Source: Candidatus Eiseniibacteriota bacterium (lineage in GTDB: Bacteria; Eisenbacteria; RBG-16-71-46; CAZAMP01). Taken from it: 64,000 nt of DNA. The position numbers and the translations under genes are program-made. Positions 1 through 64,000 of the stretch are shown here, in pieces. Under the pieces are notes generated by a model. The model made no database searches. It was given only the letters and a program-made list of their open reading frames with translations, and was not told the DNA's origin. Every line of letters starts with the position of its first letter. The stretch's first letter is position 1. The stretch covers positions 1,664,001 to 1,728,000 of the forward strand of contig OZ245046.1 of assembly GCA_965224245.1 (NCBI GenBank), in the 5' to 3' direction.

Positions 1-334
1 GAAACGCGTGCCCGAGCGTCAGCCGCAGGTATGGAAACCGTTTGTCGTCCTTCAGATTGACGTTGTAGCGCGGCTTGTACTCCTTGATCAGCGACTGCTC
101 GAGGATCAGCGCCTCGAGCTCGGTGTCCGTGACCAGGTAGTCGACGTCCTCGATCTTCGCGACCAGCGCGTCGGTGCGCGGATGCGGCGTCCGGGACGGC
201 GCGAAATACGAGGCCACGCGCGCGCGGAGAATGCGCGCCTTGCCGATGTAGAGGACCTTTCCCCGGCGGTCCTTCATGAAGTACACGCCCGGGGTCCTGG
301 GGAGACCCGCGAGCTTCGTCGTGAGATCACTCAT
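1..334 (-). CDS. uvrC: Excinuclease ABC subunit C, N-terminal GIY-YIG part (runs off the window edge)
   Basis: Not in the ORF track. Manual minus-strand translation from the ATG at 334 gives MSDLTTKLAGLPRTPGVYFMKDRRGKVLYIGKA..LRARVASYF...TDTELEALILEQSLIKEYKPRYNVNLKDDKRFPYL. The start overlaps the murJ stop (ATGA). Confidence 0.95.
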   Translation of the reverse strand, partial: MSDLTTKLAGLPRTPGVYFMKDRRGKVLYIGKARILRARVASYFAPSRTPHPRTDALVAKIEDVDYLVTDTELEALILEQSLIKEYKPRYNVNLKDDKRFPYLRLTLGHAF

Positions 335-1932
335 GAGCCGACTCTCCGCCGGAGGCTCCACAGAAAGGACAGCTCCTCGCACCCGATCACGCGGGCCGCC
401 GCCAGATACGATACCGCTCCCGCGCCCAGGGGCACGAACACGTGCGCGAGGCGTGCGACCCATGTCGGGTCCGGCATCCGCGTCCCGATCCCCCACGAAG
501 CGCCGCCCATGGCCAGCGCGGCGATGGCGGTGGCCACCCCGATCCGGGCCAGACGGCGCACGAGCATCCCCCCGCCGACGTGGCCGAGCCGGCGCCGGAG
601 CGCGAGGGTCAACAGGCTCACGTTCAGCCCCGCGCTGAGCGCGGTGGCGAGCGCCAGCCCACCGAGCCGCATCGGTCCCATCAGGACGAGGTTCAGCACG
701 ATGTTGGACACCAGCGCAGCCGCCGCGCACCACACGGGCGTGCGCGTGTCCTGGAACGCGAAGAACACCGGCGCGATCACCTTGACCGAGCCGTAGAACA
801 GGAGACCGGCGCCGTAAAAGGTGATCGCCTGCGTCGTCATCGTCGTGGACGTCGCGGCGTCGAACGCCCCCCGCTGGAAGATCAGCCGCACGATCGGCTC
901 GGGCATCACCACCAGGACCGCGAGCGCGGGCGCCATCAGGAAGAACACCATCCTCAGACCGAATCCGAACGTGTCCCGCACGGCGTTCAGATCCCCCGCG
1001 TGCGCCTGGCGGCTCAGCGTCGGCAGCGTGGCGGTGCCGAGCGCGACGCCGATGACGCCGAGCGGCAGGTGCATCAGGCGCATGCCGTATTCGAGCGACG
1101 CGACCGACCCCGTCTCCAGGAGGCTCGCGAGGATGGTGTCCACCACGGCGTTGATCTCGCTGACCCCGATTCCGACCAGGCCTGGCGCCATCAGCGTCCC
1201 GATCCGGCGCACGCGTGGATCGCGCCACGCGGGAAGGAAGCGCGGCCTGAACCCGCGCCGCCAGAGCGGCGGCACCTGCACCGCGAGCTGCGCCAGCCCG
1301 CCCACGAGGACGCCGGCGGCCAGCCCCTTCACCTGGACCTCCGGCGCGTCGCCCAGCCGCGGGCAGAGCCCGACCAGCGCGCCGATCATGAACAGGTTCA
1401 TCACGCCGGGCGCCATCGCGGGGGCCCGGAAGTGCTGGAACGCATTCAGGGTGCCCATGCAGACGGTGGCCAGCCCGATGAGGACCAGGTACGGAAACGT
1501 GGCTCGGGTCAGCCAGATCGTCAGCTCGAGCTTGCCGGGCTCGTCGGCGAACCCGGGCACGAACCGGGGCACGAACACCGGGGCGGCCAGGATCAGTCCC
1601 CCGGCCACCAGCACCAGCACGACCCCAAGGAGCGACAGGACGGCGTTGACGAGGCTCCAGACGGCCCGGCGGTCCTCGGTGTGAACGGCCTTCGAGATGA
1701 CGGGCACGAACGCGGCGCTCAGCGAGCCTTCCGCGAAGAACGCCCGGAGCAGGTTCGGGATCCGGTAGGCCGTGACCCAGGCGTCGGCCGCCAGGCCGGT
1801 GCCGAGGAGATAGGCCCGCGCCATGTCTCTGACCAGCCCGAGGATGCGGCTTCCCAGGATGCCCGCCGAGAGCGTTCCGCTGGCCCGCGCCATGCGGCGC
1901 CAGGTGGCGATCTGCGCGTCGGGAGCGGTCAC
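331..1932 (-). CDS. murJ: Lipid II flippase MurJ (MviN)
   Basis: SRILGLVRD, AYRIPNLLRAFFAEGSLSAAFVP, HLPLGVIGVALGTA, FQRGAFD, FFAFQDTRTPV motifs. GTG start at 1932 chosen because AAGGAAGG lies upstream. Confidence 0.95.
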   Translation of the reverse strand: MTAPDAQIATWRRMARASGTLSAGILGSRILGLVRDMARAYLLGTGLAADAWVTAYRIPNLLRAFFAEGSLSAAFVPVISKAVHTEDRRAVWSLVNAVLSLLGVVLVLVAGGLILAAPVFVPRFVPGFADEPGKLELTIWLTRATFPYLVLIGLATVCMGTLNAFQHFRAPAMAPGVMNLFMIGALVGLCPRLGDAPEVQVKGLAAGVLVGGLAQLAVQVPPLWRRGFRPRFLPAWRDPRVRRIGTLMAPGLVGIGVSEINAVVDTILASLLETGSVASLEYGMRLMHLPLGVIGVALGTATLPTLSRQAHAGDLNAVRDTFGFGLRMVFFLMAPALAVLVVMPEPIVRLIFQRGAFDAATSTTMTTQAITFYGAGLLFYGSVKVIAPVFFAFQDTRTPVWCAAAALVSNIVLNLVLMGPMRLGGLALATALSAGLNVSLLTLALRRRLGHVGGGMLVRRLARIGVATAIAALAMGGASWGIGTRMPDPTWVARLAHVFVPLGAGAVSYLAAARVIGCEELSFLWSLRRRVGS

Positions 1933-2325
1933 CGGGCCTTCCTTCGGGCCGCTCGCGCGGCGGGGTCCGCCCCGCCGCCCCGGGGGTGGCCGAGGCCGGG
2001 CTATCACCGCAGAAACCTCACGGTTGCGGCGAAAAAGGGGGTTGATCAAGATTAGTGCTTCCCGCAGAATCTGCAAGTCGGTGATCACTCCGGTCGCGCC
2101 CGAGGGGGCGTGACCGATTCCGTTTCAGGGCGTCAAGCCGTGTTGACGCGGATCGGGGGAATCACTCGAACGCACTTCTCTGTAGTGCTTTAGCGACAAA
2201 CCGCTTGCATCCAGAGGGACACGTCCGGTAGAATGCCTCGGTGCGCATGCATCCAGGTGGAAGTGTGGCCGAGTCGGTTGCGATCGACGACAGCCGCGAC
2301 GTCTTCTTTGTCTAGGGGGGTCTTC

Positions 2326-3030
2326 ATGAAGCGGATTGCTATGGGTGTGGTTGCTGCGGCGACCCTTTTCGCAATTCCGGCAGGTGCGCAGCCATATCCG
2401 TACACGCTGGACATGCACTTCCAGCCGCCGTCGTACGTCGGCTGCACCGAGGGGGCAGTTCAGGACGTGGCGCTCAGCTGCGGCGTGATCAACCCGAACG
2501 CGATCGACGTCGGCGCGTTCGCGCCGAACTTCTGCTGGTTCATCATCGGCGGCGTTCCCGACGGTGCCGGTCCGGGTGCCCCGGGCGGTATCGGCGGTGT
2601 GCAGTTCGGCATCCAGTACGACGCGAGCGTCGTTCTCGGTGGCTCGTTCACGCTGTGCACCGGTGGCTCGGAGATTCCGCAGAACGATGCCGGCGGCACG
2701 TGGCCAGCCTCCGGAACCGGCAACGCGATTACCTGGGGTGGCGGCTGCTACCTGGTGACCGACAACCCCGACGGCGCGACCAAGATCGGCTTCCTCCCGA
2801 TCAATCCGGGCTCGGCCGGTGAGATCCGCTTCATCGAGGACCCGCGCATCGGCACCGCGCAGGCCGCCGGCTGTGACGCCGCGATCTCGCGAATCTGCCG
2901 CCAGTCGATGGGTATCGGCGACGCCACGGTCCCGGGCACGCTGGGTGAGGCCAAGTGCGGCTTCCTCTGCCCCGTTCCGGTCCAGGAAGCCAGCTGGGGC
3001 TCGATCAAGAGCATCTACGGCGACCACTAA
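2326..3030 (+). CDS. Secreted Cys-rich hypothetical protein with C-terminal SWGxIKxxY tag
   Basis: Signal peptide MKRIAMGVVAAATLFAIPAGA, RBS-like AGGGGGG, ends PVPVQEASWGSIKSIYGDH, terminator follows. Paralog of 32687..33367. Confidence 0.85.
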   Translation: MKRIAMGVVAAATLFAIPAGAQPYPYTLDMHFQPPSYVGCTEGAVQDVALSCGVINPNAIDVGAFAPNFCWFIIGGVPDGAGPGAPGGIGGVQFGIQYDASVVLGGSFTLCTGGSEIPQNDAGGTWPASGTGNAITWGGGCYLVTDNPDGATKIGFLPINPGSAGEIRFIEDPRIGTAQAAGCDAAISRICRQSMGIGDATVPGTLGEAKCGFLCPVPVQEASWGSIKSIYGDH

Positions 3031-3054
3031 GACCGGTTCGTTCGAGTCAGTTTG

Positions 3055-3085
3055 GAGCGGCGCCCTCGGGGTGCCGCTCTTTTTT
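3055..3085 (+). terminator. Rho-independent terminator
   Basis: Hairpin GAGCGGCGCCC-TCG-GGGTGCCGCTC followed by TTTTTT, 25 nt after the stop at 3030. Confidence 0.9.
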
Positions 3086-3123
3086 GTTGTGCCCTCGGGT
3101 TCGCGCCCTCGCGTTTCCCGGTC

Positions 3124-3581
3124 TCACGTCAGAAGCACGCCGCGAGACACCGTGCGGTAGCGCGCGTTGTCGGGATGGCGCGCGATGAGCCGGCGCTCCT
3201 CCACCTTCGCCTTCCACACGTAGAAAGCCACCGACGCCCCCGCGACGAGCACGACGGCCAGGGTGGCCGCATCAGCGCCGTTCCCATCGAACCACCCACG
3301 GCGGCGGTGTACATCGGATGACGCAGGTGCCGGTAGATGCCGCTCGTCACGAGTCGTGCATCCTCGCGGGGCGTGGGTGCCACCCGAAAGGCGCGTCCGA
3401 GCGCAGCGAAGGCCGTCACGGCCACGAGCAGCGATCCCGCGAGCATGGAAGCGCCCACGACGCGAAGCGCGCTCAGAGCCTCTCTGGCGGTCTCGCGGGG
3501 TACGATCGCGGGTCCGGCCTCCGTGGCGGCAGACGCCACGAGTGCGCCGACGAGCACGAGCTGAACGAGGGCGTACGTCAT
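3124..3581 (-). pseudogene. Isoprenylcysteine carboxylmethyltransferase/PEMT-family membrane protein with an apparent frameshift near 3268
   Basis: LVTSGIYRHLRHPMYT motif in the annotated frame. The family-like C-terminus (TLAVVLVAGASVAFYVWKAKVEERRLIARHPDNARYRTVSRGVLLT*) lies in another frame, ending at TGA 3126-3124. Confidence 0.7.
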
Positions 3582-3670
3582 GTGACGCAGTCTACCGGTG
3601 TGGCCGCGGCGGTCGCCAGCCGGGCCGGTCGGTCTCCTCGCTCTCCTCCAAATCCCCCGGGTAGCTGGTG

Positions 3671-3676
3671 TATAAT
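3671..3676 (+). promoter_or_regulatory. Possible sigma70 -10 box
   Basis: Perfect TATAAT in a GC-rich intergenic gap about 45 nt upstream of the ATG at 3722. No clear -35. Confidence 0.35.
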
Positions 3677-3721
3677 TCCCGTTCGTTGCCCCGACACCAC
3701 GCTCGCCGATGAAGAGGTTCG

Positions 3722-5686
3722 ATGTCGACTCGAACGCTCAGCACCTTGCCTTCCGTCGCCGTCGCGGCCGTGGTCGTGGCTGCCGCATCGCAGGCGGACG
3801 GGGCCGATCTCGAGGTTCTCGTTCCCATGCGCGACGGCGTGGGACTGGCCACCCAGGTGTTCTTTCCGGACGACGGCTCCAGCTGGCCCGCCATACTCTC
3901 CCGCACGCCGTACGACATCGAGAGCGACGTCATCGCCGACCCCGAGTGGATCGGGTTCGTGACGAGCCGCGACTACGCTTACGTCATCCAGGACACGCGG
4001 GGCCGCTTCGCGTCCGAGGGAGCCGACTCGGTCTTCTGGACCGACGGCTGGGGCGCGCTGCAGGACGGCTACGACACGATCGAGTGGATCGCCGCGCAGC
4101 CCTGGTGTGACGGCAACGTCGGCATGCACGGCGGCTCCGCGCGCGGCATCGTGCAGTACCTGGCCGCGGGAGCCGCGCCGCCTCACCTCAAGGCCTGCGT
4201 CGTGCGCGCCGCCACCGAGGACTTCTACGACAACGCGTTCTTCCAGGGCGGAGGCTATCGCGAGTCGCTCGTCCAGGGCTGGTTCGACTCGATCGACAAC
4301 CCCGAGATGGCGGCGTTCTACTCCGCGCACCCGGTGCGAACCGAGTTCTGGGACCAGGTGGATCTGGGTGCACGCGCCGCGAGCGCACAGGTGCCGATTC
4401 TCAACATCGGGGGCTTCTACGGGGTCTTCGGGGAGTCGGCCATCGATGCGTTCCGGGCGCTGGAGTTCGGCGGTGGCCCCGGTGCCCTCGGGAACCAGCG
4501 TCTGGTGATCGGACCGTGGACGCACGACGGCATCGAACGCTTCGATCAGGGCGAGCTCACCTACCCGGAGAACTCCTACTACGGCACGAACACGCTCCGC
4601 TGGCGGTGGTACGACCGCTGGCTGAAGGGCATCATGAACGGCGTCGACGAGGAGCCCGCCGTCGACTTCTACCTGATGGGAGACCCGGACGATCCGCTGG
4701 CCCCCGGCAACCTGTGGATCTCCTCCGACGACTTCCCGCCCGACGTCGTCGCCACGCCGTACTACTTCCACACCGGCGCGTCGGGCGCACCGTTCGGCCT
4801 GGAGACGACGCCGGCGGAGGTGTCGGACGATGGGTTCTGGTACAGCCACGACCCCGCGACGCCGGTCGCCACCCGCGGCGGCCGGAATCTCGAGCTCCCG
4901 AGCGGCCCCTACGATCAGCGCCCGGTCCACGCGGGGCGGAGCGACATCCTGTCGCTCCGCACGTCTCCGCTCACCGAGCCGGTGATCGTCGCGGGAGAGA
5001 TCCGGGTGCGCTTCTGGGCGGAGTGCTCCACGCCGGACACCGACTGGTGCGCGAAGCTCATCGACGTGTATCCGGATGGACGCGAGATGCTGGTGACCGA
5101 CGGCATCCTCCGTGCTCGCTTTCGCAACGGATTCGATCACGAGGAGCTCGTGGTGCCGGGCGAGGTGCACGAGTACGAGATCGACCTCTGGTCCACCGCC
5201 CTGGTGTTCGCGACCGGCCATCGCATCCAGGTCTCCCTGAGCGGCTCGAACAACCGGCGCTTCGCGATCAATCCGAACAACGGCCTTCCGTTCGGCCAGT
5301 CGACGCCGGTCCAGGTCGCCATCGTGCGCGTGCGGGCCGACGCGACGTACCCCAGCCACGTCCTCCTTCCGGTCGCGACCGATGACATCATCGTCGCGAC
5401 GCCGCCGTCCTCCGGCCGGCCCTCTGCCATCCTGCGCGTGTCGGCGAGCCCGGCCCGGCGCGTCGTGCTGACGGCGAGCGGCGACGTCGTGCCCGACCGG
5501 GTGTCGGTCTACGACACGATGGGACGTCTCGTGCGCACGCTGTCCCCGACCTTCCGCGACGGGGGCGCGCGCTTCGTCTGGGACGGCGTCTCGCGGACCG
5601 GCGCGCGCGCGGCGCCGGGCGTGTACTGGGTGCGCGCCGCCGCGGGCACGCGCGACTGGACCCGGTCGGTCGTTCTCCTTCGATAG
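3722..5686 (+). CDS. CocE/NonD family (peptidase S15) serine hydrolase, secreted, with C-terminal FlgD-Ig-like domain
   Basis: VPMRDGV.LAT, RTPY, QDTRGRFASEG, DGYDTIEWIAAQPW.DGNVG, GGSARG nucleophile elbow, IGPWTH; tail VYDTMGRLVRTL...WDG...APGVYWVR. Confidence 0.9.
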   Translation: MSTRTLSTLPSVAVAAVVVAAASQADGADLEVLVPMRDGVGLATQVFFPDDGSSWPAILSRTPYDIESDVIADPEWIGFVTSRDYAYVIQDTRGRFASEGADSVFWTDGWGALQDGYDTIEWIAAQPWCDGNVGMHGGSARGIVQYLAAGAAPPHLKACVVRAATEDFYDNAFFQGGGYRESLVQGWFDSIDNPEMAAFYSAHPVRTEFWDQVDLGARAASAQVPILNIGGFYGVFGESAIDAFRALEFGGGPGALGNQRLVIGPWTHDGIERFDQGELTYPENSYYGTNTLRWRWYDRWLKGIMNGVDEEPAVDFYLMGDPDDPLAPGNLWISSDDFPPDVVATPYYFHTGASGAPFGLETTPAEVSDDGFWYSHDPATPVATRGGRNLELPSGPYDQRPVHAGRSDILSLRTSPLTEPVIVAGEIRVRFWAECSTPDTDWCAKLIDVYPDGREMLVTDGILRARFRNGFDHEELVVPGEVHEYEIDLWSTALVFATGHRIQVSLSGSNNRRFAINPNNGLPFGQSTPVQVAIVRVRADATYPSHVLLPVATDDIIVATPPSSGRPSAILRVSASPARRVVLTASGDVVPDRVSVYDTMGRLVRTLSPTFRDGGARFVWDGVSRTGARAAPGVYWVRAAAGTRDWTRSVVLLR

Positions 5687-5785
5687 CCGACCCGGTGCGC
5701 GTCGGCGCGAGGGCCGATCGGGGATGCCCACGACGCCGACGTGGGGTAGTCTCGACCTCCGATCCCGTTACCGGCCCTGGGGACG

Positions 5786-8635
5786 ATGAAGCGAGCGCCG
5801 ATGATCCGAACCCTCTACGTCGTCTTCTTCCTGTCGGGGATGTCGGCGCTCCTGTTCGAGACGCTGTGGTTCCGCCTGGCGGGGCTCACGTTCGGCAACG
5901 GCGTGTGGGCCAGCAGCATCGTGCTGGCCAGCTTCATGGCGGGCCTCGCACTCGGGAATGCGCTGGCGGCCCGCCACGGTGAGCGGATCGCCGATCCCGT
6001 GCGCGCCTATGCGGTGCTCGAGCTCCTGATCGGGGGCATCGGATTCGGGCTCGTGCTCGTGTTTCCGTTTCTGAACGTGCTCCTCTCCTCGATCTTCCAT
6101 CCGCTGGTCGGGAACTCGCTGGCGCTCAACCTGGTCCGCCTCGCCGGCGCGTTCGTGCTCATGCTCGTGCCTGCCTCGGCGATGGGCGCCACGCTGCCGC
6201 TCATGGTGAAGGGGCTCCGCAGCGCACGGACCCCGTTCGGACAGCGCCTGGGAATGCTCTACGGCTGCAACACGCTGGGCGCCGTGGCGGGTGCGCTGGC
6301 CGGCGAGATGGTGCTGATTCACCTGCTGGGGCTCCGGGGCTCCGGGCTCGTCGCCCTCGGCGCGAACGTCCTCGCGGCCGCGGTCGCGCTTCGCGTCGCC
6401 CGTCTCCTCCGGCGCGAGACCGGGCCCGACGCCGCGCGGCCGGACGCCGTCCAACCACGCCCGCTCACCGCCCGCAGTCGGGGCCTTCTGGCCGCCGCGT
6501 TCATGTCGGGCGCCGTTCTCCTGGCGCTCGAGGTCGTCTGGTTTCGATTCATGCTGCTGTTCACGTTCGGGACGAGCCTCGTGTTCTCGGTCATGCTCGC
6601 GGTGGTGCTGGCCGGCATCGGCATCGGGGGAACGGCGGCGTCCCGATGGCTCCGCGCACGGGCGCCCGACCGCGTGCTCCCCGCCGTCGCGTGCGTCTCC
6701 GGAGTGCTCGTGGTGGGTGGGTTCGCGCTCTTCGCGTCCCCCCAGCTCGGGGTCACGCTGAGCTACGTGCGCGACGACCTCGGCTGGGTGACCGCCGCGC
6801 GCGCGCTCGGGCTGATGTTCCCGGTGTCGCTCGCGTCGGGTGTCCTCTTCACGCTGATCGGCGCGGCTCTCCACGCGGAGATCGGCTCCGAGACGCGGTC
6901 GGCCGGTCTCCTGACGCTCTTCAACACGGTCGGCGCGATGCTGGGCGCGCTCCTGGCCGGGTTCGTCCTCCTGCCGCTCTGGGGCATGGAGCGCTCGTTC
7001 CTGGCGCTCGCCATCGCGTACGTCGCGGTCGCCGCGTTCACGCTCGTGCCCCACCCCACCGTGTTCCGACGCACGCGGGCGCGCGTCCTGGTGCCCGCGG
7101 TGATCGCGCTCGGGGCCAGCCTGGTCGCGTTTCCGTTCGGGGCGCTCGGCCGGCACGTGTTCCCGCGGATCGCCGAGTCCAGTGTGAACGGTCCCCACGA
7201 GATCGCGCTCGTGCGCGAGGGCCTCACCGAGACGATCCTCTACGTCCGCCGCGACAAGTTCGGCCTGCCGTTCTTCCACAAGCTCCTGACGAACGGCCAC
7301 GCGATGGCGGCGACCAACACGCACTCCCAGCACTACATGAAGCTCTACGTGTACCTGCCCCTCGCCGTGCATCCCGGGATGCGCGATGCGCTCCTGATCA
7401 GCTACGGGTGCGGTCAGACGGCCAAGGCGCTGACCGATACCGACGAGCTCGACCGCATCGACGTGGTCGACATCTCACGGGACATCCTCGAGGCCACCGA
7501 GATCGTGTTCGACGAGGTCGAGACGTCTCCACTCCGGGATCCCCGCGTGCACGTGTTCGTGGAGGACGGGCGGTTCTTCCTGCAGACGACGACGCGCACG
7601 TACGATCTGATCACCGGCGAGCCTCCGCCCCCGACCGCCGCCGGCACCGTCAACCTTTATTCGCGAGAGTACTTCCAGCTCATCCACGATCGCCTGAAGC
7701 CCGGTGGCATGGCCACGTACTGGCTTCCCCAGCACGCGCTCGACCAGGACGGCGCGCGCGCGATCATCCGCGCGTTCACCGACGTGTTCGAGGAGTCCTC
7801 GCTGTGGATCGGATGCGGGCAGGACTGGATGCTCCTGGGGGTGCGAGGCCCGCATGCGACCGTGAGCGAGGAGCGCTTCGGGCGCCAGTGGCGAAGTCCG
7901 GTCGTGGCGCCCATCCTCCAGGATCTCGGCTTCGAGTACCCCGAGCAGCTCGCCGCCTACTTCATCGCCGATCGTCCGGCCCTTCGCGACCTCGTGACCG
8001 GCACCGAGCCGGTCACCGACGATCGACCCCAGCGGCTCTCCCCGCCGGGGCCGGTGCGCCTCGAGTCGGCGTACGCGACGCTGATCGAGCCGGCCGCCGC
8101 GCGTGACCGGTTCGCCCGGAGCGACCACGTCCGGCGCCTCTTCCCCGACGGCGTACGGCGGCGCGGCGTGTCGTTCTTCGACTTCCGCTACGAGCTCCAC
8201 GACGGACTCTCGCCGTTCAAGGTGGGGCCACGCGGCGCGAGCGGCCTCGCGGGCGTCCACCACGTGATCACGGGCTCGCCGTTCCATACGCTCGTGCTGT
8301 GGCTTCTCGGATCGAGCGTGCGCGAGCAGCAGATCGTGGCCACCGTCGTCCAGGGCGGGGTCACCCACCCCGCGCTCGCGGCCAAGCTCGGTGACCTGGC
8401 CCTGGCGCGGCGCGACTTTCCGGCCGCGGTCGAGCACTACCGGATCGCGTGCGACGCCTTGCCCGATCAGGTGGAGCTTCTCCTGCGCCTCGTGCTGGCG
8501 CTGTGTCTGGCGGAGCGGCGAGACGAGGCCCAGGCGCTGGTGCACGCGCGCGCGGCCGTCGTCCGTCTCGGGGGACGTGAGGACTGGGTGTTCCTCGCGG
8601 GCACGTACGGGCTCCGGCTCCCGGGTCCGGGTTGA
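5786..8635 (+). CDS. Fused MFS-like membrane domain / spermidine synthase-like SAM-dependent transferase with C-terminal TPR-like region
   Basis: FFLSGMSALLFE..W, LYGCNTLGAVAG, repeated TM block, then LLISYGCGQT, DVVDIS, EDGRFFL, YDLITGEP, NLYSREYF...LKPGG. Confidence 0.85.
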   Translation: MKRAPMIRTLYVVFFLSGMSALLFETLWFRLAGLTFGNGVWASSIVLASFMAGLALGNALAARHGERIADPVRAYAVLELLIGGIGFGLVLVFPFLNVLLSSIFHPLVGNSLALNLVRLAGAFVLMLVPASAMGATLPLMVKGLRSARTPFGQRLGMLYGCNTLGAVAGALAGEMVLIHLLGLRGSGLVALGANVLAAAVALRVARLLRRETGPDAARPDAVQPRPLTARSRGLLAAAFMSGAVLLALEVVWFRFMLLFTFGTSLVFSVMLAVVLAGIGIGGTAASRWLRARAPDRVLPAVACVSGVLVVGGFALFASPQLGVTLSYVRDDLGWVTAARALGLMFPVSLASGVLFTLIGAALHAEIGSETRSAGLLTLFNTVGAMLGALLAGFVLLPLWGMERSFLALAIAYVAVAAFTLVPHPTVFRRTRARVLVPAVIALGASLVAFPFGALGRHVFPRIAESSVNGPHEIALVREGLTETILYVRRDKFGLPFFHKLLTNGHAMAATNTHSQHYMKLYVYLPLAVHPGMRDALLISYGCGQTAKALTDTDELDRIDVVDISRDILEATEIVFDEVETSPLRDPRVHVFVEDGRFFLQTTTRTYDLITGEPPPPTAAGTVNLYSREYFQLIHDRLKPGGMATYWLPQHALDQDGARAIIRAFTDVFEESSLWIGCGQDWMLLGVRGPHATVSEERFGRQWRSPVVAPILQDLGFEYPEQLAAYFIADRPALRDLVTGTEPVTDDRPQRLSPPGPVRLESAYATLIEPAAARDRFARSDHVRRLFPDGVRRRGVSFFDFRYELHDGLSPFKVGPRGASGLAGVHHVITGSPFHTLVLWLLGSSVREQQIVATVVQGGVTHPALAAKLGDLALARRDFPAAVEHYRIACDALPDQVELLLRLVLALCLAERRDEAQALVHARAAVVRLGGREDWVFLAGTYGLRLPGPG

Positions 8636-8643
8636 CGGACCGG

Positions 8644-9891
8644 TCACTCGTAGCGAAGCGCGTCGATCGGATTCAGGCGGGCGGCACGAATCGCGGGCAG
8701 GAGGCCGAACCCGACCCCCACCACCGAGCAGAAGACGAGCCCGATGACGGCCCACTCCACCGGGACGTTCGTCTCGAACGACGTGAAGACCGTCACCACG
8801 TTGCCCAGCCCGAAGCCGGCCATCACCCCGAGCGCCCCGCCGATGTTGCAGAGCACGATGGCCTCGAGGAGAAACTGCGTCATGATGTCGCGCGGCTTCG
8901 CGCCGAGCGATTTCCGGATGCCGATCTCCTTGGTGCGCTCGGTCACCGACACCAGCATGATGTTCATGATGCCGATGCCGGCAACGATGAGCGCGATCGT
9001 CCCGATCATGAACGCGGCCAGCTTCACCCCGCGCGTCGTTTGATTGAACTCGGCGATCAGGCTCTCGCTGCTGAAGACGTCGAAGTTGTCCTCTTCGCCC
9101 GGACGGACCCCCCGGGCGCGCCTCATGAGCTGTCGCGTCTCCTCCAGCGCGTCCGCGGCCAGCTCCGGCGTCTTGGCCCGAACCGTGATGTTCACCGACC
9201 GCGAGAACCCTCCCGGATCGACCATGCCGTACGTCTTCAGGTACCGCGTGATCGGGATCAGGACGTAATTGTCGTAGTTGCCTCCGAACGAGGACGTCTT
9301 GGAGTCGAACACCCCGATCACCTGGAACCTCCGGCCGTCCAGCCGCACCTCCTTGCCGATGGGATCGGTGAACGGGAAGAGCTTCTCGGCGATCGCCCAT
9401 CCGATGACCGCGACGCTCCGAGCGGTCTTCACGTCGAACTGCGAGAGGTTGCGACCCATCGCGACGTAGTGGGTGTTGTTGGCTGGATACTCGGGGGTCC
9501 CTCCGCAGATCTGGACGTTCGCGTTGGTGGCCTCGCCCTGGTACTCCATCACGAAGCCGTAGTCCCAGAGCTCCGCTCCCACCAGATCCACCGTGTCGAC
9601 CTGGTCGCGGATCAGCTGGGCGTGCTCGACCGTGATGGGTGGGCGCCGCCGGGCCTTGCGGCGCTCCTCGTCGCTGTTGAAGCCCCCCGCGGGCCACTTC
9701 TGCACCTGGAACACCTGCGTGCCGAGTACGCTCATCTCCTTCTCCATCGTGCCCTGGACGACCGAGATCGCCGTCATGACGGCGATGATGGACGCCACGC
9801 CGGCGACGATGCCCACCAGGGTCAGGAACGAGCGGAGCTTGTGGCTCTGGACGGCCCGGAGCGCCATCGCGAAGATGTCGAGTACCGGCAT
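8644..9891 (-). CDS. ABC transporter permease, MacB/FtsX family
   Basis: KLRSFLTLVGI, GIGIMNIMLVSVTERTKEIGIRKSLGA, PAIRAARLNPIDALRYE. Confidence 0.95.
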   Translation of the reverse strand: MPVLDIFAMALRAVQSHKLRSFLTLVGIVAGVASIIAVMTAISVVQGTMEKEMSVLGTQVFQVQKWPAGGFNSDEERRKARRRPPITVEHAQLIRDQVDTVDLVGAELWDYGFVMEYQGEATNANVQICGGTPEYPANNTHYVAMGRNLSQFDVKTARSVAVIGWAIAEKLFPFTDPIGKEVRLDGRRFQVIGVFDSKTSSFGGNYDNYVLIPITRYLKTYGMVDPGGFSRSVNITVRAKTPELAADALEETRQLMRRARGVRPGEEDNFDVFSSESLIAEFNQTTRGVKLAAFMIGTIALIVAGIGIMNIMLVSVTERTKEIGIRKSLGAKPRDIMTQFLLEAIVLCNIGGALGVMAGFGLGNVVTVFTSFETNVPVEWAVIGLVFCSVVGVGFGLLPAIRAARLNPIDALRYE

Positions 9892-9906
9892 TCGGCTAGG
9901 CCTCCA

Positions 9907-11157
9907 TCACTCGTGGCGCAGCGCGGCGATCGGGTCGAGCTTGGCGCCGCGGTAGGCCGGAACGAAGCCGGCCACGACGCCCACGCTCAGCGAGACCACG
10001 ATCGCGGTCAGGACGATGGGCAGTGACACGCTGGCCGGCATCACCGTGGCGTTGATGATCGCGGTCACGCCGACCGCGATCCCGGTGCCGATCAGTCCGC
10101 CCAGGAGACAGATCAACGCCGCCTCGAACAGGAACTGGAGCAGGATCACGTGTCGCTTGGCGCCGATGGCCTTGCGGATTCCGATCTCGCGCGTGCGCTC
10201 GGTGACCGACACGAACATGATGTTCATGACCCCGACCCCGCCCACGAACAGCGAGACCCCGGTGACGAGTAGTCCCACCAGCAGCACGACGCCCATGACG
10301 TTGTCGAACGCGCCCAGGAGCGAGTCGAGCTTGTTGATCGAGAAGTCGTCGGGCTCGGCGGGACGGAGGCCGCGTACCTTTCGCATCTCACCGACGACCA
10401 GGAACTCGAGGTCGGCGACGTCCTCGGGGCTGGGCGCCTTCACCGCGACGTCCACGTCCTGGCCGCGCCGTCCTCCGAAGGCCTTCACGAACGACGTGAT
10501 GGGGACGTAGACGAGTCGATCGAAGTTGGGGCCCCCGAAGCTCTGCCCCCCCTGCTTCTCCATGACCCCGATCACGCGACAGGTCAAGCGGCCGACCTTG
10601 ATCTCCTCGTTGATCGGGTTCGCCGAGCCGAAGAGGCCGTCGCACACGTCGCGGCCGATCACGCAGACCTTCTTCTTGTAGGTGACGTCGAACGCGGTCA
10701 GGAAGCGGCCGAGCTCGGGGCGAGCGCTCGACAGGGCGATCTGCTTGTCGGTGGTGCCGATGATCGAGACGCTCTCGATCGTCTCGGCTCCGACCTTCAC
10801 GTCGTACGAGCCCTGCATGCTGGGGTTCACGATGGCCTTGCCCAGGAGGTTCTCCTCCAGCAGACGGGCCTCGCGCAGCTCCAGGGGCGGACGGTTCCGG
10901 TACTCGAAGAAGTCGTTCATGATGATCCACGGCATCCGGGACACGTAGATGACGTCGGTTCCGATCGCCGAGAAGCTCTCGCGGAACGTGGACTGGAGCC
11001 CGTGCGCGGCGGTCAGGGTGCTGATCACGGCCACGATGCCGATGACGATGCCGAGCGTGGTCAGCGTCCCGCGAGCCTTGTTGGCGACGATGGCATCCAG
11101 GGCGATGGCCAAGGACTCGCGGACGTCCAGCGCCCAGCCGAGCGGCCGCCATCTCAT
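9907..11157 (-). CDS. ABC transporter permease, MacB/FtsX family (second copy)
   Basis: GVGVMNIMFVSVTERTREIGIRKAIGA, PAYRGAKLDPIAALRHE. The start could instead be 11181. Confidence 0.95.
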   Translation of the reverse strand: MRWRPLGWALDVRESLAIALDAIVANKARGTLTTLGIVIGIVAVISTLTAAHGLQSTFRESFSAIGTDVIYVSRMPWIIMNDFFEYRNRPPLELREARLLEENLLGKAIVNPSMQGSYDVKVGAETIESVSIIGTTDKQIALSSARPELGRFLTAFDVTYKKKVCVIGRDVCDGLFGSANPINEEIKVGRLTCRVIGVMEKQGGQSFGGPNFDRLVYVPITSFVKAFGGRRGQDVDVAVKAPSPEDVADLEFLVVGEMRKVRGLRPAEPDDFSINKLDSLLGAFDNVMGVVLLVGLLVTGVSLFVGGVGVMNIMFVSVTERTREIGIRKAIGAKRHVILLQFLFEAALICLLGGLIGTGIAVGVTAIINATVMPASVSLPIVLTAIVVSLSVGVVAGFVPAYRGAKLDPIAALRHE

Positions 11158-11170
11158 CGCGGTTCGCCCG

Positions 11171-11884
11171 TCATCGCGCATCCCTCGCGGTGTCGCTCTC
11201 GACGAGCCCGTCCCGGAGGCGGATCGTCCGGTGTGCGTGGCGGGCGATCGTGTCCTCGTGGGTGACCAGGAGGATCGTCTGCCCCGTGGCGTGGAGCTGG
11301 TCGAGGATGGTCATGATCTCGTCGCCGGTCTTGCTGTCGAGGTTTCCGGTCGGCTCGTCGGCCAGGATGATCGAGGGCTCGAAGACGAGCGCCCTGGCGA
11401 TCGCGACCCGCTGACGCTGACCTCCGGAGAGCTCCGCGGGGCGGTGGGCCGTCCGGTCGGTGAGCCCCACGCGCGCGATCGACTCCTCGGTGCGCCGGCG
11501 CCGCTCGCCGCGGGGCACGCCGCCGTAGATCAACGGGAGCTCGACGTTCTCGTACACGGTGGAGCGCGGCAGGAGATTGAACGTCTGGAACACGAAGCCG
11601 ATCCGGCGGTTCCGGATCTCGGCGAGACGCGACTCGGAGAGCTCGGCCACCATCTCACCCCCCAGCGAGTAGGTGCCGGACGTGGGGACGTCCAGGCATC
11701 CGATGATGTTCATCAGCGTCGACTTGCCCGAGCCCGAGGGACCCATGATGGCGACGTAGGCGTTGCGCTCGATGTCCAGAGAGACACCCCTGAGCGCGTG
11801 CACGCGCGTCTCGCCCAGGACGTACGTCTTGACCACGTCCCGGAGCGAGAGGGCGGTTGCGGTCGTCGTCGATGTCGTGCTCAT
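11171..11884 (-). CDS. ABC transporter ATP-binding protein (MacB/LolD type)
   Basis: Walker [38 protein letters not shown]. Confidence 0.97.
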
Positions 11885-11907
11885 GCCCGGGGCCTCCCGA
11901 TCGACGC

Positions 11908-13152
11908 TCAGGTCGGCTCGCCGCCGGCGTCGTTCTGGATCACGACGGCGGCACCGTTCTCGAGGTCGCGCGAGATGGCCCGGTAGCTCCCGCTCACGAC
12001 GACGTCCCCCTCGGTCAGTCCGCTCAGAATCTCGATGAGCTCATCGCTCTGAATGCCTGTCTCGACTTGCTTTGCCACCGCGTGGCCATCTTCGACGCAG
12101 AACACGATTTCCACGAACCCGTCCTCGTCGGGGGAGAAGCGGCCCTCGGCGTCCTCGCGGGACTCCCCCGCCACCCGGAGCTGATCGACGGTGCGCACGG
12201 CGACGCACTGGATGGGGACGCTGAGCGCCGAGTCGTTGGACCGGGTGAAGATGTCGGCGCTGGCGGTCATGCCCGGACGCAGCGCATCGACCGGATCGGT
12301 GACGCGGATCGTGACCTCGAACTCGGTCTTCTGCGTGGTGCCCTGGCTCCCCACGTTGGCCGAGTTGGCGATCTCGGAGACCGTGCCGGCCAGCACCCGA
12401 TCCCGGAGCGCGTCGACCTCGATCTCGGCCTGCTGTCCGATCTCGACCGAGACGATGTCGTTCTCGTCCACGTTGACCAGCGCCTCCATCTCGGACAGGT
12501 CGGCGATGACGAGGATCACGTCCTCCTGGAACTGCGAGCCGATGGCGATCTCGCCCTGCTCCTTGTTGAGGTCGCTGATCGTGCCCGCCATCGGGGCGTA
12601 GATCGTCGTCTTGGAGAGATCGTCCCGGGCCTGCTTCAGCGCCGCTCTGGCCTGCTCGACCTGATCCACGGCCGACGCGTGGCGCGCCTTCTCGACGAGA
12701 TAGGCGGACTCCGCGGCGTCGAATGCGGCCTGGGTCTCGACGCTGCGCGACATGAGCTCGCGCGAGCGGGCGTACTCCTTCTCCAGCCGGATGAGGTTCT
12801 CCAGCACGAGGCTCGCGTTCGCCTGCGCCGAGCGCACGTTGGCCTCGGCGCTCTCGACGGCGGCCAGATAGCGTTCGCGGTCGAGCTCCACCAGGAAGGC
12901 GCCGGCCTCGACCCACTCTCCCTCCTCGACGGCCAGCTTGGTGATCTTGGCGCTCACGTCGCCACTGATCTTGACCTGGGTGTGGGGCTGGATGCGCCCG
13001 GTGGCGTTCACGGTCTGGACGATCTTCTCGCGGGTCACGGTCGCGGTCTCGACGGACATCGGTCCGTCGCCGTCGCGCTTGAGCGCGAACGTGGCCCCCA
13101 CCGCACCCAGCAGGACGATGGGGATCGCGATCCAGAGAGCCTTCTTGTTCAT
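11908..13152 (-). CDS. Efflux periplasmic adaptor (MacA/HlyD membrane fusion protein)
   Basis: N-terminal TM, ATGRIQP, coiled-coil hairpin, [33 protein letters not shown]. Confidence 0.92.
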
Positions 13153-13323
13153 CGATTGGGGTCCTCGTGGGCGGAACGATCTCGCCGCCGCGCGGGGCCG
13201 GGCGCCGAGACGGAAACGGTACGGAACAGGCTACGAAGGAGGCCCGGGAAAGTTCACCGAATGTCGGTTCGGGAAAGACGAAGCGGGCGGGCCGCAGGCA
13301 CCAGGCCCCGGAAGCCGGGAGGC

Positions 13324-15111
13324 TCAGGCGGCGACGTCGTCGGCGTCGGGCTCGCGCCCCTCGTCGAGGGGCAGCGGGAGGACGGCGGTGAACGTGGATC
13401 CGACGCCGACCTCGCTCTCGACCTCGATCGAGCCCCCCATGAGGTCGGTCAGGTGCCGGCAGATGGCGAGCCCCAGCCCGGTTCCGCCGAACTCCCGGGT
13501 CGTGCTGCGGTCCACCTGACTGAACTCCTCGAAGATGCTCGTCAGGCGTTCGGGCGGAATGCCCACGCCGGTGTCGGCGATCGCGATCGACACCGACCGG
13601 GGGGTCTCCACCACGCCTACGGTGACCTGCCCGGCCGGCGTGAACTTGATCGCGTTCCCGACCAGGTTCACGACGATCTGCCGGATGCGAGCCACGTCCC
13701 CCACCCTCGGCCCGAGCGGAGCGGACGCCCAGGCCAGCGTGAGCCCGACGTCCTTCCCGTGGGCCAGCGGGGCGAGCACCTGGCGGACCTCCTCCAGCAG
13801 CGTGCGGAGGTCGAACGGGCGGGGATCCAGCTCGAGCTTGCCCGACTCGATGCGCGCGATGTCGAGCACGTCGCTGATCACCTCCAGGAGCGAGCGGCCG
13901 GAAGTCTGCAGGAGGTCCACGTACTCGGTCTGCTCCTCGGACAGCTCGGTGTCGCGCAGGAGCTGGACCATGCCCATGACGCCGTTCAACGGGGTCCGCA
14001 GCTCGTGACTCATCGTGGCCAGGAACTGCGTCTTCGCGATGGCCGCGCTCCGGGCCCGGACGAGCGCGTCCTGCAGGCTCGACGCCATCAGGTTGAACGC
14101 CGCGCCGAGCTCGCCGACCTCGTCGCGGGACGTGACGTCGACGCGGTGGTCCAGTTCACCGCCACCGAACCGGGTCACCGCGCGATGCAGCCGCCGGATG
14201 GGCTGGCCGATCCGGCCCGCGAGCCACGAGCTGACGCCGACCGCGAGAAGGAGGCAGAGCGCCCCGGCGGCGATCACGGCCATGCGGAACGCCACGAGCG
14301 CCCCGCGGGTCCCGTCCACGGGACGGAACAGGACGGCGCGATGCCCGCCGCCGGACACGTCGACAGCGAGGCCGCGGTGAGGCCGCCCGCCGAGGTCGAA
14401 GTCGACGATGGGGATGGGCCCCGCCGCGGACGGGGTCGGGCCGTCATCGCGGCTCCGCGCGTGCAGGTCGGCGGCCGCGAACGACGCCGCCGTCCACGTG
14501 CGCGAGCAGGCCACCGGCCCCTCGGGGGCGAGGAGCACGACGTCGCTGCCGGAGACGTCGGCGATCTCGCGGGCCCATGTGTCGTCGATGCGATCGCCGA
14601 GCGCGAGGATCCCGACCACCTGCCGTCCTCCGAGGACCGGCGCGACCGCGACGTGGTGGAGGGCGTCCCCGTGCGTCCAGATCGACACCGTCTCCTCGCC
14701 GCGCATCGCGGCCGCCACCGCGTGGCGCGCGGCGAGCGAGCGGCCCGGGGACAGCACGCCGCTCGCGTCCGACAGCACACGCCCCGTGGGGTCGATGAGG
14801 ACCAGGAGATCGCCGTCCACGACACTCCCCAGCTCCTCGCCCAGATGCGCCACGGTCTCGGGGTCGACGCCCTCGATGCCCAGGGTCGCCTTCAGAAACG
14901 GGATCTCGGAGGTCGACCGGGCACGCGCCCGCAGGAGCGCGTCGCGCAACTCGAGCCAGCGATCGTAGCCCCGCCGCGCGCGCTCGAGGCTGGCCACGAT
15001 CTCGTCCTCGGCCAGGCGGTCCACCAGGGTCGACGCACCGAACACCGACAGCAGGATGAACACCACCGAGACCGCGGACGTCCCCCAGAACAGGCGTGCC
15101 TGCAGACTCAC
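13324..15111 (-). CDS. Membrane sensor histidine kinase (periplasmic Cache-like, HAMP, HisKA, HATPase_c)
   Basis: Two TM segments, [18 protein letters not shown]-box [41 protein letters not shown] start at 15111. No receiver domain. Confidence 0.93.
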
Positions 15112-15116
15112 GCGCC

Positions 15117-16211
15117 TCACCGGTACTTGCCCTCGTAGGGCTTGCCGAACTTGTTGGGATGCTCGGCGATCTTCCGGTCCTCGACGACCGTGAGCTCCAG
15201 CACGCGGTGGGTCTCGGGCCCCACGACGATCTCGCGGCGGGTCTCCGGCCCGAACTCGTGCCACGTCCGGAGCCGATACGTCCCCGCGGGCACGCACGGC
15301 ACCACGAACACGCCCCGCTGGTCGGTCGTGCTGAAGAGATCGTTCTCGAGCACGAGGATGCTGGCGGACATCTGTGGATGGATGTTGCAGTACACCTTGA
15401 CCAGCCCGCTCTCCTCGAACGTGACCGAGCCCGTGTGGCCCGGGTTGTAGATCCCCAGGTCGAACGGGGCGACCCGGCTGAGCGAGAACGCGTTGTGAAA
15501 GATCGTGTCGTCGTTGGGAAACTCGACGGTCGTCCCCGCGACGATGGGAAGCACCCGAGGCGAGAACTGGCGGTGCCTCTGGGACAGGACGCGCGTGTGC
15601 ACTGGCACGCTCGGGCGGAGGCTCCGGTCCACGGGCTCGAGGAACACGACCACGCCGCGCGGGTCCGAGGTCTCGGTGCCATCGGTCTTCACGACGCGCA
15701 CGGTGCCCGACACGATCCCGTCTCGATCGGGAAAGATCCCGGACGGACGTTCGCCGTCCCGGAACCGGACGTGACAGTCGACGCAGCTGGCCCGGATGTC
15801 GTGGACGACCGCATCCACGATCTCACGATCACCGGCCGACGCGGCGGCGCCGAGCAGCTCGGCCCCGGACGTGATCCGCGCGATCAGCACCCGGAGGACC
15901 TCCGGGCGATCGCCGTCCAGGATCTCCTCCAGCATCGGCAGATGCCCGAACGACGTTCCCAGCGCCTGCGCCACCGGAGCGATCTCCTCCAGCCGTTCCT
16001 CGGCGAGAAGCTGCTCGACGTCGGCGAACTCGTCGGCGATGCCGAACATGAGCTGCTTGGTGGCGTCGCTGGTCCGGAGCGGGCGTTCGGAACGGTCGGC
16101 GACGGCGCGGGTCGGGGCCGCCGGGGGTCGGGGATCCGCCGCGGAGTTCGCGAGTGTCCACGTGAGGCTCGAGACGAGCAGACCGACGGCGAGCAGGGCG
16201 GGACGTGGCAT
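15117..16211 (-). CDS. Exported cytochrome c'-like (CxxCH) domain fused to a cupredoxin and a carboxypeptidase-regulatory-like domain
   Basis: Signal peptide; helical domain ending SCVDCHVRFR; then QFSPRVL..AGTTVEFPNDDTIFHNAFS and YCNIHPQM (type 1 Cu-like H...CxxHxxM); VPAGTYRLRTWH. Confidence 0.8.
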   Translation of the reverse strand: MPRPALLAVGLLVSSLTWTLANSAADPRPPAAPTRAVADRSERPLRTSDATKQLMFGIADEFADVEQLLAEERLEEIAPVAQALGTSFGHLPMLEEILDGDRPEVLRVLIARITSGAELLGAAASAGDREIVDAVVHDIRASCVDCHVRFRDGERPSGIFPDRDGIVSGTVRVVKTDGTETSDPRGVVVFLEPVDRSLRPSVPVHTRVLSQRHRQFSPRVLPIVAGTTVEFPNDDTIFHNAFSLSRVAPFDLGIYNPGHTGSVTFEESGLVKVYCNIHPQMSASILVLENDLFSTTDQRGVFVVPCVPAGTYRLRTWHEFGPETRREIVVGPETHRVLELTVVEDRKIAEHPNKFGKPYEGKYR

Positions 16212-16440
16212 GCAGGACTCCCGGTTCAGCGCCCGCCCGGCCGGTGCGGGACGTTCGAGAGCCCCTGGCGGATGCCGGACCTCTCACCGTGGGGTATCGG
16301 CTCGGCCCGTGGCATCTGAACGCTCGGCCGGCTCGAGGGCGAACGGCGAACGGGACCACAAGATCCCGCGCGGCCGGCCGATGGATCTGGAAAGAAAGCC
16401 GACCCGATTCGACTCGCCCACTCGATCCGGGAGAGCCCCG

Positions 16441-17787
16441 TTGACCACACGACGCCTTCCGGTCGCCGGCGCGGCGACCCTTCTCGCACTCTCGGCGCTG
16501 ATGGCGCCCTTTCCCCGGACCGCGGCCGCCGACGACGGAGCGGCCGCCGCGAAGACTCGCACCGAGCCTGCGGACACCCGCACCGAGCCCGCGGACACGG
16601 CACCGGAGGTTCCGGCTCCCGTGGACCTTCGTGACGATCCCCTGCCATCGCTCGTGGCCGAGCCGGCCCCCGGCGAGGACGGAATCTCGCCGTGGTACGA
16701 CCGGCTCGACATCACGGGCTTCGCCGCGGCGGGGTTCCTCGACTCCGGGCCCGCCGGAGATCGTCCTGAGGGCGGCTTCGCCGTCAAGGAGTCGGCGCTC
16801 TTCCTGGAGGCCGACGTCTGGGAGGGCACGTCGGTCTTCTTCGAGGTTCAGGTGAACCCGCTCCTTCAGGACGCCCGCATCCAGTTCCAGACCGGCGAGG
16901 TGTACGCCGCCTTCCGGGACGTGTGGCGGAGCGATCGCGGCGACCGGCTCGGGTTCAAGGTCGGGCGGATCGACATCCCGTTCGGCGAGGAGTACCTGTG
17001 GGACGACACGCAGGACAACCCGCTGATCTCACACTCGGTTGGCTTTCCCTGGCTCACCGACGAGGGCGTGGCCGCGTTCGGACGGCTTCGCGGCGTCGGC
17101 TGGGTGGCCGCCATCACCGATGGCACGATGGAGCGGAGCGTCGACGAGAACGTCTCGAAGGCGCTGAACCTGAAGCTCTTCGGTCGTCCGTGGCGACCTC
17201 TCTACCTGAGCGCGAGCGCGATGAAGAACGACGAGACCTCCGGCAGCGCGCTCTATCTCGGGGAGACGTGCTTCCAGCCGGTGGGCGCGCCCGTGCACGG
17301 ACGTGACGTCACGTCCACCGCCGGGTTCAGCCCGAGCGAGCGTGTCGAGGCCTCGCTGTACGAGGTGACCGCCACCGTCTCGGGTCCCAATGCCTCGGAG
17401 CTGTGGCTCACGCTCGGCCAGGCGTGGGTCGACGACGCCGAGGACACCTACGACCGCTCGCTGACCTGGTTCACGGTGCAGGCGCGCACGAACCTACCCG
17501 GACACCGCGCGTACGTGGCCGCACGACACAGCGAGTTCGGGACGTACGACGCCGATGAGGGCTACCAGATCGGCGGTGGCTTCCTGACCGACGGACGTCG
17601 CGCGTTCGGCTACGACACGCGCCGCCTCGGTCGGACCTCGGCCGGATTCGGCTGGATCGTGAACCCGCGGGTCACGATGCGGGTGGAGGTCGGTCGTGAT
17701 CGGTTCGAGCTGATCGACGCCTCGCCGCTCGAGCCGGACAACGGCGACCGGACGTTCACGGCCGCGGAGATGGTCGTGACCTTCTAG
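16441..17787 (+). CDS. Putative outer-membrane beta-barrel / porin
   Basis: Signal peptide ending TAAA, amphipathic strands, KVGRIDIPFGEEY, C-terminal Phe (EMVVTF). TTG start preceded by GGAG; alternative ATG at 16381. Confidence 0.75.
   Translation: MTTRRLPVAGAATLLALSALMAPFPRTAAADDGAAAAKTRTEPADTRTEPADTAPEVPAPVDLRDDPLPSLVAEPAPGEDGISPWYDRLDITGFAAAGFLDSGPAGDRPEGGFAVKESALFLEADVWEGTSVFFEVQVNPLLQDARIQFQTGEVYAAFRDVWRSDRGDRLGFKVGRIDIPFGEEYLWDDTQDNPLISHSVGFPWLTDEGVAAFGRLRGVGWVAAITDGTMERSVDENVSKALNLKLFGRPWRPLYLSASAMKNDETSGSALYLGETCFQPVGAPVHGRDVTSTAGFSPSERVEASLYEVTATVSGPNASELWLTLGQAWVDDAEDTYDRSLTWFTVQARTNLPGHRAYVAARHSEFGTYDADEGYQIGGGFLTDGRRAFGYDTRRLGRTSAGFGWIVNPRVTMRVEVGRDRFELIDASPLEPDNGDRTFTAAEMVVTF
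16555..16596 (+). repeat. Two copies of a 21-bp coding tandem repeat (TRTEPAD x2)
   Basis: ACTCGCACCGAGCCTGCGGAC / ACCCGCACCGAGCCCGCGGAC in the porin N-terminal linker. Confidence 0.8.
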
Positions 17788-18080
17788 TGTCGCGGCGGCG
17801 CGCCGCGTCCGCCGCGAACATTCGGGTCTGGATCCTCCAGCACCGCGAGCCGGTCGGGCGAGGACCTCACCGGTCGAGCCTTGCACGCCCCGACGAGATC
17901 GCCCTGCCTCGAACCACTCCGATCTTCCGCCTGTCCGTTGCCGTGGGCGCGGACGCATCCCCCGTCCGGGCACCGTGCCGAGACCATGGCCGGCTTCGGA
18001 CGCGACCGTGTGGAGTTGACCCGACCCCGGGGGCGGTCCATTCTGCGGCCGGCCGGAGGGCTCCAACGAGGAGGTGTCGA

Positions 18081-18485
18081 GTGAACTGGACGCGAACGAT
18101 CGTGACGGCCGTCGTCGGTGGCGTGGTCATGTGGCTGGCGAGCGGCCTCCTTCACGGCGTGGTCATGGGCGGGACGTACACCCGGTACCCGGACGTCTTC
18201 ACCCAGGAGGCGACCAATCCCCTGTTCTTCCTCCTGATCGAGGTCCTGATCGCACTCCCGGCCGCCGTCATCTTCGCCAAGACGCGGGCGAGCTGGGCGC
18301 CGGGGGTCGCAGGCGGGGTCACGTTCGGGTTCTGGCTCGGGCTCGTGGGGTCGTTCGCGCAGCACTTCAGCCCGCTGGTGCTCGAGGGCTTCCCGTACTA
18401 TCTCGGCTGGTGCTGGTTCGGAATCAGCATGATCGTCACGCTTCTGATGGGCGCGACGTTCGGGCTCATGATCCGGCGCGTCTAG
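18081..18485 (+). CDS. Small 4-TM membrane protein (DUF1761-like)
   Basis: GAGGAGG RBS then GTG; four hydrophobic segments, GVAGGVTFGFWLGL. Confidence 0.7.
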   Translation: MNWTRTIVTAVVGGVVMWLASGLLHGVVMGGTYTRYPDVFTQEATNPLFFLLIEVLIALPAAVIFAKTRASWAPGVAGGVTFGFWLGLVGSFAQHFSPLVLEGFPYYLGWCWFGISMIVTLLMGATFGLMIRRV

Positions 18486-18576
18486 CCGGACGCTCCCGCG
18501 TCGCATCGGTTCGCGCGGCGGCTCCGCCGGCCGCCGCCCTCCTTCACACTCGACACGAACCACGCTGGGTTTCGGT

Positions 18577-21195
18577 ATGCCGGATCGGGACATCACCACG
18601 TCGGAGCCGGGCTCACGCCCCGCGTCCCTCGTCGCGCTCATGCTGGTGTTCTTCGCCTCGGGCGCCGCCGCGCTGATCTACGAGGTTCTGTGGCTGAAGG
18701 AGCTCGGGCGACTGTTCGGGGTCACCGCGCACTCGGCCGCCGTGACCCTCAGCGTGTTCTTCCTCGGGCTCTCGGCCGGCGGTGCGGTCTGGGGTCGCCG
18801 CGCTGCCGGCGTACGCTCTCCGCTTCGCACCTATGCGGCGCTCGAGATCGGCATCGCGATCACGGCGTGTCTCTACTTCGGGCTCGTCGATCTGTTCCAC
18901 CTGATCTACGGGCCACTGCTCGCCAAGACGGGCTCCAGCGGCACCCTGGCCACGGGGATCAAGCTGGCGCTCGCCACGATCGTGCTGTTCCCACCCGCGT
19001 TCTTCATGGGCGGGACGTTGCCCGTGATGGCACAGCTCCTGGTCAGGCGGGCCGACGAGCTCGGGCGACGCGCGAGCCTCCTCTATGCGGTGAACACGAT
19101 CGGCGCCGCCTCCGGGGCGTTTCTGGCGGGCTTCCACCTGCCCCGGGTCCTCGGCTACGCGGGAGCGTACTCGGTGGCCATCGGAATCAACGTCGTGGCG
19201 GCCGCGACGACGTTCGCCTGGAGTCGGCGCTGGCCGGCTCCACCGCCCGTCGTGCCCGAGCCCCGACCGACCGCGCCGGGTCACCCGGCCGAGCCCGGAG
19301 GGTTCTCCCTTCGCGCGCTCGGAGTCGTCGCGGCGGTGTCCGGCTTCGTAACCCTCGGCCTCGAAGTACTCTGGACGCACATGTTCGCGCAGATTCTGCA
19401 GAACTCCGTCTACACCTTCTCGGCCGTGCTGACGCTCTTCCTGGGAGCGCTGGCGCTGGGCTCGGTCCTCGCCGGCCGGCTCTGCCGCCTTCGGACCGTG
19501 TCGCCCCCACTGGTGCTGGGGGCGCTGATGATCGTGTCCGGTCTCCTGGTCGCATGGACGCCGCCGACCCTCTTCGCGCTCAGCTCGGGGCTCGACGAGC
19601 TCGGCCGCGGCCTCGGCTGGAACGCGTACGTCTCGCGGGTGTTCGTGGTCGTGGGCGCGGTGCTCGTGGTTCCGGTGACCGTGATGGGCGCCGTCTTCCC
19701 CTACCTGATGAAGATCGGCGAGCGCGGCATGGTCAGCGCCGGACGCACGGTCGGCTCGCTCGCCTCGATCAACACCGCCGCCGCGATCGTGGGCTCCGTC
19801 GTGGCCGGCTTCGTGCTCCTCGAGCGGTGGGGAACCTGGACGAGCATCCGCGCCCTCGCCGTCACCTACCTCGTCCTGGGCGCCGTCGTCGTCCGCGGGC
19901 GCTCGCGCGCGGCGCTCGCCGTGCGTGCCCTGGGCATCGCCGGGGCCGTGGTGTTCGGGCTCCTCGTGCGATGGGACGATCTCACCGACGTCCGGCTCGA
20001 CGCGGCGCGTCACGAGACGGTCGTCCGGACCTGGCAGGGACCGCACGGCACGGTCTCGGTCGTGGACGCGGACGGGAGCCTCCGGCTGAAGGTGAACAAC
20101 ACGTACACGCTCGGAAGCAGCCTGTCGCACCTGAACCAGCGACTCCAGTCTCAGATCCCGCTGCTGCTCCACCCCGACCCGCGATCGGTCTTCTACCTGG
20201 GTCTGGGGACCGGCGTCACCGCGAGCGGCGCGCTCGCGTTTCCGGTGGACGAGGTCGTGGTCTGCGAGCTCAACGGCGACGTGATCGAGGCCAGCCGGAC
20301 CTGCTTCGCACCCTGGCTGGAAGGCCTCTTCGGCGACCCCCGGGTGTCGGTCCTGGAGGAGGACGGGCGGGTGTACCTGGCCACCTCGACCGACACCTTC
20401 GACGTCGTGATCGCGGACATCTTCCTGACCTACCGAGCCGGCGTCGGCGCCCTCTACACGCGCGAGCACTTCGAGGCCGTGCGCGACCGCCTCGCGCCCG
20501 GGGGGCTCTTCGCACAGTGGCTTCCGATGTTCGATCTCACCGAGGAGGAGTTCGGCATCATCGTACGCACGATGCTGGAGGTGTTCCCGGAGGTCACGCT
20601 GTGGCGCCGGGGCTTCTCGCCGAAGTTCCCGGTACACCTGCTTCTCGGGCACGAGTCGACCGCGCGGCTGGATGTGACCCGGTTCCGCGACGGTCTCGAC
20701 GCCCTCGACGCGTCGGGGGTGCTGGGCCGGAACGTCTGGATTCAGAACATCCCGCTGGCCGCGTACGTGGCCAACCTCGGGCGGCTCCGCGACGCGTTCC
20801 ACGGCTACGCCGTCAGCACCGACGACCGGGTGCCGCTCGAGTACCTGGCCCCGGTGAGCGATCGGGACGCCGAGGTCGGACGCGCCACCGTGCTCGCGTG
20901 GGACGCGCTGGTCGCCTTCGAGGCGGGCCTCGTGGCCGCGTCGCCCCCGGAGGTCGACCCGTACCTCGCGTCGGTCCCGCCGGACATGCGGCGTCAGGTA
21001 CGCGCCGGTCTGGCGTTCTACGGCCACGAGACCCATCGGCGGATGAGGGATTCCGAGGCGGCGGCGCGATACCTGGTGCGCTACCGCGAGCTCGTGGCCG
21101 CGAGCGGCGGGGCCGGGGCCCGTTCGCCCGCGGCCGGGCCGTCCGCCGACGACGAGGGTTCGGGGGAAGATTCCGGCCCCGGGGCACCGGACTGA
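18577..21195 (+). CDS. Fused MFS-like membrane domain / spermidine synthase-like protein (second copy)
   Basis: FFASGAAALIYEVLW, LYAVNTIGAA, FYLGLGTGVTA, VCELN, EDGRVYL, FDVVIAD, LYTREHF...LAPGG.FAQWLP. Confidence 0.87.
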   Translation: MPDRDITTSEPGSRPASLVALMLVFFASGAAALIYEVLWLKELGRLFGVTAHSAAVTLSVFFLGLSAGGAVWGRRAAGVRSPLRTYAALEIGIAITACLYFGLVDLFHLIYGPLLAKTGSSGTLATGIKLALATIVLFPPAFFMGGTLPVMAQLLVRRADELGRRASLLYAVNTIGAASGAFLAGFHLPRVLGYAGAYSVAIGINVVAAATTFAWSRRWPAPPPVVPEPRPTAPGHPAEPGGFSLRALGVVAAVSGFVTLGLEVLWTHMFAQILQNSVYTFSAVLTLFLGALALGSVLAGRLCRLRTVSPPLVLGALMIVSGLLVAWTPPTLFALSSGLDELGRGLGWNAYVSRVFVVVGAVLVVPVTVMGAVFPYLMKIGERGMVSAGRTVGSLASINTAAAIVGSVVAGFVLLERWGTWTSIRALAVTYLVLGAVVVRGRSRAALAVRALGIAGAVVFGLLVRWDDLTDVRLDAARHETVVRTWQGPHGTVSVVDADGSLRLKVNNTYTLGSSLSHLNQRLQSQIPLLLHPDPRSVFYLGLGTGVTASGALAFPVDEVVVCELNGDVIEASRTCFAPWLEGLFGDPRVSVLEEDGRVYLATSTDTFDVVIADIFLTYRAGVGALYTREHFEAVRDRLAPGGLFAQWLPMFDLTEEEFGIIVRTMLEVFPEVTLWRRGFSPKFPVHLLLGHESTARLDVTRFRDGLDALDASGVLGRNVWIQNIPLAAYVANLGRLRDAFHGYAVSTDDRVPLEYLAPVSDRDAEVGRATVLAWDALVAFEAGLVAASPPEVDPYLASVPPDMRRQVRAGLAFYGHETHRRMRDSEAAARYLVRYRELVAASGGAGARSPAAGPSADDEGSGEDSGPGAPD

Positions 21196-21347
21196 TCGCG
21201 TCTCGCCCCGGCCGCGCCTGCAGCCCCGGGCCGTGACGCCGCTTTTGACTCCGGGCGGTTCCCGTGGCCAGAATGAGGACGACAACGCCGGGCGAGCGTG
21301 ACGCGTGCCGGCGCGCAGACCACTCTCGGACGGGCAGCGAACGAAAC

Positions 21348-23006
21348 GTGCCAGTGGCGATTGCTCGGAACTGGATCGCGCCGATCCTGCTCGGCTCCCT
21401 GATGCTCCTGGGCGCGCTCGGGTTCGACGGCGTGTCATCGGACAACACCCACCATCTCCTCGCCGCATACGCACGGCTGGACCCGGGCTTTCTCGCGAAC
21501 GACTGGTTCACGCATCACACGCAGTCCTTTCATGCGTTCTTCGAGGTCTACGCCGCCTGGTGGCTCGCGCGGGACGCCCTCCTGCCCGGGCTCTTCGTCT
21601 GGTACGCGATCAACCTCCTGGCGCTGAGCGCGGCGCTGGTGATCACGATCCGCCACGTGGGCACGCCACACCGGCGGGTTCCCGTCTTGCTGGCGGCGAT
21701 CGGGCTTCTCCTGGTCGGCGTGCGCGCGGGATGGGGCGAGTACCAGATCATCTCCGGGCAGGCATTGCCCGCGTACCTCGGGTATCCTCCCGCGCTCGTG
21801 GGCATCGTGCTCGTGTTCCAGCGTCGGTACCTGTGGGCGGCGGCCGCGGTCGCGATCGCGTTCACCGTGCACCAGGGTCTCGGCGCCCTGATGGTGCTCG
21901 TCTTGATCGGACCGCTCCTCGTGGAGCGCCCGCGGACGCGTCGCGAGATCGTGGAGGCGGCATTCGGGGTCGGACTGGTGGCGCTCTGCCTCCTCCCGAC
22001 CGCGCTCGGCGCGCTGAACCGCGACGCCGGCGCGGCCGAGGCATTCGAGATCTTCTTCTATGGACGCGCGCCTCACCACTACGCGATCCGCTTCGCGCCG
22101 GCGGCCGTGCACCTCGCGTCGGTGCACGTCCTGGTCACGAGCGTCGTCCTCGCACTGGCCGCGAGCCGCGCCCGCGAGCGAGCGGCGCTCCTCGGCCTGG
22201 CCGGCGGCGTCTTCGTGCTCTGCGCGCTGGGGGTGCTCCTCCTGGAGGTCTGGTACGTGCCGGCCTTCATCCGGCTCTTTCCGTACCGCGCCCTCCCCCT
22301 CGTGATCGCCGTGAATGCATGCGTGATCGCGGCCCGGGTGTTCGGCGCCGACGTCACCGCGCGCGAGCGCGGATCGGCCGCGGTGCTCGCGCTGTCGGGG
22401 GTCGGCGTCGCGTTCGTCCCCGTGGCTGCGTTCGCGCTCTTGCCGGTGGCCCTCGCGCTGGCCTCTCGAGCCCCGCAACGACCGGGCCCGGGGTGGCCGG
22501 TGGCGATCGGCACCGCGATCGCCCTCGTGGCCGCGCTCGTTCACGCCCGCGTGACGGCTCCGCCGCTGTTCTTCCGGCCGTGGCCCTCGCCGATCATGCT
22601 GGAGCTGCGCGACGCGATCGCCGAGGTCACGCCGCCGGACGCGATCCTCTCGGTGCCCCCGTGGCTGACCGGCGTCCGGCTGGCCATCGATCGAGCCATC
22701 GTGGTGAACTGGAAGAACTTCCCTGTCTACGGTCCCGAAATGGTAGCGTGGGCCGATCGGATGCGGGACGTCACCGGAGTCGATCCACGGGACGCCAGAA
22801 CGCTCCTGGAGCGCGGCACGACGCTGCACGAGGCATGTTCCCGGGGCTACCAGGAGCGCGGCTACGACGAGCTCGTGCGCGCCTCGCGCAGGTACGGAGC
22901 CACCCATGTCCTGGTGCAGTGCGACAGCCCCTTTCACTGGCAGGCCAAGGCCCGCGGCGTGCAGCCGGTGTGGGCCGAGAGCTGCTTCGAGCTGTACCGA
23001 CTCTGA
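21348..23006 (+). CDS. Polytopic membrane protein, DUF6798-like / possible GT-C glycosyltransferase
   Basis: DPGFLANDWF, many TM helices, RAPHHY, RLAIDRAIVVNWKNFP...WADRM, RYGATH. Sits directly upstream of a GT2. Start uncertain (21264 or 21348). Confidence 0.6.
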   Translation: MPVAIARNWIAPILLGSLMLLGALGFDGVSSDNTHHLLAAYARLDPGFLANDWFTHHTQSFHAFFEVYAAWWLARDALLPGLFVWYAINLLALSAALVITIRHVGTPHRRVPVLLAAIGLLLVGVRAGWGEYQIISGQALPAYLGYPPALVGIVLVFQRRYLWAAAAVAIAFTVHQGLGALMVLVLIGPLLVERPRTRREIVEAAFGVGLVALCLLPTALGALNRDAGAAEAFEIFFYGRAPHHYAIRFAPAAVHLASVHVLVTSVVLALAASRARERAALLGLAGGVFVLCALGVLLLEVWYVPAFIRLFPYRALPLVIAVNACVIAARVFGADVTARERGSAAVLALSGVGVAFVPVAAFALLPVALALASRAPQRPGPGWPVAIGTAIALVAALVHARVTAPPLFFRPWPSPIMLELRDAIAEVTPPDAILSVPPWLTGVRLAIDRAIVVNWKNFPVYGPEMVAWADRMRDVTGVDPRDARTLLERGTTLHEACSRGYQERGYDELVRASRRYGATHVLVQCDSPFHWQAKARGVQPVWAESCFELYRL

Positions 23007-23015
23007 GCGGGCGGG

Positions 23016-23969
23016 GTGATCGTGGATCAGCGCGTGTCGATCGTGGTTCCGGTCTATAACGAGCGCGCCAACGTGGCCCCTCTCCTCGGCGCGGTGCGGG
23101 CGGTGCTCGAGACCCTCCAGGTGGCATTCGAGCTCGTCGTCGTGGACGACTGCTCCGACGACGGCACGTTCGAACTCCTCTCTGAGCTCCAGGAGACGTT
23201 CCCGATGCTCCGGGTGATCCGGCTCTCGCGCAACTTCGGCCATCAGCCCGCGCTCCTGGCGGGCATGCGCGCGGCCACCGGCGACGCCGTCATCACGATG
23301 GACGGAGATCTCCAGCACCCGCCCGAGGTGATCCCCGAGCTGATCGAATCCTGGCGAGCCGGCAACCAGGTGGTGCACACGGTCCGGGACGACGTCGCCG
23401 GGCGCGCGCCCCTCCTGAAGCGGGTGCCGTCGAGGGGGTTCTACCGGCTCCTGCGCTGGATCTCTCACATCCCCATCCGCCCCGGGATGGCCGACTTCCG
23501 GCTCGTCGATCGCGTGGCGCTCGATCACGTGCTCGCCCTCGACGACTCCGCGCTCTTCTTTCGCGGCATGTTCTTGTGGGTGGGCTTCGACCAGAGCTTC
23601 GTCGGCTACGTGCCGCGGAAGCGCCCCGGCGGCGGGTCGCGTTACACGGTGCGCAAGATGGCGCGCTTCGCGCGCGACGGCATCCTGTCGTTCTCGGCGG
23701 TGCCGCTGTACTGGTCCTTCGCGATCGGCGCGTTCACGTCCCTCTGCGCCACCGCGTACGGGCTCTACGCGATCTACGTGCGTCTGTTCCGGGACACCGC
23801 GATTCCCGGCTGGGCGTCGCTGGCGGTGCTGACGTCGTTCCTGTTCGGGGTCCTGTTCATGCTGCTCGGACTGATCGGCTCGTACGTGGCGGCGTCGCAT
23901 ACCGAGCTCAAGCGACGCCCGCCGTACGTGGTCCGCGACGACCTGCCCCCCCGGCACGATCCCTGGTAG
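23016..23969 (+). CDS. GT2 polyprenol-phosphate glycosyltransferase (GtrB/ArnC/YkoT-like)
   Basis: SIVVPVYNE, VDDCSDDGT, LSRNFGHQ.A, MDGDLQHPPE, DFRL, two C-terminal TMs, KRRPPY. Confidence 0.93.
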   Translation: MIVDQRVSIVVPVYNERANVAPLLGAVRAVLETLQVAFELVVVDDCSDDGTFELLSELQETFPMLRVIRLSRNFGHQPALLAGMRAATGDAVITMDGDLQHPPEVIPELIESWRAGNQVVHTVRDDVAGRAPLLKRVPSRGFYRLLRWISHIPIRPGMADFRLVDRVALDHVLALDDSALFFRGMFLWVGFDQSFVGYVPRKRPGGGSRYTVRKMARFARDGILSFSAVPLYWSFAIGAFTSLCATAYGLYAIYVRLFRDTAIPGWASLAVLTSFLFGVLFMLLGLIGSYVAASHTELKRRPPYVVRDDLPPRHDPW

Positions 23970-23973
23970 TCCG

Positions 23974-26859
23974 GTGAGTCCCGTTCGCACGAGCCTCTCG
24001 CGCGTCCTCCTGGCATCGCTGGCGCTGACGTCGTGCGGCGGGGACGAGGCACCGGCCCCGTTCCCCGCCGACGTCCGGCGCGGCGTCGTCGGATCGTACC
24101 GGCTGACCGGCGGCGACTGGAGCTACTCTCGCCCCGCCTACTCGTATCGCTACCAGCACGCGTGGGCGCGCCTGTCGGTGTTCGACGCGCCGGCCGTGAC
24201 CTGCGATGCGGTTCGCATCACGCAGCCGCCGGGCCAGGGGCCGCCGTTCGCGGGGCTCGAGAATCGCTTCGCGGCGACCGAGATCGAGCTCTACCTCGGT
24301 GACGATCCGAGCGGCGAGGCGCCGGGCGATCCGGATCGGAACATCCTGACGTCGGAGCGTCTGGCCGACACGTCGGCGGATGGGTCGGTCTCCCCCGACC
24401 GCGGCCCGGAGAACGCCGTGGACGGCCGCGTCGCGAGCGACGCTGCGGGACCTCGCTGGGAGTCGCCGTCGACACCGACCGCGCACTGGATCGCGTTCAC
24501 GTTTCGGGAGCCGGTCACGTGGAGCCGTCTCGTCGTCTACTGGCCCTGGGTGCACGTTCCCAGTGCCTGGCATCCCGATCGCACGCGGACCGTCGTGGAC
24601 GGGCTCCGCGCATCGACCCTGATCGTCGAGGCCCGCATCGACGGCGAGTGGAGACGCGTCGAGGTGACCGAGCGGCGCCCCGCCTCGAGGTTCGACGGAC
24701 GCTTCATCCAGGAGCGTCTCGGTCTCGACGTCCGTCCCACGGCCCGGCTGTCGCATCTCGATCACCATGCGCGCTGGCGCGAGGACATCCGACCCGATTC
24801 CGCGGCGGCGCCGTCCGGGCTCGACTGCATCGTCGCTCGCGACTGGCGCATCGTGCTGCCACCTTCCGCGGGTGCGCTCGAGCGACTCGCGGCCCGCGAG
24901 CTCCGGGACACGCTCGAACGGCTGGGCGTCCCGGGTCTTCCGATCGACGCGCTCGAGAAGGGCGCCGGCCCGGGGGACGTGGGGTCGAAACGCATCGTGA
25001 TCGGAACGGTGGCCCACGTGAACGCGCTCGTCCCCACGATCCCGGTCGCCGGAGCCGACTCGCTCCTGAACGCGTGCGACACGGCCGAGGCCCACACCGT
25101 CATCGTGGAGCCCACGCGCGTGTGGGCGCTGGGCGCCGATGCCATGGGAGCCCGGTATGCGGCATGTCGCCTCGAGGAGCGGCTGCGCTCGCGCGGCGGC
25201 CCGTTCGTCCGGATCGGTGGCGAGACCCGACGGCCCGCGTTCCGGCCCCGCGCGGCCGCCGGCATCGCGTTCGGAGAGGGCGGTCCGGACGAGCTCGGCT
25301 TTCCGGACGCGTACCTCTCCCTCTTCGCCCACCACTACCTCGACGCGGTGCTCATCTTCCAGAACGGGTTCTACCTGAGCAGCCCCGGCGCGGTCGTCGG
25401 GTCCTCGCTCGACCCCGCGCTCGGCGCGGACGACGCGAAGATCGCGCAGCTGAACGGTCTCGTCCGGCGGGCCGCGGCGCACGGTCTCGGCGTGTACTGG
25501 ATGGTCTCGGTGCCGGGCGCTCTCCCGGCGGACGTGTACGAACGGCACCCCGATCTGCGCGGTCGAAACCCCCAGCCGCACGTGATCTGCCTCGGCACCG
25601 ACGCCGGACGCGAGTACGTGCGCGACACGATCACCCGCGTGGCGCGCGCGCTCCCCGGGCTCCGGGGGCTCGTGGTGCTTCGCTCGGAGCTGAGTCACAC
25701 GTGCGGCGGGCGGCTGCTGTGTCCGGGATGTCGCGATCGATTCGAGCCGGACGAGGATCCCGCGCAACGCCTCTTCGACTGGGTGGCCGAGGCGGCGGCG
25801 ACGGAGAACCCGGCGCTGGAGGTGATCGCGTTCGACTGGCGAGCGGGTGGCCTGCCGGCCGTCGACGAGACGCGGCTTCCGCCGGGGATCGCGTTCTGGA
25901 CGCGCCCGCAGACGAGCGGCCCGACCCCCGAGAACGACCTCCAGTCCATCGAGCCGTCCCCCGCGTTCCTCCGGACGATCGAGACGATGGAGCCCTCGCG
26001 ACGGCTGTGGATCGAGGGACAGCTCTCGCACGCGTTCCCGCTCCACACGATCCCCGAGCTCCCGGTCCCGTCCACGTACTGGCGGAAGTGGACGCGCGTT
26101 CGCGCGCGCGTCGCGGAGCGCGCCCCGGGTGCGCCGCTGCCCGCGTTCGCGATGGGAAACGGGTCGGGCCTCGCGCCGTTCCCGATGGTGCGGCTCGGGC
26201 TCGGGACGCTCCTGTGGGATCCCCTGCCGCCGAGGCGCGACGCGCTCGCCGCGCTGGCCACCGACACGTTCGGCGCACGCGCCGTGGACGCGGTGCTCGA
26301 TGCGTGGCGGCACTTCGACGATGCGCTCGCGCGCTACACCCGGATCGACAAGTACGTCACACGCGCGACGCTCATCGACCCGCCGGGGACGGGTCGCCTT
26401 CTGGCCTCGGACGACCTCGTCGTCGCCCTCGACGGGCTGTGCGCGGAGTGGGCGTCGGGAGCGGTGCGCCTGCACGACGCGCTCGAGGTGACACCGGCCG
26501 TGCGGCTCGACCGCGCCCGCGCGCACGTGGCGATGGCCGACGCGGCGCTGTCGACGCTGCGGAGCTGGCGGCACGCGGTGACGTGGGCGCACGAGATCGG
26601 TGACACCTGGGTCGACGGCGCTCCGCCGTCGAGCGCGACGGCGGAGCGCGTTCCCGACCGGCACGTGGATCTCGCGCGGCGCCTCCTCGACGAGGAGATC
26701 GCGAACACCGAGGCCTACGTGGCGATCATCTCCCGCGACGGCGTCTTCCGATCGCACCCGTACTACCGCGACTGGTTCACGCTGGACGTGATCGTGGAGA
26801 AGCTCCAGCGGATGCGCGAGGTGCGCGATGCGCTCGCGCGCCGAGAGGTCACCGGCTGA
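23974..26859 (+). CDS. Large putative lipoprotein with discoidin/F5-8-like domain and glycoside-hydrolase-like region
   Basis: Lipobox-like LALTSC; ENAVDG..RWES..HWIAFTF; AARELR..L and GAD..GARYA (resembling GH20/GH67 N-terminal domains); CxxxxxCxxC motif. Confidence 0.55.
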   Translation: MSPVRTSLSRVLLASLALTSCGGDEAPAPFPADVRRGVVGSYRLTGGDWSYSRPAYSYRYQHAWARLSVFDAPAVTCDAVRITQPPGQGPPFAGLENRFAATEIELYLGDDPSGEAPGDPDRNILTSERLADTSADGSVSPDRGPENAVDGRVASDAAGPRWESPSTPTAHWIAFTFREPVTWSRLVVYWPWVHVPSAWHPDRTRTVVDGLRASTLIVEARIDGEWRRVEVTERRPASRFDGRFIQERLGLDVRPTARLSHLDHHARWREDIRPDSAAAPSGLDCIVARDWRIVLPPSAGALERLAARELRDTLERLGVPGLPIDALEKGAGPGDVGSKRIVIGTVAHVNALVPTIPVAGADSLLNACDTAEAHTVIVEPTRVWALGADAMGARYAACRLEERLRSRGGPFVRIGGETRRPAFRPRAAAGIAFGEGGPDELGFPDAYLSLFAHHYLDAVLIFQNGFYLSSPGAVVGSSLDPALGADDAKIAQLNGLVRRAAAHGLGVYWMVSVPGALPADVYERHPDLRGRNPQPHVICLGTDAGREYVRDTITRVARALPGLRGLVVLRSELSHTCGGRLLCPGCRDRFEPDEDPAQRLFDWVAEAAATENPALEVIAFDWRAGGLPAVDETRLPPGIAFWTRPQTSGPTPENDLQSIEPSPAFLRTIETMEPSRRLWIEGQLSHAFPLHTIPELPVPSTYWRKWTRVRARVAERAPGAPLPAFAMGNGSGLAPFPMVRLGLGTLLWDPLPPRRDALAALATDTFGARAVDAVLDAWRHFDDALARYTRIDKYVTRATLIDPPGTGRLLASDDLVVALDGLCAEWASGAVRLHDALEVTPAVRLDRARAHVAMADAALSTLRSWRHAVTWAHEIGDTWVDGAPPSSATAERVPDRHVDLARRLLDEEIANTEAYVAIISRDGVFRSHPYYRDWFTLDVIVEKLQRMREVRDALARREVTG

Positions 26860-28882
26860 CGAGGTGGGGTCGCCGCTCCCCTCCGGCGGTCGTGAACGCC
26901 CCGCCGAGCACGAGGGAGTCGCCGGTCGCCTGGATCGCGAACACGGCGGCGTCGGGCCCGCTCCCGATGGCGCTCCACGCGTGCCCGTCCCACGACGCGA
27001 CGTTGCGGATCGACGCGTCGGCCCGGTGGACGAACAGGCCGGCCACCACGAGGCCCTTCCGCCAGGGCGCGAGCGCATGAACGCGGGGCGTCCGGCCGTC
27101 GGGCGGCGCGGACAGGCTCTCGTCGAGGGCGCCCCATCGTGAGCCGGTCCATCGGGCGACGAGCGGCGCCCGCGTGGGGCCCGACCGTTCGAAGAAGCCG
27201 CCGGCCACCAGCGATCCGTTCCACTCGCCGAGCGCGAGCACGCCCCCGTCGAGCCCGTGCCCGAGGGCCTGCCAGCGCACACCATCCCAGAGCGCGACGC
27301 CGGGCGCGGGGATCCCGCCCACCGAACCGAACGCGCCGCCGGCGATCAGCTGGTCGCCCCGCGCGAGAAGCGCGTACACGCGCCCGCCGGGCGCCCCGCC
27401 GATCGGGCGCCAGGTCTCGCCGTCGAACCGCGCGAGATTGGTCGCCCCCCCGGCGTGGAGATCGCCGCCGGCCACGAGATCACCCCGATGCGAGGCCAGC
27501 GCGAACACGGTCCCCTCGACGCCGTTTCCGATCGGGGACCAGCGCGTGCCATCCCATGCGGCCACGCGTGCCGCGGTCGCACCGCCGGCGCGCGCGAACG
27601 AACCGCCCGCCACGAGCTGCCCCGCGTGAACGACCAGGGCGTGAACGTCCCCGTCGACGCCGTCCCCGAGCCCCCGCCACGTCCGGCCATCCCAGCTCGC
27701 GACGTGATGCGCGTCGACGTCGCCGGCTCGCTGGAACGCACCCGCCGCGACCAGGCGGCCGTCGTATCGCGCCAGCGCGAGGACCGCTCCGTCCACGCTG
27801 CCCGTCCCGCCGAGCGCGCGCCAGTGATCGTTCTCGACGATCGCGACGTGGGACGACGTGTGCGCGCCGGCGGTCCGGAAGCGTCCGCCGATCACGGGGT
27901 CGGATCGGAACGACCCCACGGCGAACACGGCGCCGTCGGCGCCGCCGTCGATCGCGTCCCATCGATGACCGTTCCACGCCGCGACGTGCCGCACCGATCG
28001 CGAACCCGAACGCTCGAACCATCCGCCGGCCACGAGCCGGCCGGCGATCACGGCCAGCGCCTCCACGCCGTCGTCGAAGCCGTCACCCAGCGGCTCCCAG
28101 GCCCCTCCGGTCCAGCGGGCCACGCTCGCGCAGGGGACGCCGCCGGCACGCGCAAACCATCCGCCCGCCACGAGACCGGCGGACGTGCTGGCGAGCGCGG
28201 TGACCGCATCGTCGAGGCGACTCGCGAGCGGACGCCAGGCGACCCCGGTCCATCGCGACACGTAGTGAGGACCGTCGGGGCCGTCGAACTCGCCGCCGAC
28301 GACGATGACGCCGTCGTGCGACACGATCGCATGGGCGGTACCCGACGGGGGGCGTCCGAGCGGTCGCCACGCGGCGCCGTCCCAGCGAGCAACCGACACG
28401 GACGTGTCGCTCCCCTCGAGGTGCATGCGCCCCACCGCGACGAGATCGGAGCCGATGCGCGCGAGGTCGTGCACGTCACCGGACAGCTCCGGTCCGAGAG
28501 GCATCCACGCCGCGCCGGTCCAGCGGGCCACGGCGTGCCACGCGGGATCGTCGCCGATCCGGAATCGACCCGCGATGGTGATGGCCGCGCCATCGGACGC
28601 GGCGACCCGCACGATTCCGTCGACGCCGTCTCCGATCGCGCTCCACGTCCGGCCGTCGAAGCGGGCGATGCCGCGGGCGCGGCGCGCGCCGGCCGCGGTG
28701 AACGCTCCGGCGACGACGAGCGCGTCCCGGTGCTCGATCACGTCCCAGACCGGGCTGCTGACGCCGTCGGGGGTGAAGCGCGGGGACCAGGACGGGGGCT
28801 CGTCGGAGGAGGCGGCCCGGGCGAGGCCGCACGACGAGAGCACGATCGCGAGAATGTACCGCCGCATCCGAGCACGCCTCAT
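26849..28882 (-). CDS. Secreted beta-propeller repeat protein
   Basis: Signal peptide plus about a dozen roughly 50-aa repeats of LxAGGxF...VAxWDGxxWxxLGxGxDGxVxAL. Confidence 0.8.
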   Translation of the reverse strand: MRRARMRRYILAIVLSSCGLARAASSDEPPSWSPRFTPDGVSSPVWDVIEHRDALVVAGAFTAAGARRARGIARFDGRTWSAIGDGVDGIVRVAASDGAAITIAGRFRIGDDPAWHAVARWTGAAWMPLGPELSGDVHDLARIGSDLVAVGRMHLEGSDTSVSVARWDGAAWRPLGRPPSGTAHAIVSHDGVIVVGGEFDGPDGPHYVSRWTGVAWRPLASRLDDAVTALASTSAGLVAGGWFARAGGVPCASVARWTGGAWEPLGDGFDDGVEALAVIAGRLVAGGWFERSGSRSVRHVAAWNGHRWDAIDGGADGAVFAVGSFRSDPVIGGRFRTAGAHTSSHVAIVENDHWRALGGTGSVDGAVLALARYDGRLVAAGAFQRAGDVDAHHVASWDGRTWRGLGDGVDGDVHALVVHAGQLVAGGSFARAGGATAARVAAWDGTRWSPIGNGVEGTVFALASHRGDLVAGGDLHAGGATNLARFDGETWRPIGGAPGGRVYALLARGDQLIAGGAFGSVGGIPAPGVALWDGVRWQALGHGLDGGVLALGEWNGSLVAGGFFERSGPTRAPLVARWTGSRWGALDESLSAPPDGRTPRVHALAPWRKGLVVAGLFVHRADASIRNVASWDGHAWSAIGSGPDAAVFAIQATGDSLVLGGAFTTAGGERRPHLVSR

Positions 28883-28956
28883 CGAGCGTCCGGCATCGAC
28901 CGTCGGCGCCGGACCGATCGCGGCATCGTACGTGAACCGGATCGGTTGTCCAGGGA

Positions 28957-30444
28957 ATGTCGGCCGCGTGCCGGCGGGCTTTCGCCGAGACGCTCTCGGG
29001 AGCCCCGTGCTATCGTTGGCGGTCGTCAGATCTCGGAGGCACGATCATTCGAACGGGCGATCACAACACGGCGCGTCTCGGGATCGTGGCCTCCATGCTG
29101 GGAGCGATCACGTTCGGCTGCTCGGCCGACCGCCCCGACATCATCCTGATCTCGATCGACACGCTCCGGCCCGATCACCTGGGTCTGTACGGCTACGAGC
29201 GCCCCACGTCACCGAACCTCGATCGCTGGTTCGCCGATGCCGCGCGCTTCGAGCGCTGCTACGCGACCGAGGCCAGCACGTCTCCGAGCGTCGTGAGCAT
29301 GCTGAGCGGGCGTTACCCGGACGAGCATCGCGTGCGCCTCCTCTATCAGCTCGTCCCCCCCGATCTGGAGCTGGTGACCGACTGGCTCCCCGACGAGTAC
29401 CAGACGGCGGCGGTGGTCTCGAACATCGTCCTGACCGACGAGGCCAGTGGGCTGGCCCGGTACTTCCAGTTCTACGACGACTTCGTGGACGAGAAGGAGC
29501 CCTACCGCGTCAACTACGAGCGGAACGCGCGGCGGACCACCGACGCGGCGCTCCGCTGGCTGCGGGAGGCCCGGGACCCCGAGCGCCCGCTGTTCCTGTG
29601 GGTCCACTACATCGACCCCCACGGTCCGTACCATCCACCGGACGACTGGACGCCCTCGTTCACCCACGTCGGCTTCGTGCCGCTGGAGACCGAACGCGTG
29701 CTCGCTTATCAGATCGAGCCCGGGATCGACGACGCTCTGACCTACGTCGATCGCTACGACGAGGAGATCGCGTACATGGACGCGCACGTGGGGCGACTCA
29801 TGGACGTTTACGCGGAGACGCGACCCATCGACGAGGCGTTCGTCGTCTTCACGTCCGATCACGGCGAGAGCATGATCGAGCACGAGAGGTGGTTCACACA
29901 CGGCTATCACGTGTACGACGAGATCGCGCGCGTTCCGCTGCTGATCCGCGGCCCCGGCATCGCCGCGGGTTCCCACGACGCGCTCGTGTCGGGCATCGAC
30001 GTCGTTCCGACGATTCTCCGCATGGCCGGTGTCTCGGTCCCCTCGGAGCTTCGCGGGTACGACCTCGCCGATCCCGGGGCGGTGCCCCGCGATCGGATGG
30101 TCTTCACCGAGGGTACCCAGGAGCAGTACTCCCTTCGCGCGGCGGTGCAGGGCCAGGGCAAGTGGATCGCGCTGATCGCGAAGGGGTCGTATCAGGTTCT
30201 GGACCGGCGCTTCTACGATCTCGCCGGGGATCCCGAGGAGATGACCCAGATCTCGTGGGACGATCGCGAAGGGGGCGCCGGCGAGGCCGGCACCCGCCTC
30301 CTGGAGCTGATCGCCTCGGATCCCGATCCCGGAGGGCTGCCCGACGCCTACAGCGCCGGGATGCGGCTGCGCGCGCCGAAGATCGCGCCGAGGGTGTCCG
30401 AGGAGGACCTCGAGCGACTCCGATCCCTCGGCTACGTCAACTGA
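28957..30444 (+). CDS. Sulfatase-like hydrolase/transferase (alkaline phosphatase superfamily)
   Basis: ILISIDTLRPDHL..YGY.RPTSPN.D, FLWVHYIDPHGPY, YDEEIAYMD, TSDHGE, VPLLI, RLRSLGY. Start uncertain. Confidence 0.88.
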   Translation: MSAACRRAFAETLSGAPCYRWRSSDLGGTIIRTGDHNTARLGIVASMLGAITFGCSADRPDIILISIDTLRPDHLGLYGYERPTSPNLDRWFADAARFERCYATEASTSPSVVSMLSGRYPDEHRVRLLYQLVPPDLELVTDWLPDEYQTAAVVSNIVLTDEASGLARYFQFYDDFVDEKEPYRVNYERNARRTTDAALRWLREARDPERPLFLWVHYIDPHGPYHPPDDWTPSFTHVGFVPLETERVLAYQIEPGIDDALTYVDRYDEEIAYMDAHVGRLMDVYAETRPIDEAFVVFTSDHGESMIEHERWFTHGYHVYDEIARVPLLIRGPGIAAGSHDALVSGIDVVPTILRMAGVSVPSELRGYDLADPGAVPRDRMVFTEGTQEQYSLRAAVQGQGKWIALIAKGSYQVLDRRFYDLAGDPEEMTQISWDDREGGAGEAGTRLLELIASDPDPGGLPDAYSAGMRLRAPKIAPRVSEEDLERLRSLGYVN

Positions 30445-30501
30445 TGCGGCGGGTGACGCGCTCGCCTCGTCGGCTCACGCGTCACGTGCAGGTCGGGCCG
30501 G

Positions 30502-31188
30502 CTACTTGCCGTACGTGTCCTTGATCCGTCCCCAGCTCGTCTCCTGCACCGGAGTCGCGTCGGCGTACACCAGCGTCAGGTCGTCGATCATCGCGCGCGG
30601 CTTCGAGTACTCGTCGCCGTAGGTCGCGTAGAACACCAGCTGATCGAAGTCCGCCCCCGATACCTCGAGCGTCGTCACGGCCACGTTGTCGCGGCCTCCG
30701 AGGTCGGAGATCACGAACGAATCGCTGGCGACCACCGACCCGCCGTCGAGAGCATCCAGGTGAAACTCGATGCCTCCCCAGACACCGTTCTCGTAGTACG
30801 CCAGATCGAACGATGCGGACGTGACCACGCCCCCGAGATCCATGGTGACGTTCGACAGGCCGCCGATCGAGAGGTTGTCTCCCGGAACCCACGCGATGCC
30901 GAACGTCAGGGCGTTCACCGGGCTTCCGTACCCGGGGAAGTCCGCGTACAGGAGACCGGCGTTCTCCACGATGAACTCGTCGTCCGGCGCGGGTTCGAAC
31001 GTCTCGCCGCTGGGAAACACGCCGGATACCGTGTTCAGGTCGTGGTAGGTCACGCCCATGTGCATGAGCGGGTCGCCCTGGGGTCCTTCGGTCAGGTCTT
31101 CGTAGTCGATGACGATGGTGCCGGCCCCGGCCCCACCGGCGATGAGCAGGACGGCCGCGGCCGAGGCGAGCGTGGTGATCGCATTCAT
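30502..31188 (-). CDS. Secreted hypothetical protein with C-terminal SWGxIKxxY tag
   Basis: GGAGGAG RBS, signal peptide MNAITTLASAAAVLLIAGGAGA, beta-rich acidic domain, ends TPVQETSWGRIKDTYGK. Confidence 0.82.
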   Translation of the reverse strand: MNAITTLASAAAVLLIAGGAGAGTIVIDYEDLTEGPQGDPLMHMGVTYHDLNTVSGVFPSGETFEPAPDDEFIVENAGLLYADFPGYGSPVNALTFGIAWVPGDNLSIGGLSNVTMDLGGVVTSASFDLAYYENGVWGGIEFHLDALDGGSVVASDSFVISDLGGRDNVAVTTLEVSGADFDQLVFYATYGDEYSKPRAMIDDLTLVYADATPVQETSWGRIKDTYGK

Positions 31189-31387
31189 GGATGACACTCC
31201 TCCAGAGTTGTAGACGCTGCGTGGGCTCCGCGAGATGACCGATCCCGGAACGGGACGACACACGGAGTCGAGTCGTCGCCCGGCACCAGGAACGGCGAGC
31301 GGGAGTCTATCACGATCGGCTCCAGGGCGTGCGGGCGCGCGGGCGCATCCGGAGCACCCGGGAGCACTCCGTCACCGTCATGTCGGG

Positions 31388-32437
31388 CTAGTCGGTCCGT
31401 TCCAGAAGCGCGTCCTCCGCGGCGTACCGGGCCTCCAGGTCGTCCGGCGGCGCCGGCATGTTCTCGCGTTCCCAGGCGACCGTCCGGGCGAGCGCGTCGG
31501 GTCGCGGCGTCACCTCCGCGTAGCCGAGCTCCTCCCGGATCCGGGACGAGTCGGCCACCAGATGCTGGTCGGTGCGCATGCCGGGCTCGAGGTGCGGCAG
31601 GCCGTCCGATGCGGACACGACCCGGACGTCCCCCCGCCATCCGGCCGCGCCACCGATGGTGGCCGCCCACTCGGACTCGGTCAGTGCGCGCGCCTCCCCC
31701 ACGTTGTAGGTGTGATCTCCGGGTTCCCGGTCGATCACCGCGCGAACGATGGCGGCCGCCATGTCCGCGACGTAGCCCCGCGTCACGCGCCATCCCGCCA
31801 GCGCGCGGTCGAGGAGCAGCGCCGGGCGCGCGTCCAGCATCGGCCGCAGGTAGGCGCTCATCCGGTGCTGTCGATCTCGCGGGCCGTACACCATGGGGAG
31901 GCGGAGGACGACGGTCTCGACGCCGGGGGCACTGCGGTACGCGCGCTCGACGAGGATCTTGTCGTAGTCGTCGAGGTGGCGATGGGGATCGTCCGCCCCC
32001 CGGGAGCTCGCCCCGCGGTACGGGTAGAGCGCCCTCCGGAGCTCGGACTCCTCGGTCAGCGGCAGCTCCTGTGTGGGTCCGTCCTCCGAGCCGTTCACGA
32101 GGCCATAGGCGCGATACACGTCCTGGCTGCTGAGGACGACGATCCGGCGCGCGAGGTGACCGAGCTCGGTGAGCACGGCCTCGGCGTCGGACTCGACGAC
32201 GGCGATCATGTCGAGGATCACCTCGGGGGCGAACGCGTCGAGCGGGTCGCGGAGCTCGGCGAGGTATCCGCGGTCACCGAGCCGACACGGCGGGCATCGG
32301 ATGTGGCGGGTCGCCGCGGGCAGCTCGGCGATGGTGGTGCCCCGATGGAGCACCGCCACCTCGTGTCCGAGCGCGTCGAGCCCGGCCACCACGTGCGGGC
32401 CCATGAACCCGGTACCGCCGATGATCAGGACTCGCAT
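31388..32437 (-). CDS. NAD-dependent epimerase/dehydratase family (atypical SDR)
   Basis: RVLIIGGTGFMG, LSSQDVY, YDKILVE, LRLPMVYGP, YNVGE. Confidence 0.9.
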   Translation of the reverse strand: MRVLIIGGTGFMGPHVVAGLDALGHEVAVLHRGTTIAELPAATRHIRCPPCRLGDRGYLAELRDPLDAFAPEVILDMIAVVESDAEAVLTELGHLARRIVVLSSQDVYRAYGLVNGSEDGPTQELPLTEESELRRALYPYRGASSRGADDPHRHLDDYDKILVERAYRSAPGVETVVLRLPMVYGPRDRQHRMSAYLRPMLDARPALLLDRALAGWRVTRGYVADMAAAIVRAVIDREPGDHTYNVGEARALTESEWAATIGGAAGWRGDVRVVSASDGLPHLEPGMRTDQHLVADSSRIREELGYAEVTPRPDALARTVAWERENMPAPPDDLEARYAAEDALLERTD

Positions 32438-32686
32438 GCGCGACCGCCTCCCGGGGGCTCACCGCATCGTGACCCGGCGCCCGTTCCGGGTGCTCTACGA
32501 GCGAGAGCCACCGCCGTTGCGGACGATTCCGCGACCGCGCCGCATCGCGGCCCCCGTGCACGTGATCCGTCACACCGCCGGGGCCGCGCGACACCAGGGC
32601 CGGCGTGTCCACTCTCCCACTCACGTCAGGGTCTGTTACCCTCGTCTTCTGGACAGCCGGGGCCGCGACCCACGAGGAGAGCCACC

Positions 32687-33367
32687 ATGACCCGCATGCC
32701 ACCGATCGCCGCATTCGTCCTGCTCGCACTGGGCACCGGGTCCGAGGCGCGTGATCTCGACATCTGCTGGATGGTGAACGTCGCGGTGACCCTCCCGAGC
32801 TACGCCGGCTGCGCCGACCCGGACCTCGTCGCGCTCGACGAGCTGGACTGCGTCGACGTTCCGATCGGGGCCTCGGTCGGGCCCGGCTTCGTCTGGGTCG
32901 TGATCAACCACCTCGACGGATTCGAGAACGGGATCGGGGGCGCCCAGTTCGGCCTCTCCCACGACCTCGGGTTCGTGCCGTGGACACTGTGTACCGGAGG
33001 ATCGGAGATTCCGATGGACGGCTGGCCGGCCAGCGGAACCGGCAACGCCGTGGTCTGGACCGACGGGTGCTACGAGCCGCCGAGCGAGACGGCACGCGTC
33101 GGGTTCCTCTCGGTGGCCGAGACCTCCAGCGGCGAGATCTTCGTCGTGGGAGATCCCCGGATCGGCGACACCATCTTCGCCGACTGCAACGCGGATCTCT
33201 TCTCGATCTGTCACTCGAGCAGCGGCGGTGGCTCGCTGACCGACCTGTACCTCGCCTGCGAGCCCTGCGGCAAGTCCGGGTATCCCTGCTACGACGGCAC
33301 GCCGGCCGAGGCGACGACGTGGGGCCGGCTCCGGTCCGTGTTCGGGCTCCCCGACGGGCCGCGCTAG
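32687..33367 (+). CDS. Secreted Cys-rich hypothetical protein with C-terminal TWGxLRxxF tag; paralog of 2326..3030
   Basis: GAGGAG RBS, signal peptide, GIGGAQFG, LCTGGSEIP, WPASGTGNA, DPRIG; ends TPAEATTWGRLRSVFGLPDGPR. Confidence 0.82.
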   Translation: MTRMPPIAAFVLLALGTGSEARDLDICWMVNVAVTLPSYAGCADPDLVALDELDCVDVPIGASVGPGFVWVVINHLDGFENGIGGAQFGLSHDLGFVPWTLCTGGSEIPMDGWPASGTGNAVVWTDGCYEPPSETARVGFLSVAETSSGEIFVVGDPRIGDTIFADCNADLFSICHSSSGGGSLTDLYLACEPCGKSGYPCYDGTPAEATTWGRLRSVFGLPDGPR

Positions 33368-34065
33368 CGCGCGGCGGCCGGGAACAGCACGAAGTCATCG
33401 ATCGAGTACGAGGCGTCCTCGTACTTCCCCCGCAGAAACGGCTCCACCTCGGTGGCGATCACACCGTTCGCCTCGGTCGTATCGAAGCGGAACTCCCCGC
33501 CGTTGGCGTCGAAGAACGCGACACGTTTAGGGCTGCGAAAGAACGCGGTCGCGTGCGCCCAGGGCTCGGGCCCGTCGCCGAAGATGCCCAGGATCATCGA
33601 CTGGCGAAAGTGATCGGCCTGGAGTGTCGAGCCGGCGTCCACGCAGCTGAAGGCCAGGTCGTACTTGGCGCTCGTGTGCTTGGCCTGCGTACCGTGCTGC
33701 CAGCTCCGGAGCGTGTCGAGGCTGATCTCGCTGACCCTCTTCTTGAACGTCGCATAGGGCTTGCCGGCGCACTCGTAGGGCGCCACGCGTCTCAGGTAGT
33801 CGGTCTGCTTGCCGGCGATGCTGGCCGCCTTGGGCATCGGTCGTGCTTCCTTCGTGTCGGCGTGCGAGCCCTCGAACAGGAACTGGAGCTCCTGCTTCAG
33901 CGCATCCTCGTCGAGGGTGGAGTTCCACCACCCGAACGCAAACCCACCGGGGTTGCGAAACTGACAGGCCAGCCACTTGAAAGCCAGACGGAAGCAGACG
34001 CCGTCGCCGGCGCCCTCGATGAACGTCTGCCAGAAGTCGCGACCCTGGACTCGTCGGTTCCACAC
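33364..34065 (-). CDS. YopT/AvrPphB-like (peptidase C58) papain-fold cysteine protease
   Basis: GVCFRLAFKWL (Cys), AHATAF (His) and FFDANGGEFRF (Asp) match the YopT-family pattern GxC...W / HAxA / FFDPNxGEF. Confidence 0.65.
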   Translation of the reverse strand: MWNRRVQGRDFWQTFIEGAGDGVCFRLAFKWLACQFRNPGGFAFGWWNSTLDEDALKQELQFLFEGSHADTKEARPMPKAASIAGKQTDYLRRVAPYECAGKPYATFKKRVSEISLDTLRSWQHGTQAKHTSAKYDLAFSCVDAGSTLQADHFRQSMILGIFGDGPEPWAHATAFFRSPKRVAFFDANGGEFRFDTTEANGVIATEVEPFLRGKYEDASYSIDDFVLFPAAAR

Positions 34066-34262
34066 GTTCGGGTCTCCTCGTGACGGAGGTCATGGCGCGG
34101 CCGCCGCGATGCGTGCCGGCGAGAGTATGAGGCCAAGTCGACCGGGACGCGAGTGTCTCGATCAGCCGGCGCGCGGGGCGTGCGCGTCGGCGGACCGGCG
34201 TCGTGCTAGAGTCCGAGGTGGAGCACGACGATCCGTCGACCCGCGATCGCGGACGGGGGCCG

Positions 34263-37200
34263 ATGTCGGAGACAGGCGACAGACAGAAGCAGATCGAGCG
34301 TCTCTTTCAGCAGGCGCTGGCGCTTCCCGCATCCCAGCGCGAGCGCTTCGTCCGAGAGCGCACGCGGGATCACCCCGACGTTTGTGACGAGGTCGCCAAG
34401 CTCCTGGAGTCGTACGGCAGCGCGCGGGACTCCTTCCTCGACTCCCCCGTCGACCTCGGGCTGGCGCCGGTCCTGGGTCCACCGCGCGAGGCCGCGTCCC
34501 GGCCCGCGCCCCCACCCGATGCCCCACCCGAGCGAATCGGTCAGTATCCCGTGGTCGGCGAGCTCGGTCGGGGCGGAATGGGAGTCGTGTACCGGGCCAT
34601 CGATCCGCAGCTCCTGCGCGAGGTCGCCATCAAGATGCTGCCCCCGGCCGTCTCGGACGACCCCACCTGGCTCGAGCAGTTCCGTCACGAGGCGCGGACG
34701 CTCGCGTCGATCAACCATCCGAACATCGCCACCGTCTTCTCGCTGGAGGAGGACCACGAGGTCTCCTTTCTGACCATGGAGCTGGTCGAGGGCGAGCTCC
34801 TGGCCGAGCGGACCCGGCGCGGCGCGTTGCCCCTCGACCACGCCCTGAGCATCGCTCAGCAGATGGCGGCCGCGCTCGAGGCAGCGCATCAGCGGGACGT
34901 GGTCCACCGGGATCTCAAGCCGCTGAACATCATGGTCACCGTGGACGGGCGCGTGAAGGTGCTCGACTTCGGGCTGGCGCGAAGCCCGTCGTCCGAGGAG
35001 ACCGATGCCGGCGATCGCGTCGTCGGGACGCCGGGGTACATGAGCCCCGAGCAGCTCCGCGGCGCTCCCGTCGACGTACGTGCCGACATCTGGGCCTTCG
35101 GCTGCGTGCTCTACGAGTGCCTGACCGGCGTGCCGGCGATCCGCGGCGCCACGGTGGACGAGCAGATCGCGGCCACGCTGGAGGGAACACCGGACTGGTC
35201 TCTGGTGCCGCCGGCCGTCCCCGAGCGCGTGATCGAGGTGCTGAAGCGCTGCCTGGCCACCGCCGAGTCCGATCGCCCGGACCACATCTCGTCGGCCCGC
35301 CGGGAGATCGAGGAGTCGATGGCGGCCCGCGCCCGCCCGGCGTCGCCCGACACCGGCGGCGTTCGTTCAGCGGGCATCCCCAACAACCTGCCGGTTCCGC
35401 TGACGAGCTTCGTCGGGCGCACCGAGGACACGCAGCGCCTGAGCCGGCTTCTCGGCGCGGCGCGTCTGGTCACGATCGTGGGCGCGGGCGGGTCGGGAAA
35501 GTCGCGTCTGGCGATCGAGATGGGCCGGCAGCAGCTCCGCGGGTTCACCGACGGCGTGTGGCTGGTGCAGCTCGCGTCGGTGACCGATCCGGCCGACGTC
35601 CCCGACGCGGTGGCCGCGGCCCTCGACGTTCCGGACGCGCCGGGCCGGTCTCGCGACCAGGCGATCGTTGAGCACGTCGGCGAGCGGCGCGCACTCCTGA
35701 TCCTCGACAACTGCGAGCACGTGCTGTCCACGGTGGCGCCGCTCGTCGAGCACCTGGGACGCTCCTGCCCCAACCTGGTCCAGCTCGCCACGAGCCGCGA
35801 GTCCCTCGGCGTCTCCGGTGAAGCCACCCACGCCGTGCCGTCGCTCGGCGACGACGCGATCCAGCTCTTCGTCGACCGCGCCGCCGCGGTCCTCCCCGGC
35901 TTCGCCCGAACCGACGCCAACGCCGCCGTCATCGCCACGATCTGTGAGCGCCTGGACGGCATCCCCCTGGCGATCGAGCTGGCCGCCGCCCGGGCGCGCG
36001 TCCTTCCCATCGAGGAGATCGCGACGCGGCTCGACGACCGCTTCCGGTTCCTGAGCGGGGGCTCGCGGACCGCGTTGCCCCGCCACAAGACGCTCCGCGC
36101 CCTGATCGACTGGAGCTACGAGCAGCTCGACGAGAACGAGCAGCGGTTCCTCACCCGCCTCTCGGTCTTCGTGGGCGGGTGGACGCTGGAGGCCGCCGAG
36201 GCGGTGTGCACCGGTGACGACATCGAGGCGTGGGAAGCCCTCGACATCCTCACGCGGCTGCTGGACAAGTCGCTCGCCGAGGCGATGCCCACCGAGGAGT
36301 CGACCTCGCGCGTCCGCTTCCGCATGCTGGAGACGATCCGCGCCTACGCGGCCGAGGAGCTGACCGATCGCGAGGCCACCGAGACCCGCTACCTGGCCTA
36401 CTTCGCCGATCTGGCCGTCACGGCCGAGGGTGAGCTCATGTCGCCGAAGGAAGCCCAGGCCATCGAACGGCTGGCCGCCGACTACGAGAACCTCCGACAT
36501 GCGATCGAGATCGGGCTCTCCGGCGCGGACATCGCCCCCGGGACGCTCGAGATCACGCGGGCCGTGCTGCAGCTCCTGTCCATCCGGTCGCGCTGGCGCG
36601 AGGGCATGCAGGTCGGGCTGGCCGCACTCCGGCATCCGGCGATCGGCGACGCGGATCGCACCGCGGTCGGACACGTGCATCACCGTCTCGGAAACATGGC
36701 GCGGCCCCTGCTGGAGCAGGACACCGCGCGGCATCACTACGACGAGGCGATGGCGATCTGGAAGGAGACCGGCAACACCCGCAACCAGGCCGCGGTGCTG
36801 AACAACCGCGGGCTCGTGGCGCACCACACCGGCGACATCGAGCAGGCGAAGGCCCTCTTCACCGAGGCGCTGGCCCTGAACCGCACGCACGGGAACCTCG
36901 ACTTCGCCTCGTCCAACCTGAACAACCTCGGTCTCATCGCCACCGAGAACGACCGGGTCGAGGAGGCCGTCGAGTACTTCTCGCAGGCGCTGGAGATGTC
37001 CCGCGAGATGGGGCTGACGGTGTACATGGCCCTGTTCGCGGACAACCTGGCCACCGCCTACAGCAAGCTGAACCAGAACGATCGCGCGCGCGCGCTGCAC
37101 GAGGAGAGCATCGCCCTCAACCGACAGGTCGGGAACCAGCGAGGCGTGGCCACCACGCTTCACAACCTCGCGAGCATCCTGCTCGACGAGGGTGCGCACG

Positions 37201-37520
37201 AGGAGGCGCGCGCGCTGCTTCTCGAGAGTCTCGACATCAAGTCCGAGAACGACGACACGCGCGGCCTCCTGTTCGGCCTCGAGTCCATGGCCGATCTCGC
37301 GTGGCGCCTGGGCGAGTGGGATCACGCCGTGCGTCTTCTGGCCGTGGCCGATCGTGACCGCGAGCGGTTCAACGTGCCGCTCGCGCTGGCGCAGGGCCGT
37401 CAGGTGGGCATCATCCTGGCGAGCTGTCGCGAGCAGCTCGGGGAGGCGAGGTTCGACGACGCCTGGAACGACGGACTGACGCTGACGCTGGCCGAGGCCG
37501 TGGCCCTGGCCCGGGAGTGA
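34263..37520 (+). CDS. Ser/Thr protein kinase - STAND (NB-ARC/AfsR-like) ATPase - TPR protein
   Basis: LGRGGMGVVY, VAIK, HRDLKPLN, DFG, GTPGYMSPE; SFVGR, Walker A GAGGSGKS, LLILDNCEH, LDGIPLAIELAA; TPRs such as LNNLG. Confidence 0.92.
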   Translation: MSETGDRQKQIERLFQQALALPASQRERFVRERTRDHPDVCDEVAKLLESYGSARDSFLDSPVDLGLAPVLGPPREAASRPAPPPDAPPERIGQYPVVGELGRGGMGVVYRAIDPQLLREVAIKMLPPAVSDDPTWLEQFRHEARTLASINHPNIATVFSLEEDHEVSFLTMELVEGELLAERTRRGALPLDHALSIAQQMAAALEAAHQRDVVHRDLKPLNIMVTVDGRVKVLDFGLARSPSSEETDAGDRVVGTPGYMSPEQLRGAPVDVRADIWAFGCVLYECLTGVPAIRGATVDEQIAATLEGTPDWSLVPPAVPERVIEVLKRCLATAESDRPDHISSARREIEESMAARARPASPDTGGVRSAGIPNNLPVPLTSFVGRTEDTQRLSRLLGAARLVTIVGAGGSGKSRLAIEMGRQQLRGFTDGVWLVQLASVTDPADVPDAVAAALDVPDAPGRSRDQAIVEHVGERRALLILDNCEHVLSTVAPLVEHLGRSCPNLVQLATSRESLGVSGEATHAVPSLGDDAIQLFVDRAAAVLPGFARTDANAAVIATICERLDGIPLAIELAAARARVLPIEEIATRLDDRFRFLSGGSRTALPRHKTLRALIDWSYEQLDENEQRFLTRLSVFVGGWTLEAAEAVCTGDDIEAWEALDILTRLLDKSLAEAMPTEESTSRVRFRMLETIRAYAAEELTDREATETRYLAYFADLAVTAEGELMSPKEAQAIERLAADYENLRHAIEIGLSGADIAPGTLEITRAVLQLLSIRSRWREGMQVGLAALRHPAIGDADRTAVGHVHHRLGNMARPLLEQDTARHHYDEAMAIWKETGNTRNQAAVLNNRGLVAHHTGDIEQAKALFTEALALNRTHGNLDFASSNLNNLGLIATENDRVEEAVEYFSQALEMSREMGLTVYMALFADNLATAYSKLNQNDRARALHEESIALNRQVGNQRGVATTLHNLASILLDEGAHEEARALLLESLDIKSENDDTRGLLFGLESMADLAWRLGEWDHAVRLLAVADRDRERFNVPLALAQGRQVGIILASCREQLGEARFDDAWNDGLTLTLAEAVALARE

Positions 37521-37582
37521 GTCCGCCGAGATCGTCCAGTCTCGCGCCGGTCCACGTCGGACAGCCGCCGTCGCGGACCGCG

Positions 37583-38005
37583 TCAGCAGGCCGCCGCCGC
37601 CCGCGCTCCGGGGTGTCCCGGAGGTCCGCACGGCATCTCCACGCGCTCGCAGGGCGTGCGCCGGCCGATCGAGGTCCGCGACCGCAGATACCCCTGTAGC
37701 TGCCCCACCCCGTAGGCCACCGCGCTGACCACGAACCCGTACTGCTCGGTGACGAGCGCGTAGCCGATCCAGAGCGGCTGCAGACCGAACAGCAACAGCC
37801 AGCCCCAGCCGATGCCGCGTCCGGCCATCATCGTCCCGACGATGCCGACGATCACGAGGGCCCAGCATAGCCGCGACGCGTCGGGCCCCGCCGGGCCGCT
37901 CGTCCGCGCCGCGAGGGTGATCAGGGTCCCCAGCGCGGAGCCGCCCAGAAGCACGCCGGCGATCCGGCGCCGCGTCGTTCCGCTCCGATCGTTCCTCGTC
38001 TGCAT
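37583..38005 (-). CDS. Small membrane protein of unknown function
   Basis: GGAGAG RBS, 3-4 hydrophobic segments (WGWLLLFGLQPLWIGYAL...YGF), preceded by a sigma54-type promoter. Confidence 0.6.
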   Translation of the reverse strand: MQTRNDRSGTTRRRIAGVLLGGSALGTLITLAARTSGPAGPDASRLCWALVIVGIVGTMMAGRGIGWGWLLLFGLQPLWIGYALVTEQYGFVVSAVAYGVGQLQGYLRSRTSIGRRTPCERVEMPCGPPGHPGARAAAAC

Positions 38006-38067
38006 GGCCGCTCTCCGTGGTCTGGTGGCCGGCTCTCGCCGGTCCTGTTTTCATCATCCACACAGAC

Positions 38068-38082
38068 GCACGGCTTGTGCCA
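38068..38082 (-). promoter_or_regulatory. Sigma54 -24/-12 promoter for 37583..38005
   Basis: Minus strand TGGCAC-AAGCC-GTGC (consensus TGGCAC-N5-TTGC, one mismatch). Confidence 0.6.
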
Positions 38083-38151
38083 CCGCGGGGCACGTGACAG
38101 GATCAGCGCACTGGCAACGCGTTACGGTCTCCAGGGGGGCTTGCCGGCGCT

Positions 38152-38182
38152 CGCGACATCTCGTGGCTCGCGAGAAGTCGTG
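38152..38182. promoter_or_regulatory. Paired palindromic sites, putative enhancer-binding-protein UAS
   Basis: CGCGACATCTCGTG (38152) and CGCGAGAAGTCGTG (38169), 17 bp apart and 70 bp upstream of the -24 element. Confidence 0.55.
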
Positions 38183-38226
38183 AGCCTCCGGGGCGACGTT
38201 CCGCGCCACCGTCGACGAGAGAGGTC

Positions 38227-40170
38227 ATGAGCGAGCACTCTCCCCGCGTCATCGACGAGCAACAGGCCCTGCGCCTGATCCTCGAGGGCACCGCGCCCGC
38301 CACGGGACAGGAGTTTCTGAAGGCGCTCGTCCGGAACGTCTGTCGCGCGCTCGATGCCCACGGCGCCTGGGTCACCGAGTGGCTACCCGAGTCGCGGCGC
38401 CTGCGCGCGCTCGCGTTCTGGCTGGGCGATCGGTGGGTGGACGAGTACGAGTACGACGTGGCCGGTACGCCCTGCGAGCCGGTCATCGACGGTCGCCGCG
38501 CCGCTCACTTTCCGCGCGACGTGATCCGGATGTTCCCCGACGATCCCGATCTGCCGGGCATGAACGCGGTGAGCTATCGCGGCGTTCCGCTCATCGGCGA
38601 GGACGGCGACGTTCTCGGTCACCTCGCGGTCCTCGACGACGAGCCGATGATCGCCGACCCGCGACTCGAGGTCGTCTTCGGGGTCTTCGCCGATCGCGCA
38701 GCCGCCGAGATTCGCCGGCTGCGCGCCGAGCAGGCGGTTCGCGACAGCGAGGAGGAGCTGGTGCGGCTCCTCGACTCGGCGATGGACGCGGTCCTCCTGT
38801 TCGACGACTCGCGACGAATCGTGCGCGCCAACCGGGCCGCGGCGCGGATTCTGAAGGTGTCACGAGACGAGCTGCACGGCGCCGATCTGGGGCGCTTCCT
38901 CGACGAGGACACGAGCACGCAGGTGGACGAGCGGATCCGTGCGTTCGAGTCGATCTCACCCGCCGAGCGCCGGCACTGGTTCCCCCGCGGGCTGGCCGGC
39001 CGCCGGGCGAGCGGCGAGCCGTTTCCGGCCGAGGGAACGCTGTCGTGCTTCGAGACCCGCCGCGGTCGCCTCCACGCGCTCATCGTGCGCGACGTGAACG
39101 ATCGCGTGGAGACCGAGCGCCGCCTCCGGATGCTGACCGACGAGGCGGAGTACCTCAGAGACGCGGCGCGCGAGGCACCCGGTGGCGGCGAGATCATCGG
39201 GAACACGCCACCGATGCGCCGCCTCTTCTCCGCCATCGAGCGCGTCGCCGACACCGACGCGACCGTGCTCGTCCTCGGCGAGACCGGCACCGGCAAGGAG
39301 CTCGTGGCCCGTGCGATCCATCGCGCGAGCCGACGCTCGGAGGGGCCGCTCGTCCGCGTGAACTGCGCGGCGATCCCGCCGACGCTGATCGAGAGCGAGC
39401 TCTTCGGACACGAGAAGGGGGCGTTCACCGGGGCCACCGCTCGCCGCGAGGGGCGCTTCGCGCTGGCCGACGGGGGCACGATCTTCCTCGACGAGATCGG
39501 GGAGCTGGCGCTCGACCTCCAGGCCAAGATGCTCCGCGTGCTCCAGGACGGCGAGATCGAGCCCGTGGGAGCCGCGCGCTCGAGGACGATCGACGTCCGC
39601 GTGATCGCAGCCACTCACCGGGATCTCCCGGCGATGATCGCGGCCGGAGAGTTTCGCGAGGATCTCTACTACCGGCTGAACGTCTTTCCGGTCCAGGTGG
39701 TCGCGCTCCGCGAGCGCCTGGACGACGTGCCACTGCTGGCCCAGTCGTTCCTGGAGCGTTACGCGCGGCGGATGGGGCGCCGCGTCGAGCCGCTGGGACC
39801 CGCCGACCGCGCCACGCTCACGGCCTACCAGTGGCCGGGGAACGTCCGGGAGCTCCAGAACGTGATCGAGCGCGCGCTGATCCTCTCTCCGGGTCCCCGG
39901 GTCGACGTCGCCGCCGCCATGCCCGACGACCGCGCGGCGCGTCCCCCCGGGCCTTCGACCCCGGCGGCACTCCCCGTGTCGCGGGACGACGCGGTTCTCG
40001 ACGCCGAGGAGATGCGCGCGTTCGAGCGAGAGAACATCTTCCGCGCGCTCGAGGCGTCCGGCTGGCGCATCGCCGGCGCCGGCGGCGCCGCCGAGAGGCT
40101 GGGACTTCCCCCCTCGACGTTGACCTCGCGCATGCGGGCCCTCGGACTCGAGCGGCCGCCGAGGCGGTGA
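38227..40170 (+). CDS. Sigma54-dependent activator (GAF-PAS-AAA+-HTH, FhlA-like)
   Basis: [54 protein letters not shown]-terminal HTH; N-terminal GAF and PAS. Confidence 0.95.
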
Positions 40171-40243
40171 CGAACCGGTCGACGAGACGCGGCACGCGGC
40201 GGACGGTCAGGTCCGCCGGTGCCGTATCTCCGGTCGCACGGCC

Positions 40244-40807
40244 TCACTCCACGACGAGGTTGCTGTTCAGCTTGATGGCCGAGCCGAGGTTGTAGCGGTT
40301 CGGCGACGTGGCCATCACCGCCTCGTGGATCTTCCGGAGCTGCTCGGGCGTTCCGTTTCCCTTGAGGTACACGGTGTAAGAGAGGCTCTCGTAACCCGGT
40401 GCCACGTCGGGATCCAGCCCCAGGAAGCCGCGTAGGTCGATGTCGCCGTGGGTCTCGATTCGCACGTCCTCCAGCTCGATGCCCTCGAGTGCCGCGAGCG
40501 CGACGTACCCCACCATCTGGCAGGCGTTGAAGGCCGCGAGCAGGTACTCCTGCGGGTTCGCGAAGCGGTTCGTCCCGCCGAGCTCCAACGGCTCGTCGAT
40601 CGGGATCGTCCAGTCTTTCTCGACCTCCGTGCCGCCGATCGCGTACGAGGACACCTTCGTGTCCGAGCGCGTTCCGCCCTTCCAGTGCGTGGCCACGCGC
40701 CACGACGTCATGCCGTTGCCCGGATCCTCGCTCACCGCGCCGACGAGCTGTCGAACGGCGTCGGTGTCGATGCCGTTGATCAGGGTGCTCTGGGGGGTGC
40801 TGGTCAT
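40244..40807 (-). CDS. OsmC/Ohr family protein
   Basis: DEP..LGG....NPQEYLLAAFNAC, GDIDLRGFLG. AGGAGG RBS before the ATG at 40807. Confidence 0.88.
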   Translation of the reverse strand: MTSTPQSTLINGIDTDAVRQLVGAVSEDPGNGMTSWRVATHWKGGTRSDTKVSSYAIGGTEVEKDWTIPIDEPLELGGTNRFANPQEYLLAAFNACQMVGYVALAALEGIELEDVRIETHGDIDLRGFLGLDPDVAPGYESLSYTVYLKGNGTPEQLRKIHEAVMATSPNRYNLGSAIKLNSNLVVE

Positions 40808-40883
40808 GTCCGTCCTCCTGGTTGCGCCGGCCCGCCGCCGCCGGTCCATCCGGCGGCGAGGTCGGCCTCGCCCCGGCTTCATC

Positions 40884-40898
40884 GCAACCGGTGTGCCA
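40884..40898 (-). promoter_or_regulatory. Sigma54 -24/-12 promoter for the OsmC-family gene
   Basis: Minus strand TGGCAC-ACCGG-TTGC, a perfect consensus match. Confidence 0.85.
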
Positions 40899-40968
40899 TC
40901 TGGCCATCTATCTCGTAATCGCCCTGTTGAAAAAGCGTTGCAGGGATCGGCGAGGATCCACCGGAGGT

Positions 40969-41020
40969 CGCGAGCTCTCGCCGATCCCGAGATGTCGGGA
41001 GCGCCTCACGGGATCTCGCG
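40969..41020. promoter_or_regulatory. Three palindromic sites, putative enhancer-binding-protein UAS
   Basis: CGCGAGCTCTCGCC (40969), CCCGAGATGTCGGG (40986), CACGGGATCTCGCG (41007). The first is 71 bp upstream of the -24 element. Confidence 0.6.
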
Positions 41021-41052
41021 CCAGGAGCGCGCGTGGAGCCGGGTCCACCGGG

Positions 41053-43443
41053 TCAGTCGTCTCGGGTGGCGTCGCGCGCCGCGGTCGCGGTCCTCGGAAG
41101 GCGTATGCGTGCGAGGAGGTCGCGGAATCGCGGATGTCCGCGAAGGGGATCCAGCGTCCAGTCCACGGCGATGAGCGCCAGGAAGTTCTCGCGCTGCTCG
41201 TGTGCCTTCTCGAGAGCGTCGATCGCACGCTCGACGTCGCCCAGCGCCGCGTATACCGACGCGATCGGCGCGTTCGGAATGAAACGATCGGCCGCCTGCG
41301 CCGACAGCGCCTCGACGCGTCGCCGCGCCTCGTCGGTCCGTCCATCCCCGGCGATCACCCGGGCCAGCGCCGACTCGTACACGACGAGACCGGGCGCCAG
41401 CTCGAGCGCGCGTCGAATGGACGCCTCCGCCTCGGCGTGGCGGCCGAGCCCCTCGAACGCCCCGCCCAGCCCCCAGTGCGCGACGGGGAAGCGCTCGTCC
41501 ACGTCGAGGGCCTGCCGGCTCCAGCGTGCGGCCGCGTCGAACTCGCGCGCCAGCAGGTAGATGATCCCCTTGTCGGCGAGCACGATCAGCGAGAGCGGGT
41601 CCAGCTCGAGCGCGCGGTCGACGGCCGCGATCGCTTCGGGGGTCCGGCCGAGGCTGCAGAGGCGCAGCCCCGACCAGAGATGCGCAGTGGCATAGCCTGG
41701 ATTGAGCGCGATCGCACGCCGCAGGTGGGCGTCGCCGGCCTCCCAGTCCCACTCGAAGAACGTCGCCACGTAGCCCAGCGTCGCGTACGGCTCGGCCAGG
41801 CTCGAGTCGAGCGCGATGGCTCTCCGGGCGGCCGCGCGGGCGCGCGGATACGCCTCGCGCGGGTCCATCGTCGAGTAGAACCCGGCGCCCTTCATCGCGA
41901 AGCAGTCGGCGAGTCCCGCGTGGGCCGCCGCGTACGTGGGGTCGGCGTCGATCGCCTCCTGGAACAGCTCGGCGGCCCGCGAGATGGCGTCCGGCGTGCG
42001 CCGGCCCCAGTGATGGCGGCCCTTCAGGTACGCCGTGTAGCTCGTGGGATCCACGCGTTGCGTCCGCTCGAGCCGGGCCTCCTCCTCCGGGGTCAGGGTC
42101 GTCTTGATCTCCCGAGCAATCGCTCGCGCGACGTCCGACTGCAGGGTCAGGACGTCGCGGAGCTCCCGCTGGTAGCTCGTGGCCCAGAGGTGGCGGTCGG
42201 TCGCGGCGTCGATCAGCTGGACCGATATCCGGACCTGATCCTCCGACGTGCGCACCGTGCCCTCGACGATCGTGTCCACGCGGAGCTCGCGCGCGATCTC
42301 GGGCAGGGTGCGCGAGCGATCGCGGCACTGCCGGACCGAGGTCCGCGAGATCACCTCCAGGTCGTGGACGCCGGCCAGCGCGGTGATGACCTCTTCGTGC
42401 ATGCCGTCGGCGAAGAACTCCCGGTCGGGATCAGGATCCAGGCTCTCGAAGGGTAGAACGGCCAGTCGCCGCGGCCGCGCGGGAGCGGCGGGCGCCGTCG
42501 AGCGAGTGGACGTCTCGAGCGTCCGGGACCCGGACTCGTCGCGGCGGGTCTGGCGTGCGAGATCACGCGCCATGGACCGGAGCGCGTCGCGAATCTCGGC
42601 CGCGCCCTGGACGCGATCCGCCGGCCGCTTCTCGAGACACCGCGCAACCAGGCGCTCCAGCGACTCGGGCAGCGCCGGATCGAGATCCCGGAGCGGCCGC
42701 GGTGTGTCGCGCAGAATCGCGGAAACGACGTCGGGGAGCGTGTCGCCGGAGAACGGACGGCGACCGCTGGCAATCTCGTAGAGCATCGTGCCCAGCGAGA
42801 AGACGTCGCTTCGCGCGTCGACGTCCTGGCCGCGCAGCTGCTCGGGCGATGCGTACGGCACCGTGCCCAGTATCGACCCCTCGCCGGTGAGCGTCGGGTC
42901 CAGCGTCGTGGCGTCGGGGGCGGACGCCTCTGCTCGCACCGACTTCGCCAGGCCGAAGTCCAGCAGCTTCACCCGTCCCTCGTCCGTGACGACGACGTTG
43001 TCGGGCTTGACGTCGCGGTGGACGAGCCCGCGTGCATGAGCCGCGGCGAGCCCGTCCGCCACGGCGGTGCCGACGTCCAGAAGCGTGGACATCGGGGGCC
43101 GACCGGCGCGGAGGATGTCGCCCAGCGGCCGGCCGTCCACGAGCTCCATGGTCAGGAAGCGAACGCCCGCGGCCTCCTCGACCGAGTGCACGGTGACGAC
43201 GTTCGGATGATTGAGCCCGGCGAGCGAGCGTGCCTCGCGCTCCAAGCGGGCGAGTCGCGCCGCGTCGGTCGACACGTGAGCGGGCAGCACCTTCAGCGCG
43301 ACGTCGCGGCCCAGACGCGCGTCGTGGGCGCGGTAGACCTCTCCCATGCCGCCGGCGCCGATCCGTTCCAGGATCCGGTAGTGGGCGATCGTTCGGCCGA
43401 GCACGTCGTCGGGTCCTCGCGAGGGAGCGCGTTGCGGCGGCAT
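41053..43443 (-). CDS. Ser/Thr protein kinase with TolB-N-like and TPR domains
   Basis: IGAGGMGEVY, VALK, HRDVKPDN, DFGLAK, GTVPYASPE; RLAVLPF...FADGM.EE.I..L; TPRs. Confidence 0.93.
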   Translation of the reverse strand: MPPQRAPSRGPDDVLGRTIAHYRILERIGAGGMGEVYRAHDARLGRDVALKVLPAHVSTDAARLARLEREARSLAGLNHPNVVTVHSVEEAAGVRFLTMELVDGRPLGDILRAGRPPMSTLLDVGTAVADGLAAAHARGLVHRDVKPDNVVVTDEGRVKLLDFGLAKSVRAEASAPDATTLDPTLTGEGSILGTVPYASPEQLRGQDVDARSDVFSLGTMLYEIASGRRPFSGDTLPDVVSAILRDTPRPLRDLDPALPESLERLVARCLEKRPADRVQGAAEIRDALRSMARDLARQTRRDESGSRTLETSTRSTAPAAPARPRRLAVLPFESLDPDPDREFFADGMHEEVITALAGVHDLEVISRTSVRQCRDRSRTLPEIARELRVDTIVEGTVRTSEDQVRISVQLIDAATDRHLWATSYQRELRDVLTLQSDVARAIAREIKTTLTPEEEARLERTQRVDPTSYTAYLKGRHHWGRRTPDAISRAAELFQEAIDADPTYAAAHAGLADCFAMKGAGFYSTMDPREAYPRARAAARRAIALDSSLAEPYATLGYVATFFEWDWEAGDAHLRRAIALNPGYATAHLWSGLRLCSLGRTPEAIAAVDRALELDPLSLIVLADKGIIYLLAREFDAAARWSRQALDVDERFPVAHWGLGGAFEGLGRHAEAEASIRRALELAPGLVVYESALARVIAGDGRTDEARRRVEALSAQAADRFIPNAPIASVYAALGDVERAIDALEKAHEQRENFLALIAVDWTLDPLRGHPRFRDLLARIRLPRTATAARDATRDD

Positions 43444-43675
43444 CGTCCGCCACGTGAACGCTCTCAGGGTACGGCCGACGAAAAGCCGTCTGCAAGCGGG
43501 TCGGGATCGCCGACCTCACGCGTGGCGGTCGGGCCGGATGCGTGACCCCGGGGCGTGGCCCGCACTCGTTCCGAGCATCGATCCGGCACCGTCCCCTCTC
43601 GAACCTGGCTCGGAGCCGCCGCGAGGGTTACAGTCCGCGCGGATTCGAGAGTCCATTCACGTCACGGAGCGAGAG

Positions 43676-44398
43676 ATGAAACCTCGACGAGTCTTGATCG
43701 CGATCGGAGTGCTGGTGGTGATCGTGCTGGGGGCCCTCCTCTGGCTCGGCGACAACCTGAACGCCCTCGTCCAGAAGGGGGTCGAACGCTACGGCCCGCG
43801 CGTCACCGAGACTCGCGTCCGCCTGGCCGGGGCGGACATCGCGCTCCGCGACGGGCGGGGCACGCTGCGCGGACTCCACGTGGCCAACCCCGACGGATTC
43901 TCGAACGACGACGCGATCTCGCTCGGGGAGATCACGCTCGACATCGATCTCGGCTCGGTGACGGACTCACCGATCGTCATCGAGACGCTTCTCGTCGAGG
44001 GGCCCTCGCTGCTCCTGGAGGTGGCCGAGAACGGCGACGTCAACCTGCGCACGCTGCAGAAGAGCGTCAACGAGTACGCGTCGCGGTCGGCCGATGGTGC
44101 GGACGACTCGCCGCCTCCCCGGATCGCCGTGAAGGAGTTCACCCTGCAGGGCGGGACGCTGAAGCTCGACACCACCGCGATCGGCGGCGAGCGGACCGAA
44201 CGCACGCTGGACGGCTTCACGCTGCGCGACATCGGCGGATCCGACGGGGTGCCCGCCGACGAGCTGGGGCAGGCCGCGCTGCGCGCGATCCTGGACAGGG
44301 CGGTGGCCCAGGGCGCGGTCGACGAGCTGAAGGAGCGGGCCAGGGATGCGATCGGCGAGGCCGGCGGCCGGCTCCTCGATCGACTCACGGGTGACTAA
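43676..44398 (+). CDS. AsmA/DUF748-like membrane-anchored protein
   Basis: N-terminal TM, GLHVANPDGFS, LGEITLDIDL.S, VIE...GP, N repeats typical of AsmA-like beta-grooves. Confidence 0.65.
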   Translation: MKPRRVLIAIGVLVVIVLGALLWLGDNLNALVQKGVERYGPRVTETRVRLAGADIALRDGRGTLRGLHVANPDGFSNDDAISLGEITLDIDLGSVTDSPIVIETLLVEGPSLLLEVAENGDVNLRTLQKSVNEYASRSADGADDSPPPRIAVKEFTLQGGTLKLDTTAIGGERTERTLDGFTLRDIGGSDGVPADELGQAALRAILDRAVAQGAVDELKERARDAIGEAGGRLLDRLTGD

Positions 44399-44472
44399 GG
44401 GCCTCCACCGACTCAAGCAGCTCCCCCGGCAATCCGATCTTTCTGGGAGACCTCGAGCCCAGGGGGATCTCC

Positions 44473-44907
44473 ATGCTCATTCGCGCCATCACGCTTCTGG
44501 CCGTCGCCGCCGTCACGCTCGCCGCACTCGGTGGGTGCGCCAAACGGACCCACCACGACTCGTCCACGGTCGTCGTGACCTCGAACGACGACACGTCCCG
44601 CGTCGGACACGGTCCGCCGCCCCACGCGCCGGCACATGGCTACCGCCACAAGATGCGTGACGACACCGCTCTCGCCTACGACGCCGATCTCGGCGTTTAC
44701 GTGGTGATCGGAACCAGCGGCGTCTACTATCACTCCGAACGCCAGCTCTACTATCGGATGAAGGGGTCCACCTGGGAGGCGAGCGCGAGCCTGAGCGACG
44801 GCTGGCGGCGGGTCTCGGACGATGCCCTCCCCGGAAAGCTGGCCTCGGCGCAGAAGGGGCGGGGCAAGGGCAAGGCGAAGCACCGGGTCGCGGAGTCGAA
44901 CCGCTAG
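44473..44907 (+). CDS. Putative lipoprotein
   Basis: Lipobox-like LGGC, GPPPHAPAHGYRHK motif, basic C-terminus. Confidence 0.7.
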   Translation: MLIRAITLLAVAAVTLAALGGCAKRTHHDSSTVVVTSNDDTSRVGHGPPPHAPAHGYRHKMRDDTALAYDADLGVYVVIGTSGVYYHSERQLYYRMKGSTWEASASLSDGWRRVSDDALPGKLASAQKGRGKGKAKHRVAESNR

Positions 44908-45264
44908 CGGGCGCCAGCCCGCGGACGAGGCCCCCGCGGACGTCGGCCGACCCCCTCGTCGTCCTCGCCGGGTGCGGGACGCTAACAGGCGGCCCACGGC
45001 TCGGCCCGGGTGATACTCGTCCCCCAGGCGCTGCGCGGCTCCGGGCCGAGCGCAGCAAACGGGAGTTGCCTAGGAGGGCGCGTCAAGCTCCCATGCACCA
45101 TCGACCTGCGGGGTTCTTCCAACGCGATGCATCAGTCCCGGCCGTCCGGTCGGCGGGACGCCGGGCGCGCGCGATCACCGCCGCGGCGCGGTCGGGGTAT
45201 AATCCGCCAATCGCCGACGATGCCGACCGGGCTCAATCTGTCGATCGCCACTCCGGAGGTGCCC

Positions 45265-47436
45265 ATGTACCAGCGTGCTCACGCTGCCGGTGTCGCGCTT
45301 CTCACGTTGACGGCCGCACTCCCCACCTTCGGCGCCACGCACGACAGCGATGACGTCGACCTCGTGGGCCGCTGGGCCAGGGGGCCGTGCTACACGGTCG
45401 CGGGCTCCGGGGACGTTCTCTACGCGGGCGACGGCGCCATCGTACGCGTCATCGACGTGAGCACGCCGTCCCTCCCCACCGAGGTCGGGAACGTGACGAT
45501 CACCGGACTCGTGAGCAGCCTGGCTCTATCGGGGAACCGGCTGTGCGTCGCCGGCTACGAGGACGGGCTTCGCATCGTCGACGTGTCGAACCCCGCCGCT
45601 CCGGCCGAGGTCGGGAGCCAGGCGACGAGCGCGGTCGCCACCGCCGTCGCCGCCGAAGGCAACTACGCCTACGTGGGGACGTCCGGCGACGGTCTCCGGA
45701 TCGTGGACATCACGACGCCCGGCAGCCCGTTCGAGGTGAGCGGGGTCGCGCTGGGCTTCATCTTCGCGGTGGGTGTCGAGGGATCGCTCGCCTTCGCCGC
45801 CGACTACCGCGGCGACCTCCACATCATCGACGTCACGAACCCCGCGAGCCCGGCGGTCCTCGACGTCATCGACGTTCATGGGACGCCGTACGGGATCGAG
45901 GCCAGCGGCAATCATGTCTACACGGCCGCCTCGGGCACCGACATCGCCCAGATGACCGTCGTCGACGTCAGCGTGCCCACCGCCGCGGTGGAGACGGACC
46001 GGTACTCGATCCTCTTCACCACGGGCAGCGGCATCGGCCTCGACGGCAGCCTGGTGTACTTCGCCGCCGGCGCGGGCGGCGGCGTGCACCTGATCGACGT
46101 GTCCAACCCCGCGGACGTCGTCCTCGTGGGTCAGATCGACACCCCGGGCGTGGCCTCCGACGTGACCGTGCTCGGAACGCACGCGTACGTCGCCGACCGA
46201 CACCACGGCGTGCGTGTGCTCGACGTGTCGACCCCGGCGACGCCGACCGAGGTGGCGGCGTTCGAGACGCCGGGCAAGACGTTCGACGTGGCGGTCTCCG
46301 GCACCTACGCCTACCTCGCCGACCGTGCGGATGGGCTGCGCATTCTCGACGTCGGCAATCCGGCCGCGCCGGTCGAGGTGGGCGGCCTCGCGCTGGACGG
46401 AATCCCGATCGGCATCGCGGTCCGGGACGACGTCGCGTTCATCTCGGTCGACACCCACGGCCTCGACATCGTCGACGTCTCTACACCCGCGTCGCCGGCG
46501 CTCCTCGCCACCCACGACGTCGGCGCCGGTGGCGCGGCCTGGGAGTGCGTGCTGGACGGCGATCTCGCCTACGTGGCCGCGCAGTCGAAGGGGCTCCAGA
46601 TCGTGGACGTCTCCGATCCCACCGCGCCGGTGCAGCTCGGCGCGATCGTGCCTCCGTCGGCGTACGCGCTCGGAGTGGACGTCCGGCATCCCTACGCCTA
46701 CATCGCAAGCAGCTTCGCCGGGCTCTACGTCATCGACGTGAGCGACCCGGCGAACCCCGTGCAGGTCGGCTATCTGGACACCTACAACGCGCGCGACGTG
46801 GAGGTGGATCTCTCGGGCGACTACGCCATCGTCGGTGACGCCCAGGACGGCGTGGTGGCCATCGACGTCTCGGATCCCAGCAATCCGTTCCTGGCGGGCT
46901 CGCTCGGTTCGATCGAGTACGGTCGCGAGATCGACGTCGAGGGCGCCCTCGGCTTCGTCGTGACCGAGGACACCGGACTGCGCGTGATCGATCTCAGCAA
47001 TCTGCCGACCCTGACCGAGGTGGGCTACTACGACACCGCCGACGAGGCGTTCGGGCTCTCGGCGGACGGCGATCGCATCTACGTGGCCGACGACGACGAC
47101 GGCCTGTGGATCTTCGAGAACCTGTTTCTCCTCTCCGTCGGGGAGTCCCCCATCGCGGGACGCGCGGTGCTTCACGGAAGCTGGCCCAATCCGTTCAATC
47201 CGCGCACGACGATCCGCTTCAGCCTCGATCGCGCGCAGCGCGTGCGGCTGAGCGTTCACGACGGCGAAGGGGCGAGGATTGCCACGCTGCTGGATGGAGC
47301 GTGCTCCCCCGGTCCCCACGACGTCGTCTGGGACGGCCGCGACGGCCGTGGCGTGGAGGTCGCGTCCGGCGTCTACGTCGTCCGACTCGAAGCCGGTGGG
47401 CGAACGGAGACCGCCAAGGCAACGCTTCTCCGCTGA
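45265..47436 (+). CDS. Secreted LVIVD-repeat beta-propeller protein with C-terminal FlgD-Ig/T9SS-CTD-like domain
   Basis: GGAGG RBS, signal peptide, many YAYVA...GLxIxDVSxPxxP repeats; tail WPNPFNPRTTIRFSL...WDGRD..G..VASGVYVVRL. Confidence 0.9.
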   Translation: MYQRAHAAGVALLTLTAALPTFGATHDSDDVDLVGRWARGPCYTVAGSGDVLYAGDGAIVRVIDVSTPSLPTEVGNVTITGLVSSLALSGNRLCVAGYEDGLRIVDVSNPAAPAEVGSQATSAVATAVAAEGNYAYVGTSGDGLRIVDITTPGSPFEVSGVALGFIFAVGVEGSLAFAADYRGDLHIIDVTNPASPAVLDVIDVHGTPYGIEASGNHVYTAASGTDIAQMTVVDVSVPTAAVETDRYSILFTTGSGIGLDGSLVYFAAGAGGGVHLIDVSNPADVVLVGQIDTPGVASDVTVLGTHAYVADRHHGVRVLDVSTPATPTEVAAFETPGKTFDVAVSGTYAYLADRADGLRILDVGNPAAPVEVGGLALDGIPIGIAVRDDVAFISVDTHGLDIVDVSTPASPALLATHDVGAGGAAWECVLDGDLAYVAAQSKGLQIVDVSDPTAPVQLGAIVPPSAYALGVDVRHPYAYIASSFAGLYVIDVSDPANPVQVGYLDTYNARDVEVDLSGDYAIVGDAQDGVVAIDVSDPSNPFLAGSLGSIEYGREIDVEGALGFVVTEDTGLRVIDLSNLPTLTEVGYYDTADEAFGLSADGDRIYVADDDDGLWIFENLFLLSVGESPIAGRAVLHGSWPNPFNPRTTIRFSLDRAQRVRLSVHDGEGARIATLLDGACSPGPHDVVWDGRDGRGVEVASGVYVVRLEAGGRTETAKATLLR

Positions 47437-47514
47437 TCGTGTCGAAATCGCGTCGAAGGGGCGAGCGGCGACTCCCCCGATCCGGCAGCCCGCGCCACTC
47501 GCGACGTTTGCGTC

Positions 47515-48765
47515 TCAGCGCGTGCCGAAGCCGCTCGCCCGCAGGAAGTCCTCGTAGTCGGTAACGGAAAGGATCTCCGCCACGGCCCGGCGCCGGTCGC
47601 CTGCGCGTTCGTAGTAGGCCTCGACGATCCTCGCACCGAACGCGTACGCGAAGTCGCGGGGCCAGTCCGGCCGCGTGGGGGTGGACCAGAGCCATCCCGC
47701 GGTGTCGGGACTGCGCATCTCGTCCTGAAAGAGCCGCCAGATGTCCGCCTCGTGCTCGCGCGCGAACACGCGGGCCTCCTCCTGGGTCATCCGGCCGGTG
47801 ACCCGATCGGCGAGGAACTCGGCGGCCCCTTCCCGGATGGTCAGCGCGAGGAGGCTCTTCTCGGGTCCGAAGATCGCATAGAACGCATCGCTGCCGGCCG
47901 AGACGAGCTGCTGGAAGTGGACGAGCTCGTGCGTGATCAGGGTCTCGATGCGCCCGATCGACTCCTCGCTCCGGCGCTCGATGGTGATCAGCTGGCCCTC
48001 CGGAGAGCCCGACGCGATGCCCCCGTAGTCCGCGACCAGGAAGTACGTGGGCGGAATGACCACCCCCGGGGCCAGCTCCTGGAGCCGGGCGAAGGCGGCG
48101 CGGATGTCGTCCTCCTTCTGCCTCAGGAGCTCGAGCGTGCGCGGCACGGCCGCGTACGCGTCGGGTCGCTTCTCGATCGCGTTCGCCACGTCCTCGGCGG
48201 TGAGGGAGTACTTCTCCACGAACATCCGGAGCCCGGGACTCGCCTTCGCGAAGACCTCCGCCTCCAGCGTGGGCACGACCTCCCGTCCGGCGGAGACGAG
48301 CGTCATCGCGTGGACGAACCGCTCGGCGTCGTCGTAGACGAAGCGCGCGCCGGCCGCGGAGTCGGCGACGTCGTCCGTGATCGTCACCGGCGGCGGCTCG
48401 ATCGTGCGCGCGAGCGGGGCCCAGCGGGAATCGTCCCGGAGCCCACGCAGGTCCGAGTCGCTCGTCAGCGTGTTGTAGTTGGCGTAGCCGGCCGCGATCG
48501 CCGTCTCGAGCATCGCGAACGCGGCATCGATCTCCCCGGCGAGGGCGAGACAGCAGGTGGCGTTGTAGTAGTCGGAGGCCCCCGCGCTCCCGGTCGCCGC
48601 CTTTGCCGCCTTCTCGAAGGCCTCGGCACAGGCCGCATACTCGCCGTGCCCGTACGCCTCGGTGGCGCGGTCTCGTAGCTCGGACACGTCCTGCCCGGCT
48701 CCCGACGAAGCCGTGGCGAGCGAGGCGAGCACGATCGTGACGGCGTGACGCAGCGGCGTGTACAT
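47515..48765 (-). CDS. Secreted TPR + DUF2268-like zinc metalloprotease
   Basis: Signal peptide, TPR YYNATCCLALAG..DAAF, HELVH (HExxH) with downstream EGAAE. Confidence 0.75.
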   Translation of the reverse strand: MYTPLRHAVTIVLASLATASSGAGQDVSELRDRATEAYGHGEYAACAEAFEKAAKAATGSAGASDYYNATCCLALAGEIDAAFAMLETAIAAGYANYNTLTSDSDLRGLRDDSRWAPLARTIEPPPVTITDDVADSAAGARFVYDDAERFVHAMTLVSAGREVVPTLEAEVFAKASPGLRMFVEKYSLTAEDVANAIEKRPDAYAAVPRTLELLRQKEDDIRAAFARLQELAPGVVIPPTYFLVADYGGIASGSPEGQLITIERRSEESIGRIETLITHELVHFQQLVSAGSDAFYAIFGPEKSLLALTIREGAAEFLADRVTGRMTQEEARVFAREHEADIWRLFQDEMRSPDTAGWLWSTPTRPDWPRDFAYAFGARIVEAYYERAGDRRRAVAEILSVTDYEDFLRASGFGTR

Positions 48766-49216
48766 GAGGACCTCCTGATCGCGTGGTGTCGGTCGCCCCG
48801 GCGAAGGGCCTCTCTACTCTGCCCGGCCGACGCTCGTGGTCGGATGAACGCGTGCATACCGTTGCTGACGGCCAGCTCGCTCAGGAAGTTGCCAAAGGTG
48901 GGGACGTTCGCGCGGTGGATGCGGTAGATCCGGTTCGTGCGTGCCAGGGCATCGAGGAGGGTCACCGGCTCCTCGTCCGGTGCGGGCCGAACGAGGCCGC
49001 GAGGCGGTCGATCTCCGACGGGATCAGGCGACCCCGTAGTGTGTCTCGCCGAGCCGGTCGCGCTAGTACTGGCGGGCCTCAGCGGCCAGCATCTCGGCCT
49101 CGCGTCCCGGACGGCATCGAGCAGAGAAGGTCACACCCCACCCGGTCGCCACGCCGTCGTGGACAGACACCGCGCAGCGTTTCGCGACCAGGAGAGAGTC
49201 GAGCGGGAGCGGCGGC

Positions 49217-49705
49217 TCAGGCGCCCGGTTCGCGCTCGGCGTCGAGGTCGACCGCCGTGTCCATCTCCAGTACGAGGCGATGCGCGGGCACGAAGCCCAT
49301 GCGCTGGAAGAACGTGATGAGCTCGGTCTCGTTCCAGGCCACCTCCGTGCGCAGACACGTGATCCGGAGCGCGCGCAGGTTCTTGAGCATCTGCGCCAGG
49401 AGCGCGCGCGCGATGCCCTGACGGCTGAAGTCGCGAGACACGAGCAGCGTGTCGAGGATGGCCACCGGCTCGGCCAGCCCGTACTCCCCGTACTGGACCG
49501 ACCCCATCAGCGCCCCCACGAGGAGCCCGTCCTTCTCCGCTCCCAGGGACATCCAGACGTCGCTCTCCTTGCGGGCGCGATCGATCTTCGACGCGAAGTA
49601 CGCCGGCCGCGACCGGCCGCTGATGGCCTCGTCCGTGCGGACGAGCCACTCGCAGTCGTCGGGCCTGAGGACCCGGATGATCAGGTCAGTGCGGTCGCCT
49701 TCCAT
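49217..49705 (-). CDS. GNAT family N-acetyltransferase
   Basis: LLVSRDFSRQGIARALL acetyl-CoA motif, FFQRMGF. Overlaps the 3' end of bcrD. Confidence 0.88.
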   Translation of the reverse strand: MEGDRTDLIIRVLRPDDCEWLVRTDEAISGRSRPAYFASKIDRARKESDVWMSLGAEKDGLLVGALMGSVQYGEYGLAEPVAILDTLLVSRDFSRQGIARALLAQMLKNLRALRITCLRTEVAWNETELITFFQRMGFVPAHRLVLEMDTAVDLDAEREPGA

Positions 49706-50535
49706 GCCACTCCTGCCGTTTCTAGCTTGTGATAGCGGAAGCCGCCCCAGATGGCCGCGCCGATCGCTCCCGCGAACATGCTGTCGGGGTGAACGACGGG
49801 CTCCGGAGGTGATCCCGATCCGGTCCAGCCCTCACCGAGCGCATCGGCGATCGCCGCCACGAGCCCCACGTCCGAGGCCAGCCCCCCGGTCACGAGCACG
49901 ACTCCGGAGACGCCAAGCGACCGGAGAAGCCGCGCGTGGCGCCCCGCCATGCTCTCGTGGATCCCGCGCAGGATGTCCGGCGTGTCGATCCCGCGAGAGA
50001 CCATGTTGATCACGTCCGTCTCGGCGAGCACGGCGCAGATCGAGCTCACCTTCTCGGGGTTCGTCGACTTCAGAGACAACGGACCGATCTCGGACTGGGA
50101 GACCCCGAGGTAGCGCGCGATGTTCTCCAGGAACTGGCCCGACCCCGACGCGCACTGGCTCGTCATCTTGTATCCGAGGACCTTGCCGCGCTCGTCCATC
50201 ATCACCGCGCGCGTGTGCAGCGCGCCCACGTCGAGCACGGCGCGCGCCCGGGGCTCGAGGTGGAGCGCGCCCCGCGCGTGGGTCGTCATGCCGTAGAAGT
50301 GCCCGGTGGCGAACGGGATGTCCTCCCCCTCGCCGGTGGTCGCCACGTAGTGGATCTCGCCGACCTCCGCCCGGTCGACGGCGGTGGAAAAGACCTCCTC
50401 CACCACGGTCAGGATGTTCCGCTTCCGGATGCGCGAGCTCGCCTTCGACAGGACCGACGCCTCGCTCCCGTCCACCCGCATGACGACGGCCTTGACCGCT
50501 CCGCTTCCCACGTCCACGCCTGCGGTTGTGCTCAT
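49681..50535 (-). CDS. bcrD: Benzoyl-CoA reductase subunit D (ATPase module)
   Basis: [71 protein letters not shown]. Confidence 0.9.
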
Positions 50536-51800
50536 GATCCGGCGATCCTCTTGGCGAAGAGCGCCGCGCCGAGCGCTCCGGTGTAGATGCTCTCCGGCGA
50601 GATGTTCAGGACCCGCCGGCCGTAGTTCTCCTCCACGAGCTCCGCGAGGGCGGCCACGGCGGCCCGGTTGCAGGCGACGCCGCCGGTGAACGTGAACTCG
50701 TCGTCGACGCCGCCCGAGCGGGCGAGGAGGCTCATCGCGCGGAGGATGATGGCCCGGTGCAGGCCGGCGAGGATGTCCTCGCGTCTCTCGCCGAGCGAGA
50801 GCCGCTCGCGGAGCTCGGCTCCCGCGAACACGGTGCAGGTGGAGTTGATCTTCACCCGGCTCCGGCTCTGCTCCGCCAGCGGCGCGAGCTCGTGAACGCC
50901 GATGTTCATCTCGTCGGCGATGTATCCGAGGTAGCGCCCGCAGCCGGCCGCGCAGCGGTCGTTCATCTGGAAGCTGGTCACGATCCCCGCCGGATCCACC
51001 TGGATCGCCTTGGTGTCCTGACCCCCGATGTCCAGCACGGTCCGCGTGCCCGGGAACATGGCGTGCGCCCCGAGCCCGTGACACAGGATCTCCGAGCGGA
51101 TCTGCTCCTTCGGAAACGGGAGCCGCGCGCGTCCGTAGCCGGTGCCGACCGTCGCCGCCACGTCGAACTCCGTTTCCACCGCCGCCTCGACGCCGCCCCG
51201 GACCGCCTCGGCCTCGGCCACGCGCGCCAGCGCGCCGTCGATGTGGCTGCGGAAGCCGAGCTCCAGGGGCTCGTTCTCCACCTTGATGATGCTCTTGTCG
51301 TAGAGCCCGACGAGGAGATCGAACGTCACGTTGGCGGGATCGGCGATCTCCTCGGCGATCCGGAGGTAGGCCGATCCCACCGCGTCGCGGAAGAAGTCCG
51401 AGCGCGTCGCCGGATCGGGATCGGCGAACCGGGCCTCCTCCTCGCCCTGGATGCGACCGATGATCGTGTTCACCGCTCCGGCCACGTCGTCCCGCAGTCC
51501 CGGCCCGTCGGCGTCCTCGAGGATGAACTCACGGAGACGTCCCAGCTGGTGAAGCGTCTGCTCCAGCCGGAACGCGCGGAGCAGGTGATCGAGCACCTCC
51601 GCGCCGGCGGTTCGCTCGACCTCGCGCCGGAGGAGTCCGAAGCGCGCGGTCGTGAACGCCTCGGTGCGGGCCACCGAGGCCGCGAGGTCGTAGTTCGATC
51701 GCGAGTTCGTGATCCCCCGCCCCAGGACCGCGCCCTCTTCGTCGAGGATCACCGCCTTGGTGGTCGTGGATCCGAGGTCGATACCGACGGCACATCTCAT
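50532..51800 (-). CDS. bcrA: Benzoyl-CoA reductase subunit A (ATPase module)
   Basis: [71 protein letters not shown]. Confidence 0.92.
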
Positions 51801-53071
51801 GTGGCGACTCTCGCTCGTCGTGCGTCGATCATCTGCAGGTAGCTCTCGACGCGGTTCTTGATGTTGGCCGCGGAGAAGTACCGCGGATCCACGAGATCCG
51901 ACTCGATGAACGCCCCCGGAACGCCGGCCCGCTTCTCGATCTCGCGCAGCATCAGGAGCTGTCCGGCGGAGAACGAGTTGCACGACTTCACGGAGTTGAT
52001 GACGAAGCCGTCGGCCTCGTACTCCTGGATGTAGCGCACGAGCATGTCGATCCGGCTCGGGAGGTTCAGGTTGGTGTAGCAGCCGCTGCAGTACTCCCCG
52101 AGCGTCCCCAGCGGATCGCCGGGATCGTGGCGGAACCCGAAGTCGTACGTCCCCCCCACCTTCGTGTAGGTGGACGCCACCACGACCGCCTGCTCCTGGG
52201 AGAAGATCCGCCAGAACTCCCGGAAGCTCGTCCAGTTGGGCGGTCCCTCCACGACGAGCCGGTACCGCTCCTCCTCCAGGGGGCCGTCGGGGGTGATCGG
52301 CCCCAGCCCGGCGGCTGCCCGGGCCTCCACTTCCTCGCGCAGCGCCGCGTAGTACTCGACGCCCTCGGGGGTGCCGCGAAACGCGCTGAAGATCGGCCCC
52401 ACGTAGTAGACCGCGCCGAAGTAGGCGTCGATCGGGCTGGGGCGCTTCCTGGCCGACTGGAGGACCGCCACCAGGTCGTCCTCGGAGCGCGCGCTCATCG
52501 CGAGGTACTCGCGCAGACGATCCTCGTCGTACGGGCGCCCCGTCACCTTCTCGAGCGCGGGGATGACCCGGTCGCGCAGCTGCTCGACCATGTAGGCGCG
52601 GTGCTCGGGGGTCTGCGTGCCGTCGCCCTGGTAGGGCACGTGCAGGAAGACCGTCGGACAGTCGTACTCCTCGCGCAGTAGCTCGAACCACTTCATGAAC
52701 GTGTAGCAGCCGGTGTACGACAGGAGCAGGAGATCGGGCTTCGGGAGCCGGCGGCCGGTGGGACCGATGTTGCCTGCCTTGGCCATGCCCACGTCGCACT
52801 TGACGTACGTGCAGACGTCCTCGGAGTGGCCGTCCTTCTCGGCCTCGGCGATGTAGTCCCGGCTCTTGCCCCGCATCCCGGACTGCAGGGCGTTGATCTC
52901 CGGCAGCACGGGCAGTGCGTCGAACGAGCGCACGAGCTCGGTGAGGTTGCCGGGAACGAACGTGTAGACGACCGGCTCGCCCGTCTCGGGGGCCGCCTCC
53001 AGGCGCTCGTAGTGGCGGGCGATCATCTCCTTCTGCAGGACCATCGAGCGGTCCTTCTGCACGTCGGTCAT
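51797..53071 (-). CDS. bcrB: Benzoyl-CoA reductase subunit B
   Basis: [71 protein letters not shown]. Confidence 0.92.
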
Positions 53072-54239
53072 CACTCCCCCCACAGCTTGATCGAGTCGGC
53101 GAACGTTCCCGCCTGCTCGCGGAACTGCTGGAACTGGCCGGAGTTCTCGGCGTACTTGAACGCGATGCACGGGATCTTCTCCGCCTCCGCCCCGGCGCGC
53201 AGCATCGGGCGATCCAGAAGCGCGGGATCGCAGAAGCTCGGCGCGGCGAAGATGATCCCGTCCGCCCCCGCCGCCTTCACCCGCTCGGCCATGAGCCGGC
53301 GCTTGCCCTCCGGGTCGTCCTCGTACACCACCGAGCTCTTCACCGCGTGCTCGAGGTACGCGGTGGCCAGCGCCTCGACGGGATCGCCGTCGGTGCCCAC
53401 ATCCCGCGTGAAGAAGCGATTGCCGATGAGGAAGTCGTCGCCGACGATGTAGCAGCCCGCGCGCTCGATGGTCTTGATGAGCCCCAGCGGCGGCTGCTCG
53501 CAGAACGCGCCCTCGACGAGGACGCGGCTCCGGTCCTTGAGCGGCTGCGGATCGGACTCGACCGCGGCCAGGTACGCACGCATGCGATCGATGAAGAGCT
53601 CCACCGGCACCACCTCGCCCGCCCGCATCAGCACGAAGAGCTCCGCGGTGGGGATCTTCCACGGCGACGTTCTGCGGACCCGGTACAGCTCGGCGATGGT
53701 GGCCCGGGCCGTGTCGTAGACGGCGATGGATCGGCGCAGGTCCTCGTCCGTGGCCGGCCGCCCGGAGATCTCGCCGAGGTCGCGCCGGAGGATCCGGAGC
53801 TCCTCCTGCCAGAACGTGCCCCCCGTGGCACGGTCCAGCACCTGCGGCAGATCCAGGTAGCGCACGTAGAGATCGGGGAACATGATCTGCCACATGCCCG
53901 AGAGGTTGCGGATCACGTCGCAGGTCGACGGAAAGAGCATCGCCGAGAGCATGCGAAGACGGCCCGACTGCGCCAGCTCCACGACCGATCGCGGCAGGTG
54001 GCAGATGTAGGACTGGTAGTATGCATCGCCGCGGATGATCTCGAGCCGGTCTCCGCCCCCGTGAATCCCCACCGGCAGCATGCCGCTGGCGTGGATGAGC
54101 TCCCGGGGCTGGTAGACCGGGAGGTAGCCCACGGCCTTCCGACCCGGGTGCTCCTCGAGCCACTGCACCACCGTCCCGAGATCGAGGTCCTCGTAGATCC
54201 CGGTCGCCCAGTCGACGATCTCGGTCCGCGTCGGTGCGC

Positions 54240-54243
<4 letters not shown>
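53071..54243 (-). CDS. bcrC: Benzoyl-CoA reductase subunit C
   Basis: [76 protein letters not shown]. Confidence 0.92.
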
Positions 54244-55523
<1,280 letters not shown>

Positions 55524-55533
55524 GTCTCACTCC

Positions 55534-57501
<1,968 letters not shown>

Positions 57502-57517
57502 TGCGATCTCCTTCGGC

Positions 57518-58603
57518 TCACGAGCCGCTCGCTCCGTCGGGAACGAGCACGACCCGCTTGGCCAGCTCGCCGCGGTGCGCGGCGTCGAAGGTGGAGTTGA
57601 TCTCGCTCAGCGAGCGTCGCTCGATGAACGGCTTGACGCGGAGACGCCCGTCTGCGATCCACCGGAGGAGCGTCGGATACAGGGTCGGGTCGCTTCCCCA
57701 GACCCCGAACGCGGACGCGTCGAACGCCATGAGGTTGCTGAGGCGCACCTCGAGCCGATCCATCGTGAAGCCCACGATGGCCAGCGTGGCCCCGAACCCG
57801 AGCAAGGAGAACGCCGCCTCCTGCCCGGCCCGGGTGCCGGACGTCTCGTAGATCTTCCAGCCCCAGCTCGGGGCCCCCAGCGCCTCGGCCTCGCTCGCCA
57901 CCCGCTTCCGGAGGTCGCGGCTCGAGAGCTCCCGGGCGTCGATCGCGGCGCGCGCGCCGTGCGCCGACGCGAGCTCGAGCCGTCCCGGGTCGACGTCGAT
58001 TGCCACGACCTTGGCGCCGGTGGCCGCGGCGATCTGGATTCCGTGGATTCCGATGCCGCCGGCGCCCACGAAGACGGCCAGCTCGTCGTCCCCCAGCTCC
58101 GAGCGCACGACCGCCTGGAACGGAGTGGCCATCGCGTCGGAGACCACCGAGAGCTCCCACAGCTCGTGCGTGGCCAGGAGCGCGTCGTCGACCTCACAGA
58201 GATAGCGCGCCGGCACGAGCACGTGGGAGGCATAGCCGCCGTGCCGGTCGTTGCCCGGCATCACCTGCTCGCGGCAGATCCGGAGGTGCCCCGAGCGACA
58301 GCGCTCGCAGCGACCGCAGGGCAGCACCGCGGGCACGACGACGGGCTTGTCGACGAGGCCGGGGTCGGTCTTCTCTCCGACCTCGACGACGGTGCCCGTG
58401 ATCTCGTGCCCCAGAGTCAGCGGGAGATCCGCGCGCGTCTTGACCCCCTGGTAGAGGAACGACACGTCGGTGTGGCAGACCCCACAGCCGGCCACCCGGA
58501 CCAGGGCTTCGCCGGGCGGGACGTCGGGCCACGGCAGCTCGCGCGAGACCATCGGCTCACCGGGAGCCGTCATCACCCACGCCTCGATCGTTCGATCCGT
58601 CAT
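57518..58603 (-). CDS. had: 6-hydroxycyclohex-1-ene-1-carbonyl-CoA dehydrogenase (Zn-dependent MDR)
   Basis: CGVCHTD, LGHE, PAVLPCGxCxxC, MPGND.HGG.ASH, WKIYETSGT.AGQ, RLSNLMAFDA, and position in a bcr cluster. Confidence 0.85.
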   Translation of the reverse strand: MTDRTIEAWVMTAPGEPMVSRELPWPDVPPGEALVRVAGCGVCHTDVSFLYQGVKTRADLPLTLGHEITGTVVEVGEKTDPGLVDKPVVVPAVLPCGRCERCRSGHLRICREQVMPGNDRHGGYASHVLVPARYLCEVDDALLATHELWELSVVSDAMATPFQAVVRSELGDDELAVFVGAGGIGIHGIQIAAATGAKVVAIDVDPGRLELASAHGARAAIDARELSSRDLRKRVASEAEALGAPSWGWKIYETSGTRAGQEAAFSLLGFGATLAIVGFTMDRLEVRLSNLMAFDASAFGVWGSDPTLYPTLLRWIADGRLRVKPFIERRSLSEINSTFDAAHRGELAKRVVLVPDGASGS

Positions 58604-60477
58604 GTCTCCGTCCTTTGCTCCGTCCCCGCGGGCGGCGGCGAGGACGTCGGCCTCCCCGTCGCCTCGTGCGTGTCGTCGAACACGAGCGAGCCGCACTCGT
58701 GGCACCGGTCCAGCGTGACGTCCTTGCCGCGGAAGCACCTCCGATCGTCCGGACGCAGACGCATGACCTTTCTCAGGAAACAGCAATCGCACTCGCGCGA
58801 CGGGTCGTAGATCGCCTCGACGTACATCCGGCGGCTCTCGAGGACGTTCTGAACCCGTACCTTCATCGACGGCGTCAGCTCTCCGCTCTCCACAGTGGGC
58901 TCCCGGTCGACCACGGCGAACGCCTGCACGTGCTCGTAGCCGACCTCGTTCGAGTCGTTGAGCCGGGTCACCGCCTCGCGAAACGCCGCGCGCACGACGC
59001 GATCGGCTCTCGCGCGGTCGTCGCCGAACTCCCCCTCGATGAGGAGGTAGTTGGGGAAGATGAGCGCGGCCAGGAAGTCCCGCCCGCTTCCCACCACCAC
59101 CGCGTGCTGGATGTACTTGCACGATCCCACGAGTGCGTTCTCGAGCTTCGTGGGCACGACCTTCTCCGCGTTCAGCATCTTGAACACGCGGTCCTTCCGG
59201 CTGATCAGCCGGAGCCCGTGCTCGCCCAGCGCTCCGAGATCGCCGGTGTGAAACCATCCGTCGCGGAGCGCGGCCGCGGTCGCGTCGGGGTCCCGGTGGT
59301 AGCCGCGCATGACGTTGGGTCCCCGGACGAGGATCTCGCCGTCGCCGGCGATGCGGAGCGTGACCCCGGGGATCGGGCGACCGACCACGCCGGGGACCGC
59401 GCGCGCCTCCTCGGGATCGGTGACCGTGCAGCAGGGAGACGTCTCGGTGAGACCCCACCCCTCGATCACCGGCAGGCCCCGCCGGCCGAAGTACCGGGAG
59501 ATGGTCGCGGGCAGCGGCGCGGCCGCGGTGAAGACGAACCTCAGCCCCTCGTGGAACACCCGCTCCTCGTCCTCGGGATGGGTCTCCACGTGGCTCACGA
59601 GCTGCTGGAAGATCTTCGGAACGCTGAAGTAGACGGTGGGACGGACCTCGCGCCAGTTCGCCAGGAGCACCGGGAGGTCCTTGCCCCGGCTCTCGTCGAT
59701 GACGTAGCGCGCCCCGTTGTAGAGCGCGGTGTACTTCTCGAAGATCCCGCCGAAGCTGTGATGCCAGGGAAGGTACGACAGAAACACGTCGTCGGGCGTC
59801 ACGGACCAGAGCGCGGCCATCGCCCGCTGCTGCGAGAGGATGTTGTCGTGGCTGAGGAGCACGCCCTTCGGCTCGCCGGAGGTTCCGGACGTGTACATGA
59901 GGAGGCAGGGATCGTGTACGTCACCGGTCTCGCCGGCGCGGAAGAGCGCGTCGATCTCGTCGCGGTCCCGCCGGCGAGGCGCGCGGCGGGCGGCCTCGTA
60001 CGTGGAGAGCGCGCCCCGGTACCCCGGAGGCCGCGCCGTCTCCGGAGACCCGGAGTCGAACGCGAGCACGAGCCGGACCGTCTCCGGAAGCGCCATCTCG
60101 CACAGGCGCTCGGCGTCCGGCACGAGCACGGCGAGCGCGCCCGAGTGCTCGATCAGCGCCAGCGCCTGCGCGGGCGAGTAGCCGGCGAAGATGGGCGTGT
60201 ACACCGCGCCGATGCTCATCGTCGCGAGCTCGGCCACGAGCATCTCGGCGCGGTTCGGGCAGAAGACGACGACGCGATCTCGCGGTCCGACGCCGTGCGC
60301 GTGCAGATGGAACCCGAACGCGCGGACGTCCGCCCCCAGCTCGTTCCAGCGGATCCAGCGTCGCCGGCCGTCGCGCTTCTCACCGAGAAGCGGCCGATCC
60401 CCGAACCGCGCGAGGCTCCTTGCCAGGAACGCACCGATGGTCTCGGGCGCTCCGATGGGCTCGCGTGAGGACGTCAT
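58600..60477 (-). CDS. AMP-dependent acyl-CoA synthetase (long-chain FadD15-like) with Cys-rich C-terminal tail
   Basis: YTSGTSGEPKGV, SYLPWHH, EGWGLTET, GWFHTGDLG, SRKD, ELTPSMKV; tail CDCC...C...CHEC. Confidence 0.88.
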   Translation of the reverse strand: MTSSREPIGAPETIGAFLARSLARFGDRPLLGEKRDGRRRWIRWNELGADVRAFGFHLHAHGVGPRDRVVVFCPNRAEMLVAELATMSIGAVYTPIFAGYSPAQALALIEHSGALAVLVPDAERLCEMALPETVRLVLAFDSGSPETARPPGYRGALSTYEAARRAPRRRDRDEIDALFRAGETGDVHDPCLLMYTSGTSGEPKGVLLSHDNILSQQRAMAALWSVTPDDVFLSYLPWHHSFGGIFEKYTALYNGARYVIDESRGKDLPVLLANWREVRPTVYFSVPKIFQQLVSHVETHPEDEERVFHEGLRFVFTAAAPLPATISRYFGRRGLPVIEGWGLTETSPCCTVTDPEEARAVPGVVGRPIPGVTLRIAGDGEILVRGPNVMRGYHRDPDATAAALRDGWFHTGDLGALGEHGLRLISRKDRVFKMLNAEKVVPTKLENALVGSCKYIQHAVVVGSGRDFLAALIFPNYLLIEGEFGDDRARADRVVRAAFREAVTRLNDSNEVGYEHVQAFAVVDREPTVESGELTPSMKVRVQNVLESRRMYVEAIYDPSRECDCCFLRKVMRLRPDDRRCFRGKDVTLDRCHECGSLVFDDTHEATGRPTSSPPPAGTEQRTET

Positions 60478-60563
60478 CGTGGCCGGCCCCCCGTCACCCG
60501 GCGCCCCGTCCGGCGGTCCGGCTCGGCCTCCGAGATCGTCGCGTCGCGTGTGCACGTCGGGAC

Positions 60564-61364
60564 TCACGACGTCACCTCCGAGCGCACGCTCGCGATCGCG
60601 TCGCGCGCGGCCAGCGCGGCGCCGAACGCGCCCATCTCCTGGGGGTGCGGCGGCAAGAGCACCTCGGTCCCGAGCGCCTTCCCCATCAGCTCGACCACGG
60701 TGGGGTGATGCGCCACGACGCCGCCGGTGGCCACCACGCGCGAGTCGAGGACCTCCATCTCCAGCACCCGCGCCACGACCGACTTGTACGCCGCCCGGGC
60801 GAGATCGGCCGGCCACTGCCCGCGGCGGATGGCGGCGAGCAGCTCGGTGCCCGAGAACACCGTGCAGTAGCTGCCGAGCTCGATCTCCTCGCGGTACCCC
60901 GACGCGAACTCGTCCAGCTGCTCGATGGCGATGCCCAGACGCAGCGCCATCTCCTCGAGAAAGCTCCCGGTGCCGGCCGCGCACTTCCGGTTCATGCGGT
61001 GGGAGATCCGGCGTCCGGCCTCGTCGATCCGGATGATCTTCGCGTCCTGCCCGCCGATGTCGACGATGGTCGCCGCGCCGGACACGTAGTGCCTCACACC
61101 GCGGGCGTGGCAGTCGAGCTCGGTGCGGGTCCCACCGGCGGCGCTCACGTTGCCGCGGCCGAACCCGGTGGCCCACACGGCGCTCAGCGCCTCGCGGGCC
61201 ACGCCGGCCTTGGCGAGGGCGGAGTCGAGCGCACGCTCGGCGGCGCCCGAGAGGTCGGCCGCCGAGCGGACCACCGCGGTGCCGAGCACCGCGGCCGCCT
61301 CGTCGAGGACGAGCGCCTTGGTGTTCCACGACCCGCTGTCGATGCCCGCGTAGAGCCTCGCCAT
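60564..61364 (-). CDS. Acyl-CoA dehydratase activase (BadF/BadG/BcrA/BcrD, HgdC-like ATPase)
   Basis: GIDSGS..TK, TGFGR, TE..CHARG, DIGGQDAK, MNRKCAAGTG, SYCTVF, TGGVV. Confidence 0.9.
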   Translation of the reverse strand: MARLYAGIDSGSWNTKALVLDEAAAVLGTAVVRSAADLSGAAERALDSALAKAGVAREALSAVWATGFGRGNVSAAGGTRTELDCHARGVRHYVSGAATIVDIGGQDAKIIRIDEAGRRISHRMNRKCAAGTGSFLEEMALRLGIAIEQLDEFASGYREEIELGSYCTVFSGTELLAAIRRGQWPADLARAAYKSVVARVLEMEVLDSRVVATGGVVAHHPTVVELMGKALGTEVLLPPHPQEMGAFGAALAARDAIASVRSEVTS

Positions 61365-61374
61365 CGCCGCCGTC

Positions 61375-62607
61375 CTATCCCGATCCGGCCGTCTGCTCGG
61401 CCAGCTGCTCGACGAACCCCTCGATGCTCGTGCGCGACTGCTCGGCCGAGTAGCACCGGAGGTCGTTCTGGTCGCCCTCGACGGTCAACACCGACACCCC
61501 CAGGCGCTCCTGCAGCCGGAGCGGCATGCCGTAGCGCGCGTTCGAGTTGTTGGGGCAGGTTCGACTGTCGTGGAAGACGACGCCGTCCGCGCCGAAGTCG
61601 CGGACCATCCGCTCGATGTAGCGTTCCTTGGGACCGTCGCAGCGCGCGATGAAGAGCTCCAGCGAGGCCCGGGCCATCGAGCGAAACGGGTCCGACGGGT
61701 CCAGCGTGTCGAAGATCCAGCTGTTGCAGTACGTGGAGGCCACGACGCACGTGGCGAGCTCGGCGAAGAACTCCGAGTGCTCGCGGAGCTTCCCCCACAT
61801 CGGCATGCCGTCCCAGTAGAGCCGGTACTGCTCGCCCTCGACCGCACCAACTCCGTCGCGAACGCGCGTCTCGAGCTCGGCCAGGAGCGTCTCGTAGTAG
61901 GAGCAGGCCTCGCGTCGCCCCCGGAGCACCACGGCGGGACCCATCTGCGTGGTGCCGTCGAAGAACGTGAAGGGGCTCGGCCGGTGGGTGGCCGTCTCCA
62001 GGCACGCCTTCCAGAGGCGCGTGCACTCCGCCGAGGCACGCATGGCCGTCTCGAGCGCTGGGCTCAGCCGGGTGCCCGCGATGGACTCCAGCGGACTCAC
62101 CAGGGACTCGATCTGCGTCGCCACCGCGTCGACGTGTCCCTCGGTGACGTCGTCGACCATCCGGATGGACGTCACACCGAGGACGGGAACCCCCCACTCT
62201 CGCCCGTAGAACTCGAACCAGTCGCGGACGTCCCGACACTGGTTGGTGTTGAACACCAGGACGTCGGCCCGCGGAACCGCCTCGAGGCCCTGGGCGGCGA
62301 ACGCGCTCTCGCCGCCGAGGTACGCCCCGATGTCGCTCGTCAGATACGAGCAGATCTCCTGCGAGTACCCCTTCGCGTGTGCGCGCGCCATGCAGCGATT
62401 GGCGATGCGCGAGGCCCCGAGCGCGGCCGCGTGGTTCTCCGGGAAGAACACCCGGAAGCCGAGCGCGTAGAGGAGCTCGGCGGGGCCGACGCTCGTACAC
62501 CACGCGACCGGCGCCGAGCCGTCGCGGGCCGCCGTCGCGAGCTCGCCGTAGTAGGCGTTCATCACCCGCCTGAGCTCGGTCGTGCTCTCGAGCGCCTTTC
62601 GCCGCAT
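61375..62607 (-). CDS. 2-hydroxyacyl-CoA dehydratase / aryl-CoA reductase family subunit (HgdA/FldB/BzdO-like)
   Basis: FPENH, GYSQEICSY...DIG, TNQC, RLYWDG, FHDSRTC, VEGDQND. Three candidate cluster cysteines present. Confidence 0.88.
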   Translation of the reverse strand: MRRKALESTTELRRVMNAYYGELATAARDGSAPVAWCTSVGPAELLYALGFRVFFPENHAAALGASRIANRCMARAHAKGYSQEICSYLTSDIGAYLGGESAFAAQGLEAVPRADVLVFNTNQCRDVRDWFEFYGREWGVPVLGVTSIRMVDDVTEGHVDAVATQIESLVSPLESIAGTRLSPALETAMRASAECTRLWKACLETATHRPSPFTFFDGTTQMGPAVVLRGRREACSYYETLLAELETRVRDGVGAVEGEQYRLYWDGMPMWGKLREHSEFFAELATCVVASTYCNSWIFDTLDPSDPFRSMARASLELFIARCDGPKERYIERMVRDFGADGVVFHDSRTCPNNSNARYGMPLRLQERLGVSVLTVEGDQNDLRCYSAEQSRTSIEGFVEQLAEQTAGSG

Positions 62608-62617
62608 GCGTCTTCTC

Positions 62618-62698
62618 CCCGATCGCGGGTTCCATCCACGTCGGCCCGATCGCGGGTCCTACCCGCGTCGGCCCGATCGCGGGTTCGTTCGCGTCAGC
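62618..62698. repeat. Three 27-bp tandem repeats with invariant core CCCGATCGCGGGT
   Basis: Units start at 62618, 62645 and 62672 and fill the gap between two genes. The core can form the hairpin CCCG-ATCG-CGGG. Confidence 0.85.
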
Positions 62699-63512
62699 CG
62701 ACGCCCGTGGACGCCGGGTCCGTCTTCAGCTCCAGTACCCTCAGGGCCGCTCCCAGCGCCCCGGTGATGATCGGCTCGGGCACCACCCGCGGCGACAGCC
62801 CCGTCAGCTCGCCGAGCGCCTTCATGACGCCCGGGAAGTACTCGGCCACGCCGCCCGAGATCACCAGGGGATCGCGGAAGCCGCCGATCTCGAACACGCG
62901 GGCCGCGATGGAGTGCACGCAGCCGAGCGCGATGTCCTCGCGGCTCGCTCCCTCGCGAAGCCGATCCAGCACCTCGGAGTTCGCGAAGACCGAGCAGTAG
63001 CTTCCGATCGCGGCCGGCTCGCGCGCGCTGGAGGCCAGCTCCTCGAGCCGCGTCGGGTGCACGTCGAGATGCCGCGCGGCGAACATCAGGAATGTCCCGA
63101 TGCCCAGTGCGCACTTGCGCACCGCACGGTTCGACACCGCGCGTCCTCGATCGTCGACCTCGATGACGGTGGGGTCGCGGCCGCCGATGTCGACCAGCGT
63201 CATCGGGTGTGAGAAGTGGTGAAAGGCGCCGCGGGCGTGGCAGTTCGACTCCCGGATGACGGTCGTCGCGCCGTCGACGCAGGAGGCCCCGAAGCCCGTG
63301 GCCGCGATCGACGACAGATCCCCGCGCCGGACTCCGGCCTCGTCGAGCGCGGCCGCCAGCGCCTCCTCCGCGCGGTCCTGAAAGTACCGGCGCGTGGGGA
63401 CGACGGCCCGCCCCACGAGCGCGTGGTCGTGGTCCATGACGATCGCCTTGACGCACTCGGTGCCGACATCGAGCCCCGCCACGAACATCGTGTCGCTCTT
63501 CATGGTCATCAC
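62694..63512 (-). CDS. Acyl-CoA dehydratase activase family ATPase, non-canonical motifs
   Basis: GLDVGT..VK, TGFG, E..CHARGA, DIGGRD (usually Q), KCALGIG (usually KCAAGTG), SYCSVFA, SGGVA. Confidence 0.85.
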   Translation of the reverse strand: MMTMKSDTMFVAGLDVGTECVKAIVMDHDHALVGRAVVPTRRYFQDRAEEALAAALDEAGVRRGDLSSIAATGFGASCVDGATTVIRESNCHARGAFHHFSHPMTLVDIGGRDPTVIEVDDRGRAVSNRAVRKCALGIGTFLMFAARHLDVHPTRLEELASSAREPAAIGSYCSVFANSEVLDRLREGASREDIALGCVHSIAARVFEIGGFRDPLVISGGVAEYFPGVMKALGELTGLSPRVVPEPIITGALGAALRVLELKTDPASTGVG

Positions 63513-63525
63513 ATCCCCCGGCCGG

Positions 63526-64000
63526 CTAGCAGCCGGCTCCTACCGATGGGCTCGACGACGCCTCGGCGATCGACTCCTGTTGATCGATGAAGTCCGCGAG
63601 CCGGGTCTGGATCTGATCCATCGAGATCAGTCGAAGATCGTGCGTATCCCCCTCCACGACGATGGATGGAAGCCCCGTCGCACGACTGAGACGAACCTCG
63701 AGGCCGTAGCGCACGTTGCTCTGCTCGGGAGAGGTCCGTCCGTCGTGGTAGAGGGCGGCATCCACCGCGAAGTCGCGGAACTGCGACGCGAGGAAGCCGG
63801 CCTTGTAGTCGTCCGAACGGTTCGGGAAGATCCGGGTGTAGGCGTGGGCCATGCTCTCCAGGGGGTTCGCGCCGTCGAGACCCTCGAGCGCGAAGATCCC
63901 GGTGTACGTGGCCGCCACCACGGCCGTCCGGTGCTCGAGAAACAGCTCGGCCAGCGGACGGAGCGCGCACCAGATGGGTGGACCTTCCCAGTAGAGCCGG
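63526..64000 (-). CDS. 2-hydroxyacyl-CoA dehydratase family subunit, C-terminal part (starts beyond the window)
   Basis: The frame is open to the window edge: RLYWEGPPIW...VVAATY...YHDGRTSPEQSN.RYG...VEGDTHDLR. Aligns with the 61375..62607 product. Confidence 0.85.
   Translation of the reverse strand, partial: RLYWEGPPIWCALRPLAELFLEHRTAVVAATYTGIFALEGLDGANPLESMAHAYTRIFPNRSDDYKAGFLASQFRDFAVDAALYHDGRTSPEQSNVRYGLEVRLSRATGLPSIVVEGDTHDLRLISMDQIQTRLADFIDQQESIAEASSSPSVGAGC

Follow-up and report, generated by a model that had tools for sequence, protein, structure and literature searches.

A short C-terminal peptide as a probable address label of exported proteins in a Candidatus Eiseniibacteriota bacterium and allied candidate phyla

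In the 6.9-Mb genome of a Candidatus Eiseniibacteriota bacterium, 109 ORFs are closed by one short tag. We consider it rather likely that this tail serves to localise Sec-exported envelope or surface proteins, as a portable C-terminal sorting or anchoring tag, and we make this claim in general form only. Like a generic portable sorting tag, the tail is strictly C-terminal, is carried by many unrelated bodies with signal peptides and lies outside the body fold. It is exclusive of or interchangeable with T9SS C-terminal domains (CTDs), PEP-CTERM and dockerin-like modules, and it is conserved over at least three phyla. The initial annotation of the window (the whole analysed stretch of 64,000 nt) had proposed a sorting or anchoring signal. 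Position, portability and exclusivity speak for that proposal, and the function itself we infer from the position and the swaps.

Three tagged genes were found in the window. The first (2326..3030, + strand) encodes a Cys-rich, beta-rich secreted protein, one of 13 paralogues according to translation, the signal-peptide rule and clustering. Read from the ATG at 2326 it begins with a signal peptide (MKRIAMGVV...), with TTG 2308 or ATG 2233 as possible alternative starts, and it ends in CPVPVQEASWGSIKSIYGDH before the stop codon at 3028-3030 (+). Its tag, VPVQEASWGSIKSIYGDH (2974..3027, +), consists of V-P-V, three residues, S-W-G-x-I-K-x-x-Y and then three extra residues. The body gave no match in Pfam or NCBIfam, and its AF2 model had a pLDDT of 68.5. 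Near this gene lies one for an X-Pro dipeptidyl peptidase (S15) with a T9SS-type CTD (3722..5686, +; Pfam PF02129 and PF08530; local CTD HMM), an example of the co-clustering of tagged and CTD genes. The third tagged gene (32687..33367, +) is a paralogue of the first, the two bodies being homologous with 38% identity. Its signal peptide, MTRMPPIAAFVLLALG, begins at 32687, and its C-terminus, GTPAEATTWGRLRSVFGLPDGPR, carries an extended form of the tag in which Arg is still last (TPAEATTWGRLRSVFGLPDGPR, 33299..33364, +). The longer reading frame (710 aa, listed from 31235) is an artefact of high GC content; the gene really starts at about 32687.

The second tagged gene (30502..31188, − strand) encodes 228 aa from the ATG at 31188, with a signal-peptide-like N-terminus, a CBM-like beta-sandwich body and the C-terminus ATPVQETSWGRIKDTYGK. 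Its family shows 60-79% identity across Eisenbacteria- and Krumholzibacteria-labelled records. In the AF2 model (pLDDT 88.6) body residues 24-208 were above 90, and Foldseek related the body to CBM27, CBM4 and gingipain cleaved-adhesin folds with TM values of 0.40-0.56. The tag, TPVQETSWGRIKDTYGK (30505..30555, −), was read from the translation; in the model a linker (209-218) and a helix (219-227, WGRIKDTYG) are detached from the body at a pLDDT of 54-59. This body falls in a separate BLASTP cluster from those of the first and third genes and has a different predicted fold, which confirms the initial annotation on its unrelatedness. The three near-identical tails reported there were likewise all found in the sequence; the minus strand of the second gene had gone unstated.

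Across the genome the signature reads [TV]-P-[VTI]-x3-[ST]-W-[GSA]-x-[ILV]-[KR]-x2-[YF]-(R)-end, which covers all three window tails. The whole tag has 16-25 residues, of which 16 form the conserved part, and is composed of a variable linker, the fixed Pro-containing triplet, three free residues, the block from [ST]-W to [YF] and usually an Arg at the extreme end. Matches to the full signature numbered 109, and 105 were C-terminal (no more than 15 residues from the stop) and 4 internal, as expected of a sorting signal. A shorter motif, W[GSAT]x[ILVM][KR]xx[YFW], was run against all 34,121 stop-to-stop ORFs of at least 100 aa in the genome. It occurred 142 times, 109 of them within 15 residues of the stop, compared with 6/49 for the reversed motif and 2/64 for a W-to-F control motif. 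The C-terminal pattern is therefore far beyond chance level. In the position table, Pro at −6 was conserved in 94% of tags and Ser or Thr at −1 in 98%; Lys or Arg at +4 reached 100%, a value fixed by the search regex. The terminal residue was Arg in 50% of tags vs 17% of other genes, and it was aromatic in about 18%. Among 77 orthologues, TP....TWG.VK.LYR was retained and the linker varied. Conservation of the polar positions and of this pattern fits recognition by a protein.

The bodies that carry the tag are diverse. The first 48 fell into 21 unrelated BLASTP clusters, and their Pfam types include beta-helix, multihaem cytochrome, VWA, LTD and AhpC/TSA proteins, which bears out a portable tail instead of a feature of one domain family. 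In a Coatesbacteria genome the tagged bodies were NHL propellers, one Temptin_C domain and proteins with no recognised domain. Signal peptides were called for 88/109 tagged ORFs (81%) and 373/462 T9SS-CTD ORFs (81%), against 255/600 random other genes and 247/600 length-matched ones (41-42%); the rule, which tests all possible starts over an ORF's first 60%, is crude and has a high false-positive rate (41% background), so that only the contrast counts. Tagged ORFs are thus enriched in signal peptides to the same degree as T9SS cargo.

Exclusivity with FlgD-Ig tails, which the initial annotation had suggested checking, holds: the local CTD HMM found 462 CTD ORFs in this genome, and 0/109 tagged ORFs carried such a domain. 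Within the genome, 60 paralogues of tagged bodies end in variant tags or in FlgD_ig or Por_Secre_tail CTDs. Swaps were also seen between phyla. The best 120 of the 270 homologues of window protein 2 at E≤1e-5 were classed by the tail that follows a common ...IDDLT[IL] junction; 61 had the tag, 5 a variant of it, 33 a PEP-CTERM-like tail, 8 a dockerin-like tail ('GC-type dockerin') and 10 an extra domain, and 3 were truncated. The dockerin-like tails came from Planctomycetes-labelled records, and one matches PF00404.

The tag was present in most sampled genomes of three phyla (138/151, 34/41 and 12/12) and also in a Coatesbacteria genome, which confirms the occurrence in FCB-type candidate phyla that the initial annotation had named. 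In the second phylum, 5 of the 7 apparent tag-negatives bear diverged tags, as does one further family that appeared tag-free. No tag-free sister group for phylogenetic profiling was found among the sampled genomes. None of the tag-bearing organisms is cultured, going by record titles.

No model in Pfam or NCBIfam (20.0, June 2026) matched the tail, and a literature search found nothing resembling it. Among 48 tagged proteins, neither library gave a match to T9SS CTDs (TIGR04183, PF18962, PF13860), to TIGR02595 or PF07589, or to the dockerin PF00404, such tails occurring only in other homologues. LPXTG, GlyGly-CTERM, MYXO-CTERM and other curated NCBIfam CTERM models did not match either, and the position table has no hydrophobic span, in accord with the earlier statement that the tail has no transmembrane helix. 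Position, secretion, spread over domain families and separateness from characterised systems thus all came out in favour of the initial annotation. The outer-membrane-protein beta-signal, which is read in the periplasm, is also a short C-terminal motif whose last positions include an aromatic residue and a Gly (polar-x-G-x-x-aromatic/hydrophobic-x-aromatic). However, its spacing misfits the tag, the last residue of the tag is more often Arg than aromatic, and tagged bodies are soluble folds, not barrels.

A close likeness is to the type A CTD of T9SS (TIGR04183 and PF18962, here also PF13860 FlgD_ig). Both modules lie at the extreme C-terminus of signal-peptide proteins, are portable across bodies, occur in the same genomes and gene neighbourhoods, are interchangeable on the same body families and share a basic last-residue bias (terminal Arg in 58% of CTD proteins). 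However, PMC4804311 and PMC10994853 describe the CTD as a beta-sandwich fold some 70-100 residues long, and the far shorter tag has no detectable sequence likeness to the CTD or to its upstream linker. That T9SS can accept signals of different classes, each served by a separate outer-membrane shuttle, has a precedent in type B CTDs with their dedicated PorP/SprF-like shuttles (PMC12618676). These CTDs are folded domains encoded next to the shuttle gene, whereas no barrel gene recurs beside tagged genes; the genome has seven PorV/PorP/FadL-like barrels.

In the localisation reading that we favour, the protein would be exported by Sec, and after removal of the signal peptide the folded body would leave the tail freely exposed. 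The tail would then be read by an outer-envelope protein, and this reading may fix the fate of the protein, either attachment to the cell surface or passage of the outer membrane. As a tentative sub-hypothesis, we prefer a reader that is part of the T9SS secretion and attachment machinery or works alongside it; the tag would then be a minimal substitute for the CTD of roughly 80 residues. This genome encodes SprA and PorU together with an adjacent PorV-like gene. SprA was found in 4/5 other tag-bearing genomes tested and CTD matches in 5/5, including the SprA-negative one. The sub-hypothesis also draws on the CTD genes that directly neighbour 39% of tagged genes, against 16% of other genes, and on the terminal-Arg bias common to both kinds of protein. 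The co-occurrence with SprA and CTD cargo is weak evidence, because T9SS is widespread in any case in the groups to which all sampled tag-bearing lineages belong. According to section 7 of PMC10994853, recognition of the T9SS signal depends on a binding site that fits its size and shape, not on sequence motifs. An element of 9 residues is too small to fill a site of this kind, which counts against the sub-hypothesis, as does the lack of sequence likeness to the CTD. The genome also encodes three secretins, and proteins may therefore have further ways through the outer membrane. No candidate reader or machinery for the tag was found in the gene neighbourhoods of this genome or of a Coatesbacteria genome: nothing recurred beside tagged genes here except one S9 peptidase family, and the neighbours of six Coatesbacteria tagged genes had nothing in common.

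An unlikely alternative is that the tail is a docking peptide, a dockerin-like non-covalent plug into a receptor domain of a larger surface protein or scaffold, by which tagged proteins that are small and single-domain would be mounted on large proteins delivered by T9SS. It is consistent with docking that 8 of the best 120 of 270 homologues of window protein 2 have a dockerin-like module at the tag's junction, and tagged ORFs are short (median 299 aa vs 775.5 for CTD ORFs). Dockerin-type modules (PF00404) are also C-terminal and portable and put secreted proteins at the surface; they are, however, duplicated Ca-binding repeats of roughly 50-60 residues with cohesin as the known partner, and the tag is a single short peptide for which no partner is known. 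A CTD gene is the immediate neighbour of 39% of tagged genes and 16% of other genes, as docking would lead one to expect, but CTD genes adjoin each other equally often (40%), and no family is enriched among the CTD neighbours of tagged genes (8 vs 7.6 expected; 5 vs 3.3). Docking also leaves unexplained how tagged proteins cross the outer membrane.

Next among the unlikely readings is an anchor that needs no sorting enzyme, in which the tail, as an interfacial helix that binds membrane or LPS, would keep periplasmic proteins at a membrane face. C-terminal helices of PBP5 and the targeting sequences of MinD and FtsA are examples of membrane anchors, and Trp, Tyr, Lys and Arg, all present in the tail, are typical interface residues. 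In 2/2 AF2 models the tail was free of the body and helical from Trp to Tyr, and no machinery gene was found in the neighbourhoods, as such an anchor would predict. However, the helix has only about 8-9 residues at a pLDDT of 54-63, the helical hydrophobic moment of the tail (0.371) does not exceed the value for its residues in shuffled order (0.370 ± 0.016), and hydrophobicity averages about zero. Lipid binding does not call for the near-fixed Pro at −6, Ser or Thr at −1, small residue at +1 and terminal Arg, which are kept across phyla. An amphipathic anchor helix of the PBP5 or MinD type was rejected on moment and length, and the same values leave the initial description of the tail as a short amphipathic helix unsupported.

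It is very improbable that the tail is a cleavage or maturation site, at which a prolyl-specific peptidase would cut at T-P-V and free the body or a 14-residue peptide (propeptide, pheromone or RiPP-like). Such a site was suggested by the Peptidase_S9 family, 6/8 members of which lie no more than 3 genes from a tagged gene in this genome (0.8 expected), two of them directly upstream on the same strand, and by the S15 X-Pro peptidase that comes after window gene 1. At 30 loci of S9 homologues in 19 genomes (this one and 18 relatives), however, a tag was found within 1.5 kb only at this genome's own locus. Among 31 genomes searched, 12 had no match to the S9 query at E≤1e-40, yet the tag HMM matched 39/41 relatives sampled. 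The S9 link was thus not replicated in relatives, which weakens the cleavage reading. We give hardly any credence to a catalogued signal missed by the libraries, of the PEP-CTERM/exosortase type (TIGR02595, PF07589, PF09721) or another known CTERM: the genome has exosortase genes (scores against PF09721 of 218, 206 and 33 bits), PEP-CTERM-like tails replace the tag at the identical junction, and both are short with a Pro-containing triplet start and a basic end, but PEP-CTERM requires a transmembrane helix between motif and basic cluster together with an integral-membrane exosortase, NCBIfam 20.0 gave no family at E≤10 for any of 48 tails, and the genome has 8 classical PEP-CTERM ORFs of its own, two of them flanking one exosortase gene. 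Membership of PEP-CTERM was rejected on the lack of a hydrophobic run, the tail being interrupted by Lys or Arg at +4 and frequent Arg at +2 and +8.

Beyond the general localisation role, a 16-residue linear peptide alone may, although we hold this only tentatively, be a complete outer-membrane sorting signal in diderms. It would then be either a third class of T9SS signal, with a dedicated shuttle barrel and no folded CTD, or the signal for a new secretion and attachment route common to Eisenbacteria, Krumholzibacteriota, Coatesbacteria and allied phyla. If so, about 2% of the proteome would be addressed by it.

About 109 proteins carry the tag here, and in at least three candidate phyla with no cultured members it is found on tens of proteins per genome; such numbers define a large, coherent and so far unannotated share of the surface or secreted proteome, spanning lectin-like modules, beta-helix proteins, cytochromes and propellers. 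To our knowledge, every portable C-terminal tag decoded so far (LPXTG, PEP-CTERM, GlyGly-CTERM and the T9SS CTD) has led to a dedicated envelope machine. A tag with neither membrane helix nor folded domain should have a reader that differs from the known ones, and it offers a clean query for phylogenetic profiling of the missing machine. In practice, exported proteins and the ends of genes can be predicted from the 16-residue pattern in metagenome bins of high GC content, where ORF calling is poor. The tag is probably a new protein address label.

The window (contig C1, positions 1664001-1728000) belongs to G000, a Candidatus Eiseniibacteriota genome of 6.94 Mb with 68.6% GC in 27 contigs. The three near-identical tails reported in the initial annotation were all found in its sequence. 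Gene 1 (2326-3030, plus strand) ends in CPVPVQEASWGSIKSIYGDH, gene 2 (30502-31188, minus strand) in ATPVQETSWGRIKDTYGK and gene 3 (32687-33367, plus strand) in GTPAEATTWGRLRSVFGLPDGPR. Genes 1 and 3 are paralogous, with 38% identity, and the gene 2 body, described as unrelated, indeed formed a separate BLASTP cluster. A 710-codon ORF starting at 31235, ahead of gene 3, was rejected as a gene. The stretch of this frame in front of gene 3 (31235-32686) is Arg/Pro-rich, has no family and overlaps the opposite-strand start of gene 2; it looks like a high-GC open frame rather than a gene. Elsewhere, the window holds two large membrane-protein ORFs (5786-8635, 949 aa, and 18577-21195, 872 aa). Both contain a spermine/spermidine-synthase-like domain, and a GT2 glycosyltransferase and a DUF6798 protein are encoded nearby.

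When the originally proposed motif was loosened to WGx[ILVM][KR]xx[YFW], a search of 59,396 six-frame ORFs of G000 gave 56 matches, 48 of which were located within 15 residues of a stop. Comparison of paralogues showed that the Gly after Trp could be replaced by Ser, Ala or Thr, and W[GSAT]x[ILVM][KR]xx[YFW] was C-terminal in 109 of 142 matches. The controls were C-terminal in 6/49 (reversed motif) and 2/64 (W-to-F motif). Extended to its full length, [TVSI]P[VTIA]xxx[ST]W[GSAT]x[ILVM][KR]xx[YFWH], the motif was C-terminal in 105 of 109 matches, which bears out the proposed placement of the tag. Positions were tabulated on 109 tails, with W as position 0: T (50%) or V (33%) at −7, P (94%) at −6, V/T/I (89%) at −5, S (77%) or T (21%) at −1, G (44%), S (33%), A (15%) or T (8%) at +1, I/L/V at +3, K (82%) or R (18%) at +4, Y (82%) or F (15%) at +7, and R (47%) at +8, where 18% of the proteins end. 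The last residue was Arg in 50% of tagged ORFs of G000 and in 58% of proteins with a type IX secretion system (T9SS) C-terminal domain (CTD), versus 17% of 3,904 other genes. Tails extended by 3-15 residues still had a final Arg in 17/36 (47%). This bias may reflect something that both classes of protein need at their very end. Many tagged tails have two Cys residues, as CxxC or CxC, 2-6 residues upstream of the T-P-V triplet (window 2950-2975; ORFs L005, L008 and L038), and the pair recurs in tails from other genomes, for instance as CGECxxPV or CSDCxSPV. The two residues may form a disulfide staple closing the body or may be a component of the signal.

Once their tails had been removed, the first 48 tagged proteins fell into 21 BLASTP clusters, in agreement with the claimed portability of the tag on unrelated bodies. 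These comprised a Cys-rich family of 13, window genes 1 and 3 among them, a right-handed beta-helix family of 10, one family of four, three pairs and 15 singletons. Pfam matches on 45 tagged and the three window proteins included Beta_helix, multihaem cytochrome c, VWA, Lamin-tail domain and AhpC/TSA, with weak GEVED or P_proprotein matches; the majority had no match, and NCBIfam added nothing relevant on the full proteins. Tagged ORFs were short (median 299 codons stop-to-stop versus 775.5 for CTD ORFs). By a crude signal-peptide rule, 88/109 tagged and 373/462 CTD ORFs were positive, against 255/600 and 247/600 control genes, so that the expected enrichment was recovered. One tagged AhpC/TSA-like ORF, L012 (C1:4156967-4157389), lacks a signal peptide and begins partway through the thioredoxin fold, covering only profile positions 51-124; a frameshift or a truncation of the gene may account for this.

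AlphaFold2 modelled window protein 2 (77-row alignment) as a confident beta-sandwich at residues 24-208, with pLDDT above 90. Foldseek found similar folds among carbohydrate-binding modules and the adhesin domains of gingipains (TM 0.40-0.56). A low-confidence linker (209-218) is followed by a helix comprising exactly WGRIKDTYG, with pLDDT 54-59. Window protein 1 was modelled less well (pLDDT 68.5); there, residues 206-229 were irregular and a helix at 230-238 started at the Trp. Because a loose linker and a low-confidence helix recur in both models, the tail is predicted to lie outside either body fold. The tail's helical hydrophobic moment was no higher than that of shuffled residues, and the earlier description of an amphipathic helix was therefore dropped.

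The tail HMM (A1) matched 39/41 relatives, with 9-83 matches per genome outside f8, a family within the host phylum. In a sample of the host phylum, all of one class, 138/151 genomes matched at E<=0.001 (137/150 without G049, an unpublished genome with 44 matches on which none of the other results depends), and all 13 misses were in f8. Family f8 (0-2 matches) was rejected as a tag-free negative set, since 10/12 of its weak matches proved to be real C-terminal tags that had diverged upstream (TTTWGKIKxxYR). The exact DNA pattern for S-W-G-x-I-K-x-x-Y-R-stop, searched in one genome per GTDB species, gave at least 128 matches in at least 125 stretches; among the matches listed, 122/128 terminate a reading frame that is open for 58 codons or more within the stretch examined. 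Among their titles Candidatus Eisenbacteria predominated, followed by Krumholzibacteria(ceae), with one Coatesbacteria chromosome and single bins labelled 'Gemmatimonadota', 'Fibrobacteraceae' and 'Udaeobacter'. A 'Saccharibacteria' match (17 codons, 42% GC) looks like chance. Five of the matched genomes, checked whole, had 4, 17, 28, 29 and 8 HMM matches.

In the Coatesbacteria genome, a 2.3-Mb chromosome, six or more tagged genes end in [AV]xPxSWGx[IV]KALYR. In the phylum of the Krumholzibacteriaceae bin, 34/41 genomes matched at E<=1e-4. The seven HMM-negative genomes were rejected as a tag-free set because five had strict-pattern matches (22 in G177); none was found in G181 and G184, both possibly incomplete. 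All 12 genomes of the small phylum of the 'Gemmatimonadota'-labelled bin had 18-77 strict-pattern matches each, against 0-1 for the reversed pattern. Tagged genes are frequently in tandem. Arrays of 3 to 8 were observed with a period of about 0.6-0.9 kb, some with identical tail-coding DNA, in three other sampled genomes (G171:C2:376812-378025; G202:C68:2831-5144; G203:C1:3010563-3018486).

In the homologues of window protein 2 (the 120 best of 270 at E<=1e-5), the common body ends ...YSxPRxxIDDLT[IL], and the sequences diverge from a single junction. Among these 120, the junction is followed by the tag in 61, by a variant with Phe for Trp or His for Tyr in 5, by a PEP-CTERM-like tail in 33 (P0097 with PF07589), by a dockerin-like module in 8 (P0077 with PF00404) and by an extra domain of about 90 residues in 10; 3 are truncated. 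PEP-CTERM-like tails and dockerin-like modules thus occupy the same junction as the tag. The tagged homologues carried the source names Eisenbacteria, Krumholzibacteria and one 'Udaeobacter', and some non-tagged ones Planctomycetes or Phycisphaerae. More than any other observation, these swaps at one junction argue that the tail is functionally equivalent to known modules for sorting or anchoring. On balance, we infer that it probably directs localisation and is recognised by a protein of the envelope.

G000 has a T9SS. Its SprA ORF has 2,363 codons (540 bits summed), and PorU (469.6 bits, above the cut-off) adjoins a PorV-like barrel. Six further PorV/PorP/FadL-like barrels and a second C25 peptidase bearing its own CTD were also found. 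The genome encodes three secretins as well. A local HMM detected FlgD_ig / Por_Secre_tail-type CTDs on 462 ORFs, and in 457 the match reached to within 20 residues of the stop. The 462 ORFs are about one in ten of the crude gene list, a very large type IX secretome for a genome outside Bacteroidota. The mutual exclusivity of tag and FlgD-Ig tail raised initially held throughout, as none of the 462 was tagged. Sixty 'untagged' paralogues of tagged bodies carried either variant tags or a FlgD_ig / Por_Secre_tail CTD instead. On the crude list of 4,475 genes, a CTD gene was the immediate neighbour of 39% of tagged, 40% of CTD and 16% of other genes. Linkers upstream of CTDs bore no resemblance to the tag (by eye, 40 of 213 sampled).

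In the version that we prefer, which is possible but held only tentatively, reading of the tag would be linked to the T9SS. T9SS components or CTD cargo co-occurred with the tag in the tag-bearing genomes tested; this co-occurrence, the gene co-clustering, the interchange with CTDs and the common terminal-Arg bias favour the link. According to PMC10994853, PorV is contacted by a basic residue that is almost invariant and lies near the end of the CTD. Against the link, the same paper describes a CTD binding site selective for size and shape, and the signals of the T9SS are folded domains (PMC4804311). Class-specific shuttles, which the T9SS can employ according to PMC12618676, make a third T9SS signal class conceivable. 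The tail could instead be a docking peptide, which seems rather unlikely, or an anchor needing no machine, which seems unlikely.

The neighbourhoods, CTD neighbours and barrel conservation yielded no candidate for a protein reading the tag. The CTD proteins adjoining tagged genes in G000 showed no enriched family, and the neighbourhoods of the six Coatesbacteria tagged genes had no gene in common. A second PorV/FadL/UPF0164-like barrel, L190 (C1:2069177-2070265), is better conserved across phyla than the PorU-adjacent PorV. It showed 44-55% identity in six of eight genomes tested and was weaker in G041 (33%) and G045 (best match 36%, partial query). With 16,196 representatives at E<=0.001, its family is too large for a tag-specific reader. 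A Peptidase_S9 gene immediately precedes a tagged gene in the same orientation at C1:389691-391712 and at C1:1081498-1083966, and one of the two abuts its tagged gene. Six of the eight members of the family are near tags in G000, as would suit a prolyl-peptidase cleavage site. The proximity was not replicated (1/30 loci, G000's own; none in 18 relatives); Peptidase_S9 was rejected as a partner, and a cleavage site is very improbable.

A known family that was missed is hardly credible, as NCBIfam 20.0 assigned no family to any of 48 tails (E<=10) and nothing relevant to the full proteins. Pfam gave nothing on the tails. Full-text literature searches returned no paper with WGxIK-type motif strings and none linking Eisenbacteria or allied phyla with C-terminal sorting, only unrelated or Bacteroidota T9SS work. 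G000 encodes two to three exosortases together with eight ORFs of the classical PEP-CTERM type. One exosortase gene (218 bits to PF09721) lies between two classical PEP-CTERM genes at C1:4810237-4814560, and a second exosortase domain (C1:1609464-1610231) is in an 899-codon ORF about 55 kb upstream of the window. The C-terminal tag is real, large, multi-phylum and apparently undescribed. As tag, CTD and PEP-CTERM are all present in G000, at least three classes of C-terminal signal coexist in this genome.

Follow-up and report, generated by a model that had tools for sequence, protein, structure and literature searches.

Gene organisation of the locus

The locus lies in a window, i.e. the whole stretch of DNA analysed, of 64,000 nucleotides and comprises genes for an exported heme-copper fusion protein, a sensor histidine kinase and an outer-membrane porin. 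Its features, in window positions, are as follows.

13324..15111, minus strand: sensor histidine kinase P0002, 595 aa (TM, dCache_3, TM, HAMP, HisKA with H369, HATPase; without a receiver domain)
15117..16211, minus strand: exported heme c and type 1 copper fusion protein P0001, 364 aa (ORF 16211..15117; Pfam, alignment, AF2 model)
15123..15161, minus strand: C-terminal motif H351-x-N-K354-x-G-x-x-Y-x-x-K-Y363 (conserved in alignment)
15183..15347, minus strand: CarboxypepD_reg-like beta-sandwich, aa 289-343, probably completed by strands 165-193 (PF13620 E 8.7e-5, below cut-off; secondary structure)
15348..15599, minus strand: type 1 cupredoxin domain, aa 205-288, ligands H239, C275, H278, M281 (alignment, structure search)
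15759..16067, minus strand: class II four-helix mono-heme c domain, b562/NaxL-like, aa 49-151 (AF2 model, structure search, profile alignment)
15785-15771, minus strand: CxxCH heme motif CVDCH, aa 143-147 (sequence)
16049-16047, minus strand: predicted distal ligand Met55 (alignment to b562 Met7)
16212..16380, no strand: divergent intergenic region of 169 nt between the fusion and barrel genes
16381..17787, plus strand: outer-membrane porin P0003, OprP/Porin_O_P-like fold (start codon uncertain within 16381-16501)

All three genes are real. As the earlier note had described, the fusion stop codon (15119-15117) lies 5 nt from the GTG start of the kinase gene at 15111. For the barrel gene we took the ATG at 16381; the start at 15796 given by the ORF tool was not used because it overlaps the fusion gene. 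No sigma-70 consensus site was found in 16212..16380; a terminator consensus was not found either, nor any repeat that would point to the barrel gene having been inverted. In a profile search each of the four domain profiles has one match in the host genome, all at this locus, which rules out chance adjacency. Contigs from two runs of one sample, which is possibly the source itself and not biologically independent, span 13639/13640-18700 with zero differences, so that an assembly artefact can be dismissed as the cause of the divergent layout. The divergent barrel gene that the earlier note had pointed out is indeed present in the host genome, but it is a peculiarity of that genome: it occurs in 0 of 33 homologous fusion loci, all 33 being co-directional.

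The heme domain of the fusion protein

The fusion protein has a signal-peptide-like N terminus (read by eye), and for heme c maturation the host genome holds two PF01578 matches above cut-off. An AF2 model of P0001 reached a mean pLDDT of 87.8 and a pTM of 0.82. The heme domain is a four-helix bundle with CxxCH near its C terminus, as in class II cytochromes c, and we could confirm the previously noted fusion of such a domain to a cupredoxin (CVDCH 143-147; H239, C275, H278, M281). Ligand conservation, on which the earlier note had made its reading depend, holds: each of the 91 full-length sequences keeps CxxCH and the complete set of four type 1 copper ligands.

Cytochrome c556, a class IIb protein, is low-spin. 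A comparable heme is predicted for the window domain from the position of Met55. This residue is invariant in 33/33 divergent heme domains, which share 10-27% identity with the window domain, and its position is conserved in 89/91 full-length sequences; Arg140 is invariant, too. A profile alignment pairs Met55 with the axial Met7 of cytochrome b562, and the best PDB matches of the heme-domain profile are engineered CxxCH forms of b562 (E 1.6e-6). By range offsets in the structure search, Met55 also matches residue 7 of b562 chains as well as residue 32 of the NaxL C32M chain 6r6n_A (Z 14.1, rmsd 2.1, 105 aligned). According to an excerpt of PMC7864044, Met7 of b562 is an axial ligand of a low-spin six-coordinate heme, and an excerpt of PMC5390784 gives a non-ligating Leu16 at the distal position of a gas-binding cytochrome c'. 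Since Met55 is in register with Met7, a six-coordinate His/Met heme is predicted, and the domain stands closer to cytochrome b562 than to gas-binding cytochrome c'. Like engineered cb562 (3tol, 2bc5), it is a four-helix bundle of ~105 aa whose N-terminal Met and C-terminal CxxCH fall at the positions of Met7 and His102. Unlike cb562, it is a covalent form of natural origin that is joined to a cupredoxin and linked to a receptor, and its His/Met ligation is a prediction.

The class II fold and terminal CxxCH are equally shared with cytochrome c' (PF01322; AXCP) and Kuenenia NaxL (6r6n), both among the top fold matches in the structure search. The heme could thus bind NO, O2 or CO, with Met55 labile or non-ligating, and the change in ligation would pass through the cupredoxin to the dCache receptor, giving a sensor of gases or of reactive nitrogen or oxygen species. 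In R. molischianum cytochrome c' (2ccy_B; Z 13.2, tied with the top match) the equivalent position is held by Met16, which we take to be non-ligating. At E<=0.1, Pfam matches Cytochrom_C_2 to 26 of the 33 heme domains and Cytochrom_B562 to 4, although the window protein, with 19.7 and 23.5 bits against PF01322, stays below the curated cut-off of 26.5. Met16 and the preference for Cytochrom_C_2 count against the redox reading. On the other hand, the invariant Met occupies the b562 axial position, whereas in cytochrome c' the distal residue is non-ligating and the chain longer (125-131 aa), and wild-type NaxL has Cys at position 32 (from the entry title, C32M). An invariant type 1 copper site would be superfluous for a gas-binding heme, and a barrel is encoded in 64 of the 79 loci that we examined (out of 417 genome hits), although gases cross membranes without a porin. 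In favour of the gas reading, NaxLS has been called an electron/NO shuttle in an excerpt of bioRxiv 10.64898/2026.02.25.707902. Overall, we consider gas sensing unlikely; of the cytochrome c' arrangement proposed earlier, the fold and the terminal CxxCH stood, and the analogy to NO/CO binding was weakened by the invariant distal Met.

The cupredoxin and the porin

The second domain has a cupredoxin fold with the type 1 ligand set His...Cys-x-His-x-Met. It shares this fold (Z 12.6-14.0), the His-Cys-His-Met set and an amicyanin-length C-x2-H-x2-M loop with amicyanin, plastocyanin and the N. maritimus Nmar1307-type proteins (1aac, 7zqe, 5fc9, 6hbe C-terminal domain). In contrast to these, it sits within a beta-sandwich that carries a conserved tail, in which H351, K354 and Y363 are invariant in 91/91 sequences, and it is fused to a heme domain and linked to a receptor rather than to a dehydrogenase or photosystem. 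Plasmid records label the family 'methylamine utilization protein'; a role in the methylamine pathway was rejected as the default reading. No mauAB product occurs among the features of 3 annotated regions or the 80 neighbouring ORFs scanned.

P0003 has no Pfam match at E<=1, and so none to PF07396 of the OprP/OprO phosphate porins, and no NCBIfam match. Its fold is that of a 16-stranded OprP-like barrel (2o4v_A: Z 27.4, rmsd 3.2, 312 aligned, 12% identity; atlas 0.97). An MtrAB-type conduit was rejected, as the barrel is OprP-sized, MtrB matches with only Z 11.8 and a multiheme conduit is lacking. Barrel, cytochromes and cupredoxin are likewise clustered in the Uet cluster of Tenderiales and in porin-cytochrome conduits (excerpt of bioRxiv 10.1101/2022.05.06.490989), but the endpoint here is a receptor.

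The sensor kinase

P0002 has the architecture dCache_3-HAMP-HisKA-HATPase with H369 and the N, G1 and G2 boxes. The earlier note had called it an orphan, which holds here: none of the 55 receiver-domain matches of the host genome falls in the window, the nearest lying ~28 kb from the kinase. Among its relatives, however, 6/33 are hybrid kinases, and L022, L024 and L028 have adjacent regulators. A kinase whose periplasmic domain reads a periplasmic partner is known from LuxP-LuxQ and TorT-TorS, LuxQ also having a double PDC/Cache domain; their partners are ligand-binding, whereas here the putative partner is a cytochrome plus cupredoxin and not a PBP-fold protein, with a dedicated porin and swappable outputs (known systems from an excerpt of PMC8534201). 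A complex prediction for the fusion protein (45-364), heme and the sensor domain (28-274) scored 0.02 and 0.01, the mark being 0.32, and these values are not evidence either way.

The dCache domain might instead bind a small molecule directly, as such domains often do (same excerpt), with porin and heme-copper protein as a co-regulated unit, for uptake or one-electron catalysis, that produces or clears the ligand without touching the receptor. Consistent with this, no cupredoxin-receptor fusion or other longer cupredoxin fusion (638-2000 aa) was found among 1255 candidates in what was a weak search. Yet cupredoxin and receptor are in near-fixed adjacency, with 3-18 nt between their domain matches in the fusion loci, and the sensor domain has few invariant pocket residues. 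Moreover, a type 1 copper site lacking a substrate pocket carries electrons and does not act as an enzyme. Direct ligand binding therefore seems improbable.

The module in other genomes

Elsewhere, we found 34 fusion loci. The barrel gene lies upstream in 33/34 and the same dCache sensor gene directly downstream in 33/34, both misses being contig ends, so that the co-localisation by which the earlier note wished to be judged is borne out. Over all loci, a sensor homolog is present in 77/79 (both misses again contig ends), and in relatives it accompanies 18/19 best cupredoxin matches, one of them (L016) from the unpublished genome G053. While this input half is kept, the outputs change: the 77 receptors scanned carry His kinases, SpoIIE phosphatase (19), Ser/Thr kinase (11), GGDEF or cyclase domains, those of Pseudomonadota EAL/GGDEF. 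The locus is thus one version of a widespread module in which a porin and a 'methylamine utilization protein'-type cupredoxin go with a dCache_3-HAMP receptor whose outputs can be exchanged. Literature searches, with most subscription journals outside their reach, returned no description of the module or under related terms.

The heme slot is interchangeable, as three unrelated heme proteins occur in the same neighbourhood. A fused mono-heme domain is found in 34/79 loci and a pentaheme cytochrome in 20/79; the latter sits between cupredoxin and sensor in 20/21 Myxococcota loci, whose BBP2-like barrel is a distant relative of the window barrel (probability 90, E 1.5e-6). The fused forms require only 1-2 label changes on the tree and the loci are interrelated, so the 34 may represent one event, which tempers their weight for a redox function. 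Among the representatives, P0135, P0200 and P0211 are apparent barrel-heme or heme-HAMP fusions; they resemble read-throughs caused by frameshifts in operons of this same order, and we left them out of the counts.

The third heme protein is an exported truncated hemoglobin, encoded in Pseudomonadota operons with DUF3034, an EAL receptor and a cupredoxin that RefSeq annotates as 'methylamine utilization protein' and that is presumably MauL-like (CDD label). Cupredoxin (30-40% identity) and sensor domain (E 1e-18 to 1e-29) are homologous to those of the window, and both L102 and L138 repeat the barrel, heme, cupredoxin, receptor order. They differ in a barrel not detectably related (probability 1.2% for DUF3034), in a group 1 globin for the cytochrome and in a c-di-GMP output; our literature searches found no characterisation of these operons. 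The globin gene accompanies the barrel in 25/25 such loci, the cupredoxin in 20/25 and the sensor in 18/25, both of the latter within 6 kb in 17. Truncated hemoglobins are usually gas binders, and this constant presence argues for gas sensing; that the globin tracks the barrel better than cupredoxin or sensor speaks against a redox reading.

In 25/79 loci (10 with a P0003-type barrel, 14 Acidobacteriota-type, and L082) no heme gene adjoins, and Bac_globin has no match in 5 genomes with such loci, which may be incomplete assemblies. The heme is thus accessory, and may sit elsewhere or be unnecessary. This weighs against redox sensing and fits copper or metal sensing, the universal core being cupredoxin plus receptor: the porin would admit copper or a metal complex, the cupredoxin would report its apo or holo state, and the heme would only maintain the copper oxidation state. 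The invariant His351 and acidic barrel residues could bind metal, and a heavy-metal P-type ATPase gene lies downstream in L028, again a point against the redox reading. However, neither barrel nor sensor domain has an invariant His, Met or Cys, copper-resistance genes do not recur among the 80 selected neighbouring ORFs, and the outputs are c-di-GMP, partner-switching and Ser/Thr kinases, not CusR/CopR-type regulators. Sensing of copper is, in our estimation, rather unlikely.

A proposed redox co-sensor model

The earlier note had left redox, gas and metal sensing side by side. Genomic context supports trans-envelope sensing, and we favour redox sensing by a metalloprotein co-sensor, to which we give an even chance, with gas and copper as rivals. 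In this model, the porin would let an outside oxidant, reductant or redox-active small molecule into the periplasm, where the fused heme c, if loaded as a low-spin His/Met heme, would exchange single electrons with the entrant or with periplasmic carriers and come to equilibrium with the type 1 copper site. The constant companion of the receptor, the cupredoxin body, would dock on the dCache_3 domain; whether it holds Cu(I) or Cu(II) would switch the HAMP-kinase, which may then phosphorylate a regulator encoded elsewhere. Redox change is the trait common to mono-heme, pentaheme cytochrome and truncated hemoglobin. Weak support comes from redox genes after cognate regulators (EB_dh and diheme cytochrome c in L022/L039, cytochrome b and multiheme c in L028) and from MauG-like peroxidase genes in 9/21 Myxococcota loci. 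L035, in which CxxCQ replaces CxxCH, and the frameshifted L034 count against it.

Unrelated heme proteins at the same place in related gene sets suggest an undescribed form of extracytoplasmic redox sensing. We tentatively extend this to a widespread sensing class, a possibility rather than a probability, in which a periplasmic blue-copper protein serves as redox probe for a dedicated dCache receptor, plug-in hemes and porins set the input and plug-in outputs the response. The window fusion would then be the compact version, with heme hard-wired to copper, and the simplest to reconstitute. It is predicted to combine heme c and type 1 copper in one natural chain as an electron-transfer pair, with a heme domain resembling engineered cytochrome cb562. 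If the redox reading is true, such modules could give many bacteria a direct measure of extracytoplasmic redox potential, and several unassigned families would gain a function at once: the cupredoxins labelled 'methylamine utilization protein', the DUF3034 barrels, the exported truncated hemoglobins of group 1 and a subfamily of dCache_3. Versions of the module occur in the culturable hosts Polyangium, Caballeronia and Novosphingobium, so that the reading is testable there and in vitro.

Genes and conservation of the heme-copper fusion

The earlier note read a heme c-cupredoxin fusion, an adjoining kinase and a porin as one trans-envelope sensing system. All three are real genes.

Genes of the locus
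16211..15117, - strand, fusion protein gene, 364 aa
15111..13324, - strand, kinase gene, 595 aa, beginning 5 nt past the fusion stop
start 169 nt from the fusion gene, end 17787, + strand, divergent barrel gene

The stretch 13639/13640-18700 is covered without a single difference by contigs of two runs on one sample, hence the divergent layout is real. Profiles of the fusion, the heme domain, the barrel and the sensor domain (the periplasmic dCache_3 part of the kinase) each have one match in the 6.9-Mb genome, all at this locus. The kinase exceeds the Pfam cut-offs for dCache_3, HAMP, HisKA and HATPase, and it has H369, intact N and G boxes and two hydrophobic segments. As first noted, no response regulator is nearby: none of the genome's 55 receiver matches falls inside the window, the closest lying about 28 kb off.

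Two large membrane proteins, presumably fused MFS/spermidine-synthase-like, are encoded on either side of the region (5786-8635 and 18577-21195, both +). An exporter-like operon (8644-13152, -), which we take to be MacAB-like (adaptor, ATPase, two permeases), follows the kinase gene in the same orientation, starting 171 nt past its stop; such an operon was not seen as a conserved neighbour at other fusion loci. A short 21-nt tandem repeat (16549-16600) codes for a TEPAD-like linker ahead of the barrel domain.

A homolog search with the fusion gave 374 matches. Among the best 120, CxxCH (143-147) and the copper ligands H239, C275, H278 and M281 are kept in all 91 sequences of at least 290 aa (query counted), while the 29 shorter ones all keep the copper ligands and two of them CxxCH. 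H351, K354 and Y363 of the C-terminal motif are invariant. The AF2 model (pLDDT 87.8, pTM 0.82) comprises a four-helix bundle (49-150) followed by beta domains, of which aa 205-288 resemble type 1 cupredoxins (Foldseek E 4e-8; structural Z up to 14.0). The window's genome has cytochrome c maturation genes.

The barrel has no match in Pfam and NCBIfam scans. Its model (pLDDT 91.8) is structurally closest to OprP (Z 27.4), with general trimeric porins next and MtrB at Z 11.8. Its conserved positions hold chiefly Gly, Asp, Glu, Arg and Ser; none is His, Met or Cys.

Heme type

The heme domain had been assigned to the cytochrome c' class, which is probably wrong, because an invariant M55 aligns to Met7 of cytochrome b562. 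Among 33 heme domains, 10-27% identical to that of the window, the invariant columns are M55, R140, C143, C146 and H147. The top match of their profile is an engineered CxxCH cytochrome b562 (E 1.6e-6), and in the end-to-end profile alignment the M55 column is Met7. In b562 the low-spin, six-coordinate heme is held axially by Met7 and His102 (PMC7864044), whereas position 16 of cytochrome c' is described as Leu16, which does not ligate the heme and controls the binding of gases (PMC5390784). Range offsets from structural searches, which are not residue-level alignments, place M55 at b562 residue 7, at NaxL C32M residue 32 and at approximately residue 16 of cytochromes c'. Against a b562 type, cytochrome c' folds tie with the best structural match, and the Pfam c' model matches 26 of the 33 domains versus four for the b562 model. 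One cytochrome c' presumably carries a non-ligating Met16, which would speak against ligation by Met55. On balance, the alignments lead us to predict His/Met ligation with good confidence and to regard a c'-type heme as unlikely.

The heme-domain profile also matches class II cytochromes that stand alone, either as single domains or as repeats of two or three domains (P0149, P0151, P0153-P0158, P0162). Among its best 150 representatives, 48 contain the cupredoxin, and short mono-heme proteins account for 64.

Fusion loci in other genomes

Among species-representative genomes 417 relatives were detected, and the 79 best loci were analysed. With the window proteins as only queries, a sensor homolog is present at 77 and a barrel homolog at 43 of the 79; later profiles, built from the same loci, reproduce these counts by construction. 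The fusion occurs at 34 loci (32 intact, L034 frameshifted, L035 with CxxCQ) from Planctomycetota, Marinimicrobia/Fidelibacterota, KSB1, Latescibacterota, Gemmatimonadota and Verrucomicrobiota. The proposed co-localisation is borne out, the barrel lying upstream on the same strand at 33/34 and the sensor directly downstream at 33/34; the two missing neighbours (L037, L093) are contig ends. Since 33 fusion loci have a co-directional upstream barrel, the window's divergent barrel is an exception. The first reading holds up on the system, but is probably mistaken on the c' heme type and on divergence as one of its features. Divergent layouts recur in non-fused versions (L101, L071). A histidine-kinase domain is found in 27 of 33 fusion-linked sensors, six of these being hybrids; the other six sensors are cut, frameshifted, or have the domain outside the five listed rows.

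In 60 relatives of the window's genome no match covering the heme domain was found; in such relatives all but one of the 19 best cupredoxin loci adjoin a sensor (L016, of an unpublished genome, G053, is among them). On the tree of the cupredoxin part, 1-2 label changes account for the fused forms, which may therefore have arisen only once; the 34 loci do not count as independent cases. Two loci carry two cupredoxins: L047:6420-13191 has two tandem barrel-cupredoxin pairs followed by one kinase, and at L071:3742-8621 the pair is divergent and the receptor a cyclase.

Interchangeable outputs and heme partners

All 77 sensors retain the periplasmic domain but couple it to different outputs, namely SpoIIE phosphatase (19), Ser/Thr kinase (11), His kinases, GGDEF and cyclase. 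The 21 Myxococcota loci have a distantly related barrel, then the cupredoxin; a pentaheme cytochrome gene lies between cupredoxin and SpoIIE receptor at 20, and RsbW-like and STAS genes accompany 19. The pentaheme protein (L057 and 19 others; e.g. L061:8594-9769) is conserved and c554-like with a C-terminal beta domain; its gene sits inside a barrel-cupredoxin-SpoIIE-RsbW-STAS partner-switching operon, and a MauG-like peroxidase is near nine loci.

In plasmid records the cupredoxin is labelled 'methylamine utilization protein'. In all three plasmid regions viewed it is followed by an EAL protein with an N-terminal part that fits the sensor profile, and DUF3034 and a truncated hemoglobin occur in two. 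On a Comamonas plasmid (L100:4958-5908) a DUF4394 protein occupies the position upstream of the cupredoxin-EAL pair. DUF3034 was found in 25 genomes of an even sample of 301 from the phylum of one Pseudomonadota centre. Within about 6 kb of it lie a truncated hemoglobin (25/25), cupredoxin (20/25), sensor (18/25) or both of the latter (17/25). The hemoglobin adjoining the DUF3034 barrel belongs to group 1 in all 25 (L132-L156), including four that lack both cupredoxin and sensor within 6 kb; most have, by eye, a signal- or lipoprotein-like N terminus.

Counting fused mono-heme, pentaheme and globin versions, the same cupredoxin-receptor core is found with three unrelated heme folds. The globin version speaks for gas sensing by the module, which we nevertheless consider unlikely. 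The heme slot can also be empty: at 25 of the 79 loci (best of 417) no heme gene was found nearby. These heme-less versions favour sensing of copper occupancy, to which we give slightly less credence still. Least probable is a co-regulated unit without contact to the receptor. The cupredoxin is a likelier docking part than the heme, as it is the receptor's constant companion.

The most economical reading, held at about even chances, is a redox co-sensor. The porin would give access to the periplasm, the heme would act as an outward-facing one-electron antenna, type 1 copper would be the state that the receptor reads, and HAMP would relay it to a swappable output. Genes past cognate regulators encode cytochromes and a metal ATPase (L022/L039, L028), a weak hint from two lineages. 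Past a LuxR-type regulator, L022:5045-8800 and L039:12697-16372 (similar ORF cluster in L025) encode an EB_dh-domain lipoprotein, a diheme cytochrome c and a small lipoprotein. The L022/L039 cluster also encodes a protein with an N-terminal CxxCH, then barrel-like sequence, without a Pfam match, which we take to resemble Cyc2-type cytochrome-porins. These genes are possible regulated targets.

If the module works as proposed here, its closest counterparts in mode of action would be LuxP-LuxQ and TorT-TorS (PMC8534201), but since its partner is a redox metalloprotein it does not belong to them. The Uet cluster (10.1101/2022.05.06.490989) likewise has a cupredoxin and cytochromes along with a barrel, but it forms a multiheme conduit. 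Literature searches, with most subscription journals and bioRxiv supplements outside their reach, found no description of the module. The locus is real, conserved and uncharacterised, and it adds a natural cb562-like heme-copper fusion together with counts for an interchangeable heme slot.
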